From assembly GCA_047495785.1 (NCBI GenBank), contig JBLDXI010000024.1, forward strand, positions 2,914,001-2,978,000: DNA of 64,000 bases. Direction: 5' to 3'. The position numbers and the translations under genes were made by a program. Source of the DNA: Lepidodermella squamata. Taxonomy: Eukaryota > Animalia > Gastrotricha. Below, piece after piece: positions 1-64,000 of the stretch (positions are counted from its first letter, which is position 1; every line of letters begins with the position of its first letter). Under the pieces are notes generated by a model. The model saw only the letters and a program-made list of their open reading frames with translations. It made no database searches and was not told the origin of the DNA.

Positions 1-1307
1 GTGAGTTTAAAAAAATGTTTTTTTTCACGAATTAAAAAAAAGCTTCAGTTACTATATTTTTTGCTTCGAAAAAATGTGGGACAGCAAAAAATGAAATATC
101 GAAGCACATGAATAGAGCTTTTAGAACGGGTAAATTGCAATCGGCTGAACAATCAAAACAAAATCATGAAATCAGAAGGGATATCATCTTGTCAAAAAAT
201 GAAAAAAATCAGTTTGATTTTTCGAGAAAATGTTTCGAAATTATGGAATATCGATACGATCTGGGTTTAAATGTGACAGTTTTTCCAGGCCAATAAATTG
301 GGTGTTGTTCAACAATGGGAGCACGCTATAGATATCGCCTCACTGTAGCGTGGGGCAAGTTTGAAAAAACCGTGTTCAATTTTTTCCGCAAGACCCTGTT
401 TTCATTTTCCCTATACGAAAGATATACCAATATGTGCGCACGAGAATTCGGATTTATTACTATTATTTTCGTAATTGTACTTATTTAGGTATAAGCTATG
501 AGAGAAGTCGTCAAACTCAAAACTCCAGGGGCAAAGCTCAACAATTTCAGGGAAAAGTTCAACAACCCCCTATGTAGTATTATTTGTTACATGAACTAAT
601 ATTTGTCCCACTTTTTCTTTGCGCTTTCGCTGGTCCTACCAAAATTGTATCGCATTCAGTTAGGTATTCTTTTTTATTCGAAACAGGCCTAGCGATTTTT
701 GTTGTTGAAATAAATGTCTTTGACCTTTGAATAAACAAAATAAATTTGGTGCAGCTGGGTAAAATACCGAAAATTACCGAACCAGTTACCATCGTGACTT
801 TTCGGGTTTCCTCGGCTGCCTGGGTTACACTCCAGTTTTTTTTAAATTTTTTTTCGGAAAAATCGTGGATAAATTATAGAAGATTCTCCCGCTAGTTTCT
901 AGAAACGAAAAAAGATGAATTTCCTACAAACAAGGTTGTGAAATTAAAGAATGGTTGCGCAAATTATGGGACACGCTACCGCTACTATTCTATTAAAATT
1001 TCATCAACACGTAATTTTTTTGCAATTTATGGCCAATAAATCCCAACCAATGTCCGTTTAGCTGGAAAAATTCAATGGTGCTTCGTTTTCACGTGATTTT
1101 CTCCGTTTATTTCCCGAATTATTATACAAAAAATCAGTATTTTTTCTCATAAATTATTCCATATTATTTTTCTATTAAACTTGACAAAAACGGACAAAAA
1201 ACAGCAACAATTTCGGACATGAACTTCTTTCTATATCGCTCTCACTTCGTATTATAACAACTATAGACAATAAATAGCAGCATATTTACACTATGTATCT
1301 TCTATCA

Positions 1308-3832
1308 TCAGCAGCTAATCACAATTTTCGAAATGATCGACACCAACGAGGCAGTTAGAATCGAGAAAGTTTGCACATTTCCGCTGTTAGCCGGCTTCTT
1401 CTGTTCTGTCGCTTCTTTCCGCACGGCTGTGGTTTGCGCCGGCGTGGTTGTTGGCGTGGTTGTTGGCGCTGGTGTTGTCGGTGGTGGGGTGAAGGGCGCA
1501 CATTCCAGCTCGCATTCAGATTTTGTTTCGAACATATTGTCTAGTTCACCGCAATTGCCGTATTTGAACGATTCGCACAGCCCAGAGTCGTAGTTGAATT
1601 GGATTTTTTCAACGTAATCGTCGCACTAGAAAAATTGAAAAATTTGAAAAAATCAGAGGATATAACAACTAGTAATTCGCATCTAGAATTATTCACGTCC
1701 TACTTTTGTGACCCCTAATCGATGATGGTTAAACCTTAAAAAAAACGTTCTCCATCAAGTAAACAAGCGAAACGGGCAAGAGTCACAAACACGCGTCACA
1801 AATAGTCGGTAATTAATCAAGAAACATCAGAGCGGTTAATAAACTCGAAAAGAGACAAGAAAAAAATTCACAATTGGATAATTACGCCGTTCATCGAGGG
1901 AAGAATAATAATAAAAGTGAGGATGAAATAGTAAATCGTCCTAACTTCAAAAAATTCGATCCCAGCTGACTTAGAAGGTATGGTAAGGAGCGAGTTTTAT
2001 GGCAACAAATTTTTCTCACTCAGAGCGTGGTTTAGGGGTTGAAAATTCGGGTAATTTGATTGAAATAATCTGTTAAAATCGGGTGAAAATGTTGGATCAA
2101 CCCGTAAATTTTTGAAAATTCCGAATTCTCCTCAATTTGAGAAAATATTTATACAAAATATTGCTAAACTTGGAGGGGGTGAACCGGGTCCAAAAAGTCG
2201 GACCCAAACCCGACTCGGGCCCGACCCAACCCAAGCGGGTCGACCCACGGGTCCGGGTCTCGATTAGCATGAAACTATTCCAGCCCGTGTTTTCCCAAGT
2301 ACGGGAACGAGAGCTAAAGTGAAGAAATGAGGGAAGACAAATGAAAAGAAGTAATAATCCCGCGGGTCCGAGAAGCAAGACCCAACCCGGTGGGACCCGG
2401 GGCCAACTCTGGGGTGAATTAGATTTATGAAACGACGATGAGATCGAAAATTAAGGATCCAAATTATTCTGCTTCGCAAAATCGTAAACAAATGCACGTC
2501 AAATTTCTTAAATCTTGAATTTCAAAATTTTTTGCGATTTCAATATTTTGTTTTCATTTTTTAATAAAGATGTACAATATACAATCTACAATCCGGCGAT
2601 ACCTGGGACCCTCAAGTACCTATGTAGAGAATTTTTCGAAGTTGGATTCCTTGACTCCTGATATCGGAAAATTCGCCAATTTTTCAAAGTGATAATCGAT
2701 ATCGATACCAGAAATCGATGTCATCAAGTGACTGCGAAAAGCCGGTGTAATAGGAAGATATACCGGCTAGGCGCTAAAATATAACGATTTAGAGCGGAGC
2801 TATAAAAAACAAAAATAGCCATATTTTGCGTGATTTTGCGGGCATTTTTAAAGATTTTATCGCAGCCTCAAATTTAGTAAATTTAGCAAAGGGACCTTAA
2901 ACACCTCTACGAGAGTAGATATAACTAAACCTCCGACAGCAACGTAATTTTCCCACGGTAAAAGCTTACATTCATGCCTCCCATTTTGATGTAAACGTCG
3001 TAGGTCTGAGCCAGGCATTTCGGCGGCGAAGCGTGGCTCGGAGTTGGCGCCGAATGGTGATGATGGCCAGCGTGGGCTGTTGCCAACGCTTTGCACTCCT
3101 TTTCACAATCCTCCTTAGTCTCGAACCGATTTATTACCTCGGGACAGCCGCCGTAGGAAAATTTCTCGCACCGGTAAATTTGGTAATTAAATTGCCACAT
3201 CGGAATATCGGCCATACACTAGAACATAAAAAATAAAATTGAATTAAAATAAAAAAATGGAAAATTATAATTTTAGTAATTTCAAAAATTAATAATTAAA
3301 TTAATAAAATTGATTAATTAATAATATTAATTAATAAATATAGGAATAAATTATTTCCAGAAAAAAATCGATTTGAGATTATTTCGAAGTTTTTAAAACA
3401 GACCTTAGGCCCATCGATAGTTTTGTACATTTGTCCGACGCATTTCGAAGAGATTGATTGGTTGTAAAGACTCGCCGGTAGCGCCGCAATACCAGGCGGC
3501 GGCAATAACGGCGCCGCTTCAGTGTGGAAACTCGTCTTACAACTGAACACACACGCCTCTTGATGGGCTAATTCGTTCGAATAACTACTCGAACAGTAAG
3601 AAAAGCACGCGTGGTAGGCCGCGTTCGACGTCGACCCGCCAGAATTATTCGCATGCGTCCATTGCGCAAATCGGCAACCGTGACGGCACGCGGCGTAAGT
3701 GGTATCGGCTGAAAATTGCGGATATTGGCGCCCGCAATCGTCCAAACACTGCACGATGGGCGTGACGGATTGTTGCGCAACTGCTAATTGCAGGCATATC
3801 GCAGCGGCTAAAACAGCGTGACGTATTGACAT
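1308..3832 (-). CDS. Secreted/GPI-anchored protein: signal peptide + TMEM59/BSMAP-like Cys-rich domain + two Kunitz (BPTI) domains + Thr/Pro-rich stalk
   Basis: Three phase-0 exons, 3832-3404, 3218-2970 and 1625-1308, with GT/AG sites. Splicing completes two Kunitz domains (C..GPK|CMADIPMWQFN..CEKFSYGGC..NRFETKEDCEKEC; C..|CDDYVEKIQFNYDSGLCESFKYGNC..NMFETKSECELEC). Hydrophobic N-terminus. C-terminal NSG followed by a hydrophobic tail. Confidence 0.85.
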
Positions 3833-5157
3833 TTCGAATTATAATATTAAAATTCGGCAAATAACAGGGTGATTTAGGGATGAAAAATTGCGTCAAGTAG
3901 CGGCGGAATGGCCCTTGAATGCGTCACTCTACACCTGCTCGATGCTATTGCGTTACTTATCGCGTGAAAAACCCGGCCCGGGTTGCGTAGCCGAGATAAG
4001 CCGGCTGTATAATAATACTATACGGTGTTATGTTGTGTTCTTGAGTAAACACGCGCGGGCGTTGGACGAGCTAATTTATCGGCGAATGTAGCGCATTCCT
4101 ACAGGGCAAATGATGTTGTGTAGTAATCACACAGCGGCGTCTAATCTGTATTCGAGATAGGTATTATAAGTATTTGCGGCTATTTAACGCCCGGTTTTGT
4201 TATGTGAGTCGATTTCACGGCGAGTGAGTAATAAAATTACACTACCAACATGGTATTTCCAAGTCATCATCACAACATCCGCCCTCTCATGGCGTAAAAA
4301 ACCGGGTCCATGTATAACCCATTCTTAGCACTTTAACTTATCAGCTGCAAAAAGGGCTGTGAAGAGGGTTTGATAAAAACTGAAACAAAAGATAGGCTAC
4401 TTCTTGCCGTGTAGCTAGTCTTGTAATTTCAGAAATTTCTGTCCCATTTCAACATTTTCATAAACGATGAGCAACACAGATCAATCAAACGAATGGAAAC
4501 AGATAACTTCTTCTGGCGAATTCGATTCGCATCGATCAAATCTACAGGGTGTTGCATATATTATGTTTGCCAGCGACCCAACGCGATAACTTTGCATGCT
4601 ATGGTTAAAAGCCTTAAGCTCATTCGATATTAGTAATTAATTCACAATCTGTCTGAGAGAAAAAACATGGCACTCTGATTCATCCCGCTAAACGATTTTG
4701 CATTTTAGTGAATTTCACCTCAAAAATGAGACTCAATTTTTACGACACGGAAAGCTTTCTAAAAGCCTTCGAAGACGGAAAAGATGGATTGCGATGGCCC
4801 TATGGGCTTATCGCTACAGAAAGTCATAAAAAATGAGAATTTTAACGCTGGAATTTAACTTGAAATTTGGGAAGTTGATCGAAAATTCCGATGTTTCCCG
4901 TTACTACCAAATTGAGGAATTTGTCTTTTTTATCGAGATGAATGAGTCTGTCTTATGGGATTCAACTTCCCTTGATACCTTTAAGCTACCTGGAAGACCA
5001 AAAATGAGAAACATTACTCAAATTCGTCGAAATTCGTAGTCCGAGTTTTTATTCGTAGAAGGGATTCGCAAAATTTACAAAATCTCCCATTCTCCGATGG
5101 AGCTAGTTGCTTGTTTCTGAATAAAATATGATAAAAAAATGTTGAAACGTCTTTCAG

Positions 5158-7200
5158 GCCCTAACGTGTGCTGTATGCCTTGGCTATTACGTGAATCCTA
5201 AAAATATGCCAAGCTGCAGTCACACGTTTTGCGAGGCGTGTCTGCTCCAATTAGCAGCAACGGGGTCATCTTCGGCAATCGGCAACAGCACGTGCACCAT
5301 AAATTGCCCTGTTTGTCGCCAACCATGCCTGACAAGTCAGACGCACATCAGGGCTATGCCAAGGAATAGTGTCGCGGCGCAACTGGCAGAATTGGCTCGG
5401 AAACAAGAGCAGGAAGCGGCTTTCTTCGACTTCGCTAAGTGGCAGAGTGATTTCGAATGTGCCCATATTAGCTTTGCCGAGGATCATCGGAGGGTCTGCA
5501 AGCATTGCACGAAGTCGTTTTGCAGTTCTTGCCTCATAGTTCACATGGAACAGTTGAGACAGCGATTGCTCATAATTCGCCGAAGGTGGATTGAAGAACC
5601 AGAAATGCTTCAAAAACTGCAAACTTCTTACATCAATTTAGCGCAAGATTTTGAGCTGCAGTTAAACGATGTTAAACGAGCAGCAATTACTGCAAGAAAG
5701 CAGCAATTGATTGAGGACTTTGTTAAAGACATCGAAATCAAGTCGAACGAATTGATTTCACAGGCTGTCGAACTGAAATATCAAGAACTTGGACCAATTC
5801 GCCAAGCTCTAGAACTGCTGAAACCACAATCTGGCGATACAGCACTATTGATAGATCGACTCACTGCGATTGCTAGAACATCTGTGCTGAGATGCAACTG
5901 CGATGAAATCGCCGAAGTTTTAGATAAGCAGGTTAGTTGATTGAATTTGGCTACCACCTGCTGAATTTCACTTTATTCGGTATGATTTTAATGAAGATTG
6001 CGATAAAAAGTGAGAGTCGCAAGCGTAAAATAGTCTTTGATCCTAGTCCGAACAGCGGCTCTGTTGTTCTCGGCGAAATTAGCATATCCCAGATCATTGA
6101 GAAAAGCCAACCGTTAGCCTCTGCTGTGCCGGTAATGCCGATGACATGTCGTTGTATATCTCGCCACTGCAAAGAAACTGGTTCAGTAGGGGTATCGCTA
6201 CGGGGCACAAATTCGTTATCATACATCCCTCAATGGAAGATTTTGTTGACTTCTCCAACGCTTCAGGTAAGACATTTTGAACTTGATCATCATAGGTGGC
6301 TGTGAGCCTTAGACGATATACCAATCGACTGATATCAGATCATTTCAGCAGATCAATCAAGGAAAATTGAGCCATTGCATGGACCGCATGATATAAATAT
6401 CAAAGGTTACTACGATCAGGTCGTTTCAGGCGGAAACCGAATATTTTGGGTCGAGCATTGCTTTAAAAATGAAACAACTATGAAAAGCATTATGTCGGTC
6501 AGCATCTCATCTGAAGTGCGTTGCGGAAAGCAAGTTTTTGCGGCAGTCAATCCAATCTTAGTTTTCGGTCCTGTGAAAGATAAAGTGAAAGGGTTGGCTG
6601 TTTCCATCACTCGCAATGAATTGTACACTATCTGCAGTAATGAGTTTATTACTATTTCAACTATTGACTTCTCAGTTTTATCGAAAACCAATTTATCGAG
6701 GAAAGCTACCGTATTTGGTGTTTCTGATTATTTGGGAGTTTTTTGCTGTTTGAAATCTGAAGATGACTACAGACAATTTCTGGGATTGATCAGAAGGGGA
6801 TCAAGCGACGTAGTCAGCATAACGTGTACAACATCCCTCCGGGTAGAGCAACCAATCGAATTGAATGGCTATCCACCTTTTTTTGTTGAAGATGTACTGC
6901 AAGATAGAATTTTCATTGCTGAGCAAAGAGGCATGACAAGAATACGGGTAAGATTATTAGTTGAAATTTGACTCTTCATTATGATATTTATTTACCTATT
7001 AGGTTTTGTCTAATTGGAATGAGGACAAATTGAGGTTTGAAAAATGCGAAACGATAGTCACTAATCAGTATTTTCCTGTGGCAATGGCGAATTTAGCTAT
7101 AAATCACGGTCAAGCTGAATTAACAGAGACCGTGCTAGCAATCCTCGATCAACATGGAAGTACTGTCAAATTTCTGTCTATTGGCAAACTTAGTGATTGA
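5158..7200 (+). CDS. TRIM-like RING/B-box/coiled-coil protein with C-terminal beta-propeller-like domain (copy R1, divergent class A); first exon not located
   Basis: Exons 5158-5931, 5997-6266, 6339-6947, 7003-7200. RING CAVC..CSHTFCEAC..CPVC, B-box-like CAH..CKHC..FCSSC..H. Intron positions match R2 and R6. Confidence 0.8.
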
Positions 7201-7418
7201 AAGCTCACACAAAACGTGATGGCAGTTGACGTCATTGAGCCAATACGTCAACGCAATGAAATGAACCGGCTAAAAGCTAACGGAATGTTTTGTATGCCAA
7301 TAATGCCAAATTAGAATAAGGCCTATAATTTGTCGCCTCGCTGTTTTCTAACCAACGTAACCATGAAGAATGTTTTGGTTTCCACCGGTGTGCGATCATC
7401 TTTCTCGAAATCGAAATA

Positions 7419-7940
7419 TAACTTTGCATCCCGCACGTCCCACATCAGTGCAGCATCGTCCCGCATCAGTATCCCGCAGCCATCCCGCAGCTATCCTGCA
7501 CATCATCCCGCAGCAATCATCCCGCACTTGTTACATATGGCTGTTGCCAGATGAATTCAAATTTGCTACTGGATGTTTGCCAGTAATGGAATGTATGCGT
7601 TCTGCCGCCATTTTTGACCAGAAATTTGACTGACTTTGCTCGCATTTTCAGCGCGAACCAAGTATCGCCGGCCCATAAATCTTATATCGGCGGATAGCCC
7701 TCGAAATTCTGTACAAACTAGCCGCGGCCGCTAACCAAATTCGCCGCTGATCGTGTCGAAATCGGCTTCAGAAATCGCGATTTTGGTCTTGGCCGCACGC
7801 CAATTTGACTGACTTAATTTCACGTAATTCCAGCGCGGGATCCCGCACCCTGAGTTGCGGGATGTGCGGGATGAGGTGCGGGATTAAGTGAACTTGAGGC
7901 ATCCCGCACCGTCCCGCAGTTGATGCGGGATGCAGAGTTA
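7419..7940. mobile_element. MITE-like element with subterminal ATCCCGCA repeats
   Basis: Inverted termini TAACT(T/C)TGCATCCCGCA ... TGCGGGATGCAGAGTTA. Clustered CATCCCGCA repeats on the left and GCGGGAT repeats on the right. Confidence 0.6.
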
Positions 7941-8090
7941 ATTCGAGCTAAAAATTGATGCCGAAAATTGTGAAATTTTGTTGACCCTACTGTGAGTAAT
8001 AAAAATTCCATTGAACATTGAAACATGGTATTTTCAAGCTCATAGCATCCGCCCTATTATCGTGTAAAAACCCACTCAATGGGGATAAAA

Positions 8091-8133
8091 ATGTCTACCA
8101 TGACCTTATCGCTGAAGGAAGTTACCGGATAAG
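8091..8133 (+). promoter_or_regulatory. Conserved class A upstream element: inverted GATA pair CTTATC-N17-GATAAG
   Basis: The same motif and 17-nt spacing occur at 8105-8133, 14283-14311 and 25859-25887, about 80-85 nt before each class A ATG. Confidence 0.55.
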
Positions 8134-8217
8134 GGCACGAGCATCAGTAAAAAGGCGATACAATAAACTCTATCCCAAAAATAAAAATAATATCTGATAC
8201 ATTTTGAACCACATCGA

Positions 8218-10488
8218 ATGGCTAAATCGGAATACAGCGACGATTTGAAAGCGGCAAGTCTTGCTTGCACAACTTGTTGAGAATTATGAATCCTACTTTT
8301 CATTTTTCAGGCTTTGACATGCGCAATTTGTTTGGGTTCCTATAAAAATCCGAGGATCATGCAGAACTGCTCTCACACTTTTTGCGAGGGTTGTATCATC
8401 GAACTGGTCCCAAAAGTCACCCCTGCTCCGCATAACCACGAAATTCTGTGCCCAATATGCCGCTTACCGAGTGTAGTTTGGGGCGAGAGCATCGCCACCT
8501 GGAAGAAAAACCATGTTGTTGCGGAAATCGCTGAGTGGTACCGCCAACAGGAATCGTTTTTGGCCAAAGAAGCTAGTACTGGAATAACATCTACTGATCC
8601 CCTGATGACCTTCAAATGCGAACATTTAATTGCAGTAAATCAGCGAATGACCTGTCCGCATTGCAAGCGATCTTTCTGTCATTCCTGCTTATTCGTTCAC
8701 ATGGAAAAAATGAAACAGAGGATGAAAAAAATTCGCGAAAAATGGGCGGAAAAGTTTTCGACTTCCGCATCTCTGGATGCCTTGAACGAAAATCTTGACA
8801 GTTTAGCTAAATCGTTCGATGATCAAATTGCCTCGGCTGCGATCGCGATAAATGAAGCGACAAAAGAAATTCTGCAAAATGTTGAAAAGGTCCTCCAGGT
8901 GAAAGCTGACAGTCTTGTGGCTAAATCCTTGGAAATTAAAGAAAGGAAGCTTGACCCGTTGCGTAGAGCTATCGAGCTGGCGTCGAGGCAAAGTAGCAAG
9001 TCCGATGATACCAACAGCCTAATCGATACCGTTATGGCTAACTCAGTTCTCGAGCACAGTTGCGAAGGGATTGCTGAGCTTCTGATCAAAGTTGAACAAG
9101 CTGATGAACAGGTTTGATAGGTCTGTAAACTGCCGTAGACGCTGTAAAAAAGGTATTTCAGCTTGAGAGAACGGGCTCCACTTCAATTGCTGAAATATTT
9201 TTCGCTCCAGCAGTGGATTCGATTAAGGGTTGTATGCACGTTTTAACAGAAAATTTGTCGCTTGGGGACATTGGCGTGACAGACAAAGAACCACAGCCGT
9301 TGCTCGATAATGCTAAGGAGCGGGAAACCCGTCATATGGCAGATGGGCTAATTGAGAATCCAAGTTGCGCAAAGCCTTATAACTTGATCAAGTCAGTTGA
9401 ACTCCCGTCGAATATTACCACCGTTACAGCCATGACGTACTTGGCGCCACTCAAAGCTCTACTTATTGCGACGGACTGCGGATATCAGGTGAATTTATGA
9501 GTGTTTATTTATTAATTGGTTTAGTTGGGAAAGCTTGAGGACGGCCGATATCTTCAATCTCTAAGGCTCAAAATGATTACTCTTTATTATCTCACTGCGT
9601 AATCACGCTCGAAATCAGGCATTCAATCGAATTCTTATCTTCATTCCAGGTGGTTTCACTTGAGTCTGGTGCTGGAACATCCGTGAAACCATTATTAGAT
9701 TTGACTTATCCTAGTCCTCGGTGTATGACTTCTCTCGACTGCCGAGTTTTCATTGTCATTGAAAGACTTGAGCACAACATGCTCCTGTTCGCATTCGATA
9801 TTGTACGATCGACTCGCAAAGGCAAGCAGTCATTCAGAATCAAAGATTTGTTCCAGATCATGAGAGCAATTGAGTTTGAGCGTTTAGCTGTTTCACCTAG
9901 GCGGAAGGAAATTTATACGATCGCGGGATTCCAACTATTCGCCATTTCAACCGCCAACTATGCTATGACGCAGCCACCTATATTGCAGGTACCCTATGAA
10001 GAACACAATGAGGTCGTTGGTGTAAGTCAATGGCTTGGAATCCTAATAAGGAAGCTATCTGTTCAAAAGAAACCTCATCTTGTTGCAAACCGTTGGCATT
10101 CAACTGAGCTACAACGTGTTAATGTCGTCTCAAGCCATGTGGAAAGTCTCCTAGAAGTTAGCGAAGACTTACTTCCATGCCTTATCGAAGATTCGAGCAG
10201 TAACAAACTATACTTCGCGCAAGGCGGAGCCAGTATTGAAGTTAAGGTTGACTTGTTGAATTTTCCTGTATTTTGCCTGAATTGTCCTTTGTCCTTTAGG
10301 TTTACTCTGTTAGGTCAGACGAAGGCCTTCCGACTGTTGAGCTGTTCCAAGAAATCACACTGAGTGAATTTGCAGCTTCAGTTATGACGGGTTGGCAAGG
10401 TGGTTTCTCGAACAACAACACTGAAATCAACATCGCAATTTTCGAGCCAAGCACGCGCAGCATCAAGCTTATTTCATTGATTGATTAA
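8218..10488 (+). CDS. TRIM-like RING/B-box/coiled-coil + beta-propeller-like protein (R2, class A)
   Basis: Exons 8218-8253 (MAKSEYSDDLKA, GC donor), 8311-9111, 9162-9488, 9650-10246, 10300-10488. All join in frame and the structure is conserved with R6. Confidence 0.85.
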
Positions 10489-10559
10489 ATAGTGCCATGC
10501 ATCTACTGATATTTTGAGAAAGCATCATTTTGAGTTTGAAATACTGCATCTAGCGGCTG

Positions 10560-10665
10560 AATCTTCAGGAAACTGTTTGCTCGCATTGCAGGATCGTTAT
10601 GCAAATCTTTCTTGTTCGTCCACATGAAGTTCATGAAGTATTCAAGCTATTCGCCAAAAATTTGG
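10560..10665 (+). pseudogene. Remnant of the B-box region of a lost TRIM-like copy
   Basis: Degenerate GTTTGCTCGCATTGCAGG...CAAATCTTTCTTGTTCGTCCACATG...ATTCAAGCTATTCGC, similar to 17015-17100 and 17415-17470. Confidence 0.5.
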
Positions 10666-11102
10666 CGATACTGTTCACAACCCGCGTAGGCTTTTTCATG
10701 AAGCTGAAGGCTGCTGGAGAAAAAATATTTGACAGCAGTTCGAGGGGTTTTCGAAGGCCCTGGTCACGTTTTTAAAATCCGGTTGTCTTTATCTATCAAC
10801 GTTAAGGCTGTACAAAAACTGGCCGAAAGCGTCCTATCCGCCCAGCTGATTTCAGGATTCTAATTTTTGTGTCAGGTGCCTTCAGCTTTGGAATTTTAGA
10901 TTATAAATTACTCCCACGAATGTCCCTAGTACTCTCCTTCACTTAAATGACCGAAAACATTCAGTTTTAGAGGCTCAGCATTCAGATCAGAATTCAGCTT
11001 TCCTATTTCTTCCTCGCGACAGATTTGCAGCACAAAAATCACGCACTCCGCCTGTATACGTCTGGGCGGATAGGAAGAATTCGGCCAGTTTGATTGAATT
11101 GC

Positions 11103-11800
11103 AAAGGCCTATCAAAGGGCTAACCTGCTTCTGAGAGCTCTTAAAGGTCAATCTCCTGATACCCTCAAATGGGCTTATTGTACTTACGTGCGCCCCATTC
11201 TCGAGTACTGCACGAGTGTCTGGTCACCAAACTTCAAAACTCTGATTGATGCTCTTGAAAAGGTCCAAGCTTACTTTACCCGCCGTGCTTTTGGGTTCTC
11301 CACCTATGATTTAAACAGGCCGAGCTACAAACAGCGTCTAGAAACTCTTCGCATTAAATCGCTCGAGGAGCGTCGCCTAGCCTATGACTTATGTTACCTT
11401 TATAAAATCATTAATGGCTCGGCGAAAACCTCTATAGTGAAAATATTGTAATCTTAAATAACAATAATCGCGGTCATAAATATCGTTTCCGTGTTATGAA
11501 TCCGAATCTAAATTTCAAAAATCCCACTAAGCCCATATACAAAAATTATTTTCTAAACCGTATTGTAAATGTGTGGAACAGGTTACCAGAACATGTATTC
11601 AATTTTGATGATAGTCTGCCCGTAAATGTTAAAAATAATATTTTTCGCGTGAACTTAAAACAGTATTGTAAAGGTAATCTTATTGTGAATTCTGCTCGCA
11701 ATGCCGATTATTAATTGGGTTAGTGTTAGAGGCCTGCGTGCCCTTCTAATCCGGTAAATGTGAAATTTACGAAATAAAATTATTATTATTATTATTATTA
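11103..11800 (+). mobile_element. 5'-truncated non-LTR retrotransposon (CR1/L2-type LINE, C-terminal end of ORF2)
   Basis: YVRPILEYCTSVWSP..LEKVQAYFTRR..LEERRLAYDL..RGH..FLNRIVNVWNRLP, with the frame broken near 11450. Ends in AATAAA plus an (ATT)n tail. Confidence 0.85.
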
Positions 11801-12320
11801 TAATTACAATAGCGTCGTCATTTTTAATTTCCAACTCGACAAAATTGACACAGAGGTCAATGAGACTATGGTGGACACGGTGGTATTTTCTTTGGATTAA
11901 AACTTAATCCGAAACCTGAAATTTCAAGTTGAAATTTCAAGTTGAAAAAATCGAAATTTTAATCTCAGGTAGACTATTTTAAAATAGCTACCATATCCTG
12001 ACCATGCAAGATAACGGTGTCCTGGTCTCAAAACCTTGTAGCCACCATCGAAAAGCATTTCATCACTGGTTTGAAGGTAGCCTGATGCCACCTGGAAATA
12101 AGTGCGCATTCAATCTCTCTCACTCTTGCTTGCATTCGAAACTCGAAGTAGAAGAGTCCAGACTACACTGAGACGAAAACTGAGACTTTGAAGCGTTTGA
12201 AACACAACAGAGAGTAATTTAAATTCTGGTGTAAAATCCATTGCTGATTTATATTCCATATTCTTATCACCCCTTCTCCACCACAGAACGCATGAAAGTG
12301 CACGAAAAGCGGCGAGGTAA

Positions 12321-12356
12321 GATAAGCTTGGATTGTGAAAGTGTATATTTAGAATC
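12321..12356 (+). promoter_or_regulatory. Conserved class B promoter: GATAAG followed by TATA-like GTGTATATTTAGAATC
   Basis: Repeated upstream of B copies at about 12321, 17642 (mutated to GACAAG), 29696 and 31008. Confidence 0.5.
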
Positions 12357-12440
12357 TCAAGAGGAATCATCTTATATTTGCTGGTTTCAGACTTTAAAAG
12401 GGCACGAGGTTTTTCGCAGCCACTTACATTTCGGATTATC

Positions 12441-13561
12441 ATGGAAAGCTTACAACAGTCTGGCAAAGCCAAAGACGTAAGATCGTGATACTTTGTACGA
12501 TTGAATGCATGCTAATGAATTCTTTAAAAACCCCTTAGATTCTCACGTGTGCGATTTGCTTGGAGTTTTTTGTACAGCCAAAACTTTTTCCAGGCTGTTC
12601 ACACACGTTCTGCGAGGGTTGCCTGGTTGAATTGCTAGGAAGTGGCGATAGGATTACGTGTCCTAGCTGTCGCAGAACGCATACGATGAGCAGCGCCGGA
12701 ATTCAAGGGTGGAAGAACAATTTCATAGCCGCTGAAATGGCGGATTTGATGCGAAGCCGACATCCAGCTATGCCAGCCGAAGAAGGGAAATCATTGGGGG
12801 ATTTCAGCTGCTCGCATCTAGCCTTGGGCGGGAAATCAACGCAGTGCTTACATTGTAACCAATTGTTTTGCGAACCTTGCTGCATTGTACACAAGGAGCA
12901 TATGAAACTGCAGCTTCATAAGATCAGTGAACAATGGCCGGAAACCCTCTCCAGTCCGTCAACCTCTCCCGAGTTCCTGAAAACTCACAACCAGATCTCG
13001 AACTGGTATGATGACCAGATGAAGAAGATTGACGAATCTATCGTCGCTGCGAGTGAGCAAATAATGAAAAGAATCGCCGGAAGCCTTCGCAAGAAATCCG
13101 AGGCGTTATTGATTCGGGCAGCCGAACTGAAGCAGAATCAACTGCAACAACTTCATGCAGCCGCTGATGAAGCCTGCAAAAGCGCCGAAGAAGCTAACAG
13201 CAAAATACATTCTATTTTGAAGTCATCAGTCTTACAGCTTAGCTGCGATGAAATAGCTGTTGTGTTATGCCAGGCGGAATCGTTTGATTTCAAAGTGAGT
13301 CTCAGGCGCAATTTGATGTCATCATTTAATGTTTCTATTTTAAAGCTGGTAAACCCAGATTGCAGCCGTGGCCTGGTTTTCTCAGGCGACCAGACTCGTA
13401 TCGACGATGCGCTGAGGCGATTCAACAACATCCTTTCATTAGGAAGTATTTCAATAACTGACGACTCTTTTCAGCCGGAATGCCACAATGTTGAAGAAAA
13501 GTCGACTCCGCCGGGTCCATCTGAAACGACTCGCTACGTCCCGCCACACCTTCGTAAATAA
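12441..13561 (+). CDS. TRIM-like RING/B-box/coiled-coil protein with C-terminal YVPPHLRK (R3, class B)
   Basis: Exons 12441-12476 (MESLQQSGKAKD), 12539-13294, 13346-13561. RING CAIC..CSHTFCEGC..CPSC. B-box-like CSH..CLHC..FCEPC..H. Confidence 0.85.
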
Positions 13562-13649
13562 TAATAATCTAATGCTAACAGTCTTGAATTTCATTATAGC
13601 TGATTTGAGCTAGAGTAATGAATAATAAACGTGAAACGTGCACGATAGC

Positions 13650-13830
13650 GGTGCTGACATAGAGGTGCTGAGATAAAATAACCTTGGGCTGTTGGAATAT
13701 ATTATTTAGAATCAAAGAGGGATTAATTTGTAGTTTTGAGAGGTTAACAGGGCATGAGATTTTTATAACGGCGACCATCATTTGGGATCATCATTGAGAG
13801 CCAGCAGCAGCCTGAAAAAATGAAAGACTT
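13650..13830 (+). pseudogene. Remnant promoter and exon 1 of an R9-like class B copy
   Basis: Matches 31000-31170, but the ATG is changed to TTG and the GT donor is lost. Confidence 0.6.
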
Positions 13831-14396
13831 CTTTTTGGTACATTCTCGGTGAGCCGCCGACCCCCTCACCTTCACTTTCTCCCCTGTTTCTTCTTCCACT
13901 TTCTACGTGTAAAAAACCCACTCAAAGATGTCTACTTTGTCTACTTGTGGCAAAATTTAAGATTTATTATTTGACGACCATCCACCCGAAGGTGCTCTCG
14001 GTCCGGATGTCAGAGTCACATAAAACATGATAAAATTGACGGCGCACAGATCGGCAGATAATATAGAATAATATTGTTTTCTATTTTTGATGAGAAGAAG
14101 TATTTTAATTCTTTTTTAAATTATGCAGCGAATGACTCGTCTGAAGTTAGCTATGTGATGTTTTCGCAGTCAGAATTGAGTTCGTTTGGTGATTCGGACA
14201 GGTTCAGAGGGCGACCAAGGCATTTGCTATAACAAACTATAAAACAAATGTAGTTACTTGTAAAGATGTCTGCTACCATGACCTTATCGCGAAAAGCCGT
14301 TACCTGATAAGGGTACAAGTCTCATTAGATATTCGCTACAATAAATTATATTCCAAACATAAAAAATAACAACTGCTGCTTTCTGAACCACATCAA

Positions 14397-15680
14397 ATGG
14401 CCAAATCGGAGCACAGCGATGACTTGAAAGCGGTAAGTCTTTGGCTTGCTTCAACGAAAATTGGATAATTATGATTATCATTTTTTAGGCTATAACGTGC
14501 GCAATATGTTTGGAATCCTATAAAAACCCGCGGATGATGCAGAACTGCTCTCACACTTTTTGTGAAGATTGTATAATCGGGCTGATTCCCAAAGTCACCC
14601 CTGCTCCGCATAACCCATTCGCACCTGCCTTGATACCACACCACACACAGCAACAGCAACAGCAACTGCAATTACCTGTCTTCATGCATATTCCACAGCA
14701 ACAGCAACAGCAACAGGAAATCATGTGCCCAGTATGCCGCTCGCCGAATGTTGTATTGGGCGGAGGCATCGCTACCTGGAAGAAAAACCATGTTGCTGCG
14801 GAAATAGCCGAGTTTTTTCGCCAACAAGAGTCCTTATTGGCTGCGAATCAAGCTAGTACTGGAATTACATCTGATGACCCTTTAATGAGCTTCAAATGCG
14901 AACATTTCATTGTTGTCAATCAACGAAAAACCTGCCCGCATTGCAAGCAGTCGTTTTGCCAATCTTGTCTATTTGTTCACATGGAAAGAATGAAACAGCG
15001 CATGAAACAAATTCGAGAAAAATGGGCGCAACAATTTCCGACTCGCTCATCTCTGGATGACTTGGACGAAGGTCTTGATTTTTTGGCTAAATCGCTCGAT
15101 CATCAAATCGCCTCGGCGGGAGTCGCGATATGTGAAACGACAAAGGACATTTTGCGAGCCGTTGAAAAGGTTCTCCAGGAGAAGGCTGACAGCCTGTCGG
15201 CTAAATCTTTGGAAATTAAAGAGAGAAAGCTTGACCCATTGCGCAGAGCTATCGAGCTGGCGTCGAGGCAAAGTACCACACCTGCTGATACCAACAGTCA
15301 AATCGATACTGTGATGGCTAACTCGGTTCTCGAGCACAGTTGCGATGGGATTGCTGAGCTTCTGATAAAAGTTGAACAAGCTGACGAACAGGTTTGAGAG
15401 GTTCAAAATTACTGTAATCCATGTTAAACAGCTGTTTCAGCTTGGCAGAATGGGCTTTATCCCAAATCCCGAAATATTGTTCGCTCCAGCAACTGAAACG
15501 ATCAAGCAATGTCTACGAGTGTTAACCGACACGTTGTCGCTTGGTCACATCGCCGTATTAGATAAAGAACCACAGCCACCACTGCATAATGATGTAGTGC
15601 ATAGGCGTCGAAAACATATTCCTATCATAGATCCAGGAACTGGTCTTGAAATCGGGCGTAATTTTATAAATTATAAATAA
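14397..15680 (+). CDS. Class A TRIM-like gene (R4) with poly-Q insertion inside the RING; propeller domain lost (truncated gene or pseudogene)
   Basis: Exons 14397-14432 (GT donor), 14489-15391, then 15441 to a stop at 15680. Only duplicated, broken pieces of the last propeller exons remain, at about 16210-16400 and 16566-16852. Confidence 0.7.
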
Positions 15681-16954
15681 TCATCCTATTGTGGTCAGGT
15701 GTCATAACGAACGTCGACTTCAACGAAAACTTGCTTGCAAACTCGAGTGGCACGAGCCAAACTTTGCACTTCCGCATGTTGCCAACATCGCTTGTAGTGA
15801 ACTATGTTTAACGAACGTTTCGCTGAACTGAACGATTCTGGGTGGTTTGGCGCCAGCTTTAAGCGTGATATTCACTATTCACATATTTTATATTGAACTT
15901 ATGTCCGACGTGCGGTGACAAGTGAGACGTGGCAAACGATTTCCAAGCAATTTCGGCCAGCTATTTTTCACTAGGCGTCTGAAAAGGCAACAGCTGACGC
16001 ATTCTAATCGAACGTCGAAATTGCTTGAAACCAAATTTTCGAATGACTTCGAAGCGATAGTGCCGAAATTCTCAGTTGATATAGCACAGAACGCAAATAT
16101 GGGGTTTCCGCTCAAATCTTGAAACCGTTGAGGTTTCGGTATTGGGACTTTTCAAACGATAAAACGAGATGATTAGATTATATTAGATTAAAGCGCTGAT
16201 ATACCTCCATTGAAGATTCATGCAGCAATAGAAATTACGGACGGAGGAGCCGGCATTCAAGTTAGTGTGAAATTTATGGATTGTGAATTTTCAAGTATTT
16301 TCCTGATAATTTTTTCCGTTAAATTGTGCCGTGTCAGCTTGGATGAACAACCACCCACACTTGAGCAGAGCCAAGCACTCGCACCATCAAGTTATTTTCA
16401 TTGATTTCATTGCTTGGCGTATACTGCTTGCTAATGGGACGTTACTAAAAAATGTCATTGTGTTTGAAATATTTCATATGATAATAAATTGGGACGGGTA
16501 TTCCCAGTCCGGTGTTTGCACTGCAGAACAACGCCGAACATAACGCAGATTTCCATCTATGCTTTATCGAGGATTCATGCGGCAGTAGAATTTTCATGAC
16601 GGCAGGAGTAGCCGGCATTAATATTAAAGTAAAATCTGTAATTGTTCAAGTATTTTACTGAATTTTTCATTTATGGTGTGCTCTGTCAGCTCAGACGAAC
16701 AGCTTCCGACTCCTGAGCTGGGCCACGAAATAACAGCGAGCGAATTTTCAACCTCAGCAATAGATGGGCTGGCGAGGTGGTTTCTCGGTAAATGACATCG
16801 CATTCTTGAGCCAAGCACTCGCAAAATCAAGCTCATTTCAGTGATGAATTAAAATGTTGCCTGGAGTCTACTGAGAGCATGCAAATAATACCGTAGCTGC
16901 TCAAACGGTTGACTTGATTCGCAGCCGATCTCTACCAGCAGCTTTTCAGGGAAT

Positions 16955-17270
16955 CAAGACGATCCCTTGAACAATTTCATCTGCTCGCACCTCGTCTTCG
17001 GTGGGGAATCACGAGCGGTTTGCCCGCATTGCGAGAAATCTTGCTTATTCGTTCATATGGAGCGTATGAAACAACATCGAATTCAAGCTATTCGCGAAAA
17101 ACTAGGCAAATCTTTTAAAAAGTCGTATAACACTCAAACAATAGCCAAGTATGATACCCAGTTTTGCAGAGCGTTACTGAAGAAATAGCCTCGGCAAGGG
17201 ACCAAATGATTAGAAGAATTTTTGGAATTCTGAACAAGAAATCGGCAACATTGTGAAGCCGACATTGCGT
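16955..17270 (+). pseudogene. Degraded B-box/coiled-coil remnant of a TRIM-like copy
   Basis: FICSHLVFGGESRAVCPHCEKSCLFVHMERMKQ..IREK, then stops and frameshifts. Confidence 0.65.
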
Positions 17271-17851
17271 CTCAAGAAAAATCAGAATATCAAATCAGCG
17301 TCGTTCTTGCAGCAAAACCGGCTCATTTTTCGCCTACTGTCCTCATTTACCTAACAACCCACGAATATAAAAATTCAGCCTGTAATACCTATTCCTGCAG
17401 GCTGCTCTATTGTTCAGGAAACAGTTTGCACCCATTGCAGGAAATCGTTCTGCAAATCTTTCATGCAGACCCAACAACACTGAGAAGACAGCAATTTTCG
17501 AGACCCCAACTTAAACAGAGACATCTTTGAAAAAACAGAGAGTAACTTAAATTCTGGTGTAAACTCCATTGCTGATTCATATTCCATATCCTTATCGCCC
17601 CATACAGAACGCAAAACGGTGCACGAAAAGCGGCGAGATATGACAAGCTTGGACTGTGAAAGTGTATATTTAGAATCCCAAGAGGAATCATCTTATTTTT
17701 GGTTTGAGATTTAAAAGGGCATGAGGCTTTTCACAGCCACCCACATATCGGCTCATCATGGAAAGCTTACAACAGTCTGGCAAAGCCAAAGAAGTAAGAT
17801 TGTGATACTTCCTACGATTTAATACACACTACATAGTTACATTTTAAAATA

Positions 17852-17967
17852 CAGGGCGTTCGCGTAATAATACTCTTCTAAAAATAGCTTTGCTACTTTT
17901 TGCATGCATTTTAGCTTTATTGTAGCTATTTTTAGCTCGCCCAGAGTATTATTACGCGAACGCCCTG
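17852..17967. mobile_element. 116-bp Tc1/mariner/pogo-type MITE
   Basis: TIR CAGGGCGTTCGCGTAATAATACTC / GAGTATTATTACGCGAACGCCCTG, flanked by TA on both sides. Confidence 0.8.
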
Positions 17968-17969
17968 TA

Positions 17970-20478
17970 TAACACTGTGTCTATATTTTTAACCTTGAAA
18001 CACAAATATATATTTTTTCATACTTCAAATATAGATTTGAATATGAACTATATTTCTGATCTATATCTGAAATATAGATTCATGTGTATCTATATTTTTG
18101 ACCTGGAAAATCTATATTTGTATGATATAACATGAGTAGGAATCTATATTTGAGAGAAGCACGAAATATAGATCGAGTAAAACGAATGAAACGAGTGAAA
18201 TCGAGGCGGAACGAGCCGGTAGGCGAGTGGAGACGAGATTTCACGAGGTGAATGAGTTTTACGAGATCTATACGAGTGCTTCACGAAAATATAGGTTTCT
18301 ACGAATGTTGTATCGTAAAATATTACACGGTGTCTATATTTTTCGCAACGCAGTAGTAATAGAAAATAAAAAATCCACCTTAAAATTTCACCTAAAAATG
18401 GCTTTATTCTCATTCTCGCTCATTTTTTCTCATTCGTTCGAATTTCGTCTCGTTTTGAAAGTCGATTTTCTGTCCGACCCTATGCTCGAATTTCACGAAC
18501 AAATGCTCCCGGAATTCTGCTCAGATTGGCAATGCGCTGCATTCGAAGCGAATGGTTCGAAACCCACCAACCCTGAAAGCTGCTTCTTTCGAAATCAACG
18601 TTGGCGAAACTTTCCGCCTTTGCTTCTGAAGAAACTGGTTCGATTTGAACGACACGCTTGGATCCGATCAAAGAAGCTCAGCGCAGTCCGTCGAAATTGC
18701 ATCTCTGGTTGTTTAAAATGGCTCAGTTTCGGACAAGCGCATCGCAATGGTGTTTGGTACGTGGATGCTTTCAACGCGATTGAATCGGAACTGTCGCTGA
18801 CAACGCTGCAAGTTGGGGGCGAAATGCTGTCGGATTTCCTGGATCTTCTGCGCAGCGTTCCCGGTGCTTTCGGAGGCGACTTGCTCACCGAATCTGTTCG
18901 AGGATCTTCTGCACGAGCCGACCCACGAAACGCTGCCGAATTCATGAAAAGTGGGGACGAAATGCTGCCCGATTTTCTGGATTTTCGGAGCAATTCTGTT
19001 GCCTACGACGGATTTTTGCTTGCCGAATGAAAGCCTGCCAAGCTGCCTCCGTCAAAATTATTCTCAATATTGAATTTCTCTACTTTCTTTCATAATAAAT
19101 TGCGTTGCGAAAACTATATTCCAGTGTTTTCCGTTAGAATGAGCTGTTTCAAGACCTCGGGAACCTTTGGTAGGGTTGAAAATGGGCGTTCTATATTCGA
19201 AATATAGAATTACCAAGTCGAAAATATAGATCAACTGAATCTATATTTCAGATATAGAACAGAAATATAGTTCATATTCAAATCTATATTTGAGATATGA
19301 AAAAATATAGATTTGTGTTTCAAGGTTAAAAATATAGACACAGTGTTATATTTTGAATATAGATGCCCATTTCCAAGCCCAATACTTCCGAGGTCTTGAA
19401 ACAGCTAATTCTAGCTGAAAAACACAGGGATAGAGTTTTCGCAACGCAATTTATTATGAAAGAAAATGGAGAAATTCAATTTTGAGAATAATTTAGACGG
19501 GGACAGCTTGGCAGGCGGGCTGCAAAATTGGCCGTAGGAACCAGAATTTCTCACAAAACTCCGGAAAATCGGGCAGCATTTCGTCCCCGCTGTGCATGAA
19601 TTCGCAGCGATTCGTGGGTCGGATCGCGCAGAAGATCATCGAACAGGTACGGTCAGCAAGTCGTCTCCTTAGATCGATAGAACGCGCCGGGAACACTGAG
19701 CAGAAAATCCAGTAAGTCGGACAGCATTTTGACCCCAATTCGCAGAAATCACCACCTTGAAACTTGATTGAACTTGGAACACTCTGCCGGCGACAGTTCC
19801 GGTTCGATCACGTTGAAAACATCGACGTACCAAGCACCGTTGCGACGCGCTTATCCAAAACTGAGCCATTTTCAACAACCGGAATGAAATTCCGACGGAC
19901 TGCTTGACCTTCTTTCATCGCCACCAAACGTGTCGTTCAAATCGAACCAGTTTCTTCGGATTGTAAAGGCGCATGGTTTTTGCGAACGTTGATTTCGAAG
20001 GAACCAGGTTTCAGGGTTGATGGTTTATCGAACCATTCGGCTTCAATTGCGGCAGCTTTGCCAATCGGAGCAGAATTCTTGGAGCATTTGTTCGTGAAAT
20101 TCGAGCAGAAATCCGGTCGGACAGAAAATCGACTTTCAAAACGAGACGAAATTCGAACGAATGAGAAAAATAAGCGAGAATGAATAGAAAGCCATTTTTC
20201 AATGAAATTTCAAGTTGGATTTTTATTATTTATTATTTTGCGTTGCGAAAAATATAGACACGTGTAATATTTTACGATACAACATTCGTAGAAACCTATA
20301 TTTTCGTGAAGCACTCGTATAGATCTCGTAAAACTCATTCACCTCGTGAAATCTCGTCTCCACTCGCCTACCGGCTCGTTCCGCCTCGATTTCACTCGTT
20401 CCATTCGTTTCACTCGATCTATATTTCGTGCTTCACTCAAATATAGATTCCTACTCATGTTATATCATACAAATATAG
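17970..20478. repeat. Composite inverted-repeat structure A-B-A'-B' rich in CTATATTT/AAATATAG
   Basis: About 17970-18115 is inverted at about 19205-19348. About 18112-19207 is inverted at about 19348-20478. Confidence 0.85.
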
Positions 20479-21610
20479 AATTGTCCTTAAAAATATACGT
20501 CGAGTAGCTTTGACAATTCGATATTTTACGGTATGACATTCGTAAATCGTTCAGATATAAACTGTTTACTCATGTTATACCATACAAATATACCTTAGAT
20601 TCTCACGTGTGCGATTTGCTTGGGGTATTTTGTACAACCCAAACATTTTCCAGGCTGCTTGCATACATTCTGCGAGGGCTGCCTGGTCCAATTACTAGGA
20701 AGTGGCAATAATATTGCTTGTCCCAGCTGTCGCAAAACTCAATTTGTAAGCGGCTCCGGAATTAAAGGGTGGAAGACCGATTTAATCGCCGCTGAAATGG
20801 TGGATTTGATGCAAAGCTGTTTTTCAGCGATGCCAGCCAAGAAAGGGAATTCGCTGGGGGATTTCAGCTGCGCCCATCTTGCTTTGGGTGGGAAATCTAC
20901 GCAGTGCTTACACAGTAGCCAATCATTTTGTGAACTTTGCTGCATTGTGCACAATGAGCATATGGAAGTGCAGCTTCAGAAAATTAGTGAACAATGGGCA
21001 AAAACCTTAGGCAGTTCGCTTCTGCTGAGTTCTTGGAAACTCGAAGTCGGATATCGGCCTGGTATGATGACCAAATGAAGAAGATGGATGAATCTATCGC
21101 CGCTGTGAGTGAGCAAATCATGGAAAGAATCGCCGGAAACTTTCGCAAGCAATCCGAGGCGTCATTGTCCCAGGCGGCCGAGCAAAAGCTAAAACAACTG
21201 GAACAGTTTCATGCGGCCGCTGATGAAGCCTACAAAAGTTCCGAAGAAACCAACAGCAAAATACAATCCATTCTAAAGTCATCCGTCTTACATCTGAGCT
21301 GCGATGAAATTGCTGATGCGTTATGCCAGGTAGAATCGTTTGTGTTGTGTCTTGTCCAATCCAGGTCAGATTATTGAGGTCAGGTAGGAAAAGCACATGG
21401 CCGCTACTCACCACGTGGCCGCTGGGCTGGTCGAGCTTCGCCATTATGGTCATTATGTTTTATGGCTGTGTTTAATAAATTGCTTTTCTTGATCATATGG
21501 ATTTAATGTTGATACATTGATAGGGGATCTTTTACGATTAAATAAAATACAAGAAGATTGTCAATCGGTCTTTTGTTAAACACAACAAATTGGCGACGCA
21601 GTAAAAGCAA

Positions 21611-22660
21611 ATGGCGGATCCAGTAGCAACAACGGCAACCGACACAATGGCTCAATTGCTGCAACAGCTGGTCACTTTGAATATCGCTACTCAATCGACG
21701 CTGAACAATCACAGCGAAGCTATTCAAAAGCTGCTAGCGGAAAATGAAACGAAAACGACGCGAGAGTTCGCTGGTTTCAATCCACAAACCGAATTGTGGG
21801 AAGACTACAAGGGCAGGTTCGACACATACGCCCGAGCTCATGGTAAAACCAGTACGAAGGCAGCATATTTCCTGGCTTGTCAAACGGATGCCATGTATAA
21901 AGAGCTGCAACTACATGCAAAACAGCAACATGACAAAGAAATCAACAACTTGAAGTACGAAGAAATTTGTGCATACATGGCGTCGCAATACGACCCGAAA
22001 AAGTTTGTCGTCCGCGAACGGCACAAATTTTGGTCCAACATGGGTCGGAAGACAAATGAATCAATTCAACAACTGGTAAGCCGAATCCGCGCCGACGCTG
22101 CTACCTGCGATTTTCCATCTATCAAAGATCCCCTCGACGAAGCGTTAAGAACTCGGTTTATTTGCTCAATCAAAAACGAAGCAGTCTTGCGAGCCTGTTA
22201 CAAAATCAAAGACGACGAACTTACCTTCGCCAAAGCAGTGGAAGTGGCTATCGAAACCGAAGAGGCGGCTAAAACAGCGAAAGAAACGGTCGCTCCGGCG
22301 CCTCAGCCGGTTCATCAATTGTCTGCGAAACCTAAGAAGTTCGGTAATAACTCGAAATTTCAACGAAAGAATTTCCAAAAATCGAATCAACAATCATCGC
22401 AACCACCAGCAAACCAGCCCTCCCAGCTGCCTTGCGGATCTTGCGGTAAATCAGGTCATCCTCGTAAAAGCTGTTTCTATCGCGACTACGACTGCAATGC
22501 ATGCGGTAAACATGGTCACATCGCAGCAGCTTGTCGCTCAAACAACGCCGAAACTAAACCGGTCAAGGTTATCACGCTTCATAATCACAAATCGATCGCA
22601 CTGCATAAAGTTACTGATTCGACTGAAGTTGTCTACGAAGATATTCATTTTTGGTCTTAA
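21611..22660 (+). CDS. Gypsy Gag with two CCHC zinc knuckles
   Basis: W..Y..RF motif, ERHKF..Q/R..ESIQQLVSRIRADAATCDF, CGSCGKSGHPRKSC and CNACGKHGHIAAAC. Confidence 0.9.
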   Translation: MADPVATTATDTMAQLLQQLVTLNIATQSTLNNHSEAIQKLLAENETKTTREFAGFNPQTELWEDYKGRFDTYARAHGKTSTKAAYFLACQTDAMYKELQLHAKQQHDKEINNLKYEEICAYMASQYDPKKFVVRERHKFWSNMGRKTNESIQQLVSRIRADAATCDFPSIKDPLDEALRTRFICSIKNEAVLRACYKIKDDELTFAKAVEVAIETEEAAKTAKETVAPAPQPVHQLSAKPKKFGNNSKFQRKNFQKSNQQSSQPPANQPSQLPCGSCGKSGHPRKSCFYRDYDCNACGKHGHIAAACRSNNAETKPVKVITLHNHKSIALHKVTDSTEVVYEDIHFWS

Positions 22661-24146
22661 AAAATTTCATAATTTTTTGTTTGGTAGACACTTTTCGGTC
22701 GTCACTGATCACAAACCACTGTTGGCTTTGTTCAACCCGAAGAAAGGTGTGCAGCAAATGGCTGCAAAACGACTAGCCAGGTGGTGTTGGATGCTTCAAC
22801 AGTACGACTACGAAATCGAATTCAGGCGAACCGAAGACCATGGCAACGCCGATGCTCTGAGTCGTTTACCGGTCGGTGAAGATCCCAAATTCGATGGGGA
22901 GGAAAGTGCAGATGATGTTGATATGGTTCTGACAATCAAAACAATCGGGTACCAATCAACGAATGAAGCAAACGCTATGACTCGAGAGTCGGTTCGTGAC
23001 CCAATCGTGTCCAAAGCCGCGATGTTTATTCGAAATGGTTGGCCTAATCAACTGGATGAACAAGAGCTGCGAGATCTTAAAAAACTCTCACCGTATTTGT
23101 CAATTAACGGACCTTGTGTATTTTATGGAAACAGGTTGCTTATTCCCAAGAATTTGCGTGAAGATGTTCTGAAAGTCGTTCACCTGGGACATTTCGGTAT
23201 CCAGCGAATGAAGCAACTGGCTCGAACGGCGGTCTACTGGCCGGGTATCGATGATGCGATAAATAACCTGGCTAAAACCTGTTCAAGCTGCAACGAACAT
23301 CAAAACAACCCGATCAAAGCACCTGTTCACCCTTGGTCACTTCCGGAACAACCTTGGACTCGAGTTCATGTCGATCATGCGATAAATTTCCTCGAGTCGA
23401 ATTGGCTGATCTTGGTGGATTCAACATCGCGCTATCCTTGCATTCACCCCACCAAATCACTGACGGCCAAAACGACTTTGGAATTGCTCGATGAAGATTT
23501 CGCTCATTTCGGTTTTCCTCAGGTGCTGGTTACCGATAATTTTCCCATGTTTCATTCAGAAGAATTTCAACGGGGTTGTGCGGATCGGGGAATCATCCAC
23601 TTGACTGGCGCACCGTATAAGCCGGAAACTAACGGACTAGCTGAACGATTTGTTGAGACCTTCAAAAACTCAATGAAAAAGTCATCGTTAACGAAAGCGG
23701 ATGCCTTGAACGAATTCCTGATGGTCTATCGTCGTACTCCTTTGGCGAATGGCTATTCACCAAGCGAATTACTCAACGGTCGCCAAATTCATGCAAAAAT
23801 TGATACCCTGGTGTTAAACCCGATTTTGAATGACCAAAAGCGACAAGCGACTCGAACCGAAACGGCGACTACGGCAACCACCTTTACTACTGGTGATGAA
23901 GTCTGGGCTCGTGTCCTGGGCGGTCGTCTCGCGAATCGTGATCCAAAATGGGTAGCTGCGGTTGTCGAACAAGTTTGTGGACCCCGACGTTATCAAATTC
24001 GAGTTCTATCTGATGATTTACTTTGGACTCGTCACGTCGATCAACTTTGTCCACGTTTTGGCGATGCTCCACCTGAACCTCCGGTGATCAATCCAACTCC
24101 TGAAATTGGCTTACGTAGAAGTCCGCGCTTACAAGTTCGTCTGTGA
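22646..24146 (+). CDS. Gypsy Pol remnant: C-terminal part of RNase H + complete integrase
   Basis: IFGLKKFHNFLFGRHFSVVTDHKPL..NADALSRLP; HHCC (H.GH..CSSC); DDE motifs VHVDH / TDN / NGLAERF. Different frame from gag. Confidence 0.85.
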
Positions 24147-24789
24147 CGTCTTTGCTGCGGGTCTCAAAGACTGGTGAGGAGGTGTTGTGTCTTGTCCAAT
24201 CCAGGTCAGATTATTGAGGTCAAGTAGGAAAAGCACATGGCCGCTACTCACCACGTGGCCGCTGGGCTGGTCGAGCTTCGCCATTATGGTCATTATGTTT
24301 TATGGCTGTGTTTAATAAATTGCTTTTCTTGATCATATGGATTTAATGTTGATATATTGATAGGGGATCTTTTACGATTAAATAAAATACAAGAAGATTG
24401 TCAATCGGTCTTTTGTTAAACACAACAGTTTGATTTCAAAGTGAGTGCTCAGCGCAATTTGATACCATCATTTAATGTTTCTATTTTACAGCTGGTAAAC
24501 CCAGATTGCAGCCGTGGCCTGGATATATCAGTCGATCAGACTCGTATCGACGATGCGATTAGGCGGGTCAGCAAGATCCTTTCGTTATCATCATTTCTAA
24601 ACATACAATTAAAAGAAGAATAACCTGAACCATCAATATCAGCTCGAACATCTTTAAAAAAATAATGTATGACAATAGATGGGTCGAAATTTCTTACCTC
24701 ATCAGTGAGGCGTCAGCTCTAGTACCTGTTTTATATGTTGCTAAGGATACATATTACTCTAGGCGAAGCTTACACAATAACATAATAAC

Positions 24790-25282
24790 ATAATAAGAAA
24801 CCGCTTATTTAAGGGGGATTTTTTTATTTTTACAGTGAGCACCGAAGGTGCGAAAACCTTGCCCCGCCGTGAAACGCGAGCGCAGCGAGCATCACGGGGC
24901 AAGGTTTTCGTCCGAGCGAAGCGAGGGGACGCTGATTTCATCGAGCGAAGCGAGAAAAAGCACTTAAAACTCTTCGAACGAACCGAGATCACTTTTCTTG
25001 TTTCAGTATGAAATTCGTTCAAAAATGCCGTTTTCAACGTACATTTTTAAGGTTGATTTTTTAAAGTCGCATTTCACCCACGAAATTAACCTATTATGTC
25101 ACATTTTTCCATTTAAATTGCAGTTTTATCGGGAACGGTGAACGCTTCGCCTTGAGTAATATGTCTAATAAGGCCCACGGTACGGCTAGTTTCTCGGAAA
25201 AATCGCATAATAAGACTCGGCTTCGCCTCGCCTTATTATGTGAGTTTTTCCTCGAAACTAGCCTTCCCTAGGGCCTTATTTA
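24790..25282. mobile_element. Non-autonomous hairpin-rich insertion (Helitron/Helentron- or Crypton-like, unclassified)
   Basis: Stem 24851-24866 / 24895-24910. GCACCGAAGGTGC and GCGAAGC mini-hairpins. A 114-bp imperfect palindrome at 25167-25280 with a GGCTTCGCC apex. Interrupts the last exon of R5. Confidence 0.5.
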
Positions 25283-25964
25283 TACATAAAATTAATTTGA
25301 TCATTTGCTATACACATAGTCGCCTTGGCGGTGTTTGCAAATAAAATAAAATAAATGATGAGTTGACGTGAGTTAGGAAGTATTTCGATAACTGAGGACT
25401 CAGCCGAAAAGTGACCAGTTGAGGAAAAGTCGACTGAAACGAGCTCATCTGAAAGGACTCGCTCCGCCCCACACCTTCGTAGATAATAATAACCAAACGC
25501 CAAAAATATTGAATTTCAGATTTCAACCTCCAGCTGATTCGAGCTGGAACCGCGATCAGATATAGGCCTGGTATGATGTTTTCTCGCATGGTTCCCCAGC
25601 TCTCTCCGCTTCTCTAAATACTATTCACAGTCAATTGTGTCAATGGTACCCCGCCCTTCCTCTGAGCGATGACCTCGAGAGCGTCAGCCTGTCGCCCAGC
25701 CCCCACTCGTTCACCCTTCGCACAGCTGAATCGCCGGCTTCTTCTTGGTCCCCTTCCAACCTTTTTCAGTTAGCTCTCCCCACTTTCTTCCCCTTTTTGC
25801 TTCCACCTTCTCCGAGTAAAAAAACCCACCCAACAGGGATAAAGATGTCTACCACGACCTTATCGCTAAAAGCAGCTACCGGATAAGGGCACAAGCCTCA
25901 TTAGATAGTCACTAAAATAAATTATATTCCAATAATAAGAAGTGCTGCCTTTGAACCACATCAA

Positions 25965-28322
25965 ATGGCCAAATCGGAATACAAGGACGATTTGAAAGCG
26001 GCAAGTCTTTAGCGTGCTTAAAATTGGCAACTTATGATTTTCATTCTTCAGGCTATAACGTGCGCAATTTGTTTGGGGGCCTTCAAAAACCCAAAGATCA
26101 TGCAGAACTGCCCTCACACTTTTTGCGAGGGTTGTATCATCGAGCTGATCCCTAAAGTCGTCCCTCCTCCACATCAGCAGCAAATCCTGTGCCCAGCTTG
26201 TCGTTCGCCGAGTGTTGTTTTGGGCGGAGGCATCGCGACATGGAAGAAAAATCATGTTGCCGCGGAAATCGCCGAATTGTATAGCAAACAAGAGTCCTTA
26301 TTGGCAAATCAAGCTAGTACTGGTATGGCATCTGCCGACCCTTTAATGAGCTTCAAATGCGAACATTTCATTGCGGTCAATCAACGAAAAACCTGCCCGC
26401 ATTGCAAGCATTCGTTTTGCCAGTCTTGTCTATTCGTTCACATGGAAAAAATGAAACAGCGCATGAAAGCAATTCGGGAAAAATGGGCGCGACAATTTCC
26501 GACTCGCTCATCTCTGGATGACTTGACCGACGGTCTTGATTTTTTGGCTAAATCCCTCGATCATCAAATCGCCTCGGCGGGGGTCGCAATAAGTGAAACG
26601 GCAAAGGAAATTCTGCGAGCCGTTGAAAAGGTTCTCCTGGAGAAGGGCGACAGCTTATCGGCTAAATCCCTGGAAATTAAAGAGAGAAAGCTTCACCCAT
26701 TGCGCAGGGCTATCGAGCTGGCGTCGAGGCAAAGTACCATACCCGCTGATACCAACAGTCAAATCGATAGCGTGATGGCTAACTCGGTTCTCGAGCACAG
26801 CTGTGAGGGGATCGCTGAGCTTCTGATCAAAGTTGAACAAGCTGATGAACAGGTTTGAGAGGCTCTAAACTGCTGGAAACGCTGTAATAACGAGACCTAT
26901 TTTAGCTTTCAAGAACGGGCTTCATTCCAAATCCCGAAATAATTTTCGCTCCAGCAATAGACTCGATCAAGGAATGTCTTCGAGTTTTAACAGCGACTAT
27001 GTCACTTGGGGATATAGACGTAGTCGATAGAGAACCACAACCCCTTCCGGGTAGCGCCTTAGAGCGACAAATACGTCGCATGGTGATTGTTGAGAATCCT
27101 AGCCCTGCAAAGCCATACAACTTTATTAAGTCCGTTGAACTCGCGTCAACAATTACCTCGGTTAAAGCGATGACTTACTTGGCGCCACTGAAAGCTCTAC
27201 TTATTGCAGCAAACTGCGGATATCAGGTGAGGTGCTACATGTGTCTATTTGAGACCAAAATCGGACGAAAACATTTTTTCCGGCAATTTAACAAGCATTT
27301 TTCTCCACTGTTCTTGTGAAAAGTCACGAGTCAAAATCTATCCGACTGGCGCCTTCAAAGTTTCAAATGAATACCGTTTATTACGTATTACGTCAATATG
27401 GTTAATCAACCCTCGAAATCAAAACAATTACATTATAATCTAGTCAATTCGTCTTGCAGCAGCACTGAAAAAGTTTATTTCTTGATTTCAGGTGGTTCCA
27501 CTTGAATCTGATGCAGGACCCTCCGTGAAAGCATTGGATACGAGGCATTCAAGTCCGCAATATATGGCTTCTCTCGACTGTCGAGTTTTCATCGTAGATA
27601 AGAGACAGGAGAATGAAATGCTCCTATTCGCATTCGACGTTGTAAGGTTGAATCGCAACGGCAATCAGTCATTCGGAGTAAAAAAATCAGTCGTAGCCAT
27701 GAGAGATAGGGAGATTAAGGGCTTAGCCATTTCACCTGGTCGGAAGGAAATGTATACAATCGCGGGATTGCAACTATTCGCCATTTCAACCGACAGCTAT
27801 GCTGTAACGCCATTGCTACGGTTGCCTGATTCGGATTACGACGCAGTTGTTGGCCTGAGTGCAAGGCTGGGATTCCTATTTAGCAAGCTATCTGGGGGAA
27901 GGCCGAAACCCTATCTTGTTGCAAAACAATGGAGTCCAAATGAACTACAATTTGCATCAAGTGCTGCTGAGCGGGAAATCCTAATCGAATATAACGCAGC
28001 TTTACATCCATGCTATATCGAAGATTCATATAACAACAGAATTTACATTGCAGAAGGAGGAGCCGCCATTAAAATAAAGGTGAAATTTATGAATTTTCAA
28101 TTTCTGAGTAATTTCCTGAATTTTTCCGATAAGGTGTGCATTGCTAGCTCAGACGAACGACTACCACCTCTTGAGCAGTGCCGCGAAATCACAGCGAGTG
28201 AATTTTCAACCTCAGCTATGACAGGCTGGCAAGGTGGTTACTCGGAAAGTAACACGGAAGTTAACATTGCATTTTTCGAGCCAAGCACTCGCAACATCAA
28301 GATAATTTCTTTGACGAATTGA
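25965..28322 (+). CDS. TRIM-like RING/B-box/coiled-coil + beta-propeller-like protein (R6, class A)
   Basis: Exons 25965-26000 (GC donor), 26052-26852, 26906-27226, 27492-28079, 28134-28322. Same structure as R2. Confidence 0.85.
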
Positions 28323-28879
28323 AATATTGCCCGGATTCTATTGAAAGCTTGCAATGGGACATTTTACTGACACTTTGATTTTGAGTTTGAAATATTTCAT
28401 TCGCTAATAAATTTTGACAGGTCTACATGAAATTACTCAAGCATTCCGGAGCTTGTATTGTTAACAAATGTTATCCATTAGGGACGGTTCTGGCCTTTGA
28501 TGCTGTGCTTTGCGTCGGGACACTTGGTTTATTTCTAGGCTGTTCATGCGTTTTGTGACGTATGATAATGAAACTAATCTCAAATTTCCCATTACAGTTA
28601 CGAGGCAAGGTTTCATGCGAACTATTGTTGTCAGAAAAGAAAACCCACGACTGAGATAAATTAATATCGTATCCTCTGCTTTACGATTTAAACTGAGCCT
28701 TTGGAACGCGCGAGTAACATGCAGCAAGCTGATCAAGTGAAAGAAGTAAGTCTCTTCGCGATAGTGAAGTCTGTACCATGACATTATGAATTTCCAGATT
28801 CTTACATGCCCAATATGCCTGGACTTTTTCGTAAATCCAAAACACTTCCCAAGTTGCTTGCATAAATTCTGTGAAGGTT

Positions 28880-29399
28880 GCTTGGTACGACTGCTGGGCA
28901 GTTGTCCCAGAATTGAATGCCCAACTTGCTGAACAGTCTGTATCAAGCGAGATTCTCGTATTGATCGATGGAAAAATAACACCGATGGAAATTAGTGCGA
29001 AAATCGATGCTTTCCTGAAAACGTCTGTTCTTGATCATACCTGTACAGAAGTGTCTCAAATTTTTCGAGAAGCTGAACACGCCGAAAAGCTGGTAAGTCC
29101 TTGATAGTGGCGACTCACGCTATGAACAATTTTTCTAGGTCGAAAGTGCAAGCCGCGATCAATCAAAGAGAATAGCTTTTTCTGCGACCAAGAACAGCAT
29201 CGATGATGTATTGAAACAAATCAGAGATTCCATTTCGCTGGGGGACATTGTTTTATCGGATGAAGTTTCTAAACCAAGCCCCGACACTGATTCTGAGCCC
29301 GCGCCCGCTGGTGTCTATGTACCACGGCATCTCCACAAGAGGATGCAATACGATCGGATCGTGACCGCATGGCGAGAAAGAAGTCATGTTTCTGACTGA
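28880..29399 (+). pseudogene. 3' half of a further TRIM-like copy (R7) ending in YVPRHLHKR
   Basis: KIDAFLKTSVLDHTCTEVSQIFREAEHAEKL, intron, then ..ISLGDIVL..GVYVPRHLH. The RING-containing half is absent. Confidence 0.65.
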
Positions 29400-29814
29400 T
29401 GTTCTGAAGCTAAGCATTCTTTGCTGAGCAAAATGGCCTAAAACTAACCAAAATGCCGTAGTATGCATATGAACTATTGAAGTCAAAGCCAATAAAGATG
29501 CATCTCGTAAGAAATTTCCTTTGTTTTCGATGCAAATATCATCGACCCTGCCCAGAAGAAGTTTCAGTTTCGCCGAATGATTACGCCATTTTTCAACCGA
29601 TTCCACTCTCGATACTTGGTTTCACGATAAGCCATATCGTCATTTTTCACCGCAGGACAAAAAAAGGTTAACAAAATATGCACGACAAGCATTGTGATAA
29701 GATAACATTCGGCTGTGACAGTGTATATTTAGAATCAAAGAGGAATCATCTTATAGGTTTGAGACGTTAAAAGGGCGTGAGACAGTAACACGGCCAATTA
29801 CATTACGGTTCGCC

Positions 29815-30917
29815 ATGGAAAGCTTACATCAGTCAGGCAAAGCCAAAGACGTAAGATTGTGCTTTTTTGAACGATTTATTACAACATCTAGCTACGTAAA
29901 TTGTTTACTTTACCTCAGATTCTAACCTGTCCGTATTGCTTGGATTATTTTGAACGGCCGAAACTTTTTCCAGGCTGTTCGCACACGTTCTGCGAGGGTT
30001 GCCTACTTGAATTGCTAGGAAGTGACGATAGGATTAAGTGTCCAACCTGCCGCAAAGTGCACACGGTAAGCAGCCGCGGTATTCAAGGGTGGAAGAACAA
30101 TTTCATCGTCGCTGATATGGTGGATTTGATGCGCAGTCGGCCTCCTGCGATGTCAGCTGAAGAAGGAAATTCACCGGCGGATTTCAGCTGTTCGCATCGT
30201 GAATTGGGTGGAAAATTAACACAATGCTTCCACTGTGGGAAATCCTTCTGCGAACCATGCTGCATTGTTCATAAGGAGCAAATGAAACTGGAGCTTCTTA
30301 CAATTAGTAAAAAATGGGCCGGTTCGGCAGCTTCTCCCGAAAATCGGATCTCGGCCTGGTATGACAAACAGCTGAAGAAAATTGATGAAGATATCGTCGC
30401 TGCGAGTAAGCAAATCATGAAAGCAATCACCAAAAGAGTTCGCAAGAAATCCAAGGATTTGTTGTTTCGGGCAGTCGAACTAAAGCAAAAGCAACTTGAA
30501 CAGCTTCATGCAGCCACTGATGAAGTCCACAAAAAAGCCGAGGCAACAAATAACAAAATGTGTTCTGTCTTAGAAAAATCAGCTTCAGAGCTTAGCTGCG
30601 AAGAAATTGCCGATGTGCTATGTCATGCGCAAGCGCTCGATTTCAAGGTGAGTCTGGGGCGACTTTCTTTTTCATCATTTAATGATTCCATTTTAAAGCT
30701 AGAGAATTCAGATTGCAGCCGCGGCCTGGGTTTTTCTGTCGACCAGGCTAACATCGACGATATTTTGACACGATTGAACGAAAGCCTCACAATAGGACGT
30801 ATTACACTAACTGGGGATTATTTTCAGCTGGAATGTGACGACGCTGAGGAAAATTCGACTCAACCGAGTTCATCTGAAACGGCTCTCTACGTCCCGCCAC
30901 ACCGCCGTAAAAAATGA
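29815..30917 (+). CDS. Class B TRIM-like protein (R8) ending YVPPHRRKK
   Basis: Exons 29815-29850, 29919-30647, 30699-30917. RING and B-box-like motifs are intact. Confidence 0.85.
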
Positions 30918-31134
30918 TAATTCAATGACAAATGCCTTGAATTTTAGCTTTGAAAATAGCGGCCGATTTGGGCTTTTAAAAGAATAATAAGATAATTATA
31001 TTAGCGAGATAAGATAATTGAACCGTGGGAGTGTATATATTTAAAATCGAAGAGGGATTATCATGCAGTTTTGAGAAGTTAGAAGAGCATGCGATTGTTA
31101 TAACGGCGACTAACATTTGGGATCATCATGGAGA

Positions 31135-32256
31135 ATGGAGAGCCAACAGCAGCCTGACAAAGTGAAAGACGTAAGATTGTGATATTTTTTAGGAGTTAAT
31201 GCATACTAACTAAATATTTATAAAATATCTTAAGATTCTAACTTGTGCGATCTGCTTGGAGTGTTTTGTACAACTCAAACATTTTCCAGGCTGTTTGCAT
31301 ACGTTCTGCGAGGGCTGCCTGATCCTATTACTTGGAAGTGGCGACATGATTAAGTGTACAAAGTGCCGCAGAGAGCACACGGTAGGCACCTCCGGAATTC
31401 AAGGGTGGAAGAACAATTTACTCGTCGCTGAAATGGCGGATTTGATGCGCAATCGATCTGCAGCTATGGCCACCGAAGAAAGGCCTTCGCTGGCAAATTT
31501 CAGCTGCTCGCATCTGATTTTGGGTGACGATTCCTGTCAGTGCTTACACTGTGACAAATTGTTCTGCAAACCTTGCAGCATTGTGCACGATGAGCTTATG
31601 AAATTGCAGCTTCAAAAAGTTCGAAGGAAATGGGCCAAAACTCTCTGCAGTCCATCAGCTTCACCGGAGTTCCTGAAAACCCGTGATCAGATATCGGTCT
31701 GGTATGATGAACAGATAAAGAAGATGGGTGAAGATATCGCTGAAGCTAATGATCAAATTATTAAGAGAATTGCCGGAAGCCTTCGCAAGAAATCCGAGGC
31801 GTTATTGTCAGAAGCGGCCGAGCTAAAGCAAACCCAATTGGACCAGCTTTATGCAGCCGCTGATGAAGTCTACAATAAAGCCGAGCATACTAATAGCGAA
31901 ATATTTTCCATACTGAAAATATCAGTTTTAGAGCCTGACAGCTTCGAAATAGCTGATTTATTGTGCGATGCAGAATCTTTAGATTTCAAGGTGAGCACGA
32001 GGCGCTTATTTATTACGTCATATAAAACTCCAATTTTTAGCTGGAAAATGGTGGTTGCAACCCTGGGCTAGTTTTCACATTCGACCAGGCGAATATCGAC
32101 AACGCGCTGAGACGATTCAATAATTTCCTCACAATAGGAAGTATTTCGATTACTGGGGACGCATTTCAGCTGAAATGTGACGATGTTAAGGAAACATCGA
32201 ATCCAACTGAAGTCAGCGGCACGCCTCGTTATGTCCCTCCACATCTTCGTAAGTAA
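31135..32256 (+). CDS. Class B TRIM-like protein (R9) ending YVPPHLRK
   Basis: Exons 31135-31170, 31235-31990, 32041-32256. Removing the 50-nt intron restores the frame homologous to R3 and R8. Confidence 0.85.
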
Positions 32257-32441
32257 TACGGCCGAACGCCGCCTGTCCCCTTGCCTTCTAAATCTGACAT
32301 GTCTAGCCTGACGAGAATCAAAAAATTGATTTGAGCTTGTGAAATGAACAATAAACAACTTGATATAAAACCATCACAAATTTTATTTGAAAGAAGTCCG
32401 TTAAAAAGTTTTGAGAGCCACAATGCATTTCTTAGCTGAAA

Positions 32442-33462
32442 TTACGAAGCAAAACCATCGGCTGGCTCTCTGCAATGAAAGCTCGATTGAAGAAAGAATC
32501 GCCTCATTCCGGCCACTTTGATACTGCCAGATCGACAAGGTAGAATGAGTCGAATCGCTTTCGTATGCCGACTGACTGCAAGATACCGAAGTCCTGACGG
32601 GTAATTTCCGACAAAGAAAGTTCGCCCGACATGCTCGCTATTACGTCGGTCGATGACCTGTAGTTCTTCATCGATCAGTATCACTTCACAAGGCTCCAAA
32701 TCGTGCTTCGTAACGTGAACTACAAGAGGGACGTTCAATACATCAATCACCTATGAAATGAAACAAAATTAGATTTGAAACTGTCATATAAGGGATTACC
32801 TCTTCAAAATCTGGTAGAATCTTTGATAAATTGAAGACGGTCCAATTATTCGAAGGGTTATTGCCGAACCAGTTGCGATGGAAACTGTACTCTGGCAAAT
32901 TTTTCACTGAAGAAGCACTGCCGTAGCGTCCGAGTAAAATTCGCCCGAAACCATAGCTGTAATTTCGAGCTTTGTTTTGCTTCGAATCGTATTGCAACAG
33001 GTCTTTCTTCATCTCCATCAAATGCTGCCGCCAGGCCGCATTTGTCGGCTCAGCGTCGTAGACAACTTGAAGCCCGTTCTTCGAAAATACAGACCTCGAG
33101 GCCTTGGCTAACGAATGCAAACGGGCTAGATTTTCCGGCCGAATTTCGAGGAAACAATCGACGCTTTCTCGGTCGAATTCCGAGCGTAGAAGATGCTCGA
33201 ACAAAACAAGGCTGTTGGTGATGAAGGCGTGCCAACTCCGGCTGACGAATGCGCATTGTCGGTAGAGATCGAACGGGTTTAGGAGTAAAAATATCCGTTG
33301 AACCAGCTCTCGCGGCAAAATATCGACGATTGACAATGCTTCATCTGGGCGGACTCGCTTTTCAATACTCGTCAAGTTAACTTCATCTTCTTGGTCGTCA
33401 AACGAACGCTTGCTCGCTAAATGTCTCTTGCTTGGGCTTTTTGTTAAGGCCATTGTCAACAT
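32442..33462 (-). CDS. F-box protein with divergent FBA-like C-terminal domain
   Basis: Exons 33462-32800 and 32750-32442. F-box IVDILPRELVQRIFLLLNPFDLYRQCAFVSRSW. GRTFFVGNYPSGLRYL resembles the FBXO2/6-family FBA motif (F.NY.PGVRY). Confidence 0.8.
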
Positions 33463-33782
33463 AGTTTATTAAAGTAGCAGTTAGAGAGGCCACACCGGAC
33501 TAGATTGGTTTTGCTAAGCTATAAGTCTGTGTAAACAAAAGTTGAACCATCTGCTCCTGGATTCACATAACCTCATTTTTAGCTCTTTCAGCATAACCTT
33601 GTTTCTTAAGGATTTGAGAAATTGAAATACAGACATCCAGCTTAATAAATAATCTTGATTTCAGAAATGTAGTTATCACGCAATTACGTGATAATTTGTT
33701 TGTGATAAGGTAATTTATCGCTGTCTTGTTAAGTAGTTCTATAATAATATAGTTCAATTTTCAATGTCTCAAACAAGAAGCA

Positions 33783-34784
33783 ATGGAAAATCCTTGCTTT
33801 CTAAATGAAACCGTGCTCGAATCGATCCCCAGTCCTATGGTGACTGGGGTGATTTATTTGATCGTATTAATCGCAGCCTATAGCTTCGCCTTCATGTTCA
33901 GTGTGATTTTATTCCGCGAGCAGTGGTTCAGCAACATTCAAGGCTATTCCACTATAAGTGCTTACTGCGCCGACCCAACTCGACCAGCCCACCGTTTTCT
34001 ACTTCTCACCTCGATTCTCCTCTCAGTCAGTATTACAGCATTATACAGCGACGCCTATAACTCATGGTACTACAACGCGATAAATTCGGAAGCTTCAGCG
34101 TTTTACATTGAAACTCACCAAGCTGAAATCACGCCTTTCTTATTCGGAGTAATCGGGGCTTATTGCCTGACTTTGGTCGGATTTTTCTACACAGATGGCA
34201 ACGGCACAGTTGATAGTTACGAGTTCTTGGTTTGGAAATTGCCAATCAAATTAAGCACCGGCCTTCATCTCATCGGAACTCTTGGCTTCATAGTTTCGAC
34301 AATTGTCGCAAACATTGTAAACATCCAGTTTGTAAGAAAAATGATTGGACAGACTGATTCGATGGCTATCACTCGCCGAGACGGGTCGAAGTGGTGTGAT
34401 TCACAGAATTCGGCAACAGCTGTTGATGCTTACCTCAACGTTTTCGCTGCCCTTGTTTGGCTAGGTGTCGCGAGTGCTATTGTTTTTCTCATTCTTCAAC
34501 TTATTTTAAGAATTAACTGCACAAAATGTCGCGGCTCGAAACAGGGTCACTCTGAAGCAATCTCTATCAATTCGGACGATGATAATCATCTCATCAACAT
34601 TGAAAAACACGACTCAGTGAAAAATGAAGTTCTACTCTACAGGCTTAGATTAGCTAGCTTCTCATTTGAAGCAGCCACAGTGCTGTTTTTGGTTCTCAGT
34701 ACGATGTTGATGCAACTGGCTAGTAATTTGAACATGACGTTCGTGGCGCGGAAGAACCCGCACTTCGATTATTTTTTGCCCTGA
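33783..34784 (+). CDS. Intronless multi-pass membrane protein, possibly Frag1/DRAM/Sfk1 family
   Basis: 333 aa with about six hydrophobic helices. YSTISAY after TM1 and LHLIGTLGF in TM4 resemble DRAM/TMEM150 motifs. Confidence 0.6.
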   Translation: MENPCFLNETVLESIPSPMVTGVIYLIVLIAAYSFAFMFSVILFREQWFSNIQGYSTISAYCADPTRPAHRFLLLTSILLSVSITALYSDAYNSWYYNAINSEASAFYIETHQAEITPFLFGVIGAYCLTLVGFFYTDGNGTVDSYEFLVWKLPIKLSTGLHLIGTLGFIVSTIVANIVNIQFVRKMIGQTDSMAITRRDGSKWCDSQNSATAVDAYLNVFAALVWLGVASAIVFLILQLILRINCTKCRGSKQGHSEAISINSDDDNHLINIEKHDSVKNEVLLYRLRLASFSFEAATVLFLVLSTMLMQLASNLNMTFVARKNPHFDYFLP

Positions 34785-35953
34785 CTGTACTGCCGGACTA
34801 CAGCCTTGGATACTATATGCAATACTGAGCGTTATGCTGTACTCGCGGGGTACAGTCAGGGCAAAAAATCATCGAAGTGCGGGTTCTTCCGCGCCACGAA
34901 CGATGACCATGGCGCCTGAATGTATTTTCGCAAGAGACTGCCGCCGGACGTTTGTCAAATGTGACCTGATGTTTGATGTACCTGGTAGTTGCAAACTTGT
35001 TAACTGTACTCAGAACCCTACCTGCCTGCTGGTTGTATGAACTCAGATTTTCAAGATGAAATAAATTATTGAAGACAGACACATCAGTGGGGAGAGAATT
35101 CTAACAAGAAGTGCGCGAAGTAGGATCCTCGAGCTTGGGCGGGGTATTTTCGGGCCCAAATTTTATGACCAAAGGGTCCCCCATGTGGTCTTTTGGGGAT
35201 TTTCCACTTTGGCCTTGTGAACTCGGGGGTACGATACCCTCATTCCCCTCCTTACTTCGCGCACTGCAACATGATTACTCTCCTTTCCTAGCTTTGTTGA
35301 GGCCGCAAACTCAATGCAATTCAAGAATGTAACTGGCAGCCGAAAGATTCCATATCAGTAAATTCAAAGTTCAATAGTTTTAATAAAGATAAAATATATA
35401 TGAATCAGGGATTTTCACCGAACAGAAGAAATATCACCCTTTCCCTACAAGTATAAATGCTACTTATAGCACAAACTCGGAAACATATTTCAAAGGTCGC
35501 ATTGATGTTATCTGAGAATCGACCTAATTTTCGACACAATCGAACACTTGAAAAGCTTTAAATCGCCTATGTTTATGTTGTTTATGGAAGTCAGTTATCA
35601 GTTTCAGACTAGAAGGGGACGAGTTGCAGGCTGTTCTAGGTTGGCTCGGGGTCTCGTCGAGAAATCGTTGTCTCGGAAATTTGAAAATAAGCGACCAAAA
35701 GCTCGGTTTCTTTAAATGATGTTTAATGTCAGACCTTGCGGTAGCGTCTGAAGCTAACTAAGAACCTGGATCGTACTACATCACCTGTATGACGTCAATT
35801 GGCGTGCGTCAACAGGACAACATCATAGCCTAATTATTTTGCTAATGACTGGCCGCATGATTTACCCCGCATAAGTTGCACAAATATTTAAATTTAAACA
35901 CTGCTGAAGTGGTCAAAGCCACGCATCCCTAATTCGGACGTCGTATTCATTCA

Positions 35954-38248
35954 ATGGCTCCATTGCGCGCTACCTTTTGGCTATCAATGGTGTCATTTTG
36001 TACCTGTAACGCGGCTGTTAGCCAACTCCCGAAGCTCGAGTTGGTCAACTTAGCAACAGTCATTCCTATTCCTGAGATAATGACTATGGTGAAAGCCTCT
36101 CAATTCGCTGTAGATCACATCAACTCAAGGAATGATATTCTACCCAACTACCAGATTGAGCTCAAAATATTGGATGAAGGTCTCGGAGTTAACGCGCTGA
36201 AACGTTTGATCGATTACCGAGCTAGCATATCCCCAGAAAAGACTCAGACCCCTATCGTAGTTGGGCCTGGTTTTTCATCCAGTTGCAAAGCTCTGGGGCC
36301 TGTCCTTAAACATTGCTATTCGATTGCAATAAGCCACACCTGCATTGCCCCGGTACTCGAAGATCACAGCGCTTATCCTGATTTATTTCTGTCAATAGCT
36401 TCATTCCGAGCTTCAGTCGTATCAATGCTTTTGTTCATGGCGAGAGTCGGCGGATGGGAAAACTTCGGAATATGGGTCAACTCGCCTTCATTCAACAACA
36501 TGGACACTGCTAAATTCATCCACGACAGGGCTGTTAGCTCAGGATTTAAGGTCCCATGGTTCAAGATATCAGACGACGTTTTCGCAGAAGATTTAGAGTC
36601 TTTTAAGAAAAGCGGGCTCAGAGTGGTCTACCTAAGCGTGACTAACACTTTGATGGTACTGAAGTTCCTCTGCGAAGCCCACAGAAGTGGTTTAGAGAGT
36701 TCTAGATATGTTTTCTTAGCTCAACAAGGCGCTGTTAGCATGATGAATGTATCGGCCAGCGATTGTTCGAGCGAGGTGATTATTAAGCAACTGAGGCAAA
36801 CCTTCTTCTTCGGTTCACTGATCACGCCAAATTACAAGCAAACAAGTGAAGTTGGAGTCACAAATCTCGACCTTATAAGACATCTGGACTCAACGTTGAA
36901 TGTTACCCAGCCTAATTATGCGGCTCCCTTCATCCACTTCGACGCAACACTAGCCGCTCTTCTCGCGTTAGATATGACAGACCGAAAGCTGAAACGTGAC
37001 TTCAACCTATCTCTTCTCGATTATCGTCGAATGCCAGAATTAGTCACGAAAGTTGCGAGGGAGGCTGTTTTGACGTTGAAGTACGATGGCGTTCGAAAGG
37101 GCGTGAAATTCTATAGCTCTATCGGTCACCTGCACGGCGACGACCAAACATTGGCTGTATATCGCGAAACAACCGGTGTGACTTACTTAGGTTCTGTCAG
37201 TCTCCGAAAATACAACGTATCAAACGAACTGTATGATCTGGGCAACTACGAAATCGAGCTAGCGGAACAAATCCAGTGGGCGAGGGGTAGGCCGCCAAAG
37301 GACATCCTCGAATCCAGGATAGAATACACGAAAATGGTTAACGAAATCTGCGCTTCTATCTGGATTATCGCTGCGGTAACAAGTTTCCTACAACTTGCTG
37401 AGATTCGTTTGATCTACAAATCAACCCACGGCCTTCCTAGATCGAAGATCCTCGGAATCCTTGGTTGCTTCGGTCTTAACATTGCTGCGGGAGTGTTTTC
37501 TCTAGAGCGGAAACCTGCGACTCAATTAGCCTCGATATCTCTTGTAATCCTTAGCCTACCGATTGTCATCGGCGTAATCTGCTTCCGGCCTTTCGTTTTG
37601 TTCCACAACGAACGCGAGAGAAAGTTCAAAACGAACCGACGCCAGTTGAAAAAGGTTCGCTTCTCGGTGGACCGGAAGTTGATTTACGAGCAAGTTCGAC
37701 TCCTGTGGAAGCAGCTGGATAAGACCTTAAGGGCGGTGACTATAGCATTCTCATTCCTTTGCGGAACAATCAGCGTTTCCTGGCTCTTCCGGCAGAATCT
37801 AAGCTGCAAAATGGTCCCGATTTCCAACCCGATCTATGTCGAAGATAGGGATGTTGTGTTGGAGACTTGGACTACGTCTTGTTGGGAAATGAATTTCGCC
37901 AGCTGGTTAATGCTAGCCATCCTCGCAATTTTAGAAATTCTCACATTGGTCCTAGCTATGATGGTCTCGTACCTCCTTAAGAGGATAGGCGGTGCGAAGC
38001 CTAGGAATGAATTCAAAGCGATGAGTGCTGGAATCGCAGTAGGGACGACTCTTTTCATCGCATCGATACTAATAGGAGTTGTTACTGTAACGAATCCTAT
38101 AGTTCAGCAAATTTCGCTCTCAAGCTGCATTTTGGCTTTTTCTCTCGCGGTTTCTACGACTTGGGCCGCGCCGCTTGTTCTTAAAAAATGGATTAAACAC
38201 CGTAAATCTTTAATGCTATTGTCACGGTCGCAACCCACTCAAGCGTGA
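35954..38248 (+). CDS. Intronless class C GPCR, GABA-B receptor-like (Venus flytrap + 7TM)
   Basis: Signal peptide, FAVDHINSRNDILPNYQI, VVGPGFSSSC, YPDLF, W..G.PPKD, then seven hydrophobic segments. No Cys-rich linker. Confidence 0.9.
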   Translation: MAPLRATFWLSMVSFCTCNAAVSQLPKLELVNLATVIPIPEIMTMVKASQFAVDHINSRNDILPNYQIELKILDEGLGVNALKRLIDYRASISPEKTQTPIVVGPGFSSSCKALGPVLKHCYSIAISHTCIAPVLEDHSAYPDLFLSIASFRASVVSMLLFMARVGGWENFGIWVNSPSFNNMDTAKFIHDRAVSSGFKVPWFKISDDVFAEDLESFKKSGLRVVYLSVTNTLMVLKFLCEAHRSGLESSRYVFLAQQGAVSMMNVSASDCSSEVIIKQLRQTFFFGSLITPNYKQTSEVGVTNLDLIRHLDSTLNVTQPNYAAPFIHFDATLAALLALDMTDRKLKRDFNLSLLDYRRMPELVTKVAREAVLTLKYDGVRKGVKFYSSIGHLHGDDQTLAVYRETTGVTYLGSVSLRKYNVSNELYDLGNYEIELAEQIQWARGRPPKDILESRIEYTKMVNEICASIWIIAAVTSFLQLAEIRLIYKSTHGLPRSKILGILGCFGLNIAAGVFSLERKPATQLASISLVILSLPIVIGVICFRPFVLFHNERERKFKTNRRQLKKVRFSVDRKLIYEQVRLLWKQLDKTLRAVTIAFSFLCGTISVSWLFRQNLSCKMVPISNPIYVEDRDVVLETWTTSCWEMNFASWLMLAILAILEILTLVLAMMVSYLLKRIGGAKPRNEFKAMSAGIAVGTTLFIASILIGVVTVTNPIVQQISLSSCILAFSLAVSTTWAAPLVLKKWIKHRKSLMLLSRSQPTQA

Positions 38249-38353
38249 TGTTATTTATTAAGGTATAAAAAACTGATATGGAGCTAATAAAAAATCACGG
38301 TTATATATGCATATATCAAGACTGAAACAACAAGTGTTTGATTGTTTTGTCAG

Positions 38354-41300
38354 TTACAAATGATGAGCATTTTTCGAAAGAATGGCCGCTGCAGTGCTTG
38401 GCGTGACGAATCTTGTAGCGAGGATTCGAGTGTCGCTGATTGTCAGGTACCGGCAGCCTGAGTCGAATTCGGTTATCACAACCCAGCCGCCATTTACCTG
38501 CAAGAAAAATTAGAAAATTCAGTGAGATTCAGAATGAGAAATATATCGCTTGGACTATTTTCAAGTTCAGATTTAAATTGGCCATAGGCAAAAAGAGAAA
38601 GAGGCTGAAGGAATGTTGATTATTAGGTCTAAAATATGTCTCTTATCCTAAGGTCCTAACTTCGATACCGATGCCAATTAAAATGTAAGGAATTGTGAAG
38701 AACATTTTTTTGGAGGCAAGTTTAGATTCATTCCAGATGCCATTAGATGCTACAGCTAATTCTATGCTGGAATTTCCGGCTCTGATCTAAGAATGTCAGC
38801 ATTTTATGATTCTATACTAGCGAAATTCAAAATACCTAAGAGATTGAGCTACTTTAAATCGTTTTCACTCTAGCCACTTTTAAATGTCTTTTTTTAATTT
38901 CTCACGTGCGTGAAAATGTAGCAAATTTCTACGCCATTCAATTGCTACTGAGCAACTTGGAAAAGAAACTGAGATTTCCAATTAATCGGGGCGTGTGGCT
39001 AGGACATTTTCCTGCAGTTTAAAACTCAATACGAGTACACTATACTGACGCGAATATCAATTTCATGGTCGATTGTAAGGTTAAATTGATGCAAGAGAAG
39101 TTTTGACAAAGAATGATGAACGATTATCAAGGCAAGACCCCTCGAGAATAAAAAACCCAAAAACCTTGGCATTGAGCATGATTAGAAAATCATTGAACTT
39201 TGGGTTGGTGAGTTGTGTTCTGCAGCGTGTCCCAGATTTTTTAATTTGGGAATTTTTTTGGAAATTAATGAAATTAAATTAAATTAAATTAAACTTACCG
39301 AGAAAAAATATTCCATCTTTTACAAGGAATGCTAGGGGAATGCTGATTAATAAGCTGTGACATTTTTTTGCTATTCTAAGGTGCTAATTCAGATTCCGAT
39401 GTCAAGTAAAATTGGAGGTAATTTTTTCATTCATCCCAACCTTGAGCTACAGCTAATTCTTCGCTGGAATTTCTGGCTCTGATCTAAGAATGTCCAAATT
39501 TTACGATAGCCCACGAACAATTTCATATCCTTCAAAATACCTGAAAAATCGAGCTACTTTGGACGTAACTTTTATGATTTTCACACGTGCGTACAGATGT
39601 AGCAAATGTAATGAAATCCATTCCATCTCGTAGTTACTTTTGATTGCCACTATTTATCTCGGTAAAATAAGAAACTAAGATTTCTAATTATTTAGGGCGC
39701 GTGACTAGGATATTTTTCTCGAGTTCAATCACACTGACGCGAATATCAATTTCAGTGTCGGTTGTAAGCTTAAATTGGTGTCTGTGGAATTCTCCGTGTT
39801 GTCCGTGAAATTTGAATTTCCCGGTTCAGTGCAAGATTTTAGATAAATAACAATATTAAAGGCAAGACTCGCATTGCTCCTATAAAAAAACCCCAAAAAT
39901 TGAATTAACCCTGGCAGAGAGCATGAGTTAGGAAAAATGAAATGTGAGTCATGTGACCAGGTTTTCCAATACCTTAGGTTTTCGGGTTTCTTGCTATTCT
40001 TTGAATTTCAATTTCAATTTCAAAGAATAGAAAATTATCGGAAAAAAACCCGGAAATCCCTGATGGTAACTTTCGGTACTGGTTTGGTAATTTTCGGTAT
40101 TTTACCCGGTATTTTTTCTTTATTATGAGGGTGTCCCAGAAGTTGCGCAATTATTATATAATTTGGCAACTTTTTGTAAAAAATCCAATTTTTTTAAATC
40201 CACAAAGAGATCTTTTACCCGCGAAATAAAACATTTACCGAAGAAAACCCTGGAAAACCCTGATGGTAACTCTTTCGGTAATTTTCGGAATTTTACCCAA
40301 ACTTCTCAGGACATTTTATATATTTTATATTGTATATAAAATTTCGCCTCGGATTGTTTTTCAAATTCCATAAGAAAATAAAAATTCAAAGCTATTTTTG
40401 AAAATTCGAAATAACTCACGATATCACAGGCACGAATGTGCATGAGATGAAGGTCGCGGTTAACCGTCGCCACCTTGGCGTAATTCGTCTCGCCCCTCGC
40501 ACCACCGTTCCGCCTCAGCTCCTCCATATCAACCCGCGCGAGAATCGCAACAGGAAACGGTATGATCTGCGACCAAATGTGGCGAAGATTTACCACCGAG
40601 TACACCTTAGTCGCACCGGGTGACACCGTGACCTCATGAACACTGATCGGCAACCTAGTCCAGGCGTTATGAGGCACCTGAGACTTGTCGTGGTGCAAAT
40701 AATAAGTTCGATGGCGAAGTTGGCGGATAAATCGCGAGACGGGTAGCTGCTCGTGCCATAGACGGGCGACTGTCATGTCTGGGGCGTCGGCGTAGTCGAG
40801 CCGGTCGAAATGGTACCGGTATTTGTAAACATGGCCGTGGCGAGTTTTGGTTACAAACGAACTAGCAAGCCCGGCTTTGCTGAAAAATCCTTGCGATGCG
40901 AATGAGTCGGCTTTGATCTGTCTCGTAAATCGTTCAAAGACCGGTATCACTTTTCGGGGAGTTTGAAATTCGTCGAAGAAAGCACTGTTGAACACGATTT
41001 GGCTCGAGGATAGGAAATTATGCCAGCTAAAAAATTGAAAATAAAAAGAATACTTTAATGGCATCTTCATAATATATTATCCCAATTTTTCACTGTTTAA
41101 AATTTTGATTATTCCAGCCTAAATGGAGGAAAAATTTCGAAATAATTATGCAACGTTGCGATTTTTACAATTTAAATTTCTTTTCGAGATTTTAAAAGAT
41201 ACGAAAATATTTGAAACAATCTCTGCATAATTTCGAAAAATAAAAATTGAAACGCGAACCGATTTAAAAAAAAATTGAAATTTTCGATTATTTTAAAATT

Positions 41301-42088
41301 CAATTTCAATATAAAATTAAAAATAAAAAAAAATCAATTTTTTATCAGTTCAGCTAATCTTCATTGGTTCTATGTCAATTGAGCAAACGAAAATTGGGCA
41401 ACGATAATAGAGCAAGGACTTTTGAGCAACGATATTAGAGCAAACGAAATTTGAGCAAAACGACTTTTCGCCAAAATGAGATTAGAGCAAAACGACACGA
41501 GCAAATTTTATTTACAATAAATAACAGCTGCAATTAAGTATTAAATTTGCTCTCGTGTCGTTTTGCTTTAATCTCATTTTGGCGAAAAGTCGTTTTGCTC
41601 AAATTTCGTTTGCTCTAATATCGTTGCTCAAAAGTCCTTGCTCTATTATCGTTGCCCAATTTTCGTTTGCTCAATTGACATAGAACTTGCTTTAATTGCT
41701 TTAATTACTTTAATTTTCAACATTCTCAAGGCCTTTTCCGTTCATTTTTTAATTCAAAATTTAAATTCAAATTCAAATTTTAAAATTCAAAATTTAAATA
41801 TGTTTTCATTTTTAAAATTTTTAAAATTTTTTAGAAATTCACTAACCTCTTGCAAACTTGCGTGCAGTTCCGGTAAAGATCGCGAAACGGTAAGTAATTG
41901 AAAATTTGGCAGGCAATCTCTCGAGGTAAATCATCAACAATTGAACATCGGCGGATGTAGGTCAAATTCCGAGATCGAGCATAGCCTTTACTGGCTGCGG
42001 ATGGTTGGTTGGTGCCATGCCGGGGCTTTTTGTCGGCTGCCGCAGGGCTCGCTTCGTTGTGAAGAACACGCAGGCCACGTTTTGCCAT
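38354..42088 (-). CDS. Second F-box protein with FBA-like C-terminus
   Basis: Exons 42088-41847, 41026-40420, 38497-38354 join in frame. F-box IVDDLPREIACQIFNYLPFRDLYRNCTQVCKSW. The last exon FDSGCRYLTIS is homologous to YPSGLRYLAVS of the first F-box gene. Confidence 0.75.
38700..39960. repeat. Diverged direct duplication (about 0.55-kb units, about 0.7-kb offset) in an F-box intron
   Basis: Blocks such as GCTACAGCTAATTCT..GCTCTGATCTAAGAATGTC and CTGACGCGAATATCAATTTCA each occur twice. Confidence 0.7.
41367..41686. mobile_element. Palindromic foldback MITE with GAGCAA repeats
   Basis: Near-perfect arms of about 140 bp starting GTTCTATGTCAATTGAGCAAACG. Related to 43873-44164. Confidence 0.85.
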
Positions 42089-43148
42089 AATGAAGTTTCC
42101 AAACGATGTTTTCTACTTCAACGAAACTAACGTTATGTCAATGGGAATGTGACGTACCTGTCCGTCTCATCAGTAATGGCTAACATAAATGTTGTCGAAA
42201 GCTGTTACAGAGCATCAGGTTGGTACAGAATGTTTGATCTTGGAAAGCACCAGCCTACATTTGTTCAGCTGGGTCATGGATTTCACCTGTTTTCTGAGAA
42301 TAAAATCAGAGCAATTCAAGTAAGAGATGAAATTTGAATAATTTTAAGATTGATGCAAATAATGGCCTTCCGGGAGTTAAACATGGATCAGCCTTTAAAA
42401 CGGAATTCCAGATTTTTTTTAAAATTTCTTGAAACATTATGTCACGTGAAGCAGGGGATATTAGACAGGTCTAACTTGGAAGGTATGGAATTTTCAGGGT
42501 CGAAGGCTAGACTAGTTCGAAAGCACAAAATCACACACTGAAATTTGAAATTTCTTGAATTAAAAAAACCGACGCGCCAGCTGGTTTTTGTTTTCACTCA
42601 ATTCGACTCAATTATCCGAGGTAAATCCTGAATATTGACAATCATTGGCCGACCGTTGTGAATGCAATTAGAGCGTCCGAAATTAGTTTCTAATTTTTCA
42701 AAATTCAAGTTTAAAAAATCAGGTGAAAATTGAGAAATTCTCAACATTTCCAGGAAAATCAACTTGCCAGAATTTTTCTTTAGTTTCACATAATTTATTA
42801 GGAAAAAGCTGGGTTTTAACCTTTCTGTCGAATGGAAATGATCGTTTACATCATTCAATCGATGATTCATTGTTGAAATCTTTTAAAAATTACCAATTTA
42901 TTGAACTCTGCCCACTCAGTAAAATGGGTCACGCACGTACATATTGGGAAATTCGATGATAATCTTATTTCAGATAATTTTCTCAATATAGGTAGCACCT
43001 GCCATACCTAGTGAACAAAAGATAAATTCTAGGCACCTAGCCAATATTTCGATAATTTATTTGTCGCTTTTTTTCCCGCAACAGCTGTTATCAATATTTT
43101 ATTAACAGGAACAGTTTCAGACATCATTGGCGCGATAACAAAATAAAA

Positions 43149-45295
43149 ATGGGTGATGATTTTCGGCCTGAACCAAGGCCGTGCTATTGCTTCGGGGACG
43201 AGTGCCCGGACTGGCCAACCCGTCTCATCCTACACGGCATCATCGAGCCTGTCCAAGCTGCTGTCATCGTTATCAGTTGCCTGGCTGCAACTCGACAGCT
43301 TACCATAGCAATAAACCGCGTCACACTTCACTTAACCGAAATTCCCAGCCAAACGTCCATCGATGCGCATCGATTCTACAGCGCGTTGCGGAAACTACTG
43401 AGAGCCGTGTTAGCCTATGCCGGGAATCGAATTCTGGAGCTGTTCCGGGCCGAGTCGCACATCATGCGGTACCAGGGCAGACCCGGCGCCACAATGTGCG
43501 TCTTCTTCTTTTTCCTAGGCAAATTTTTCAAAACCGCCGCTGTGACGTACATTGAAATTTTCGAAATGTCCATACTGTGGGAGCCTTTGCTACGAGTTTT
43601 CGTCTTTCGATCTCGGAAAAATCACTTTTCGGTTGTATCCAGCCGGCTTTTCAGTGGAGTGGCTGTTATTACATCGGGCATTGTCGGCGTTTTAGGGCTG
43701 GACATGTTTCGCTGTGAGCCTTGTGGCGAACCGCAGTATGAGCTGTACCAGTTTGTGCAGAAATTACCGACTAATAGGACGGAGTTCAAGGTCCTAGAAA
43801 TGCTGAACAACGTCGAGTCTTACGTTGGGACAGCTCTAACAGGTTAGCCACTATATTGTCATATCTTTAACTGGTTCTAGCTAATTGAGCAAACGAGATA
43901 ATTGAGCAACGAAAATTGAACAAGGGCTTTTGAGCAACGATATAAGAGAAAACGAAAAAAGAGCAAAATGACATAAGAGCAAATGTTGTTTACAATAAAT
44001 AAGAGCTACAATGAATTATTAAATTTGCTCTTCTGTCATTTTGCTCTTTTTTCGTTTGCTCTTTTTTCGTTTTGCTCTAATTTCGTTTGCTCTTATGTCG
44101 TTGCTCAAAAGCCCTTCCTCTATTTTCGTTGCTCAATTCTCGTTTGCTCAATTAGCATAGAACCCTTTAACTTTATGATACTCCGGATAAATTAAATGAA
44201 GCTATGATATGAAAGGTGGTACGACAATATAGCCCAAGACATAATAGCCCCGACATTATAGCCCCGCGACGATATATCCCAAGAAAATTAATTTGTTCAC
44301 GCCACAATTTAGCCCCTGCCAGTTCGTCTCGATATGATTTAGAAATTTTACGCTCAATGCCTCATTTCTGGGCAATTTCAAAAGTTATTTCTCGGATTCA
44401 GAAAATAAGCTAGTGCATTTTTGCATATGATGCAAATTCGAAGCTAAGAGGCCTCGTATTTCCCGATGAAAAGTTGAAGTTCAATATTAAAACTCAGTCT
44501 TTCTCACAAAATTTGCCCCTACAGAATTATAGAATTCTCTGATAGCAGCCTGAAATGTGTCCACATTTTCGGATGATTAATTTTGATGCTCTGGCATTAA
44601 TTTTTTTCGAATTTTACCAATTTCGACATTTTTTTGTTCTTGATTATAATGGTGCCTATATTCAACTAGGATTTTTTTAATGCAAGTTACATGGAACCTC
44701 AAATTCAGCCCTGATGGACCCTATATAGCATTTTCCACTTCAAACTTTTAAAGCTATAAAGGAGAAGTTAAGGAGGATCCAAATCGCCGTGATGAGCTTT
44801 CTGTCGCACTGCTTTTAGATTGATAATTGAAAATGTCCTAAAAAGCTCCCTAAAATCTCTCATGCAAAAACAAAGCAAAGTTTCCGCAATTATAACTTGT
44901 CTACTTGTCTTATTCCAACGTATTCAATAGGTGCGATCATGCTAGGTTCGATTCTCATGGCGCCATCAGTAAACACCATCTGGAGAACTGTAACAAGAGG
45001 CATCAAATTGCCAGTCCCAAAGCGCCTGATTCTAATGTCACTAGCCGGAGCATTCTTCACCGGACTCCACCGCATCCTACATCACGTTAACAGGGGCTTC
45101 AACGCCCCTAAAATTCCACCCTCAGTTCAATGGCAACATCCAGAACTCAGTTTACGCATGACTTGCGCCATCTACGGCTACCCACTCGTAGACGACTGGC
45201 ATTGCAATATTGAGTACATCATCATGCACATCGAACACGTTTTCCTCATCATTTGCCCGCTTGCCCTAGCCACGTATCTGAGTTCACAGAAATGA
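43149..45295 (+). CDS. Uncharacterised multi-pass membrane protein (about 352 aa, possibly 7TM)
   Basis: Exons 43149-43842 and 44931-45295 join in phase 1. Several hydrophobic helices with Cys-containing loops. Confidence 0.6.
43873..44164. mobile_element. Foldback MITE, same family as 41367-41686, with 8-bp TSD
   Basis: GGTTCTA..TAGAACC termini. Direct repeat CTTTAACT at 43865-43872 and 44165-44172. Confidence 0.85.
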
Positions 45296-45345
45296 TGACG
45301 TGAATCATACTTTCCCATATAACGTATAACGTATTAGCTAAAACA

Positions 45346-47423
45346 ATGTTCAGTCTATTTAACATGAAGTTGCATTACTTATCATCTGTTCTCCTACTAA
45401 TCTCTGTTAGTTCTGCTGTTGAAGTCGAAATTCTTGATAATTCACCAGATCAGGACAGAACAACCGATGTAGCTGAACCTTTAACTGTGGACAGTTGTTC
45501 CCGTTATCCTTTATTGGTAATCTACGAACGCCCACCTGGCGTGAACCCTAGAACCAACCAGCCAATTACTGGCATCATTCAGTATGTAGCTAGGTTCAAC
45601 GAAAGCCAAAGAACAGCTTCATGGGCAGTTTATTCCTTCAATTCAAGAATGGGCCCGTTTGGCATCAGGCGGAGAGATGCAAACTCATGGCGGCCTCTGA
45701 CCTGCCCGCAACGAAATTTGACCCAATTGAGGGCTCAAAACTTCACGTCGAGGGATAGGGGTGATTTAGTTCCTTTCGACTCTTTCAGTTACAGTTTACA
45801 AGCAGCGAAAGGGACGTTCTTTTTCGTTAATGCAGCCCCTCAGGATATCTATGCAAATCGAGGCCCTTGGGCTAAACTAGAGGCTCAGACTAAGTCGAAG
45901 TTACTGCAGTTCAAAAACGGTTACGTCGCCTCAGGTATCTGCGCCAATTCAACGAATTTAGTTCCAGATTGCTTCTGGAAACTTCTCTGCGTTAAACTGA
46001 GTAGTACCGGACCTGTTACAGCCGCGTACTTCATGCATGACAATCGAGGTGTTACTCTAGATAGGGATGACAGACGTAGGGAAATCGCATGGCCTAGAGA
46101 AGTTGCGACTCTGAAAGCAAATGCATCGATGGTAGCGGATTACGACTTCATGTGGCAGTCAGCTGCAAATTTCACATCGAGCTCCTCGAGTTACTTTTGG
46201 CCAACTGCAGAAGAATGCCGTCTACAGAGCAGCCTGCCCTTCAAAAGCCTTGATGAGCTTTACGAAAAGAAGGTAAGATTCATTGGGTAAGATTCAGTGA
46301 GTACAAGCATTCACCTTGGATTTGTTTTCAGCTTAATGGTACGGATGATCTGATCCGGCAATTCTGGATCTCGATCTCCCTCGCAATCTGGAAACGGCCT
46401 CCAGTAACAGCATCTACTACGACAACCCTAGCCCCTTCGATACCATACGTTTCTGAATCTTTCCCGGTTGATAGTTGCGAGAAGTACCCCGTCATTATTG
46501 TCTACGAAAAAGCTCCGGTAGCCAACCCAGTCGCGCCCGGAGTCGTCGAATACGTTATTAGGTTCAACGAGGCTATCAAAACAGCAGCTTGGACCATTTA
46601 CGCCTACAACAGTAGGATGTCGTCAATGGGTGTTAATCGAGACGATGCTGATACCTGGAAAACGTTTTCATGTCCTAAACGGACTGTAGCTCAGCTGGCA
46701 ACGGCGGATTTCTCGGGTAGAGATCGAGGCCATCTAGTACCTTTCGACGCGTTTTCTTACAACTTACCAGCTGGGAAAGCAACCTTCTTCGTGCTGAACG
46801 CAGCTCCTCAGGATATTTATACGAACCGAGGGCCTTGGGCGCAATTGGAGGCCGTGGTGAAGGACACGCTTCTCCAGCTTAAAAATGGGTACGTCGCGAC
46901 TGGAGTCTGCAACAATGCCGTGAATTTAGTGCCGGATTGCTTTTGGAAACTGATGTGCGTTAAATTGGGCAATGGCCCGGTAACTTCGGCCTATTTCACG
47001 TTTGATAACCGAGTTTCAATGAATGATAACGACACTCTGAGAGATGGTCGTAAGGTCGAGTTGGCATTCCCTCGGGAGATTTCCTATTTCAAGAATAACG
47101 CGTCGATGATCACTGACTACGACAATATGTGGCAAACTGCGTTCAAGTTCGCAAACGGCAGTTCAGATGCGCAATGGCCTACCCCTGAGCAGTGCAGACA
47201 GCAAAGCAACTTGCCATTCACGAGCATTGATGAAATGTACGAGAATAAGGTGAGATAACTGCAATGATTTAGGAGCCAAAATCTAACTTATTAACTTTTG
47301 CAGCTGACTGGGAATGACGAGGTTATCCGCCAATTCTGGCTGTCGGTTTCGATGCGAATCTGGAAGCGGCCACCGAGAACTACACCCAAAGCTACGACTA
47401 CAAAAGCAACGAGCGGACGCTAA
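45346..47423 (+). CDS. Secreted DNA/RNA non-specific endonuclease with two tandem domains
   Basis: Exons 45346-46272, 46332-47249, 47304-47423. Signal peptide. RDRG(D/H)LVP..N.APQ..NRGPW..LE..VPDCFWK occurs twice, with a Thr-rich linker. Confidence 0.85.
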
Positions 47424-47574
47424 AAATATTCCGATTATTTTTACAATTCAACTATGGAAAACATTTTTACGGTCCAATAAAAGCTTGTTTATACTTTCAC
47501 TCGTCTTTCGCCATTGTTTGAAAATGAATGGAAGGATTACTACGACGCTTAGTCGTTAGTATTTCATTTTATAC

Positions 47575-49624
47575 ATGCTCAAGTTACTACCATTGACAGT
47601 TGTTTTAGTGTCAACAATATGCGTTGTCTACGTATTCCAAGAATTTTTTATTTTCATCTATGATTACTCTTGTGATTTCGTCTACAACACGACCTACGGG
47701 CCCAGAGATGAAGACCCGGTTAAAAACCGGGATTGGTTTTCGGTGTCCTATTTAGGCCATGGTGGCTATCCTGTCAATATCGACTTCGACAAGCTGAGTT
47801 TTGTCAACAGGAGGAAAGTTTCCAAGGCATTTGATACTCATGGTTTCAACGAATTTCTCTCCGACATGATACCGCTCAATCGAACCATCCGTGATGTGAG
47901 GATTGACGACTGCAAATTCCTGCCGGACTATCCTATTGATGAAATGCCTGATACATCGGTTATCATATGTTTCTACAACGAAGCCTGGTCGACCCTTCTG
48001 AGGACAGTTCATTCCATTCTTATCCAATCTCCTCCTAAATTGTTACGCGAAATCATTTTAATCGACGATTATTCCGATTTTGACCATTTGAAGGAGCCAC
48101 TGGAGGAATACATCAAAGCCTTACCTAAGGTTAGGCTAATCAGGACCAGGGAACGAGAAGGACTGATTCGAGCAAGAATGCTAGGGACGAGACATGCATT
48201 GGGGGATACTTTCACTTTCTTAGACTCTCATGTTGAATGCACGCACGGATGGCTAGAACCTTTACTGTATCGGATTTACCAGAACAAGACAAATGTAGTT
48301 GCGCCAGTTATTGACAACATCAATCCTAATAATTGGGACTACTTCTTGATTTCTCACCATAATATGGGCTATTTTGACTGGAATTTAGTGTATAATTGGA
48401 TGCATCCAGTAAGTAACCTCAAATCCAGCCAAAAGTGGTTAAAATATGATTTTTTAGTTACCAGAGCGAGTCTTGAAAATGCGGGTTAACGAAACCGATC
48501 CTGTTATAATGCCAGCAATGGCCGGAGGTCTTTACACGATTCATAGGGACTACATGCAGTGGCTGGGTGGTTACGATGAGAAAATGGATATTTGGGGTGA
48601 GTTGAACTTTAACTACAGCATTCACTTTCAGCAAATTCGATTTTTCAGGTGGAGAAAATATTGAGATGAGCTTCAAAATATGGACGTGTGGCGGTCGCAT
48701 CGAAATGATGCCATGCAGTCATGTTGGGCACATCTACCGCTCAAAACTGCCGTACTCTTTCGGATGGAAAGCTAAACGAGACCCCGTCAAACGAAATGTT
48801 CTGCGAGCCGCTGAAGTTTGGATGGATAGCTATCGGTTCTACTACTACGAGCAAATTCAGTTCAATATCCTCGACTTTGGCGATGTAAGCGAGCGAAAAG
48901 CTCTTCGGCAAAGTCTCAAGTGCCACTCGTTCGAATGGTACCTCAAAAACATAATTCCAGAGGTGATCGTCCCGGGCGAGGGAATATTTTTCGGCGAAAT
49001 AAGGAGTGAAGTTACTGATCTATGTATCGAAGCTTCAACTGTTGGGTACAAACTTGTGTCTGTAAAGCCATGTACTGGCAAAGCAGGTATGTTCGGCCGA
49101 AAATTGTTCAAATCGGTTTTATTTTTGAAATTTAGGTGACCAGTATTGGATATTTACGAAAAACAACGAAATCCGACGAGAGGCTGGCTGTTTCGAGTTG
49201 AAAGCCGCGGGTAATAGCCTCTACACGAATTTGTGCCTTGGCAATAAAGGAAATCAAAACTTCGAATATTCACAGGTAACAAAACTGTTAAATTAGATAT
49301 CCACCTAAATTTTGAATTTCTAAGGTTTCGAAACAAGTTCGTAGCGTAGAGCATAACTTGTGCCTTGAGCTGAATCGGCGACGTCGAGAATTAATGATGA
49401 CAGCGTGCGACGGCAGCAATCCTAATCAAAGGTGGTATTGGTACCGACGAGGCCCACGAGATATTCCTCTCCATTTATACCCATCGGACACGTTACCACC
49501 TTATCGGCGACAAGTTACGCCGAAAATAACTTGGAACATCATGATTGGCTGTGCTCAAATTATTTTTGTGATCATCAAAGCATTTTACGAGTTTGAATGG
49601 CTGAAGTGTGCAGATATAAATTAG
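47575..49624 (+). CDS. Polypeptide N-acetylgalactosaminyltransferase (GALNT family)
   Basis: Exons 47575-48408, 48458-48596, 48649-49086, 49136-49275, 49325-49624. N-terminal TM, FYNEAWSTLLRT, LDSHVEC (DxH), WGGENIEMS, PCSHVGH, ricin-type lectin repeats. Confidence 0.95.
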
Positions 49625-49861
49625 TAAACATTTTAATTCAAAAGAAGTTCTAGAATGAATAGGACTGGCCATTTCTATACTGAAAACTTATACATAGCGG
49701 CCTTTGACGTCAATGCACTTATTTCATCATTTCGAAGTGATTCATCCTGCAACTCGCAAACTTGCTTGATGCCGTCGATGTACAGCAGAACAATGAAGAA
49801 GGTAATCAATTTCTGCCGATGCGACATAAGCGAGCTCAGTTGTCTTGATATTATTTAACAC

Positions 49862-50521
49862 ATGAACTCCGAAATAGGAAAAATTTGTGAACACCTTTCG
49901 AGGCTCAGTGACTGTCCTCAGGCTTATCAACAGGAAATCCTGCGAGGATGTGGTAAAGCTGAACTGAATGATCTATTGGAAAACTTCCTGCAGTCCATCA
50001 GCGATAGGCGAATGGTGCAATCGATCAGGGCTAAGAAAGCAGCAATTGAGAACAGCGGCTCCGATGCAATCTACATTTTCCACTCCGATGTCAAAACATT
50101 CAAGAGCAAACCGGAGTTTTTATGCCTGGCTGTAGAACCTCGGCAAGAAGGCGAGATAGCTTTCAACGTGAGCTGCTACTCGTATTCAAAAGCGCTCAAC
50201 ATGAAAAACATTCACCACTTGTGTTTCGGAGCATTTATACTGCCTGGGAGCTCAGATGTGGCGTTTAGAATAACGAGTGGCTGCAATTTGAGACAAGGAT
50301 TCTCCATTTTCCGAAACACCTTCAACTGTGTGAAACTAGGAGAGAATCACGTTTCTCTTGATGATCTGTTGCTGGCAAGTTTTGTGCATGAAATACAACG
50401 GAGAGATCCAGCAATAACTGCGCCTGGTGCAAAAATTACAAAGCTGCAACTATCATCAATTCGAAGTCTTCTTGATTGCTTTATCCCGGCTGCTTCTTGC
50501 TGGAGCTGCACCAACACGTAA
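49862..50521 (+). CDS. Hypothetical protein (may have an upstream exon at about 49655-49801)
   Basis: 219-aa open frame with protein-like composition. No family recognised. Confidence 0.4.
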   Translation: MNSEIGKICEHLSRLSDCPQAYQQEILRGCGKAELNDLLENFLQSISDRRMVQSIRAKKAAIENSGSDAIYIFHSDVKTFKSKPEFLCLAVEPRQEGEIAFNVSCYSYSKALNMKNIHHLCFGAFILPGSSDVAFRITSGCNLRQGFSIFRNTFNCVKLGENHVSLDDLLLASFVHEIQRRDPAITAPGAKITKLQLSSIRSLLDCFIPAASCWSCTNT

Positions 50522-50834
50522 CATAACAAACATAACAAAAACATATTTTTTTGTGCAATTTACAGTATCTCTTTGAAATCAGAAGAAACAAATACAAAAA
50601 TAATTGATAATATTTTCGATGTTTTAATAGCGAATTCAGTATGTGTCAAATTTCGACGTTACTAGCCATTCTCTACTATTATTATGCATAATTTTGTAAC
50701 CTTTGCAGTCATCCGGTATATCTCGGCAACATATTTTTAAAAGAATGTTGACTATATTTGAAGATTGCTCATTAACTTTCGGTGCAAAATTGGAATGATT
50801 TCTCTAAAACACTGTGATCATTATATTGGCACTA

Positions 50835-51123
50835 CCTTTTCGATATGCTACAATTGTCTGTTGTTGGGAAACACGTGCCTCTATACGACTTACGAAATTG
50901 GAAAAACTGTCGCGCCACAATCTTCCTGACCAGAATTGTTAATATTTGGAATGAAGCTACCTGATAAAATGTTCTTGATATTGGCAGAATCCTATTACTA
51001 TTGGAATTTATGGAACACTGACTTGTCAAATTGTCTAATTACGTATAACTACGAAGTATAAGCGGTCTGCTTATCCTTTCTGCCCGCGAAACCTTGGTTT
51101 TGAAATAAAAATTATTATTATTA
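50835..51123 (+). mobile_element. 3' fragment of a CR1/L2-type LINE
   Basis: FLTRIVNIWN..P motif, and an AATAAAA(ATT)n tail like the copy at 11103-11800. Confidence 0.65.
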
Positions 51124-51767
51124 AATCATGCAACATGCAATAAAAAATGCAGATTTTTTTATATCAATTTCAAGTTTCCATTCCTTTTTGAATATCATTT
51201 GATTAGTACGCAACAACGTCGTGGCAGGAGGCCGATTAACGAACATAGGTACTCAGCCCGTGAAAGGCATTACCGTGGGTTTCGCATTCAGACATAGCTT
51301 ACCACATATGAGTAATGATTGCACTCATGGCAGCTTTCTATGTGCTCAACAATATGGACTAGGGCAAAAAAGACGACAGCACTGGTTAGTAATAATTTTA
51401 GCTACATTCATGCCCATTCACCTTAGCTGAATAGGGTAGCTTTGAATAAAGAAGGTGTTTTAGGCATCCCCACGCTTCTCAATAATGAAGATTGATGAAG
51501 AGTAATAGGTCGAGTAATGAAGATTGATCAATGTCTCTTGATTCAAGGTCGCGAATTTTCATCATCAACCCTCGCAAAGTACAGTAAACTTCAGAGATAC
51601 TTATGTGCTAATCTTTTTGGTAAATCACAACAGCAAAATTGAGAATTTCAAGAGTTTAAAATAACAATTATAAAAATACGACAACAATACAGCAGCGAGC
51701 TAGGACATCAGGTCCAATAACTAAACCATACAGATCGAATTAAACCAGTGTTGAGCCATTATATTGT

Positions 51768-52910
51768 TCAACTCGCGGTGTAACGAGCAGTGCCTCTTGC
51801 CAAAGGAAGGGTAACTATAACAGTAACCGATGCTGAGACAATGAGTGCCACAGTGGCTAGAGTTATCTGCATTGAAACAACAGAGCTCTGAAGTATCACC
51901 AAAATTAGTACAGTGGCTGCGGCAATCGTCGTCAAATTGAAGAGCGCGATTCCAAACACTCGATCAGCCAGATCGACCGAACGTATCGAAGTCGGAACGC
52001 GCGAATGCAACCGAAAAGCATAACCCCGAAATTCAACCCTGCCAGTGCTTGGAAATAGGCGTCTTGGGTATCTGAGTGGCAGACGGAAATAATGACTCGA
52101 GTCAGGACATCGCTCTTTGCGTCATAGAACATCTTTTCATTACTAACTTTCGAGTAGAATACTGGCTGATCTCGAATCAACAGTACCATCATCACAACCA
52201 AATTTGACAATGGCCTTTCGTTACTTTCGTTTCTTTCGTACAATTCTCCGCCACCATGTTCGGCATTGCCGTAGGATCGATAGTTGACAACGAATACACC
52301 ATGAAAGCATAACGAGGCCCCGTGATCCCAACATTGTGGGCGAAACAAAGAAACTGAGTAATCACAGCGGTTTCAGTGACGTGAATCACAAAAATTCGAG
52401 CGTCGCTTTGCTTTGCAGATTCGATATATCCGCGGTCGATGCCGGATCCGATGTCGAACCATATAAGTCTAACCTCGAATTCATCAATCGCACTTAGGAA
52501 GTGAGTTGCCATTCGGACATTGAATGGGTTGTCAGCATTAGCGTACGCGGCGATTTTCAACCAACGGTTTTGTCGGAGAAAGGACAGGCTGATGTAATTT
52601 CCTCGGTCAGCCGAGCTCCTGATTCGGTACAGGTTAGGGTAAATCTTCCGATTTTCGGTATAAGCTGGACCATGGCAAGCGTAAGCTATCGCGATGCTGT
52701 GAATTTCATGAACCATCGCCCCATAAGATTTGCAACCTGGGGTGAAATTAACGCCAAGGATTATCGGGGATTGGTAGTTGCTGGCGATTCCGGTTACGGA
52801 ATTTCGACCTCTATCGAATATCTCATCGAATTCCCGAGTGAAGCCGACGGCAACAGTGGTTGCCTGGACCCCACTTGGGCCATCTCCAACATCGCGAATC
52901 ACGTTATCGT
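51768..52910 (-). pseudogene. Deleted and frameshifted GABA-B-like class C GPCR
   Basis: Flytrap pieces (IILG..TPGC, YPNLYR, ARIFV, GITGPRYAF) jump directly to the last TM helices across three frames. Confidence 0.75.
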
Positions 52911-53935
52911 CCGGTGGTACAAAAATTATCGATACAATAACAATGTTATTGTACAGGCCATAGAGAATAGAGTTACCAGACGTTTAAGGTGGATTTTTTA
53001 ATTTTATTAGTCCAATTGCCCAACTCGACCACTCACCCCCTGACTGTACTAGCCAAAAGAACACGCATTTTTCTTATTTCTTAACTAGTTTTGTTTTAAT
53101 AAATAAGGAAAAGCCCGGCATTTTTGCTCTAAGAGATGCAAATCATTATTGCAGTATCATTACTTTATTGAAATTTTCAAAATTTTCAAAACGTATGGCA
53201 TCGTGGCAAAGGTCCATAGGAGGGCGGAACTGAAAGAGGGTGACGAATTCATCGACATTTCTGTTCGACTACTAGCTTGCATTGTTGATTGCTCGCGTTG
53301 GGATCATCCAAAGGCTGCTCCGTCTCCGAACTAGGAGAAGGGCGAGGCTGCTCCAGCTTCAACATTCGATCATTGAAAAGAGCCCTAATTGACGCATCGC
53401 CCTTTAGGGTGTTACTTCATTGGGCATCAACTAGTCCACCCGGTACATTTCCACACGCAGTGGCCGGGGAGAATTTTCTTAATCCCGGCTTGCGACACTG
53501 CGTTCTTCACCAGAGCGCTCTTTTAATCCTATTCGCAGTTCGGAATTGAACTTCTTCCAAAAAAACCGATTGTTAGGCGCGGACAGCGTTATAGTCCAGC
53601 AGGAAGACCGGCAACAAGACACAATCGACTGCCTGGAACAGCGTACGCTCTTGGTCCGCTTCTTCACCTTCTTCTCCAGCTTCGAAGCCACGGGTTCCAA
53701 TGAGGCGGGGCGTCCCATATAAGCAATTTTCCGTGAAAGCAACCGCAAAAATGATGCGTGAATTAAATCGCGGTATCGAAAAATGAATAAATAGCAATGA
53801 TTTTTGCAAAACGTTAGTGAAAATATTAGGCTGGATTTTTTAATTTTAGAAATTGACCTTGCTGTCTAGCTATCCTACACGGTCCGGCTCGTTTTGTCCC
53901 ACCGAACGATAACATACATAGTGGATTCGCGTCGA

Positions 53936-54104
53936 ACATAACGCGTTATAGTACTCCGATATTGGCCGAGAGGCGTCCGGCTCGCGAAAGCGAGCCAGCC
54001 TCGAGTCCAATATCGCCTCGAGTCCATATTGGACTCGAGGCTGGCTCGCTTTCGCGAGCCGGACGCCTCTCGGCCAATATCGGAGTACAATAACTGCGTT
54101 ATGT
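53936..54104. mobile_element. Short palindromic insertion with nested GCGAAAGC mini-hairpins
   Basis: Arms GTACTCCGATATTGGCCGAGAGGCGTCCGGCTCGCGAAAGCGAGCCAGCCTCGAGTCCAATAT and its reverse complement. Confidence 0.8.
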
Positions 54105-54323
54105 ACTCCTTCGAATCCAATATATACTAATGTTGTAGTCTTTTAAGATATCAGTTCGCTGATTGATCTTGTCAGCTACGAATTTAGCCGCCAGGCTGCA
54201 TGTCATTTCTTGCAACGGTAAGCCGGGGATCGTTGTGGCTAGGCGTAGGATTGTGAGATTGTAGGGTTTCAAAGCATCCGAAAGCTGAAAGATGCTTATT
54301 GCAATGAGTAGCAGCGCTTGCAT
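54105..54323 (-). pseudogene. N-terminal fragment of another GABA-B-like receptor
   Basis: Signal peptide plus AAKFVADKINQRTDILKDYNISI, followed by a frameshift and the palindromic insertion. Confidence 0.7.
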
Positions 54324-56518
54324 GATGGGAACGTAACTCTCGAAAAGGAAGGTGGATACAGTTTTAGCGTTAATTTGGCACTTTTTATATGCCCCGAGGA
54401 GACATTACACTAATTGGACTTCCTTAGTGTCCTATCCATTGCGAAATTAAGTAATCTAAGATGTAAACGTTAACGAATTTGTTGGAAATGCACTCTTAAC
54501 ATAAATTAGTTTTGCGTCAAGTCGGGGTCATTCTACATTCTACATCTCGCATTCATCGCATCATTCTAATTGATATTAATTTGGTAAATAGATGTCGAGG
54601 TATCAAAGAAGAAACTCGGGATTTTTGTCATCTGATTTTGAGTTTTCAAAAAGCTAAGGATGAGCCGGCGAAAAATGAAGTGAGTCCGGCGAAGCCAGCG
54701 ACCCCACGGGTTTTAGAGAGTGGCGGTTTTCGCGTTAATTAAAAAATTCAAATTCTCCGAAAATAAGCTATGAATGTCGCGGGCTCAACAAGGTCTATGC
54801 GCAGGCACGCACTTGAAACCGGCACACGACCAAGAACGCAACAACTCATGAGTCATGAGGAATCATTTTGGCGCACATAGAATTAAGTAGTAGCATGTCT
54901 GATCTTCTGAGCTTCTGACTTCTGACGCAGAAGTCACGTCAGTAATAGATTAATATGACCAGACGGATGCACAGTGAATCACGTAGTGTTCACGTGCATC
55001 AAAGCGTATGCAGTCACGCGAGCGTGCCAGCATGAGCGTTTGGCCATATCGATCTCTCACGGACAACTATTTTTTTTATCAGGTACCCCTCATAAGTTTT
55101 TTCTTGAATATGAAGTGTGTACTAACTAACAAAAACCCGAACAGAATGTATCGAAAACCGCCGAACGTAGGGGCCACTTTCATTTATTGAATGTTCGCCA
55201 CGAAGTTTTCAACCACAGCATTCGGTTTTGTTCTTCAGTACTCGTACCCCGGTAATAAATTGGTTTCGTGGCTGGATTTTCAGATAAAATAATCTTCTTT
55301 GACGCCGCCAACTTACCCACTGAATAAATCTTATTAAGATCTTCAATTTGATATCATAATCATCGAAAACGGAGCTCGGATCGCTACTCTACGCCGGCTA
55401 GAAGTAGGGTCAGTTTCCTTTCATAAAATTAGTAAGAAAATGAAAAAAAAATAAAGACGCAGAGGAGAAGAAAAAAACTACTAGTGAAATTTGGTTTTCA
55501 CCAAACGAAAATGCAGATGAAGAAAGGTATAGTACTGACTTTAATGCGATGGGAATTAGGTCTGAGGTCTGAGGTCACCGTAAGTCCGGACTGCTCCGCA
55601 GCAGCAGCCAAAGTTCTTCTCAATAGCGGTCACTCAAGATTTCGAGACACTTTGGAAGCATCCACTCTGTCAAAAATTGCACAATCTCAACATACTTCAT
55701 TATGGAACCCACTTCATACTTCATTTTTACAAGCAAAGCAGCCCATTTCGCTCGAAGTTTTGGTTCATGTGCGTGTTACGAGGGTTGAGAGTTGACCAGG
55801 TTTGGCTAGAATCGCTATCAGAAATAGTACATATCATTTTCGCGAAGAAAAAGTCGAATCGAAATTCCTTTGACCCGATGTGCAACTTTGCAGATCATTA
55901 TCAGGAATCAGGAATATAATAAGTATTGTACAGAGTGGGGAAACACAAATCATGAAAGTATGATAATGAATCACTAATTAATACGAATCTCATTTCTCAT
56001 CATACCATAGCTGCGATATCTTTTCGTTTTCATTTTCTTGGAATATATTCTTTATCATCGGCGGGCACTAGGGGGGCGTTGACTAATGCAGCACTAATAC
56101 AGCACAAAAAATTACTCTCTCAACATTAGCAGCGATTTATTTTATTGTTATAGCTGTTTTATTGTTTTGTGGTGTTGCGAAAGTTTGGATCAGGATGGCT
56201 AGTTCCGATAAATCGGATGATTTCCTCCAGGTATGGCTTGCAAAAAATGCGATTTTAAATGGATGTGGCTATGTGAACACAGGATTGTGTATCGCCCAAT
56301 GGCTGTGTAAACAATGTGCGTGACACACAGCCAAATGTTAGCGCGCGCCGTTTGAGTAGCCAAACACAATGTGTACGCATAGCCATTGGGCAGGCCACAA
56401 ACGCGCGTCAAATCAATTGATTCGTCAACATTCAAATCGCCGTGCTTGTTAGCATTTTTTTGCAAAAAATACTGATTTGAATTTCACGGGACCCATGCCA
56501 AAAACGAACATTCAAATA

Positions 56519-56926
56519 CTGTATATCTACTAATTTTCGGTTTTGGAGATTTCGGACCTGTACTTTTTATTTCGGTGGATTTGAATTCGGTTTGAGAGTT
56601 GATCCTGAGAAAAAAATTCGAAATTAGTCACTTTGAAATTGATTTCAGTGCTTCGATTTCGTGTTTTTACACGCTATCGGGAGATAATCACTGCTTTAGC
56701 AGCATCAATGTCTGTTGCTTCCAATATCCTTACTACCTAAAATTGCAGGTAACACAATTTTGGCACATTTTACCCTACTTTACCATGATGAAGCTGTATT
56801 TTAGAAAAGAACAATAAATTGGCCGAATTTATTTTCGGTGATTTTGAATTCGGTGTTTCCTCAAAAACACCGAATTCAAAGATCAAACCGAAAATTAGTG
56901 ACCACCGAAAAATAGCAGATATACAG
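56519..56926. mobile_element. TA-flanked MITE (Tc2/pogo-like)
   Basis: TA|CTGTATATCT..TTTTCGGT ... ACCGAAAA..AGATATACAG|TA, with internal TTCGGT/ACCGAA repeats. Confidence 0.7.
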
Positions 56927-57200
56927 TACACTAAATTAAATAAAGTTTATTGCTATCTAACGAAAAGTTTATAAATTGTTGTGAATGTGCCAGCGAATGA
57001 AAACTACTTGAAAAAAAATAAGGCGATTCATCGAACAACTTTCATCGAGGAAACTTACAACTGAATATATGATGAAATTTACCTAAATTCGGACATCAGC
57101 TTGAGATCCTTATAGTTCAGTTCCTTGAAATTTGAATTTGAAATTGCTTAGGGTGGGGACGGAGAAGCTAGCTGACGTATAAACTATAAACCTTTTTCAG

Positions 57201-58280
57201 GCAGTAACTTGTTGTGTTTGTTATGGCTACTACGTCAGCCCGAAAAATATGCCAAATTGCGGACACACATTCTGCGCAGCCTGCCTTGTTGAGATCCATC
57301 AACGCAGTGGAGGAGGAACTCAGATCGAATGCCCTCTGTGCCGCGAAGTCAGTCAAGTTGGCACGGGTGGTATCGCTGCTTGGAACAAAAACATCGTCGT
57401 GGCTAATATTGCTGAAATGATACGAAAGCAGGAACAGGAGGAGAAGCCTATTGAGCCTACTGAGGCTGAGTTACGAGATCAATCACTGAAATTTGAGTGC
57501 AAACACTCTTCCAAGCAGAAACTGACCTGCTCACACTGTAATGCTGCTTTCTGCCCGAGTTGTTTAGTTGTGCACAAGGAGAAAATGAGGCAACGATTGA
57601 AGGCACTTCACGATAGGATGCTAACTACCTTTGCCAGCACGGCTAATTTGGAAATTTTGAACGAAAGTTGCTCGAAAGCAAATCGCCTTTTTGACGAGCA
57701 GGTTGCTAGAGTTAACGGGATTGCATCTGGAGTTGCAGAAATGGTAAGGTGTGAAGTCGATGAAATACTTGCCGATAAGCTTACTCAAGTGAACGGGGAA
57801 GCCCAAATCTTGAAATATGAGAATACTAAAACGCAACGAGAGGCTGTTGAGCTTGCAGAGTGGTTAACCAGTCAAGATGCAACCAGTTTGAATAGGCGAA
57901 TCCATGTTATCCTATCCGGTTCGGTTCTCGACCACAATTGCGATAACGTTTCCGAGCTTCTCATGGAGGCTGAGAAAGCTTGTCAAAAGGTATAACAGTC
58001 ACAACATTTTGCAATAGTCACGCAATTCTTGTTCTAGCTCGATACGGCGATTAATGCACCTGCTTCAGGCATCGAATTTACACCGGCATCGGCAAAAGTT
58101 GCAAGGGTTTTGACTTATTTCCGACAAGAATTGACTCTTGGGTGGCTATCAGCTTCAACTTCTTATCTGCAGCAACCGACTGATACTGAAACGATTACGG
58201 ACGGCAAGGAGGAAATCGAATCGGATGCTAGCTTCGAGTTAGTACTGGCTTCTGCATCCGACGATGATAGCGACACTTAG
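57201..58280 (+). CDS. TRIM-like RING/B-box/coiled-coil protein with acidic tail (R10, class D); first exon not located
   Basis: Exons 57201-57989 and 58038-58280. RING CCVC..CGHTFCAAC..CPLC. Ends EEIESDASFELVLASASDDDSDT. Confidence 0.8.
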
Positions 58281-58765
58281 CCAATTGTCGTGCCTGATCA
58301 CTAGAACGTCAGTTATTCCTCTGAATTTTGAATCATACGCATCAAGTTATTTGGTTCTATCGTAACATATGCAAGTCGTTCTGCCACCAATCCCGTGATA
58401 TCCTACCTAGCATTTCGCGATAACGCCAACGCTGATAACGAATAATTGATAGAGTTTCAGTTAAATTATTGTACAGTGTTGTCTGAAACTACTGCAAGGG
58501 GCGGAGTTCATTTTTTATCTTTTCAGCGAGGAGCTTAGAAACATTGAAGAGTTTCATGAATTGCGCGCTTGTGTACGCGCTTTTGGCTATTTGAACACGC
58601 GCTGCAAAACCGACTAAGACACCTCATATAAAGGCCGATCCCGGCCGATTCCTTAGATCTGTATCTCATTGAGGACTTTTTTACCATGACAAGGAAATTC
58701 AGGCACAGGAAATGCAGCAAATAAAAAATGACTGAAGAATTACAGTCTGGAACTACATCCAGAAG

Positions 58766-58953
58766 CAGTGGAACCCCGATTTCCCGTCACCTGATTTTCC
58801 GTCTGACGGGAAATCGCGACATGTAATTATTTAGGAGCGACTGGGACCCGCAGGGGGCAATTTCACGCAAAACTACCTAGATTTCCAGTCAATTTTGATT
58901 TCCCATTAGGATTTCCGTGAAACCGCAGAAGACGGGAAATCGGGGTTCCACTG
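58766..58953. mobile_element. pogo/Tigger-like MITE
   Basis: TIR CAGTGGAACCCCGATTTCCCGTC / GACGGGAAATCGGGGTTCCACTG. TA is present only on the right side. Confidence 0.75.
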
Positions 58954-60125
58954 TATGAAGTAACAATGAAACCGTTTCAATAAATAACTTATTATTAGCA
59001 AAATAGGTGATTGTTGTGAAAGCTCAGGCCTCAAAACTGTCTATGCTAACCTATCATCCGCAGTTATTCTTAAAGGCTGTGAATCTTTTTGCTGTCTAAC
59101 CTACCTGATATCGAAAGTCAGCTGCTGTTTTCGTCTGCGATTAAAATAAAATTTCAGTTGTGGACACCAGGACACCAGGACAAACTAAACGCGGACAACC
59201 AACGGTGGAACGCTTTCCGTTCCCCCGTCATAGCTTCGTCTGTATGTAATGCCATGATAATAGTCGGACAATAAGCGGAGAGTTGAAGTTGCGTTATAAA
59301 AAATTCTCTTTCAGCACAAAAAATGTTCACATCATGTTGTCTTTTTCACCTAGTATCTAGTATATATCAGAGTTTCAACAATCATATATACCTAATAAAT
59401 AATTATCATGCAATTTCGTCTTTGAAATTCAACTCCAGAAGATTTCAATACTGCAGATATTGAAGCCCCAGTCCATTTCTCTATCCTTAATCCCGTTACG
59501 CCCTTTTGAACGCCAATGTGATGTTGCATGTGTTGCACAGAGAATTCTTTTCACCAAAGAAGGCTGATGAGAATGAACAAAATGGATGAATGATGAATCA
59601 CAAAATAAAATGAATAATTCTTTCCAGCATGCATACGTTTGATAACTGTGTTATCTTTCCGTCAGAAATTCTTCGGAACTAATGCGTTATCTCGCTCGGA
59701 AGGCTCAATTGGGCGTTGTCTATATATAAAGAGACTGAAATGAAATTTACTCTCAACACTACCGGCGATATATTATTTTTTCTTAATTTTCGAGGATTCA
59801 GATGGCTAGTTCGGATCACTCGGATGATTTCAGTCAGGTAAAGCCTCAAAAAATGAGATTTTGAATTCCGCACCTCCTAAAAACTAACAACGTTCCGAAA
59901 TTCTCTACAATTTTCCTATTATAAATACCTTTTAAATCCGCGCGCCTAATCGAACAAAATTAAGGAATGAAACTTGGCAACTGAAAAATAATAGGTTATT
60001 TGATCGGTATATAACCTGAATTAGGTTTTGTCTCGATTCTCGATCATTCTAGATGAGTACCTTTTCGGGGTTTCTATTCATGCTTTCTTGAGAAAAAAGC
60101 TGGCTGACGTATAACATTTGTTTAG

Positions 60126-61297
60126 ACAGTGACTTGTGGTGTTTGCTATGGCTACTACCTCAACCCGAAAAATATGCCGAATTGCGGTCACACGTTCTGC
60201 GAAGCTTGCCTGGTTGAGATGCACCAAAGCAAAGGAGGAACTCAGATCGACTGCCCGGTGTGCCGAAAAGTCAGCGAAGTTGGGGCGGGTGGCATCGCTG
60301 CTTGGAACAAAAACGTCGTCGCTGCTCAAATCGCTGACATTATCCGAAAGCAGGTAGAGGAGGAGAAGCCTATTGAGCCTACTGAGGCCGAGCTACGCGA
60401 TCAATCGCTGGAATTTGAGTGCAAACACGCCAACAAGCAAAAAATTACATGCTCACATTGCAAGGCAGCCTTCTGCCAATTTTGTCTATTCGTGCATAAG
60501 GAGAAAATGAAGCAACGATTAAAAGAAATCAAAACAATGTTGCTAACCACCTATTCCAGCTCGGCTAGCTTGGAAGTTTTGAACGAAAGTTGCTCGAAAG
60601 CAAAGCGCCTTCTTGACGCCCAGATTGCTGGAGTTCACGAAATTGCTTCTGCAGTTGTAGCTATGATAAGGTGTGAAGTCGATGAAATTCTTGCCGATAA
60701 GCTTGGCCACATAATGCGGGAAGCTCAGCTCATGAAAGATGCGAAACTCAAAACGCAACGGGAGGCTGTTGAGCTTGCAAAAGGGTTGACTAGCCGCGAT
60801 GCAAGCAGCTTGAATCGGCGAATCGATGTTGTCTTATCCAGTTCGGTTCTCGACCACAATTGCGATAACCTTTCAGAGCTTCTGATGGAGGCTGAGAAAG
60901 CTTGTCAAACGGTATGAACAAAAATTAAATTATGTCATTTTTCTGACTATATTTGGTCTAGCTCGATACTGCGATTGATGCACCTGTTATAGACATCGAA
61001 TTTACACCGGCATCGGCAGAGGTTGAAAGTGTTCTGGCTTGTTTGCGACGCGATTTGACTCTGGGGTCGCTGTCAGGTGCAACTGCTTCTCGCCAGCAAC
61101 CGACTAATACCAGGACACGTGCAGTTACTGACGATGTTCTTGAATGTCTGCAGGAGTTACCTCTGGGGTTGCGGTCAGCTGCAGCTGCTCCTCGACAGCA
61201 ACCGACTAATACCCGGACGCGCTCTGATACTGAAGAGCAAATCGAATCGGATGCTCTTTTCGCGATGACGCTACTTGCTTTAAGTGACGAAGAGTGA
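60126..61297 (+). CDS. TRIM-like RING/B-box/coiled-coil protein with MIU-like tail (R11, class D); first exon not located
   Basis: Exons 60126-60911 and 60962-61297. Duplicated RQQPTNTRTR. Ends EEQIESDALFAMTLLALSDEE. Confidence 0.8.
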
Positions 61298-61399
61298 TTT
61301 CGCTCGCGTAATTCAGCTAATTTATTCCAAATATACCTAGGTTTGAACAGAAAATGAAAAAATGGAATTCATTTTGAGACGTCAGAAAAAGTCATGGGT

Positions 61400-61610
61400 C
61401 CCGAATGAGCGCTCTTAGGGTCGCTTGTTGGGGTGTCTTCTGTCTGACAGCTAGATAGCGATTAGTGCAGTCTCACTGACACTCCTACTCAGCCACTTTT
61501 CCCTTTTGTAATACGATGGCGCGGTCACCCACTGTCGGAGTATAAAGCTTCCTTGATGAATCACGGTCGATCCGGGTGGGGATCGAACTCGTGCCCATAG
61601 TCACCCTCGA
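61400..61610 (-). mobile_element. Possible tRNA-derived SINE
   Basis: Minus-strand Pol III B-box-like GAGTTCGATCCCC near 61578-61590. No clear A-box, no cloverleaf, and no second copy in the window. Confidence 0.25.
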
Positions 61611-61929
61611 TAATCACCCTGAGGTTAAACAAAACAACCTGAGTGTCAAGTAGCGCCGGGTCAAATGTTAAATTCAAGTAATGATTCGCTACGCCAAATG
61701 AAATGCGGTATGCTGATACATATATCCAATATTTCCTCACCGGGAATGTCGCGAATTCAAGTGAAAGGAGTTACGATTTTTATCTCACGAGCTCAGAGCG
61801 CGACAGGCTGCAATTTAACCATTGAAGCTGATAACGAATCATTGACAGAGTTTCAGTCAAATTATTGTAGCCACTCTCTATATACAAATACTCTGTAATC
61901 TGCAAGAATCGCCTGCCGAAAATAATGCA

Positions 61930-64000
61930 TGTTGAAAGTTGATTAGGTTATTATTCGATATAAATACTTGATCGATATTTAATTGTTAAATATTAATATA
62001 TTATTCTCAAAACCGCATCGACGCTTATTATCGATAGCTTGTCATTAATCATTATTGTTTACTAAACAATTGTCACTATAAATAGCAGTGAATTTGAAAA
62101 TAAACTTAACTCGTATCGTCATAAAACTGGGACTTATACTCTGCTTACCAACATTGGTTATGGGCCCAGGTCGTTGCAACTAAGCTATATATTCACCGCT
62201 GCATTTTTCGCTCTATTTTGTCGTAATTTCGCTACCTACATTTTTGTGGTCATATTCATACGATGACTGACAACCACCACCACCTTAAAAGTGATCCTAT
62301 CACTCTAACTGGCGCTGATAACTGGACAGCATGGTTCAAGCAAGTTCGCATCAATCTCGTGTCGGCTGATCTCTGAGGTGTTGTTGCTGGAACCGACCCC
62401 GAACCCGACTGGGACCGCGTGGCTGCGCCGACGGTAGAACCGGCCGCGCACGTCGCTTGGTCGAAGAAGCACCTCCGCGCAACTGGTCACATGATTTGCA
62501 GTATTTCCGCGTCGATTCTAGGGCTGTTGCCTGACTCGGACAACGCTAAGACAATCATGACCGCACTCAAAGCTCGGTTTGAGAATCCTTCGACTGGTAA
62601 CGTGATGTTTTTAACTCAACAGCTTTTCACTACAACGCTGCGTGAGGGTGAATCGCTTACGAATCACCTCCATCGTCTGAGGCGAATTCGCGATCAATTG
62701 ACCGCGTTGAGCTCGAACCTGCCGGATTCTCAATATATTGTCATTATTTTGAATAGTCTTCCGGCCAGTTATAACCAGGTGGTAACGGCGCTGCGAATTA
62801 CGAAATCTCTCGATTTAACCGATGTCGAAGCTGCTTTGGCAACCGAGGATCTACGACGTCTTACGCTGAAATCGAACAAATCTAATGGAGCGAGCGGTAC
62901 GAGTTCAGACGTGGCTTTGAAAACCGGCCACGGTAAGTTCCGTAACAATAAGAAGGCCACCATGGCATGTAGGAACTGTGGTCGGCTGGGGCATTTCGAG
63001 CGCGAATGCCGGTCTCCGAAGGAACCGCAAGCGAATTCTGGCGGCAATGGTCGTCAAAACGGCGGTTACAACGGCTACAATCGCAACAATGGCAACTACA
63101 ACAACGGGCGTAATCCAGGCAAGTCGTCGGGTGGCTACTACGGTAAGCCGCGCGCCAAGATGGTGACGGACGACTACGAGGAGCACGGCGAGCGTGTCTA
63201 CAGCCTGATGGTGCACTACGACGACGAGTACGAGTCGAACGAGCGATGGGTGCTCGACTCCGGCGCTTCGCAGCACATGACGAACCAAATCTCGATGTTC
63301 TGGTCCTACGAGGAGTTACCTGAGGACAGCGAACCGGTCCGTGCGGCTGATGGAAAGCCGATGGCATGTCTTGGCATTGGTACAGTTCGGCTGGCAATGC
63401 AAGAAATCGTTTTGCTGCAAAAAGTACTGTTCGTCCCTGATTTAAAGTGCAGTTTGTTCTCTGTAGGTGCAGCCATTAAGAGCCAGGAATGTCGATTAAT
63501 TTTCGACGAAAATCGTTGTGACATTTTTGATAAGAGCAACGACAAGTTGATCGGAGCAGCTTACCTACTACGCAAGATCTTCATTCTTGATGCTGACGTG
63601 ATCCGGCCAACGAAATTCGCGGCCATCGCGGCCGAACCGATTTCTCTGTGGCACCGTCGTTTGGCGCATTGCAACGAGCAAAAATTGCGTACTATGGCGA
63701 AGCAAGTTGATGGTTTCAAAATCGACCCGAAATCGCAACTTGGTTTCTGCGAACCCTGTGTTGCTGGCAAACAGTCACGTGAACCTCATTTTTCTGTGAA
63801 GATTCGGAGCAAGCGCGTGCTGGAGCGCTGTTTCATCGATCTGTGCGGGAAATTCAGCGTCGAATCGTTCACGCGCAAGTTGTACTTCGTTTTAATTATG
63901 GATGATTACAGCCGCTGGACTCACATTCAATTTCTGGCCAAGAAATCCGACGCTATTGATGCTTTTAAACTTTTTCATACTCAGATAACCGCATATTTAA
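61930..64000 (+). mobile_element. Ty1/Copia LTR retrotransposon (5' part, runs off the window)
   Basis: LTR TGTTG..CAACA at 61930-62153. Copia-type PBS GGTTATGGGCCCAG at 62156-62169. Polyprotein from ATG 62263 with knuckle CRNCGRLGHFEREC, protease WVLDSGASQHM, LWHRRLAH..CEPC and integrase IDLCG..DDYSR. One in-frame TGA at 62374. Confidence 0.93.

Follow-up and report, generated by a model that had tools for sequence, protein, structure and literature searches.

A lineage-specific tandem cluster of TRIM-like genes with full-length and probably truncated classes in the gastrotrich Lepidodermella squamata

The window analysed here is a stretch of 64,000 nucleotides of Lepidodermella squamata DNA (GenBank assembly GCA_047495785.1, contig JBLDXI010000024.1, positions 2,914,001 to 2,978,000, forward strand). 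It contains a tandem cluster of genes built on a common RING, B-box-like and coiled-coil (RBCC) core. We consider it probable (about 0.7) that this is a lineage-specific cluster of TRIM-like E3 ligases descended from an RBCC-propeller ancestor, in which two classes, B and D, were truncated and the terminal motif of class B was selected. An RBCC followed by a variable C-terminal domain defines the TRIM family (PMC2533329), so the arrangement seen here is that definition and not a new principle. Like this cluster, the TRIM family places varied C-termini on one chassis, includes members without a C-terminal domain and forms fast-turning, species-specific tandem expansions (PMC2533329). The cluster differs in that its short forms are traceable to truncation in one exon of a propeller-bearing neighbour, and in that one short class has a defined terminal short linear motif.

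A tblastn search of the window with the core ORFs located eleven core copies or remnants and one extra fragment, all on the plus strand. Matches between classes had E values of 1e-23 to 1e-54, far above chance. Together with the core alignment, this bears out the eleven copies or remnants with a common core in the preliminary description. Copies of class A carry a propeller-like tail, those of class B a YVPPHLR-type tail and those of class D an acidic tail. The features are as follows, the core limits being approximate.

R1, 5158-7200, plus strand: divergent class A copy; core 5158-5934, exon 2 5997-6266, exon 3 6339-6947, exon 4 7003-7197 and stop, read from open exons with GT/AG boundaries placed via homology to R6; exon 0 was searched for and not found.
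R2, 8218-10488, plus strand: intact class A copy; exon 0 8218-8253 (GC donor), core 8311-9111, exon 2 9162-9488, exon 3 9650-10246, exon 4 10300-10485 and stop.
R3, 12441-13561, plus strand: intact class B copy; exon 0 12441-12476, core 12539-13294, intron 13295-13345, exon 2 13346-13558 with RYVPPHLRK at its end, then stop.
R4, 14397-16849, plus strand: class A copy with the propeller mostly gone; exon 0 14397-14432, core 14489-15391 with a Q-rich insert of 33 residues in the RING loop; of exon 2, residues 1-63 alone remain (15441-15632), then stop; remnants of exon 3 (residues 166-196) at 16536-16628 and of exon 4 at 16676-16849.
Lone core fragment, 16961-17179, plus strand: B-box region, residues ~95-177 (tblastn E 1.6e-12).
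R5, 20599-25483, plus strand: class B pseudogene; core 20599-21341 with a frameshift near 21000 and with one B-box cysteine and the donor gone; LTR-retroelement ORFs at 21611-24146; displaced 3' pieces at 24360-24647 and 25373-25483, with the motif decayed to RSAPHLRR.
R6, 25965-28322, plus strand: intact, transcribed class A copy; exon 0 25965-26000 (GC donor), core 26052-26852, exon 2 26906-27226, exon 3 27492-28079, exon 4 28134-28319 and stop.
R7, 28719-29339, plus strand: class B pseudogene; core match 28798-29339, with a stop within the RING, a large part of the interior deleted and the tail decayed (VYVPRHLHKR...).
R8, 29815-30917, plus strand: class B copy; exon 0 29815-29850, core 29919-30647, intron 30648-30698, exon 2 30699-30914 with LYVPPHRRKK at its end.
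R9, 31135-32256, plus strand: intact, transcribed class B copy; exon 0 31135-31170, core 31235-31990, intron 31991-32040, exon 2 32041-32253 with RYVPPHLRK at its end.
R10, 57201-58280, plus strand: class D copy; core 57201-57989, intron 57990-58037, exon 2 58038-58277 and stop, acidic tail; the counterpart of R11 exon 0 lacks both ATG and donor, and exon 0 was not found.
R11, 59802-61297, plus strand: class D copy; exon 0 59802-59837, core 60126-60911, intron 60912-60961, exon 2 60962-61294 and stop, with a 34-residue internal duplication and an acidic tail.

The common core was compared with known proteins by profile and by structure. All eight ligand positions of the C3HC4 RING are invariant in the core alignment, and the RING scored up to 37.5 bits with Pfam zf-C3HC4 (cut-off 21) and up to 33.8 with zf-RING_UBOX (cut-off 25.2); in Foldseek its best matches were the RINGs of TRIM2, at 38% identity. 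The alignment also contains an I..W..N helix, the finger F.C.H...C.HC...FC..C..VH.E and a late S..L...C. Seven of the eight ligand positions of the finger are invariant (C, H, C, C, C, C, H), the eighth histidine is absent and the first spacing is C-x-H. Pfam zf-B_box reached E 0.65 only, in R10 and under Pfam's threshold, and the core profile aligned the segment to B-box2 of TRIM3 and TRIM2. The best PDB match of the core profile was TRIM3 (8amr, E 8e-21, positions 1-227), extending through the TRIM3 coiled coil, and TRIM2, TRIM56 and TRIM25 came next. R3 was modelled with AF2 from a translation that runs on through the in-frame 51-nt intron, which adds 17 artefactual residues; the model shows the RING, a second zinc finger, long helices (111-136, 143-227 and 235-270, pLDDT ~70-78) and a disordered tail. 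In Foldseek this model matched RINGs alone, with no global TRIM match. Word-based protein searches returned no match for the R8 ORF, and four distant TRIMs and nothing else for the core alignment; outside the RING, identity to known TRIMs is at most 30%. The core has dN/dS of 0.18-0.40, indicating purifying selection. Judged from its sequence, the family is TRIM-like, with a core nearest to TRIM2 and TRIM3. The RBCC core, to which nothing in the databases searched is closely related, agrees with the lineage-specific TRIM family proposed earlier. Look-alikes of the core in the ESM Atlas, which serve as leads only, were RING/B-box clusters of nematodes, molluscs and rotifers.

TRIM-NHL (class VII: TRIM2, TRIM3, TRIM32, TRIM71/LIN-41, Brat, Mei-P26 and NHL-2) is among the closest known systems, with the same order of RING, B-box2-like finger, long coiled coil and C-terminal beta-propeller, the last being the likely fold in the cluster. 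A RING-flanking helix is common to both (I..W..N in the cluster, matching ALQNNF), and TRIM3 and TRIM2 are the best solved relatives of the cluster core. In contrast to TRIM-NHL, the cluster has no Pfam NHL or filamin signature, its propeller-like tail has no sequence relatives, and its B-box-like finger begins with C-x-H in place of C-x2-H, the last histidine being absent.

Gene structure was read from the positions of splice sites and from contigs of run X1, one public run with spliced contigs that is presumed to be RNA. A 12-residue exon 0 lies upstream of the core; that of R11, MASSDHSDDFSQ, resembles the class A exon 0, MAKSEYSDDLKA. Every intact copy has the donor after the core at one identical codon boundary, and the intron is in phase 0. 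The R6 intron (26853-26905, 53 nt) and the R9 intron (31991-32040, 50 nt) both have GT..AG ends and are skipped in X1 contigs. X1 has three GT..AG joints of R6, all of them absent from X2, a DNA run. The donor positions and the X1 joints of R6 and R9 uphold the phase-0 intron at a common site. In R8, an X1 contig spans 30348-30591, and the loose end seen at 30692 is consistent with a spliced junction, so that the R8 intron is probably confirmed. R9 was corrected relative to the preliminary description, being open and intact after splicing. X1 depth falls to 0 after R6 and after R8 (0 at 30900-31099), and the R9 stop lies inside exon 2; no downstream exon is therefore joined, and the splicing of class B onto downstream propeller exons, raised earlier as a possibility, is not seen for R8 or R9 in the X1 contigs. 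Depth over R7 in X1 is ~1. In all classes exon 2 begins with L, and over the first ~45 residues its alignment keeps one register from class to class (hhalign E 5.6e-4 for A-B, 1.6e-3 for B-D and 0.013 for A-D). The homology described for this segment thus stands, but the term 'strand' does not, since the segment is predicted to be helical. Beyond it, the three tail types first described were all recovered: two more all-beta exons in R1, R2 and R6, YVPPH-type ends in R3, R8 and R9, and acidic ends in R10 and R11.

The propeller regions of R1 and R2/R6 are homologous, with 28% identity between exon 3 of R1 and that of R6 (tblastn E 5e-10). Exon 3 of class A, searched exhaustively as a profile, had zero matches among 1.84 billion representatives, so no deeper alignment was available for folding. 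The class A tail had no sequence match in the PDB and no significant internal repeats by BLAST. Pfam searches at E up to 10 found no NHL, WD40 or Kelch repeat in the tails and no match for class A exon 2 (107 residues), hence no filamin/ABP280 repeat. A model of exons 3-4 alone, which is poor (pLDDT 52, TM 0.2-0.35) and contains 18 artefactual residues from an in-frame 54-nt intron read through, is all-beta, and its top Foldseek matches are all beta-propellers (E ~6e-4). Over residues 1-199, VIA-align gave Z scores of 8-10; the NHL domain of Mei-P26, at Z 8.3, was level with WD40 and other domains. On this low-confidence model, the propeller-like tail of the preliminary description is borne out, and a beta-propeller is the likely fold, not a secure one. 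Between R2 and R6, dN/dS is 0.21 for the core, 0.24 for exon 2, 0.47 for exon 3 and 0.44 for exon 4, the range of 0.24-0.47 indicating purifying selection on the tail exons; the cores of R4 and R6 also give 0.21. In the ESM Atlas, the class A tail has weak propeller-family look-alikes, again as leads only.

The class B copies R3 and R9 end in RYVPPHLRK. Their YVPPHLRK matches the pattern YxPPx[ILMVA][KR], the ELM class LIG_eIF4E_2; the end of R8, LYVPPHRRKK, has arginine at the hydrophobic position of the motif and fails the pattern. The motif lies in predicted disorder (residues 301-339 of R3, pLDDT <50). Between the RYVPPHLRK sequences of R3 and R9, five of seven synonymous sites and none of 20 non-synonymous sites have changed (Fisher exact p 2.6e-4). 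As the changes are all synonymous, the motif is under purifying selection. In class B exon 2 as a whole, dN/dS is 0.28-0.53, which likewise indicates purifying selection, and the motif has decayed in the pseudogenes R5 and R7.

The tails of R10 and R11 end in a short, acidic, probably helical segment, and in this respect resemble MIU/UIM elements. The MIU pattern is D-x-x-L-A-x-x-L, which DALFAMTL in R11 resembles; R10 differs in having glutamate at the essential alanine, the position that is A in R11. Pfam at E up to 10 gave no UIM/MIU family match for the class D tail. Exon 2 of class D has dN/dS of 0.81, with an interval (0.50-1.37) that includes 1, and the tail evolves near neutrally. 'MIU-like' was a label and not an observation. 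A LIR reading of the tail (F-E-L-V in R10) was rejected, as the sequence is not conserved in R11. The class D tail is probably a fast-drifting acidic segment without identifiable function.

A tree was built from the nine readable cores and three outgroup TRIMs. The nine cores are monophyletic relative to the outgroups (support 81/94). Class B (98-100), class D (98-100) and R2/R4/R6 (97-99) each form a clade, and R1 stands alone. Branches between classes are long, with core identity of ~30-35%, and the four lineages meet in a four-way polytomy, also after outgroup rooting. In the core tree each tail class corresponds to a single clade; each tail therefore arose once, with no swapping. The modules are thus not interchangeable, as had been proposed; tails follow core clades. 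The single ancestor would have combined the RING with a variant B-box, a coiled coil and a beta-propeller, and class A (R1, R2 and R6) would retain this full-length form. By parsimony, and from NHL in the outgroups, the propeller would be ancestral and lost twice: B and D probably each reflect one truncation inside exon 2, just past the ~45-residue linker helix, followed by tandem duplication. R4 is a case of propeller loss in progress. Turnover probably proceeded via deletion, frameshift and retroelement insertion, with decay in R4, R5, R7 and perhaps R10; the birth-and-death turnover proposed earlier agrees with the damage in R4, R5 and R7 and the doubtful state of R10. The full-length form, a copy losing its propeller and two established short classes, both shortened within one exon, occur side by side in this cluster. 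It is a clean example, open to dating, of the origin of TRIM diversity by a route that is ordinary for the family.

Truncation could instead have left classes B and D as neutral remnants of propeller genes, in decay or without function. R4, R5 and R7 show that copies in this cluster are commonly truncated and decay; class D exon 2 has the near-neutral ratio given above, R10 has no recognisable exon 0, and the duplication in the R11 tail is recent. We nevertheless regard this as quite unlikely. For the B and D cores, dN/dS is 0.27-0.40 (dS 0.45-0.76), and no reading frame of these classes is broken except in the true pseudogenes. Transcription and splicing of R8 and R9 are seen in the presumed RNA run X1, and for the class B tail the synonymous-only change of the motif between R3 and R9 points away from neutrality.

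By analogy with the family, the RING would recruit a charged E2, the coiled coil would dimerise and the propeller would bind a target. Two readings go beyond simple divergence. Class A copies might be diversifying immune sensors of the TRIM5 or fish TRIM kind, with the propeller as a fast-changing pathogen-recognition surface and B and D as regulators or decoys. Tandem birth-and-death fits this, and the propeller, which has no detectable relatives and changes more rapidly than the core (dN/dS 0.47, core 0.21), is a candidate fast-evolving recognition domain. However, dN/dS lies below 1 throughout, with one close pair only, and fast turnover by itself is no evidence of immunity, which leaves an immune role possible but doubtful. 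Alternatively, A, B and D might be subunits that heterodimerise via their coiled coils, providing substrate-sensor, translation-docking and ubiquitin-binding arms. All classes lie within one cluster and share the RBCC core and exon 2 linker helix, and A and B both occur in X1. TRIM coiled coils usually form homodimers. Against heterodimers, the between-class cores are only ~30-35% identical and separated by long branches, the ubiquitin-binding reading of class D is unsupported, and simple divergence explains each class as its own clade, making such a subunit system very improbable. Nothing here yet supports the label of an integrated multi-subunit system or of an immune system.

Under the preferred reading of divergence and truncation, the class B motif would have evolved or been retained after propeller loss. 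YVPPHLR is also present in Ded1. The same YVPPHLR stands in the published LAF-1 sequence, and R3 and R9 share it, R8 having R at the hydrophobic position. The two settings differ: YIPPHLR or YVPPHLR lies at the N-terminus of the helicases DDX3X, Ded1 and LAF-1, whereas the class B motif lies at the extreme C-terminus of a putative RING ligase. By its match to YxPPxΦ[KR] the class B motif is that of DDX3/Ded1, and it is under purifying selection. YxPPx[ILMVA][KR] recurs among translation proteins (PMC3510515). DDX3X residues 38-44 are required for association with RPS11, eIF4E, eIF4G and eIF4A, and the motif peptide showed no direct eIF4E binding by NMR (PMC11251518). Going by the motif, class B probably docks on the component of the translation machinery that reads YxPPxΦ[KR] in DDX3/Ded1. 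More tentatively, we suggest that class B might be RING ligases aimed at translation initiation via the C-terminal YVPPHLR, which could then ubiquitinate that component or compete with it. If so, class B would be a TRIM class not described before and a natural probe for the DDX3 motif reader. Because the partner of the DDX3/Ded1 motif is still debated, a second, unrelated carrier of the motif could help to find it.

The cluster is a diverged, apparently lineage-specific, TRIM-like gene family that probably owes its present form to truncation and tandem duplication, and is not a set of swappable modules. Using the ORFs of the core exon, which encodes a RING, a B-box-like finger and a coiled coil (RBCC), tblastn of the window revealed eleven core copies or remnants (R1 to R11, in coordinate order) at 5158-61297, all on the + strand, and an isolated small core fragment at 16961-17179. 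The copies carry a propeller-like tail (class A: R1, R2, R6), a YVPPHLR-type tail (class B: R3, R8, R9) or an acidic tail (class D: R10, R11); R4 is a relative of class A, and R5 and R7 are class B pseudogenes. Core matches between classes had E-values of 1e-23 to 1e-54. An alignment of the nine readable cores contained a heptad-like sequence of ~130 residues, and the C3HC4 RING, the I..W..N helix that follows it, a second finger (F.C.H-x(8-9)-C.HC...FC..C..VH.E) and a late S..L...C motif were invariant. The E-values and the alignment bear out the shared core proposed in the preliminary description.

Only the RING exceeded the Pfam threshold in the cores, the B-box model remaining below it (E 0.65 at best, in R10). 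The second finger aligned with B-box2 of TRIM3, with 7/8 ligand positions invariant; it differs from it in a first spacing that is one residue shorter and in lacking the last histidine. Searching PDB sequences with a core profile returned TRIM3 (8amr; E 8e-21; profile positions 1-227, comprising RING, B-box2 and coiled coil), then TRIM2 (E 1.5e-19), followed in order by TRIM56, TRIM25, TRIM23, TRIM21 and TRIM5. The RING and the second finger could be made out in the AF2 model of R3 (pLDDT 59), as could helices at residues 111-136, 143-227 and 235-270; the tail was disordered. The best Foldseek matches of this model were TRIM2 RING structures at 38% identity. Word-based searches found no close relatives among 5.8 billion proteins; matches were confined to one TRIM56-like protein and two TRIMs that carry NHL, with identities of ≤30%. 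Since the profile matches are to TRIMs, yet close relatives are absent from these proteins, the family is TRIM-like, strongly diverged and apparently lineage-specific.

Introns in the window are very short, those of the cluster genes are all in phase 0, and the splice donor after the core lies at an identical codon boundary in every intact copy. In class A genes exon 0 is followed by four coding exons, and coding ends within exon 2 in classes B and D. Exon 0, which has 12 residues and lies upstream of the core, was assigned as follows.

R2: exon 0, MAKSEYSDDLKA; R4 and R6 have one residue different each
Class B: exon 0, MESLQQSGKAKD-like
R11: exon 0, MASSDHSDDFSQ

Exon 0 of R1 was not found, and the stretch of R10 that is homologous to exon 0 has neither an ATG nor a donor. 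The exon 0 donors of R2 (8254) and R6 (26001) are GC (GCAAGT) and that of R4 (14433) is GT (GTAAGT); by sequence, a GC-AG first intron seems to be conserved between R2 and R6. A public run presumed to be RNA (X1) has GT..AG joints, which a DNA run (X2) does not. X1 depth was zero in intergenic bins, and introns were skipped in R6 (26853-26905, 53 nt; ~27227-27491, 265 nt; ~28080-28133, 54 nt) and in R9 (31991-32040, 50 nt). From the joints, the intergenic depth and the skipped introns we infer that X1 behaves as RNA. R9, which appears frameshifted as raw ORFs, is intact after splicing, and a loose X1 contig end at 30692 is compatible with a spliced R8 junction. Another X1 contig end matches the window to 31134, the base preceding the R9 start codon, and continues with 19 letters unlike the window; this overhang could stem from a second allele, from a paralogue or from an artefact of assembly.

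The three tails had been described as interchangeable. In a maximum-likelihood tree of the core exon, R3/R8/R9 (100/100), R10/R11 (100/99) and R2/R4/R6 (97/99) formed clades, and R1 was a lone long branch. Each tail class thus has its own core clade, R1 apart, and we found no evidence for interchange. This indicates that each tail type arose once and was then copied together with its core. In a second tree, the nine window genes were monophyletic (81/94) relative to three outgroup TRIMs, with their four lineages forming a polytomy. Because a homologous propeller is present in two of these four lineages and the outgroups have NHL propellers, the simplest history would be an ancestral RBCC-propeller gene that underwent two truncations within exon 2, followed by tandem duplication. 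In R4 such a truncation of the propeller can be seen in progress: the core is still intact (dN/dS 0.21 versus R6), exon 2 keeps residues 1-63 before a stop, and nothing survives downstream except the final 31 residues of exon 3, and exon 4. The second loop of the R4 RING also has a glutamine-rich insertion of 33 residues (14600-14700), through which the frame stays open.

All classes share the start of exon 2. Its first residue is L in every class, and the first ~45 residues are in the same register through (S/T)(L/I)G.(I/L) and the following QP. Matches between classes were obtained by hhalign (A-B, E 5.6e-4; B-D, 1.6e-3; A-D, 0.013) and also by tblastn. The homology claimed for this segment therefore stands, but the R3 AF2 model predicts it, at low confidence, as a helix (residues 284-300) and not as the strand described. 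The segment may be equivalent to the TRIM linker found packed against the coiled coil.

The birth-and-death turnover proposed earlier is real, as seen from the isolated fragment and the damaged copies. R5 has a frameshift and has lost a B-box cysteine and its donor, R7 has a stop within the RING and a large deletion, and most of the propeller is gone from R4. R5 also contains an insertion.

21611-24146: LTR retroelement fragment inside pseudogene R5; a gag-like ORF, which has zinc knuckles, precedes RNase H and integrase (Pfam RT_RNaseH, Integrase_H2C2, rve)

No ORF for a protease or for reverse transcriptase could be recognised in this fragment.

The short tails could be neutral truncation products, or B and D transcripts could be spliced onto unseen propeller exons. 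The latter was not borne out, since X1 depth drops to zero behind R8 and tblastn found no propeller-like sequence downstream of any B or D gene in the window. For the cores, dN/dS was 0.18-0.21 within the clade of R2, R4 and R6, 0.27-0.40 within class B and 0.32 within class D. For class B exon 2 it was 0.28-0.53, with bootstrap intervals below 1. A comparison of R3 with R9 over the nine terminal codons (RYVPPHLRK) shows changes at 5/7 synonymous and 0/20 non-synonymous sites (Fisher exact p 2.6e-4), and the pseudogenes carry decayed versions of the motif (RSAPHLRR in R5, VYVPRHLHKR in R7). In X1 both R8 and R9 are transcribed and spliced, the R8 junction being taken from the loose end. Class B thus exists as a genuine short form under constraint, and its dN/dS and motif constraint argue against neutrality. 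Functionality is less clear for class D, whose exon 2 dN/dS of 0.81 has an interval (0.50-1.37) that spans 1; the R11 tail exon contains an internal duplication of 34 residues. The proposed MIU-like nature of this tail was not upheld, as the MIU alanine position is glutamate in R10 and Pfam gave no UIM-type match.

YVPPHLR occurs at the N-terminus of yeast Ded1, and DDX3X has the version YIPPHLR. The motif is also found in the published LAF-1 sequence. YxPPx[ILMVA][KR] is present in eIF2A, DDX3X/Y, TDRD3, NOM1, CDV3, ZC2HC1A and eIF3g, carriers judged convergent except for the DDX3X/DDX3Y pair (Davey et al., PMC3510515). Replacing DDX3X residues 38-44 with alanine greatly reduced co-purification of RPS11, eIF4E, eIF4G and eIF4A, and the motif peptide alone did not bind eIF4E by NMR (PMC11251518). 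Since the motif is known from DDX3X, LAF-1 and translation proteins, it is a reasonable hypothesis by analogy that the class B tail is a translation-docking element. R8 has arginine at the hydrophobic position, where function may be lost or altered. The selected DDX3-type motif of class B is the sole feature meriting an experiment.

The class A tail matched neither Pfam nor PDB sequences, and an exhaustive profile search with exon 3 gave zero matches among 1.84 billion representatives. AF2 produced a low-confidence all-beta model of R6 exons 3-4 (pLDDT 52). Exons were unjoined in all searches and folds, and both the R6 and R3 folds include 17-18 residues of in-frame intron read-through. Significant Foldseek matches of the R6 model were all beta-propellers (designed SAKe, TolB, beta-TrCP, Fbw7, Kelch, YVTN; E ~6e-4, TM 0.2-0.35). 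An independent all-against-all structural alignment returned only propellers in its top 50 (Z 8-10, model residues 1-199), one of them the NHL domain from Mei-P26, a TRIM-NHL protein (Z 8.3). Both comparisons support the earlier view of this tail as propeller-like, and the TRIM2/3-like core makes an NHL identity plausible.

A GCTGACGTATAA element, with a CRE-like half site and TATAA, is conserved in R10 (57160-57180) and R11 (60095-60112), where it precedes the core exon by ~20-35 nt and, in R11, lies inside intron 0; it might be an internal promoter. The 200 nt before exon 0 of R3, R7, R8, R9 and R11 contain 2-4 WGATAR sites (window average 0.42 per 200 nt), and R2, R4 and R6 have in common a strongly conserved upstream block of ~150 nt with CTTATC and GGATAAG. 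These sites suggest GATA-type regulation common to the cluster genes. Other genes in the window are as follows.

35954-38245, + strand: family-C-receptor-like gene; ANF_receptor ligand-binding region and hydrophobic C-terminal half
52195-52902, - strand: second ANF_receptor fragment
45346-47258: two tandem secreted DNA/RNA non-specific endonuclease genes (Pfam Endonuclease_NS)
47575-49139: polypeptide GalNAc-transferase-like gene, after the endonuclease pair
32746-33462, - strand: F-box protein gene, tail-to-tail with R9

As the F-box gene adjoins R9, a second kind of ubiquitin-ligase subunit lies beside the cluster.

Follow-up and report, generated by a model that had tools for sequence, protein, structure and literature searches.

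TRIM-like RING ligases ending in a Ded1/DDX3-type peptide in the gastrotrich Lepidodermella squamata

Introduction

How might a RING ligase that carries no folded C-terminal domain find its targets? The question is raised by a tandem gene array of the gastrotrich Lepidodermella squamata, located in a window of 64,000 nucleotides (GenBank assembly GCA_047495785.1, contig JBLDXI010000024.1, positions 2,914,001 to 2,978,000 of the forward strand; coordinates below are those of the window). A sequence-only reading of the window had reported that some TRIM-like genes of the array, here called class B, end in a peptide of the Ded1/DDX3 type. The identification is correct: YVPPHLR is found at residues 21-27 of Ded1 and as the LAF-1 motif, and residues 38-44 of DDX3X differ from it once, V for I (PMC7343385, PMC11917139, PMC11251518). 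The form YxPPxΦ[KR] spans yeast Ded1 to human DDX3X, and its direct receptor is disputed among eIF4E, eIF4A and the 40S complex. Peptides of the type YxPPx[ILMVA][KR] arose convergently in proteins linked to translation: eIF2A, DDX3X/Y, eIF3g, NOM1, TDRD3 and CDV3 (PMC3510515).

The same reading gave the motif as reported to contact eIF4E, a point that is contested. An alanine mutant of DDX3X 38-44 loses co-purification of eIF4E, eIF4G, eIF4A and RPS11, but a DDX3X 33-51 peptide left eIF4E unperturbed in NMR (PMC11251518). Mutation of the motif in eIF2A did not abolish eIF4E binding (PMC3510515). In yeast, Ded1 21-27 contains determinants for eIF4A, not eIF4E, and is required for eIF4A binding and growth (PMC7343385).

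Results

The array contains three intact class B genes, which are tandem paralogs, spliced and transcribed:

12441-13561, + strand: class B gene R1, 335 aa; exons 12441-12476, 12539-13294 and 13346-13561
29815-30917, + strand: class B gene R8, 327 aa; exons 29815-29850, 29919-30647 and 30699-30917
31135-32256, + strand: class B gene R9, 335 aa; exons 31135-31170, 31235-31990 and 32041-32256

The model of R1, with introns of 62 and 51 nt, follows the reading frame, the GT..AG borders and the homologous genes R8 and R9, for which cDNA contigs show the introns. A cDNA contig matches R8 exactly at 30348-30591, and the 51-nt GT..AG joint of this gene (30648-30698) is seen in RNA run X1 but not in DNA run X2. 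The cDNA joints of R9 lie at 31171-31234 and 31991-32040; removal of the second, 50-nt intron is needed for an open frame, and the spliced frame continues through to the motif. Many additional joints between opposite strands, ~100 nt apart and seen in RNA run X1 only, were taken as library or assembly artefacts. The class B proteins consist of a RING, a divergent B-box-like zinc finger, a long coiled coil, one short helix, an acidic/Ser/Pro linker of 17 residues and the tail.

The TRIM-like body described in the sequence-only reading (RING, B-box, coiled coil) was recovered, except that the second zinc finger falls below the Pfam B-box threshold. R1 and R8 exceed the Pfam cut-offs for zf-RING_UBOX and zf-C3HC4; R9 alone is below the Pfam RING thresholds, with all zinc ligands kept. 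All eight zinc ligands of the RING are invariant in the nine paralogs of the array, and the RING Pro and the Arg adjoining the last Cys pair are conserved in 9/9 (C41, C44 and R45 are invariant). The class B RING resembles RINGs of TRIM2 and TRIM25 whose structures were determined with E2~Ub: Foldseek matched it to TRIM2, TRIM25 and TRIM21 with E from 1e-7 to 1e-4, the best structural match being human TRIM2 (38% identity, E 1.6e-7). For the second finger, the Pfam search gave no zf-B_box match and only ANCHR-like_BBOX at E=0.05, below the cut-off. Its pattern, C-x-H-x9-10-C-x-H-C-x4-C-x2-C-x2-H-x-E, can be aligned in every column with the B-boxes that Pfam recognises in the relatives P0003, P0007 and P0025, and the block is modelled by AlphaFold2 with pLDDT >90.

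The coiled coil is predicted by AlphaFold2 as helices 112-137, 144-228 and 236-271 (pLDDT 92-97). Comparison with KAP1 tripartite-motif structures aligned ~260 columns at a low TM-score (0.20 for the query, 0.16 for the target; E about 3e-3). The family profile gave remote matches of TRIM-NHL type over ~250 residues, with E from 1e-20 to 1e-28. Across the RING, zinc finger and coiled coil, the closest detectable relatives of class B are in the TRIM-NHL group (TRIM2/3/32/71, Brat, LIN-41), from which class B differs in lacking an NHL or filamin domain. Many TRIM-NHL proteins regulate mRNA translation.

The tails of the three genes stand exactly where they had been reported:

13532-13561, + strand: R1 tail, RYVPPHLRK plus stop (YVPPHLRK plus stop at 13535-13561)
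30885-30917, + strand: R8 tail, LYVPPHRRKK plus stop (YVPPHRRKK plus stop at 30888-30917)
32227-32256, + strand: R9 tail, RYVPPHLRK plus stop (YVPPHLRK plus stop at 32230-32256)

With R before YVPPH in two copies, the peptide is RYVPPHLRK, and RYVPPHLR of R1 and R9 equals LAF-1 residues 21-28. A degenerate DNA pattern for YVPPH has three exact matches and one with a single mismatch, all within the class B family; four matches compare with 0.37 expected by chance and were reached in 0/100 shuffles. The regular expression Y-x-P-P-x-[ILMVA]-[KR] (ELM LIG_eIF4E_2) is fitted by YVPPHLR of R1 and R9, whereas YVPPHRR of R8 fails it at the Φ position, with R instead of L. Like its counterparts in DDX3, Ded1 and LAF-1, the class B peptide is (by prediction) disordered and basic on both sides. 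However, it stands at the very end of a RING ligase, whereas in the DEAD-box helicases it lies close to the N-terminus, and there is no homology to DDX3/Ded1 beyond the motif.

The claim that no folded domain follows the coiled coil agrees with the AlphaFold2 model of R1, which shows one helix (pLDDT ~58) and then disorder, with pLDDT <50 for residues 299-332; the input retained 17 residues encoded by intron sequence (253-269), which the model renders as a lengthening of the helix and which are to be ignored. Pfam finds no match beyond residue 250 in class B proteins. The tail is terminal and predicted to be disordered, and the data support it as the only recognisable C-terminal element of the class B ligases.

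The position of the tail depends on where translation ends. It had been cautioned that the GT in CGT-AAR could act as a splice donor, altering the last residues. R9 does contain a good donor (C/GTAAGT), and CGT is retained in all four copies, but GTAAAT in R1 and GTAAAA in R8 would make poor donors. The frames past the nearest AG, read from the sequence, give unrelated, very short peptides in three genes, and the frame of hypothetical exons downstream of the motif is not conserved. The R9 start codon follows the stop of R8 after only ~215 nt, and AATAAA-like signals lie 60-100 nt downstream of each stop. Past the stop of R8, the RNA depth falls from 12 to 0.45. Among the GT..AG joints listed, none is at the motif and five others are in the same stretch; cDNA contigs may miss a rare splice form there. 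The caveat is largely answered by these observations: the stop codon after the motif is most likely the real protein end, and a different C-terminus is extremely improbable.

Conservation was measured among paralogs, in a sample of three intact genes. Invariant columns make up seven of eight in the tail but 4 of 17 in the linker, and only 12 of 329 eight-residue windows score at least 7, the other windows inspected lying in the RING and the second zinc finger. The eight tail codons have accumulated 4 synonymous and 0 nonsynonymous changes between R1 and R9, and 5 and 1 between R8 and R9 (Fisher p about 0.001). The genes at 12441 and 31135 differ in TAC/TAT, CCG/CCT, CAC/CAT and AAA/AAG, as the synonymous-codon claim of the sequence-only reading requires. 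The adjoining linker has pN of 0.37-0.44 in comparisons with R9, and its length stays constant at 17 despite the sequence drift. Tail and linker differ in nonsynonymous changes (Fisher p=0.002 for R1-R9 and 0.005 for R8-R9), so the earlier statement that the motif is held while the linker drifts is confirmed. The motif codons of R1 and R8 are identical, and the selection signal therefore rests on the comparisons with R9; together with the low local dS (0.19-0.29 versus 0.54 gene-wide), this identity makes gene conversion between R1 and R8 possible. Whole-gene omega of 0.26-0.37 at dS 0.54-0.81 among R1, R8 and R9 shows that the copies are old and constrained. Judged by these codon comparisons, the tail is under purifying selection and the linker is not.

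This pattern bears on the suggestion that the tail is a decoy, in which DDX3-mimicking ligases of a diversifying, immune-type TRIM array trap pathogen proteins aimed at the DDX3 N-terminus. The array, which expanded in tandem within this lineage and contains pseudogenes and inserted transposons, would suit such a role. Yet selection on the class B genes is purifying rather than diversifying (omega 0.26-0.37), the tail is their most constant part, and nothing in the data pointed to a pathogen; we hold a decoy to be most improbable.

Two class B pseudogenes extend the comparison:

20590-25487, + strand: class B pseudogene R4 (tblastn, sequence, Pfam on the inserted element)
28795-29400, + strand: divergent class B pseudogene R7 (tblastn, sequence; almost no RNA depth)

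R4 has a frame break in its N-terminal part (20590-21341) and is interrupted by a truncated Ty3/gypsy-type element (21611-24146) plus further inserted DNA, with exon 3 starting at 24492. R7 is interrupted by a stop within the RING; its zinc finger is gone, and little of the coiled coil is left. Both relic tails reported previously are real, but the one given as SAPPHLRR is in fact SAPHLRR plus stop (25464-25487), following a 3-nt loss. In R7 the relic YVPRHLH (29316-29336) reads on as YVPRHLHKRMQ..., its stop being lost. R7 exon 3 is only ~33% identical to that of R1 (tblastn), with no recognisable similarity in the linker. Because YVPRHLH, with 5/7 motif residues kept, persists in so deeply diverged a copy, the tail is older than the R7 split.

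Beyond the array, an exhaustive profile search returned 10,027 matches, all of them remote, and a YVPPHLR-type end occurs in 0 of the best 150, in which the tail was checked. An internal YQPPHLR in the TRIM-NHL protein P0016 was treated as chance. Two word-indexed protein searches, both weakly informative, gave nothing at E<=1e-3 with R8 as query (length and word limits apply) and no candidate sharing three words with the last 45 residues. With the 27-residue tail as query, phmmer gave no match among PDB chains, and an ESM Atlas feature search recovered generic RING/B-box clusters only.

A sister gene in the array suggests a possible source of the tail:

26034-28322, + strand: class A paralog; introns 26853-26905, 27227-27491 and 28080-28133

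Class A shares with class B the RING, zinc finger and coiled coil and the first 40 residues of exon 3, but has an all-beta domain of ~330 aa in place of the tail. This domain has no Pfam match, its Atlas leads are vague and beta-propeller-like, and its AlphaFold2 model (3 sequences) has a pLDDT of 42, too poor for fold comparison. MAFFT sets the tail against '...AKPYNFIK' of class A, hinting at an origin from the start of a lost domain. The tail could then be functionless, a leftover from a class A-like gene that was truncated, its similarity maintained by shared ancestry or gene conversion and its identity with DDX3 being coincidental. All carriers are indeed paralogs of one 20-kb array, none was found elsewhere in the best 150 of the 10,027 profile matches or by the tail-only word search, and the identical R1/R8 codons with their reduced local dS point the same way. 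On the other hand, the R9 tail differs from those of R1 and R8 by 4-5 synonymous and 0-1 amino-acid changes next to a linker with pN of 0.37-0.44, the deeply diverged R7 lineage keeps 5/7 residues, and an exact 7-mer match to a documented motif is expected at ~6e-10 per position (a rough estimate from average residue frequencies). We consider a functionless tail unlikely.

Discussion

Our preferred reading, offered tentatively as plausible though short of probable, is that the class B tail is a docking peptide bringing a dimeric E3 ligase to initiating mRNPs. On this view the class B products would be small E3 ubiquitin ligases of TRIM-like (RBCC) build and of the domain-less C-V type, and RYVPPH[LR]RK, carried on the disordered acidic/Ser/Pro linker of 17 residues, would be their targeting element. 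The coiled coil probably forms an antiparallel dimer as in other TRIMs, and each ligase would therefore present two tails. As proposed for this peptide in DDX3X/Ded1, the tails may attach to the translation-initiation machinery; eIF4A is the best supported candidate receptor there, and eIF4E and the 40S complex are the alternatives. Docking might bring E2~ubiquitin to components of the initiating mRNP, compete with DDX3 for the site, or both. The more specific proposal, that an E3 family convergently gained the exact DDX3/Ded1 peptide as its sole targeting device and that a dimeric RING ligase thereby enters the DDX3 docking site of initiating ribosomal complexes, where it ubiquitinates whatever is bound or displaces DDX3, is possible but doubtful.

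The terminal placement of the peptide is closer to TDRD3 than to DDX3. TDRD3, a modular adaptor, ends in ...FYQPPRARN, a terminal sequence listed under the regular expression given above (PMC3510515), and this end is its EJC-binding motif (PMC5506013). Such motifs touch the RecA2 domain of eIF4A3 and MAGOH-RBM8A (PMC9162471), and eIF4A, to which binding of the Ded1 motif has been mapped, is a paralog of eIF4A3. The tail might accordingly dock on eIF4A3-MAGOH-Y14 and steer the ligase to spliced, not-yet-translated mRNPs rather than to eIF4F. However, YQPPRAR differs from YVPPHLR, its equation with the EBM residues is itself presumed, and the H-L-R of the tail is shared with DDX3, Ded1 and NOM1 and not with TDRD3, a protein that lacks a RING and carries OB, UBA and Tudor domains. 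Sequence comparison by phmmer gave no PDB peptide similar to the tail, and we judge docking on the EJC improbable.

The tail could also act as a condensate 'sticker', weak multivalent contacts partitioning the ligase into RNA granules of the DDX3/LAF-1 type with no defined receptor. RYVPPHLR (LAF-1 21-28) features in studies of LAF-1 RGG phase behaviour (10.1101/2020.01.06.894576, 10.1101/2025.04.06.647444), and the ligase would be a dimer carrying two tails. But the class B linker provides no RGG or aromatic-rich context, one sticker per chain is a weak driver, and strict retention of 7/8 residues fits a stereospecific site better, which makes this explanation quite improbable.

RYVPPHLRK does not match the consensus patterns of other readers of proline motifs and related signals (SH3 class I/II, WW PPxY, GYF PPGΦ, EVH1, PY-NLS, PDZ and C-end degrons), which were therefore rejected. 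Seven residues could also arise and be kept for another partner.

The architecture as such is not new, contrary to the earlier suggestion that no described TRIM class possesses it: RBCC TRIMs without a classified C-terminal domain form the accepted subfamily C-V (PMC10445537), and only the tail is unusual. Class B agrees with C-V in having a RING, a second zinc finger and a long coiled coil with no folded domain after it. It differs in that its second finger is under the Pfam B-box thresholds, its proteins, at 327-335 aa, are short and have a conserved linear motif as their end, and it has no orthology to any named C-V member, its best relatives (E from 1e-20 to 1e-33) being of TRIM-NHL type. 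A parallel for the proposed targeting is RNF4, a small dimeric RING E3 that is targeted solely by short linear motifs within a disordered arm; these are, however, SUMO-interaction motifs N-terminal to the RING, and RNF4 has no B-box or coiled coil.

If tail-mediated docking is real, it would be a new coupling of ubiquitination to translation initiation and would suggest that initiation, or the function of DDX3, is controlled through ubiquitin. The class B tail would be a natural second bait for the YxPPxLR receptor, and a RING ligase with nothing but a selected peptide at its C-terminus would independently support a portable docking module. If binding fails, the locus reduces to an ordinary domain-less TRIM-like gene cluster. 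Confirmed docking would show that lineage-specific TRIM expansions can replace a folded recognition domain by a short linear motif. Class D of the same array has an acidic/hydrophobic tail.

A tandem array of TRIM-like genes

Using tblastn, we found at least 11 related units in tandem on the + strand of the window. Each encodes a RING and a second zinc finger, together with a coiled coil of about 130 residues. Of the aligned columns, 36 are invariant, among them every RING ligand and a C-H-C-HC-C-C-H block. The differences between classes begin past the coiled coil: exon 3 of every class opens with one strand-helix module of about 40 residues, and divergence sets in only after it. The region matching this module in other TRIMs is a linker helix packed back on the coiled coil. 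Class B, whose proteins end in a YVPPHLR-type tail, comprises three intact genes (R1, R8 and R9) and two pseudogenes (R4 and R7).

Array units with coordinates (all on the + strand)
5149: class A-related copy, likewise with about 330 aa of all-beta sequence beyond the coiled coil
8293: class A unit, all-beta region of about 330 aa after the coiled coil
14495: class A unit, same all-beta region
26034: class A unit, same all-beta region
12441-12476, 12539-13294, 13346-13561: R1, class B, exons of a three-exon model
29815-29850, 29919-30647, 30699-30917: R8, class B, exons of a three-exon model
31135-31170, 31235-31990, 32041-32256: R9, class B, exons of a three-exon model
57186-58283: class D unit, acidic/hydrophobic C-terminal tail
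60129-61297: class D unit, acidic/hydrophobic C-terminal tail

The all-beta C-terminal region of class A/C (26906-28322, also 9162-10363 and 6375-6971; about 330 aa) gave zero Pfam matches and an AlphaFold2 model with a pLDDT of only 42. We suspect a divergent NHL-like propeller, the one ground being that TRIM-NHL proteins are the nearest relatives. In the RING of the copy at 14495-15394, about 33 Gln-rich residues are inserted between zinc ligands four and five; this copy may be decaying, because its downstream all-beta domain is reduced to fragments (16177-16849). The class D proteins share the RING, zinc finger, coiled coil and exon 3 start of the other paralogs, have no folded C-terminal domain and end in EEIESDASFELVLASASDDDSDT and EEQIESDALFAMTLLALSDEE, each followed by a stop. 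The first of these ends looks LIR-like (acidic residues, then F-x-x-V) and the second does not. Class D may provide a second case of a short-motif tail on the shared scaffold.

Class B genes are transcribed and spliced

Intron 2 measures 51 nt in R1 and R8 and 50 nt in R9, so that only splicing puts R9 in frame. A public run with SMART-type cDNA adapter ends contains GT..AG joints that are absent from a DNA run. These joints correspond exactly to the modelled introns 30648-30698 of R8 and 31171-31234 and 31991-32040 of R9, showing that both genes are transcribed and spliced as modelled; three introns of a class A gene are also present. A loose end at 29936 is an R1-like cDNA end, tentatively suggesting that R1 is expressed as well.

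A second version of R8, differing at about 6% of positions over 30341-30808, occurs in the DNA and cDNA runs alike, and removal of the 51-nt intron is seen in its contig. This version may represent either an allele or another paralog that lies beyond the window. The class B start codons are preceded, at a distance of about 90 nt, by a conserved TATA-like block, TATATTTAGAATCNAAGAGG. Another copy of the block lies just past R1, ahead of a degenerate, exon-1-like stretch that has lost its ATG; this points to duplication of the whole unit, promoter included.

Positions of the TATA-like block
13701-13720: TATATTTAGAATCNAAGAGG
29724-29743: TATATTTAGAATCNAAGAGG
31036-31055: TATATTTAGAATCNAAGAGG
about 12343: variant of the block

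The proteins most likely end in the motif

Re-reading the sequence returned the tails that had been described from it, YVPPHLRK (13535-13561), YVPPHRRKK (30888-30917) and YVPPHLRK (32230-32256), at these same positions, as the ends RYVPPHLRK (R1), LYVPPHRRKK (R8) and RYVPPHLRK (R9), each before a stop. The same reading had cautioned that a splice donor in CGT-AAR could yield a different C-terminus. Five observations speak against this. No joint at CGT-AAR is among the contig joints listed, against five elsewhere in this 6-kb stretch, a comparison that a rare isoform could escape; immediately past the R8 stop, RNA depth drops from 12 to 0.45; AATAAA-like signals lie within about 100 nt after each of the three stops; the R9 start codon follows the R8 stop after only about 215 nt; and the frames past the nearest acceptor encode short peptides unrelated among the genes. 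We consider a spliced C-terminus very improbable.

Selection preserves the tail

The class B copies are not recent, given a gene-wide dS of 0.54-0.81 (omega 0.26-0.37). Over the eight tail codons, R1 and R9 differ by four synonymous and no nonsynonymous changes, and R8 and R9 by five and one; dN is below dS in the tail (Fisher p ~0.001). The 17-residue linker directly before the tail keeps its length and its acidic/Ser/Thr/Pro character, with 4/17 residues identical. The tail has 7/8 invariant columns, an outcome with a probability of 2.5e-4 at the linker rate and 0.03 at that of the whole protein, and it differs from the linker in nonsynonymous change (p=0.002 and 0.005). The claim that the motif is held while the linker drifts is thereby borne out: the tail is under selection. 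A role as a pathogen decoy is highly improbable in view of the constant tail and an omega well below 1.

The R1-R8 pair adds little, because its motif codons are identical and local dS is low; this likeness may stem from gene conversion. That the tail merely reflects inheritance or gene conversion and has no function of its own is, in our judgement, unlikely.

Both pseudogenes retain relics of the tail. The relic reported in R4 exists, reading SAPHLRR-stop after a 3-nt loss rather than SAPPHLRR. A truncated Ty3/gypsy-type retroelement (21611-24146, Pfam) interrupts R4. It carries RNase H, integrase and a gag-like ORF with a CCHC knuckle; protease and RT core were not found in this element. Another insertion of about 770 nt separates R4 exon 3 from the relic tail. 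R7 has the YVPRHLH noted earlier, its stop lost; its exon 3 is about 33% identical to that of R1 (tblastn), with no recognisable linker similarity. The persistence of relics in R4 and the divergent R7 indicates that the tail predates the class B radiation of this array.

Class B proteins are domain-less TRIM-like ligases

Pfam recovered only the RING in class B, the second zinc finger scoring below the B-box thresholds. Searched exhaustively with the family profile, 1.84 billion representatives yielded 10,027 matches, the best with E 1e-33 to 1e-15. Most of the ten matches inspected have the layout RING-(B-box)-coiled coil plus filamin or NHL repeats, and their Pfam-positive B-boxes align with the class B second finger; the top named match is an uncharacterised starfish protein. 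The tail was absent from the best 150 of the 10,027 matches, and a tail search of protein collections returned no carrier, both weak blanks, as the gastrotrich lineage is poorly represented.

An AlphaFold2 model built from 67 sequences (mean pLDDT 80; residues 253-269 are intron-encoded and to be disregarded) has a RING, a compact second finger, long helices, an extra helix at 285-300 (pLDDT ~58) and a tail with pLDDT <50. In Foldseek, the top rank went to the RING of human TRIM2 (38% identity, E 1.6e-7), ahead of the RINGs of TRIM25, TRIM23 and TRIM21 from structures that include E2~Ub. Tripartite-motif structures of KAP1 matched over about 260 columns with a low TM-score (0.16-0.20). Together, the Pfam, profile, model and Foldseek results identify class B as a TRIM-like RING/B-box-like finger/coiled-coil (RBCC) ligase of the domain-less kind.

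SLiM-targeted RING ligases exist, for example RNF4. The sequence-only reading knew of no TRIM class with such an architecture; the domain-less kind is already named as subfamily C-V, defined by an RBCC without a classified C-terminal domain (PMC10445537). The literature searched links no TRIM or RING ligase to the motif. The architecture is known from C-V TRIMs and SLiM-targeted RING ligases, and its specific combination with a DDX3-type tail is new.

A possible link to translation initiation

The peptide had been read as the Ded1/DDX3X signature and as an eIF4E contact, the receptor reportedly proposed by Shih et al. in 2008. The signature stands: YIPPHLR (DDX3X 38-44) and YVPPHLR (Ded1 21-27, LAF-1 22-28) mark the DDX3 subfamily (PMC11251518, PMC11917139). 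According to SLiMPrints, the human proteins in which a match to YxPPx[ILMVA][KR] is conserved are almost exclusively linked to translation and share no other homology: eIF2A, DDX3X/Y, eIF3g, NOM1, TDRD3 and CDV3 (PMC3510515). The eIF4E contact is contested. An alanine mutant of DDX3X 38-44 loses eIF4E, eIF4G, eIF4A and RPS11, and in NMR eIF4E is not perturbed by a DDX3X 33-51 peptide (PMC11251518); in yeast Ded1, residues 21-27 are determinants for eIF4A and eIF4E requires 59-89 (PMC7343385); mutation of the eIF2A motif does not abolish eIF4E binding (PMC3510515). Published studies disagree on the receptor of the DDX3-type motif.

In class B, the RBCC ligase scaffold is intact and expressed, the arm is predicted to be disordered, and the terminal peptide is under selection and identical to a known docking motif. 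We tentatively propose a dimeric ligase that docks on the initiation machinery. Its coiled coil would dimerise the protein, giving two tails per ligase; the tails may dock on an eIF4A-family helicase or the eIF4F/40S assembly, where the ligase would ubiquitinate neighbours or compete with DDX3. The idea, which draws on eight residues in three paralogs of one non-model animal, is testable and bears on the question of the DDX3-motif receptor.

Docking could also be directed at the exon-junction complex (EJC). TDRD3 has its motif at the very C-terminus (PMC3510515), its EJC-binding motif is the C-terminal end (PMC5506013), and such motifs contact eIF4A3 and MAGOH-Y14 (PMC9162471); the two TDRD3 motifs would appear to coincide. 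We regard an EJC-directed version as improbable for class B, and granule partitioning without a defined receptor as quite improbable.

Neighbouring genes

Other genes in the window
32743-33462, - strand: F-box protein gene
35954-38248, + strand: single-exon, class C GPCR-like gene for an ANF_receptor and multi-pass membrane protein
45346-47258: tandem pair of Endonuclease_NS (DNA/RNA non-specific endonuclease) genes
47575-49139, + strand: GT2 glycosyltransferase, polypeptide GalNAc-transferase-like

The first Endonuclease_NS gene has a signal-peptide-like start.
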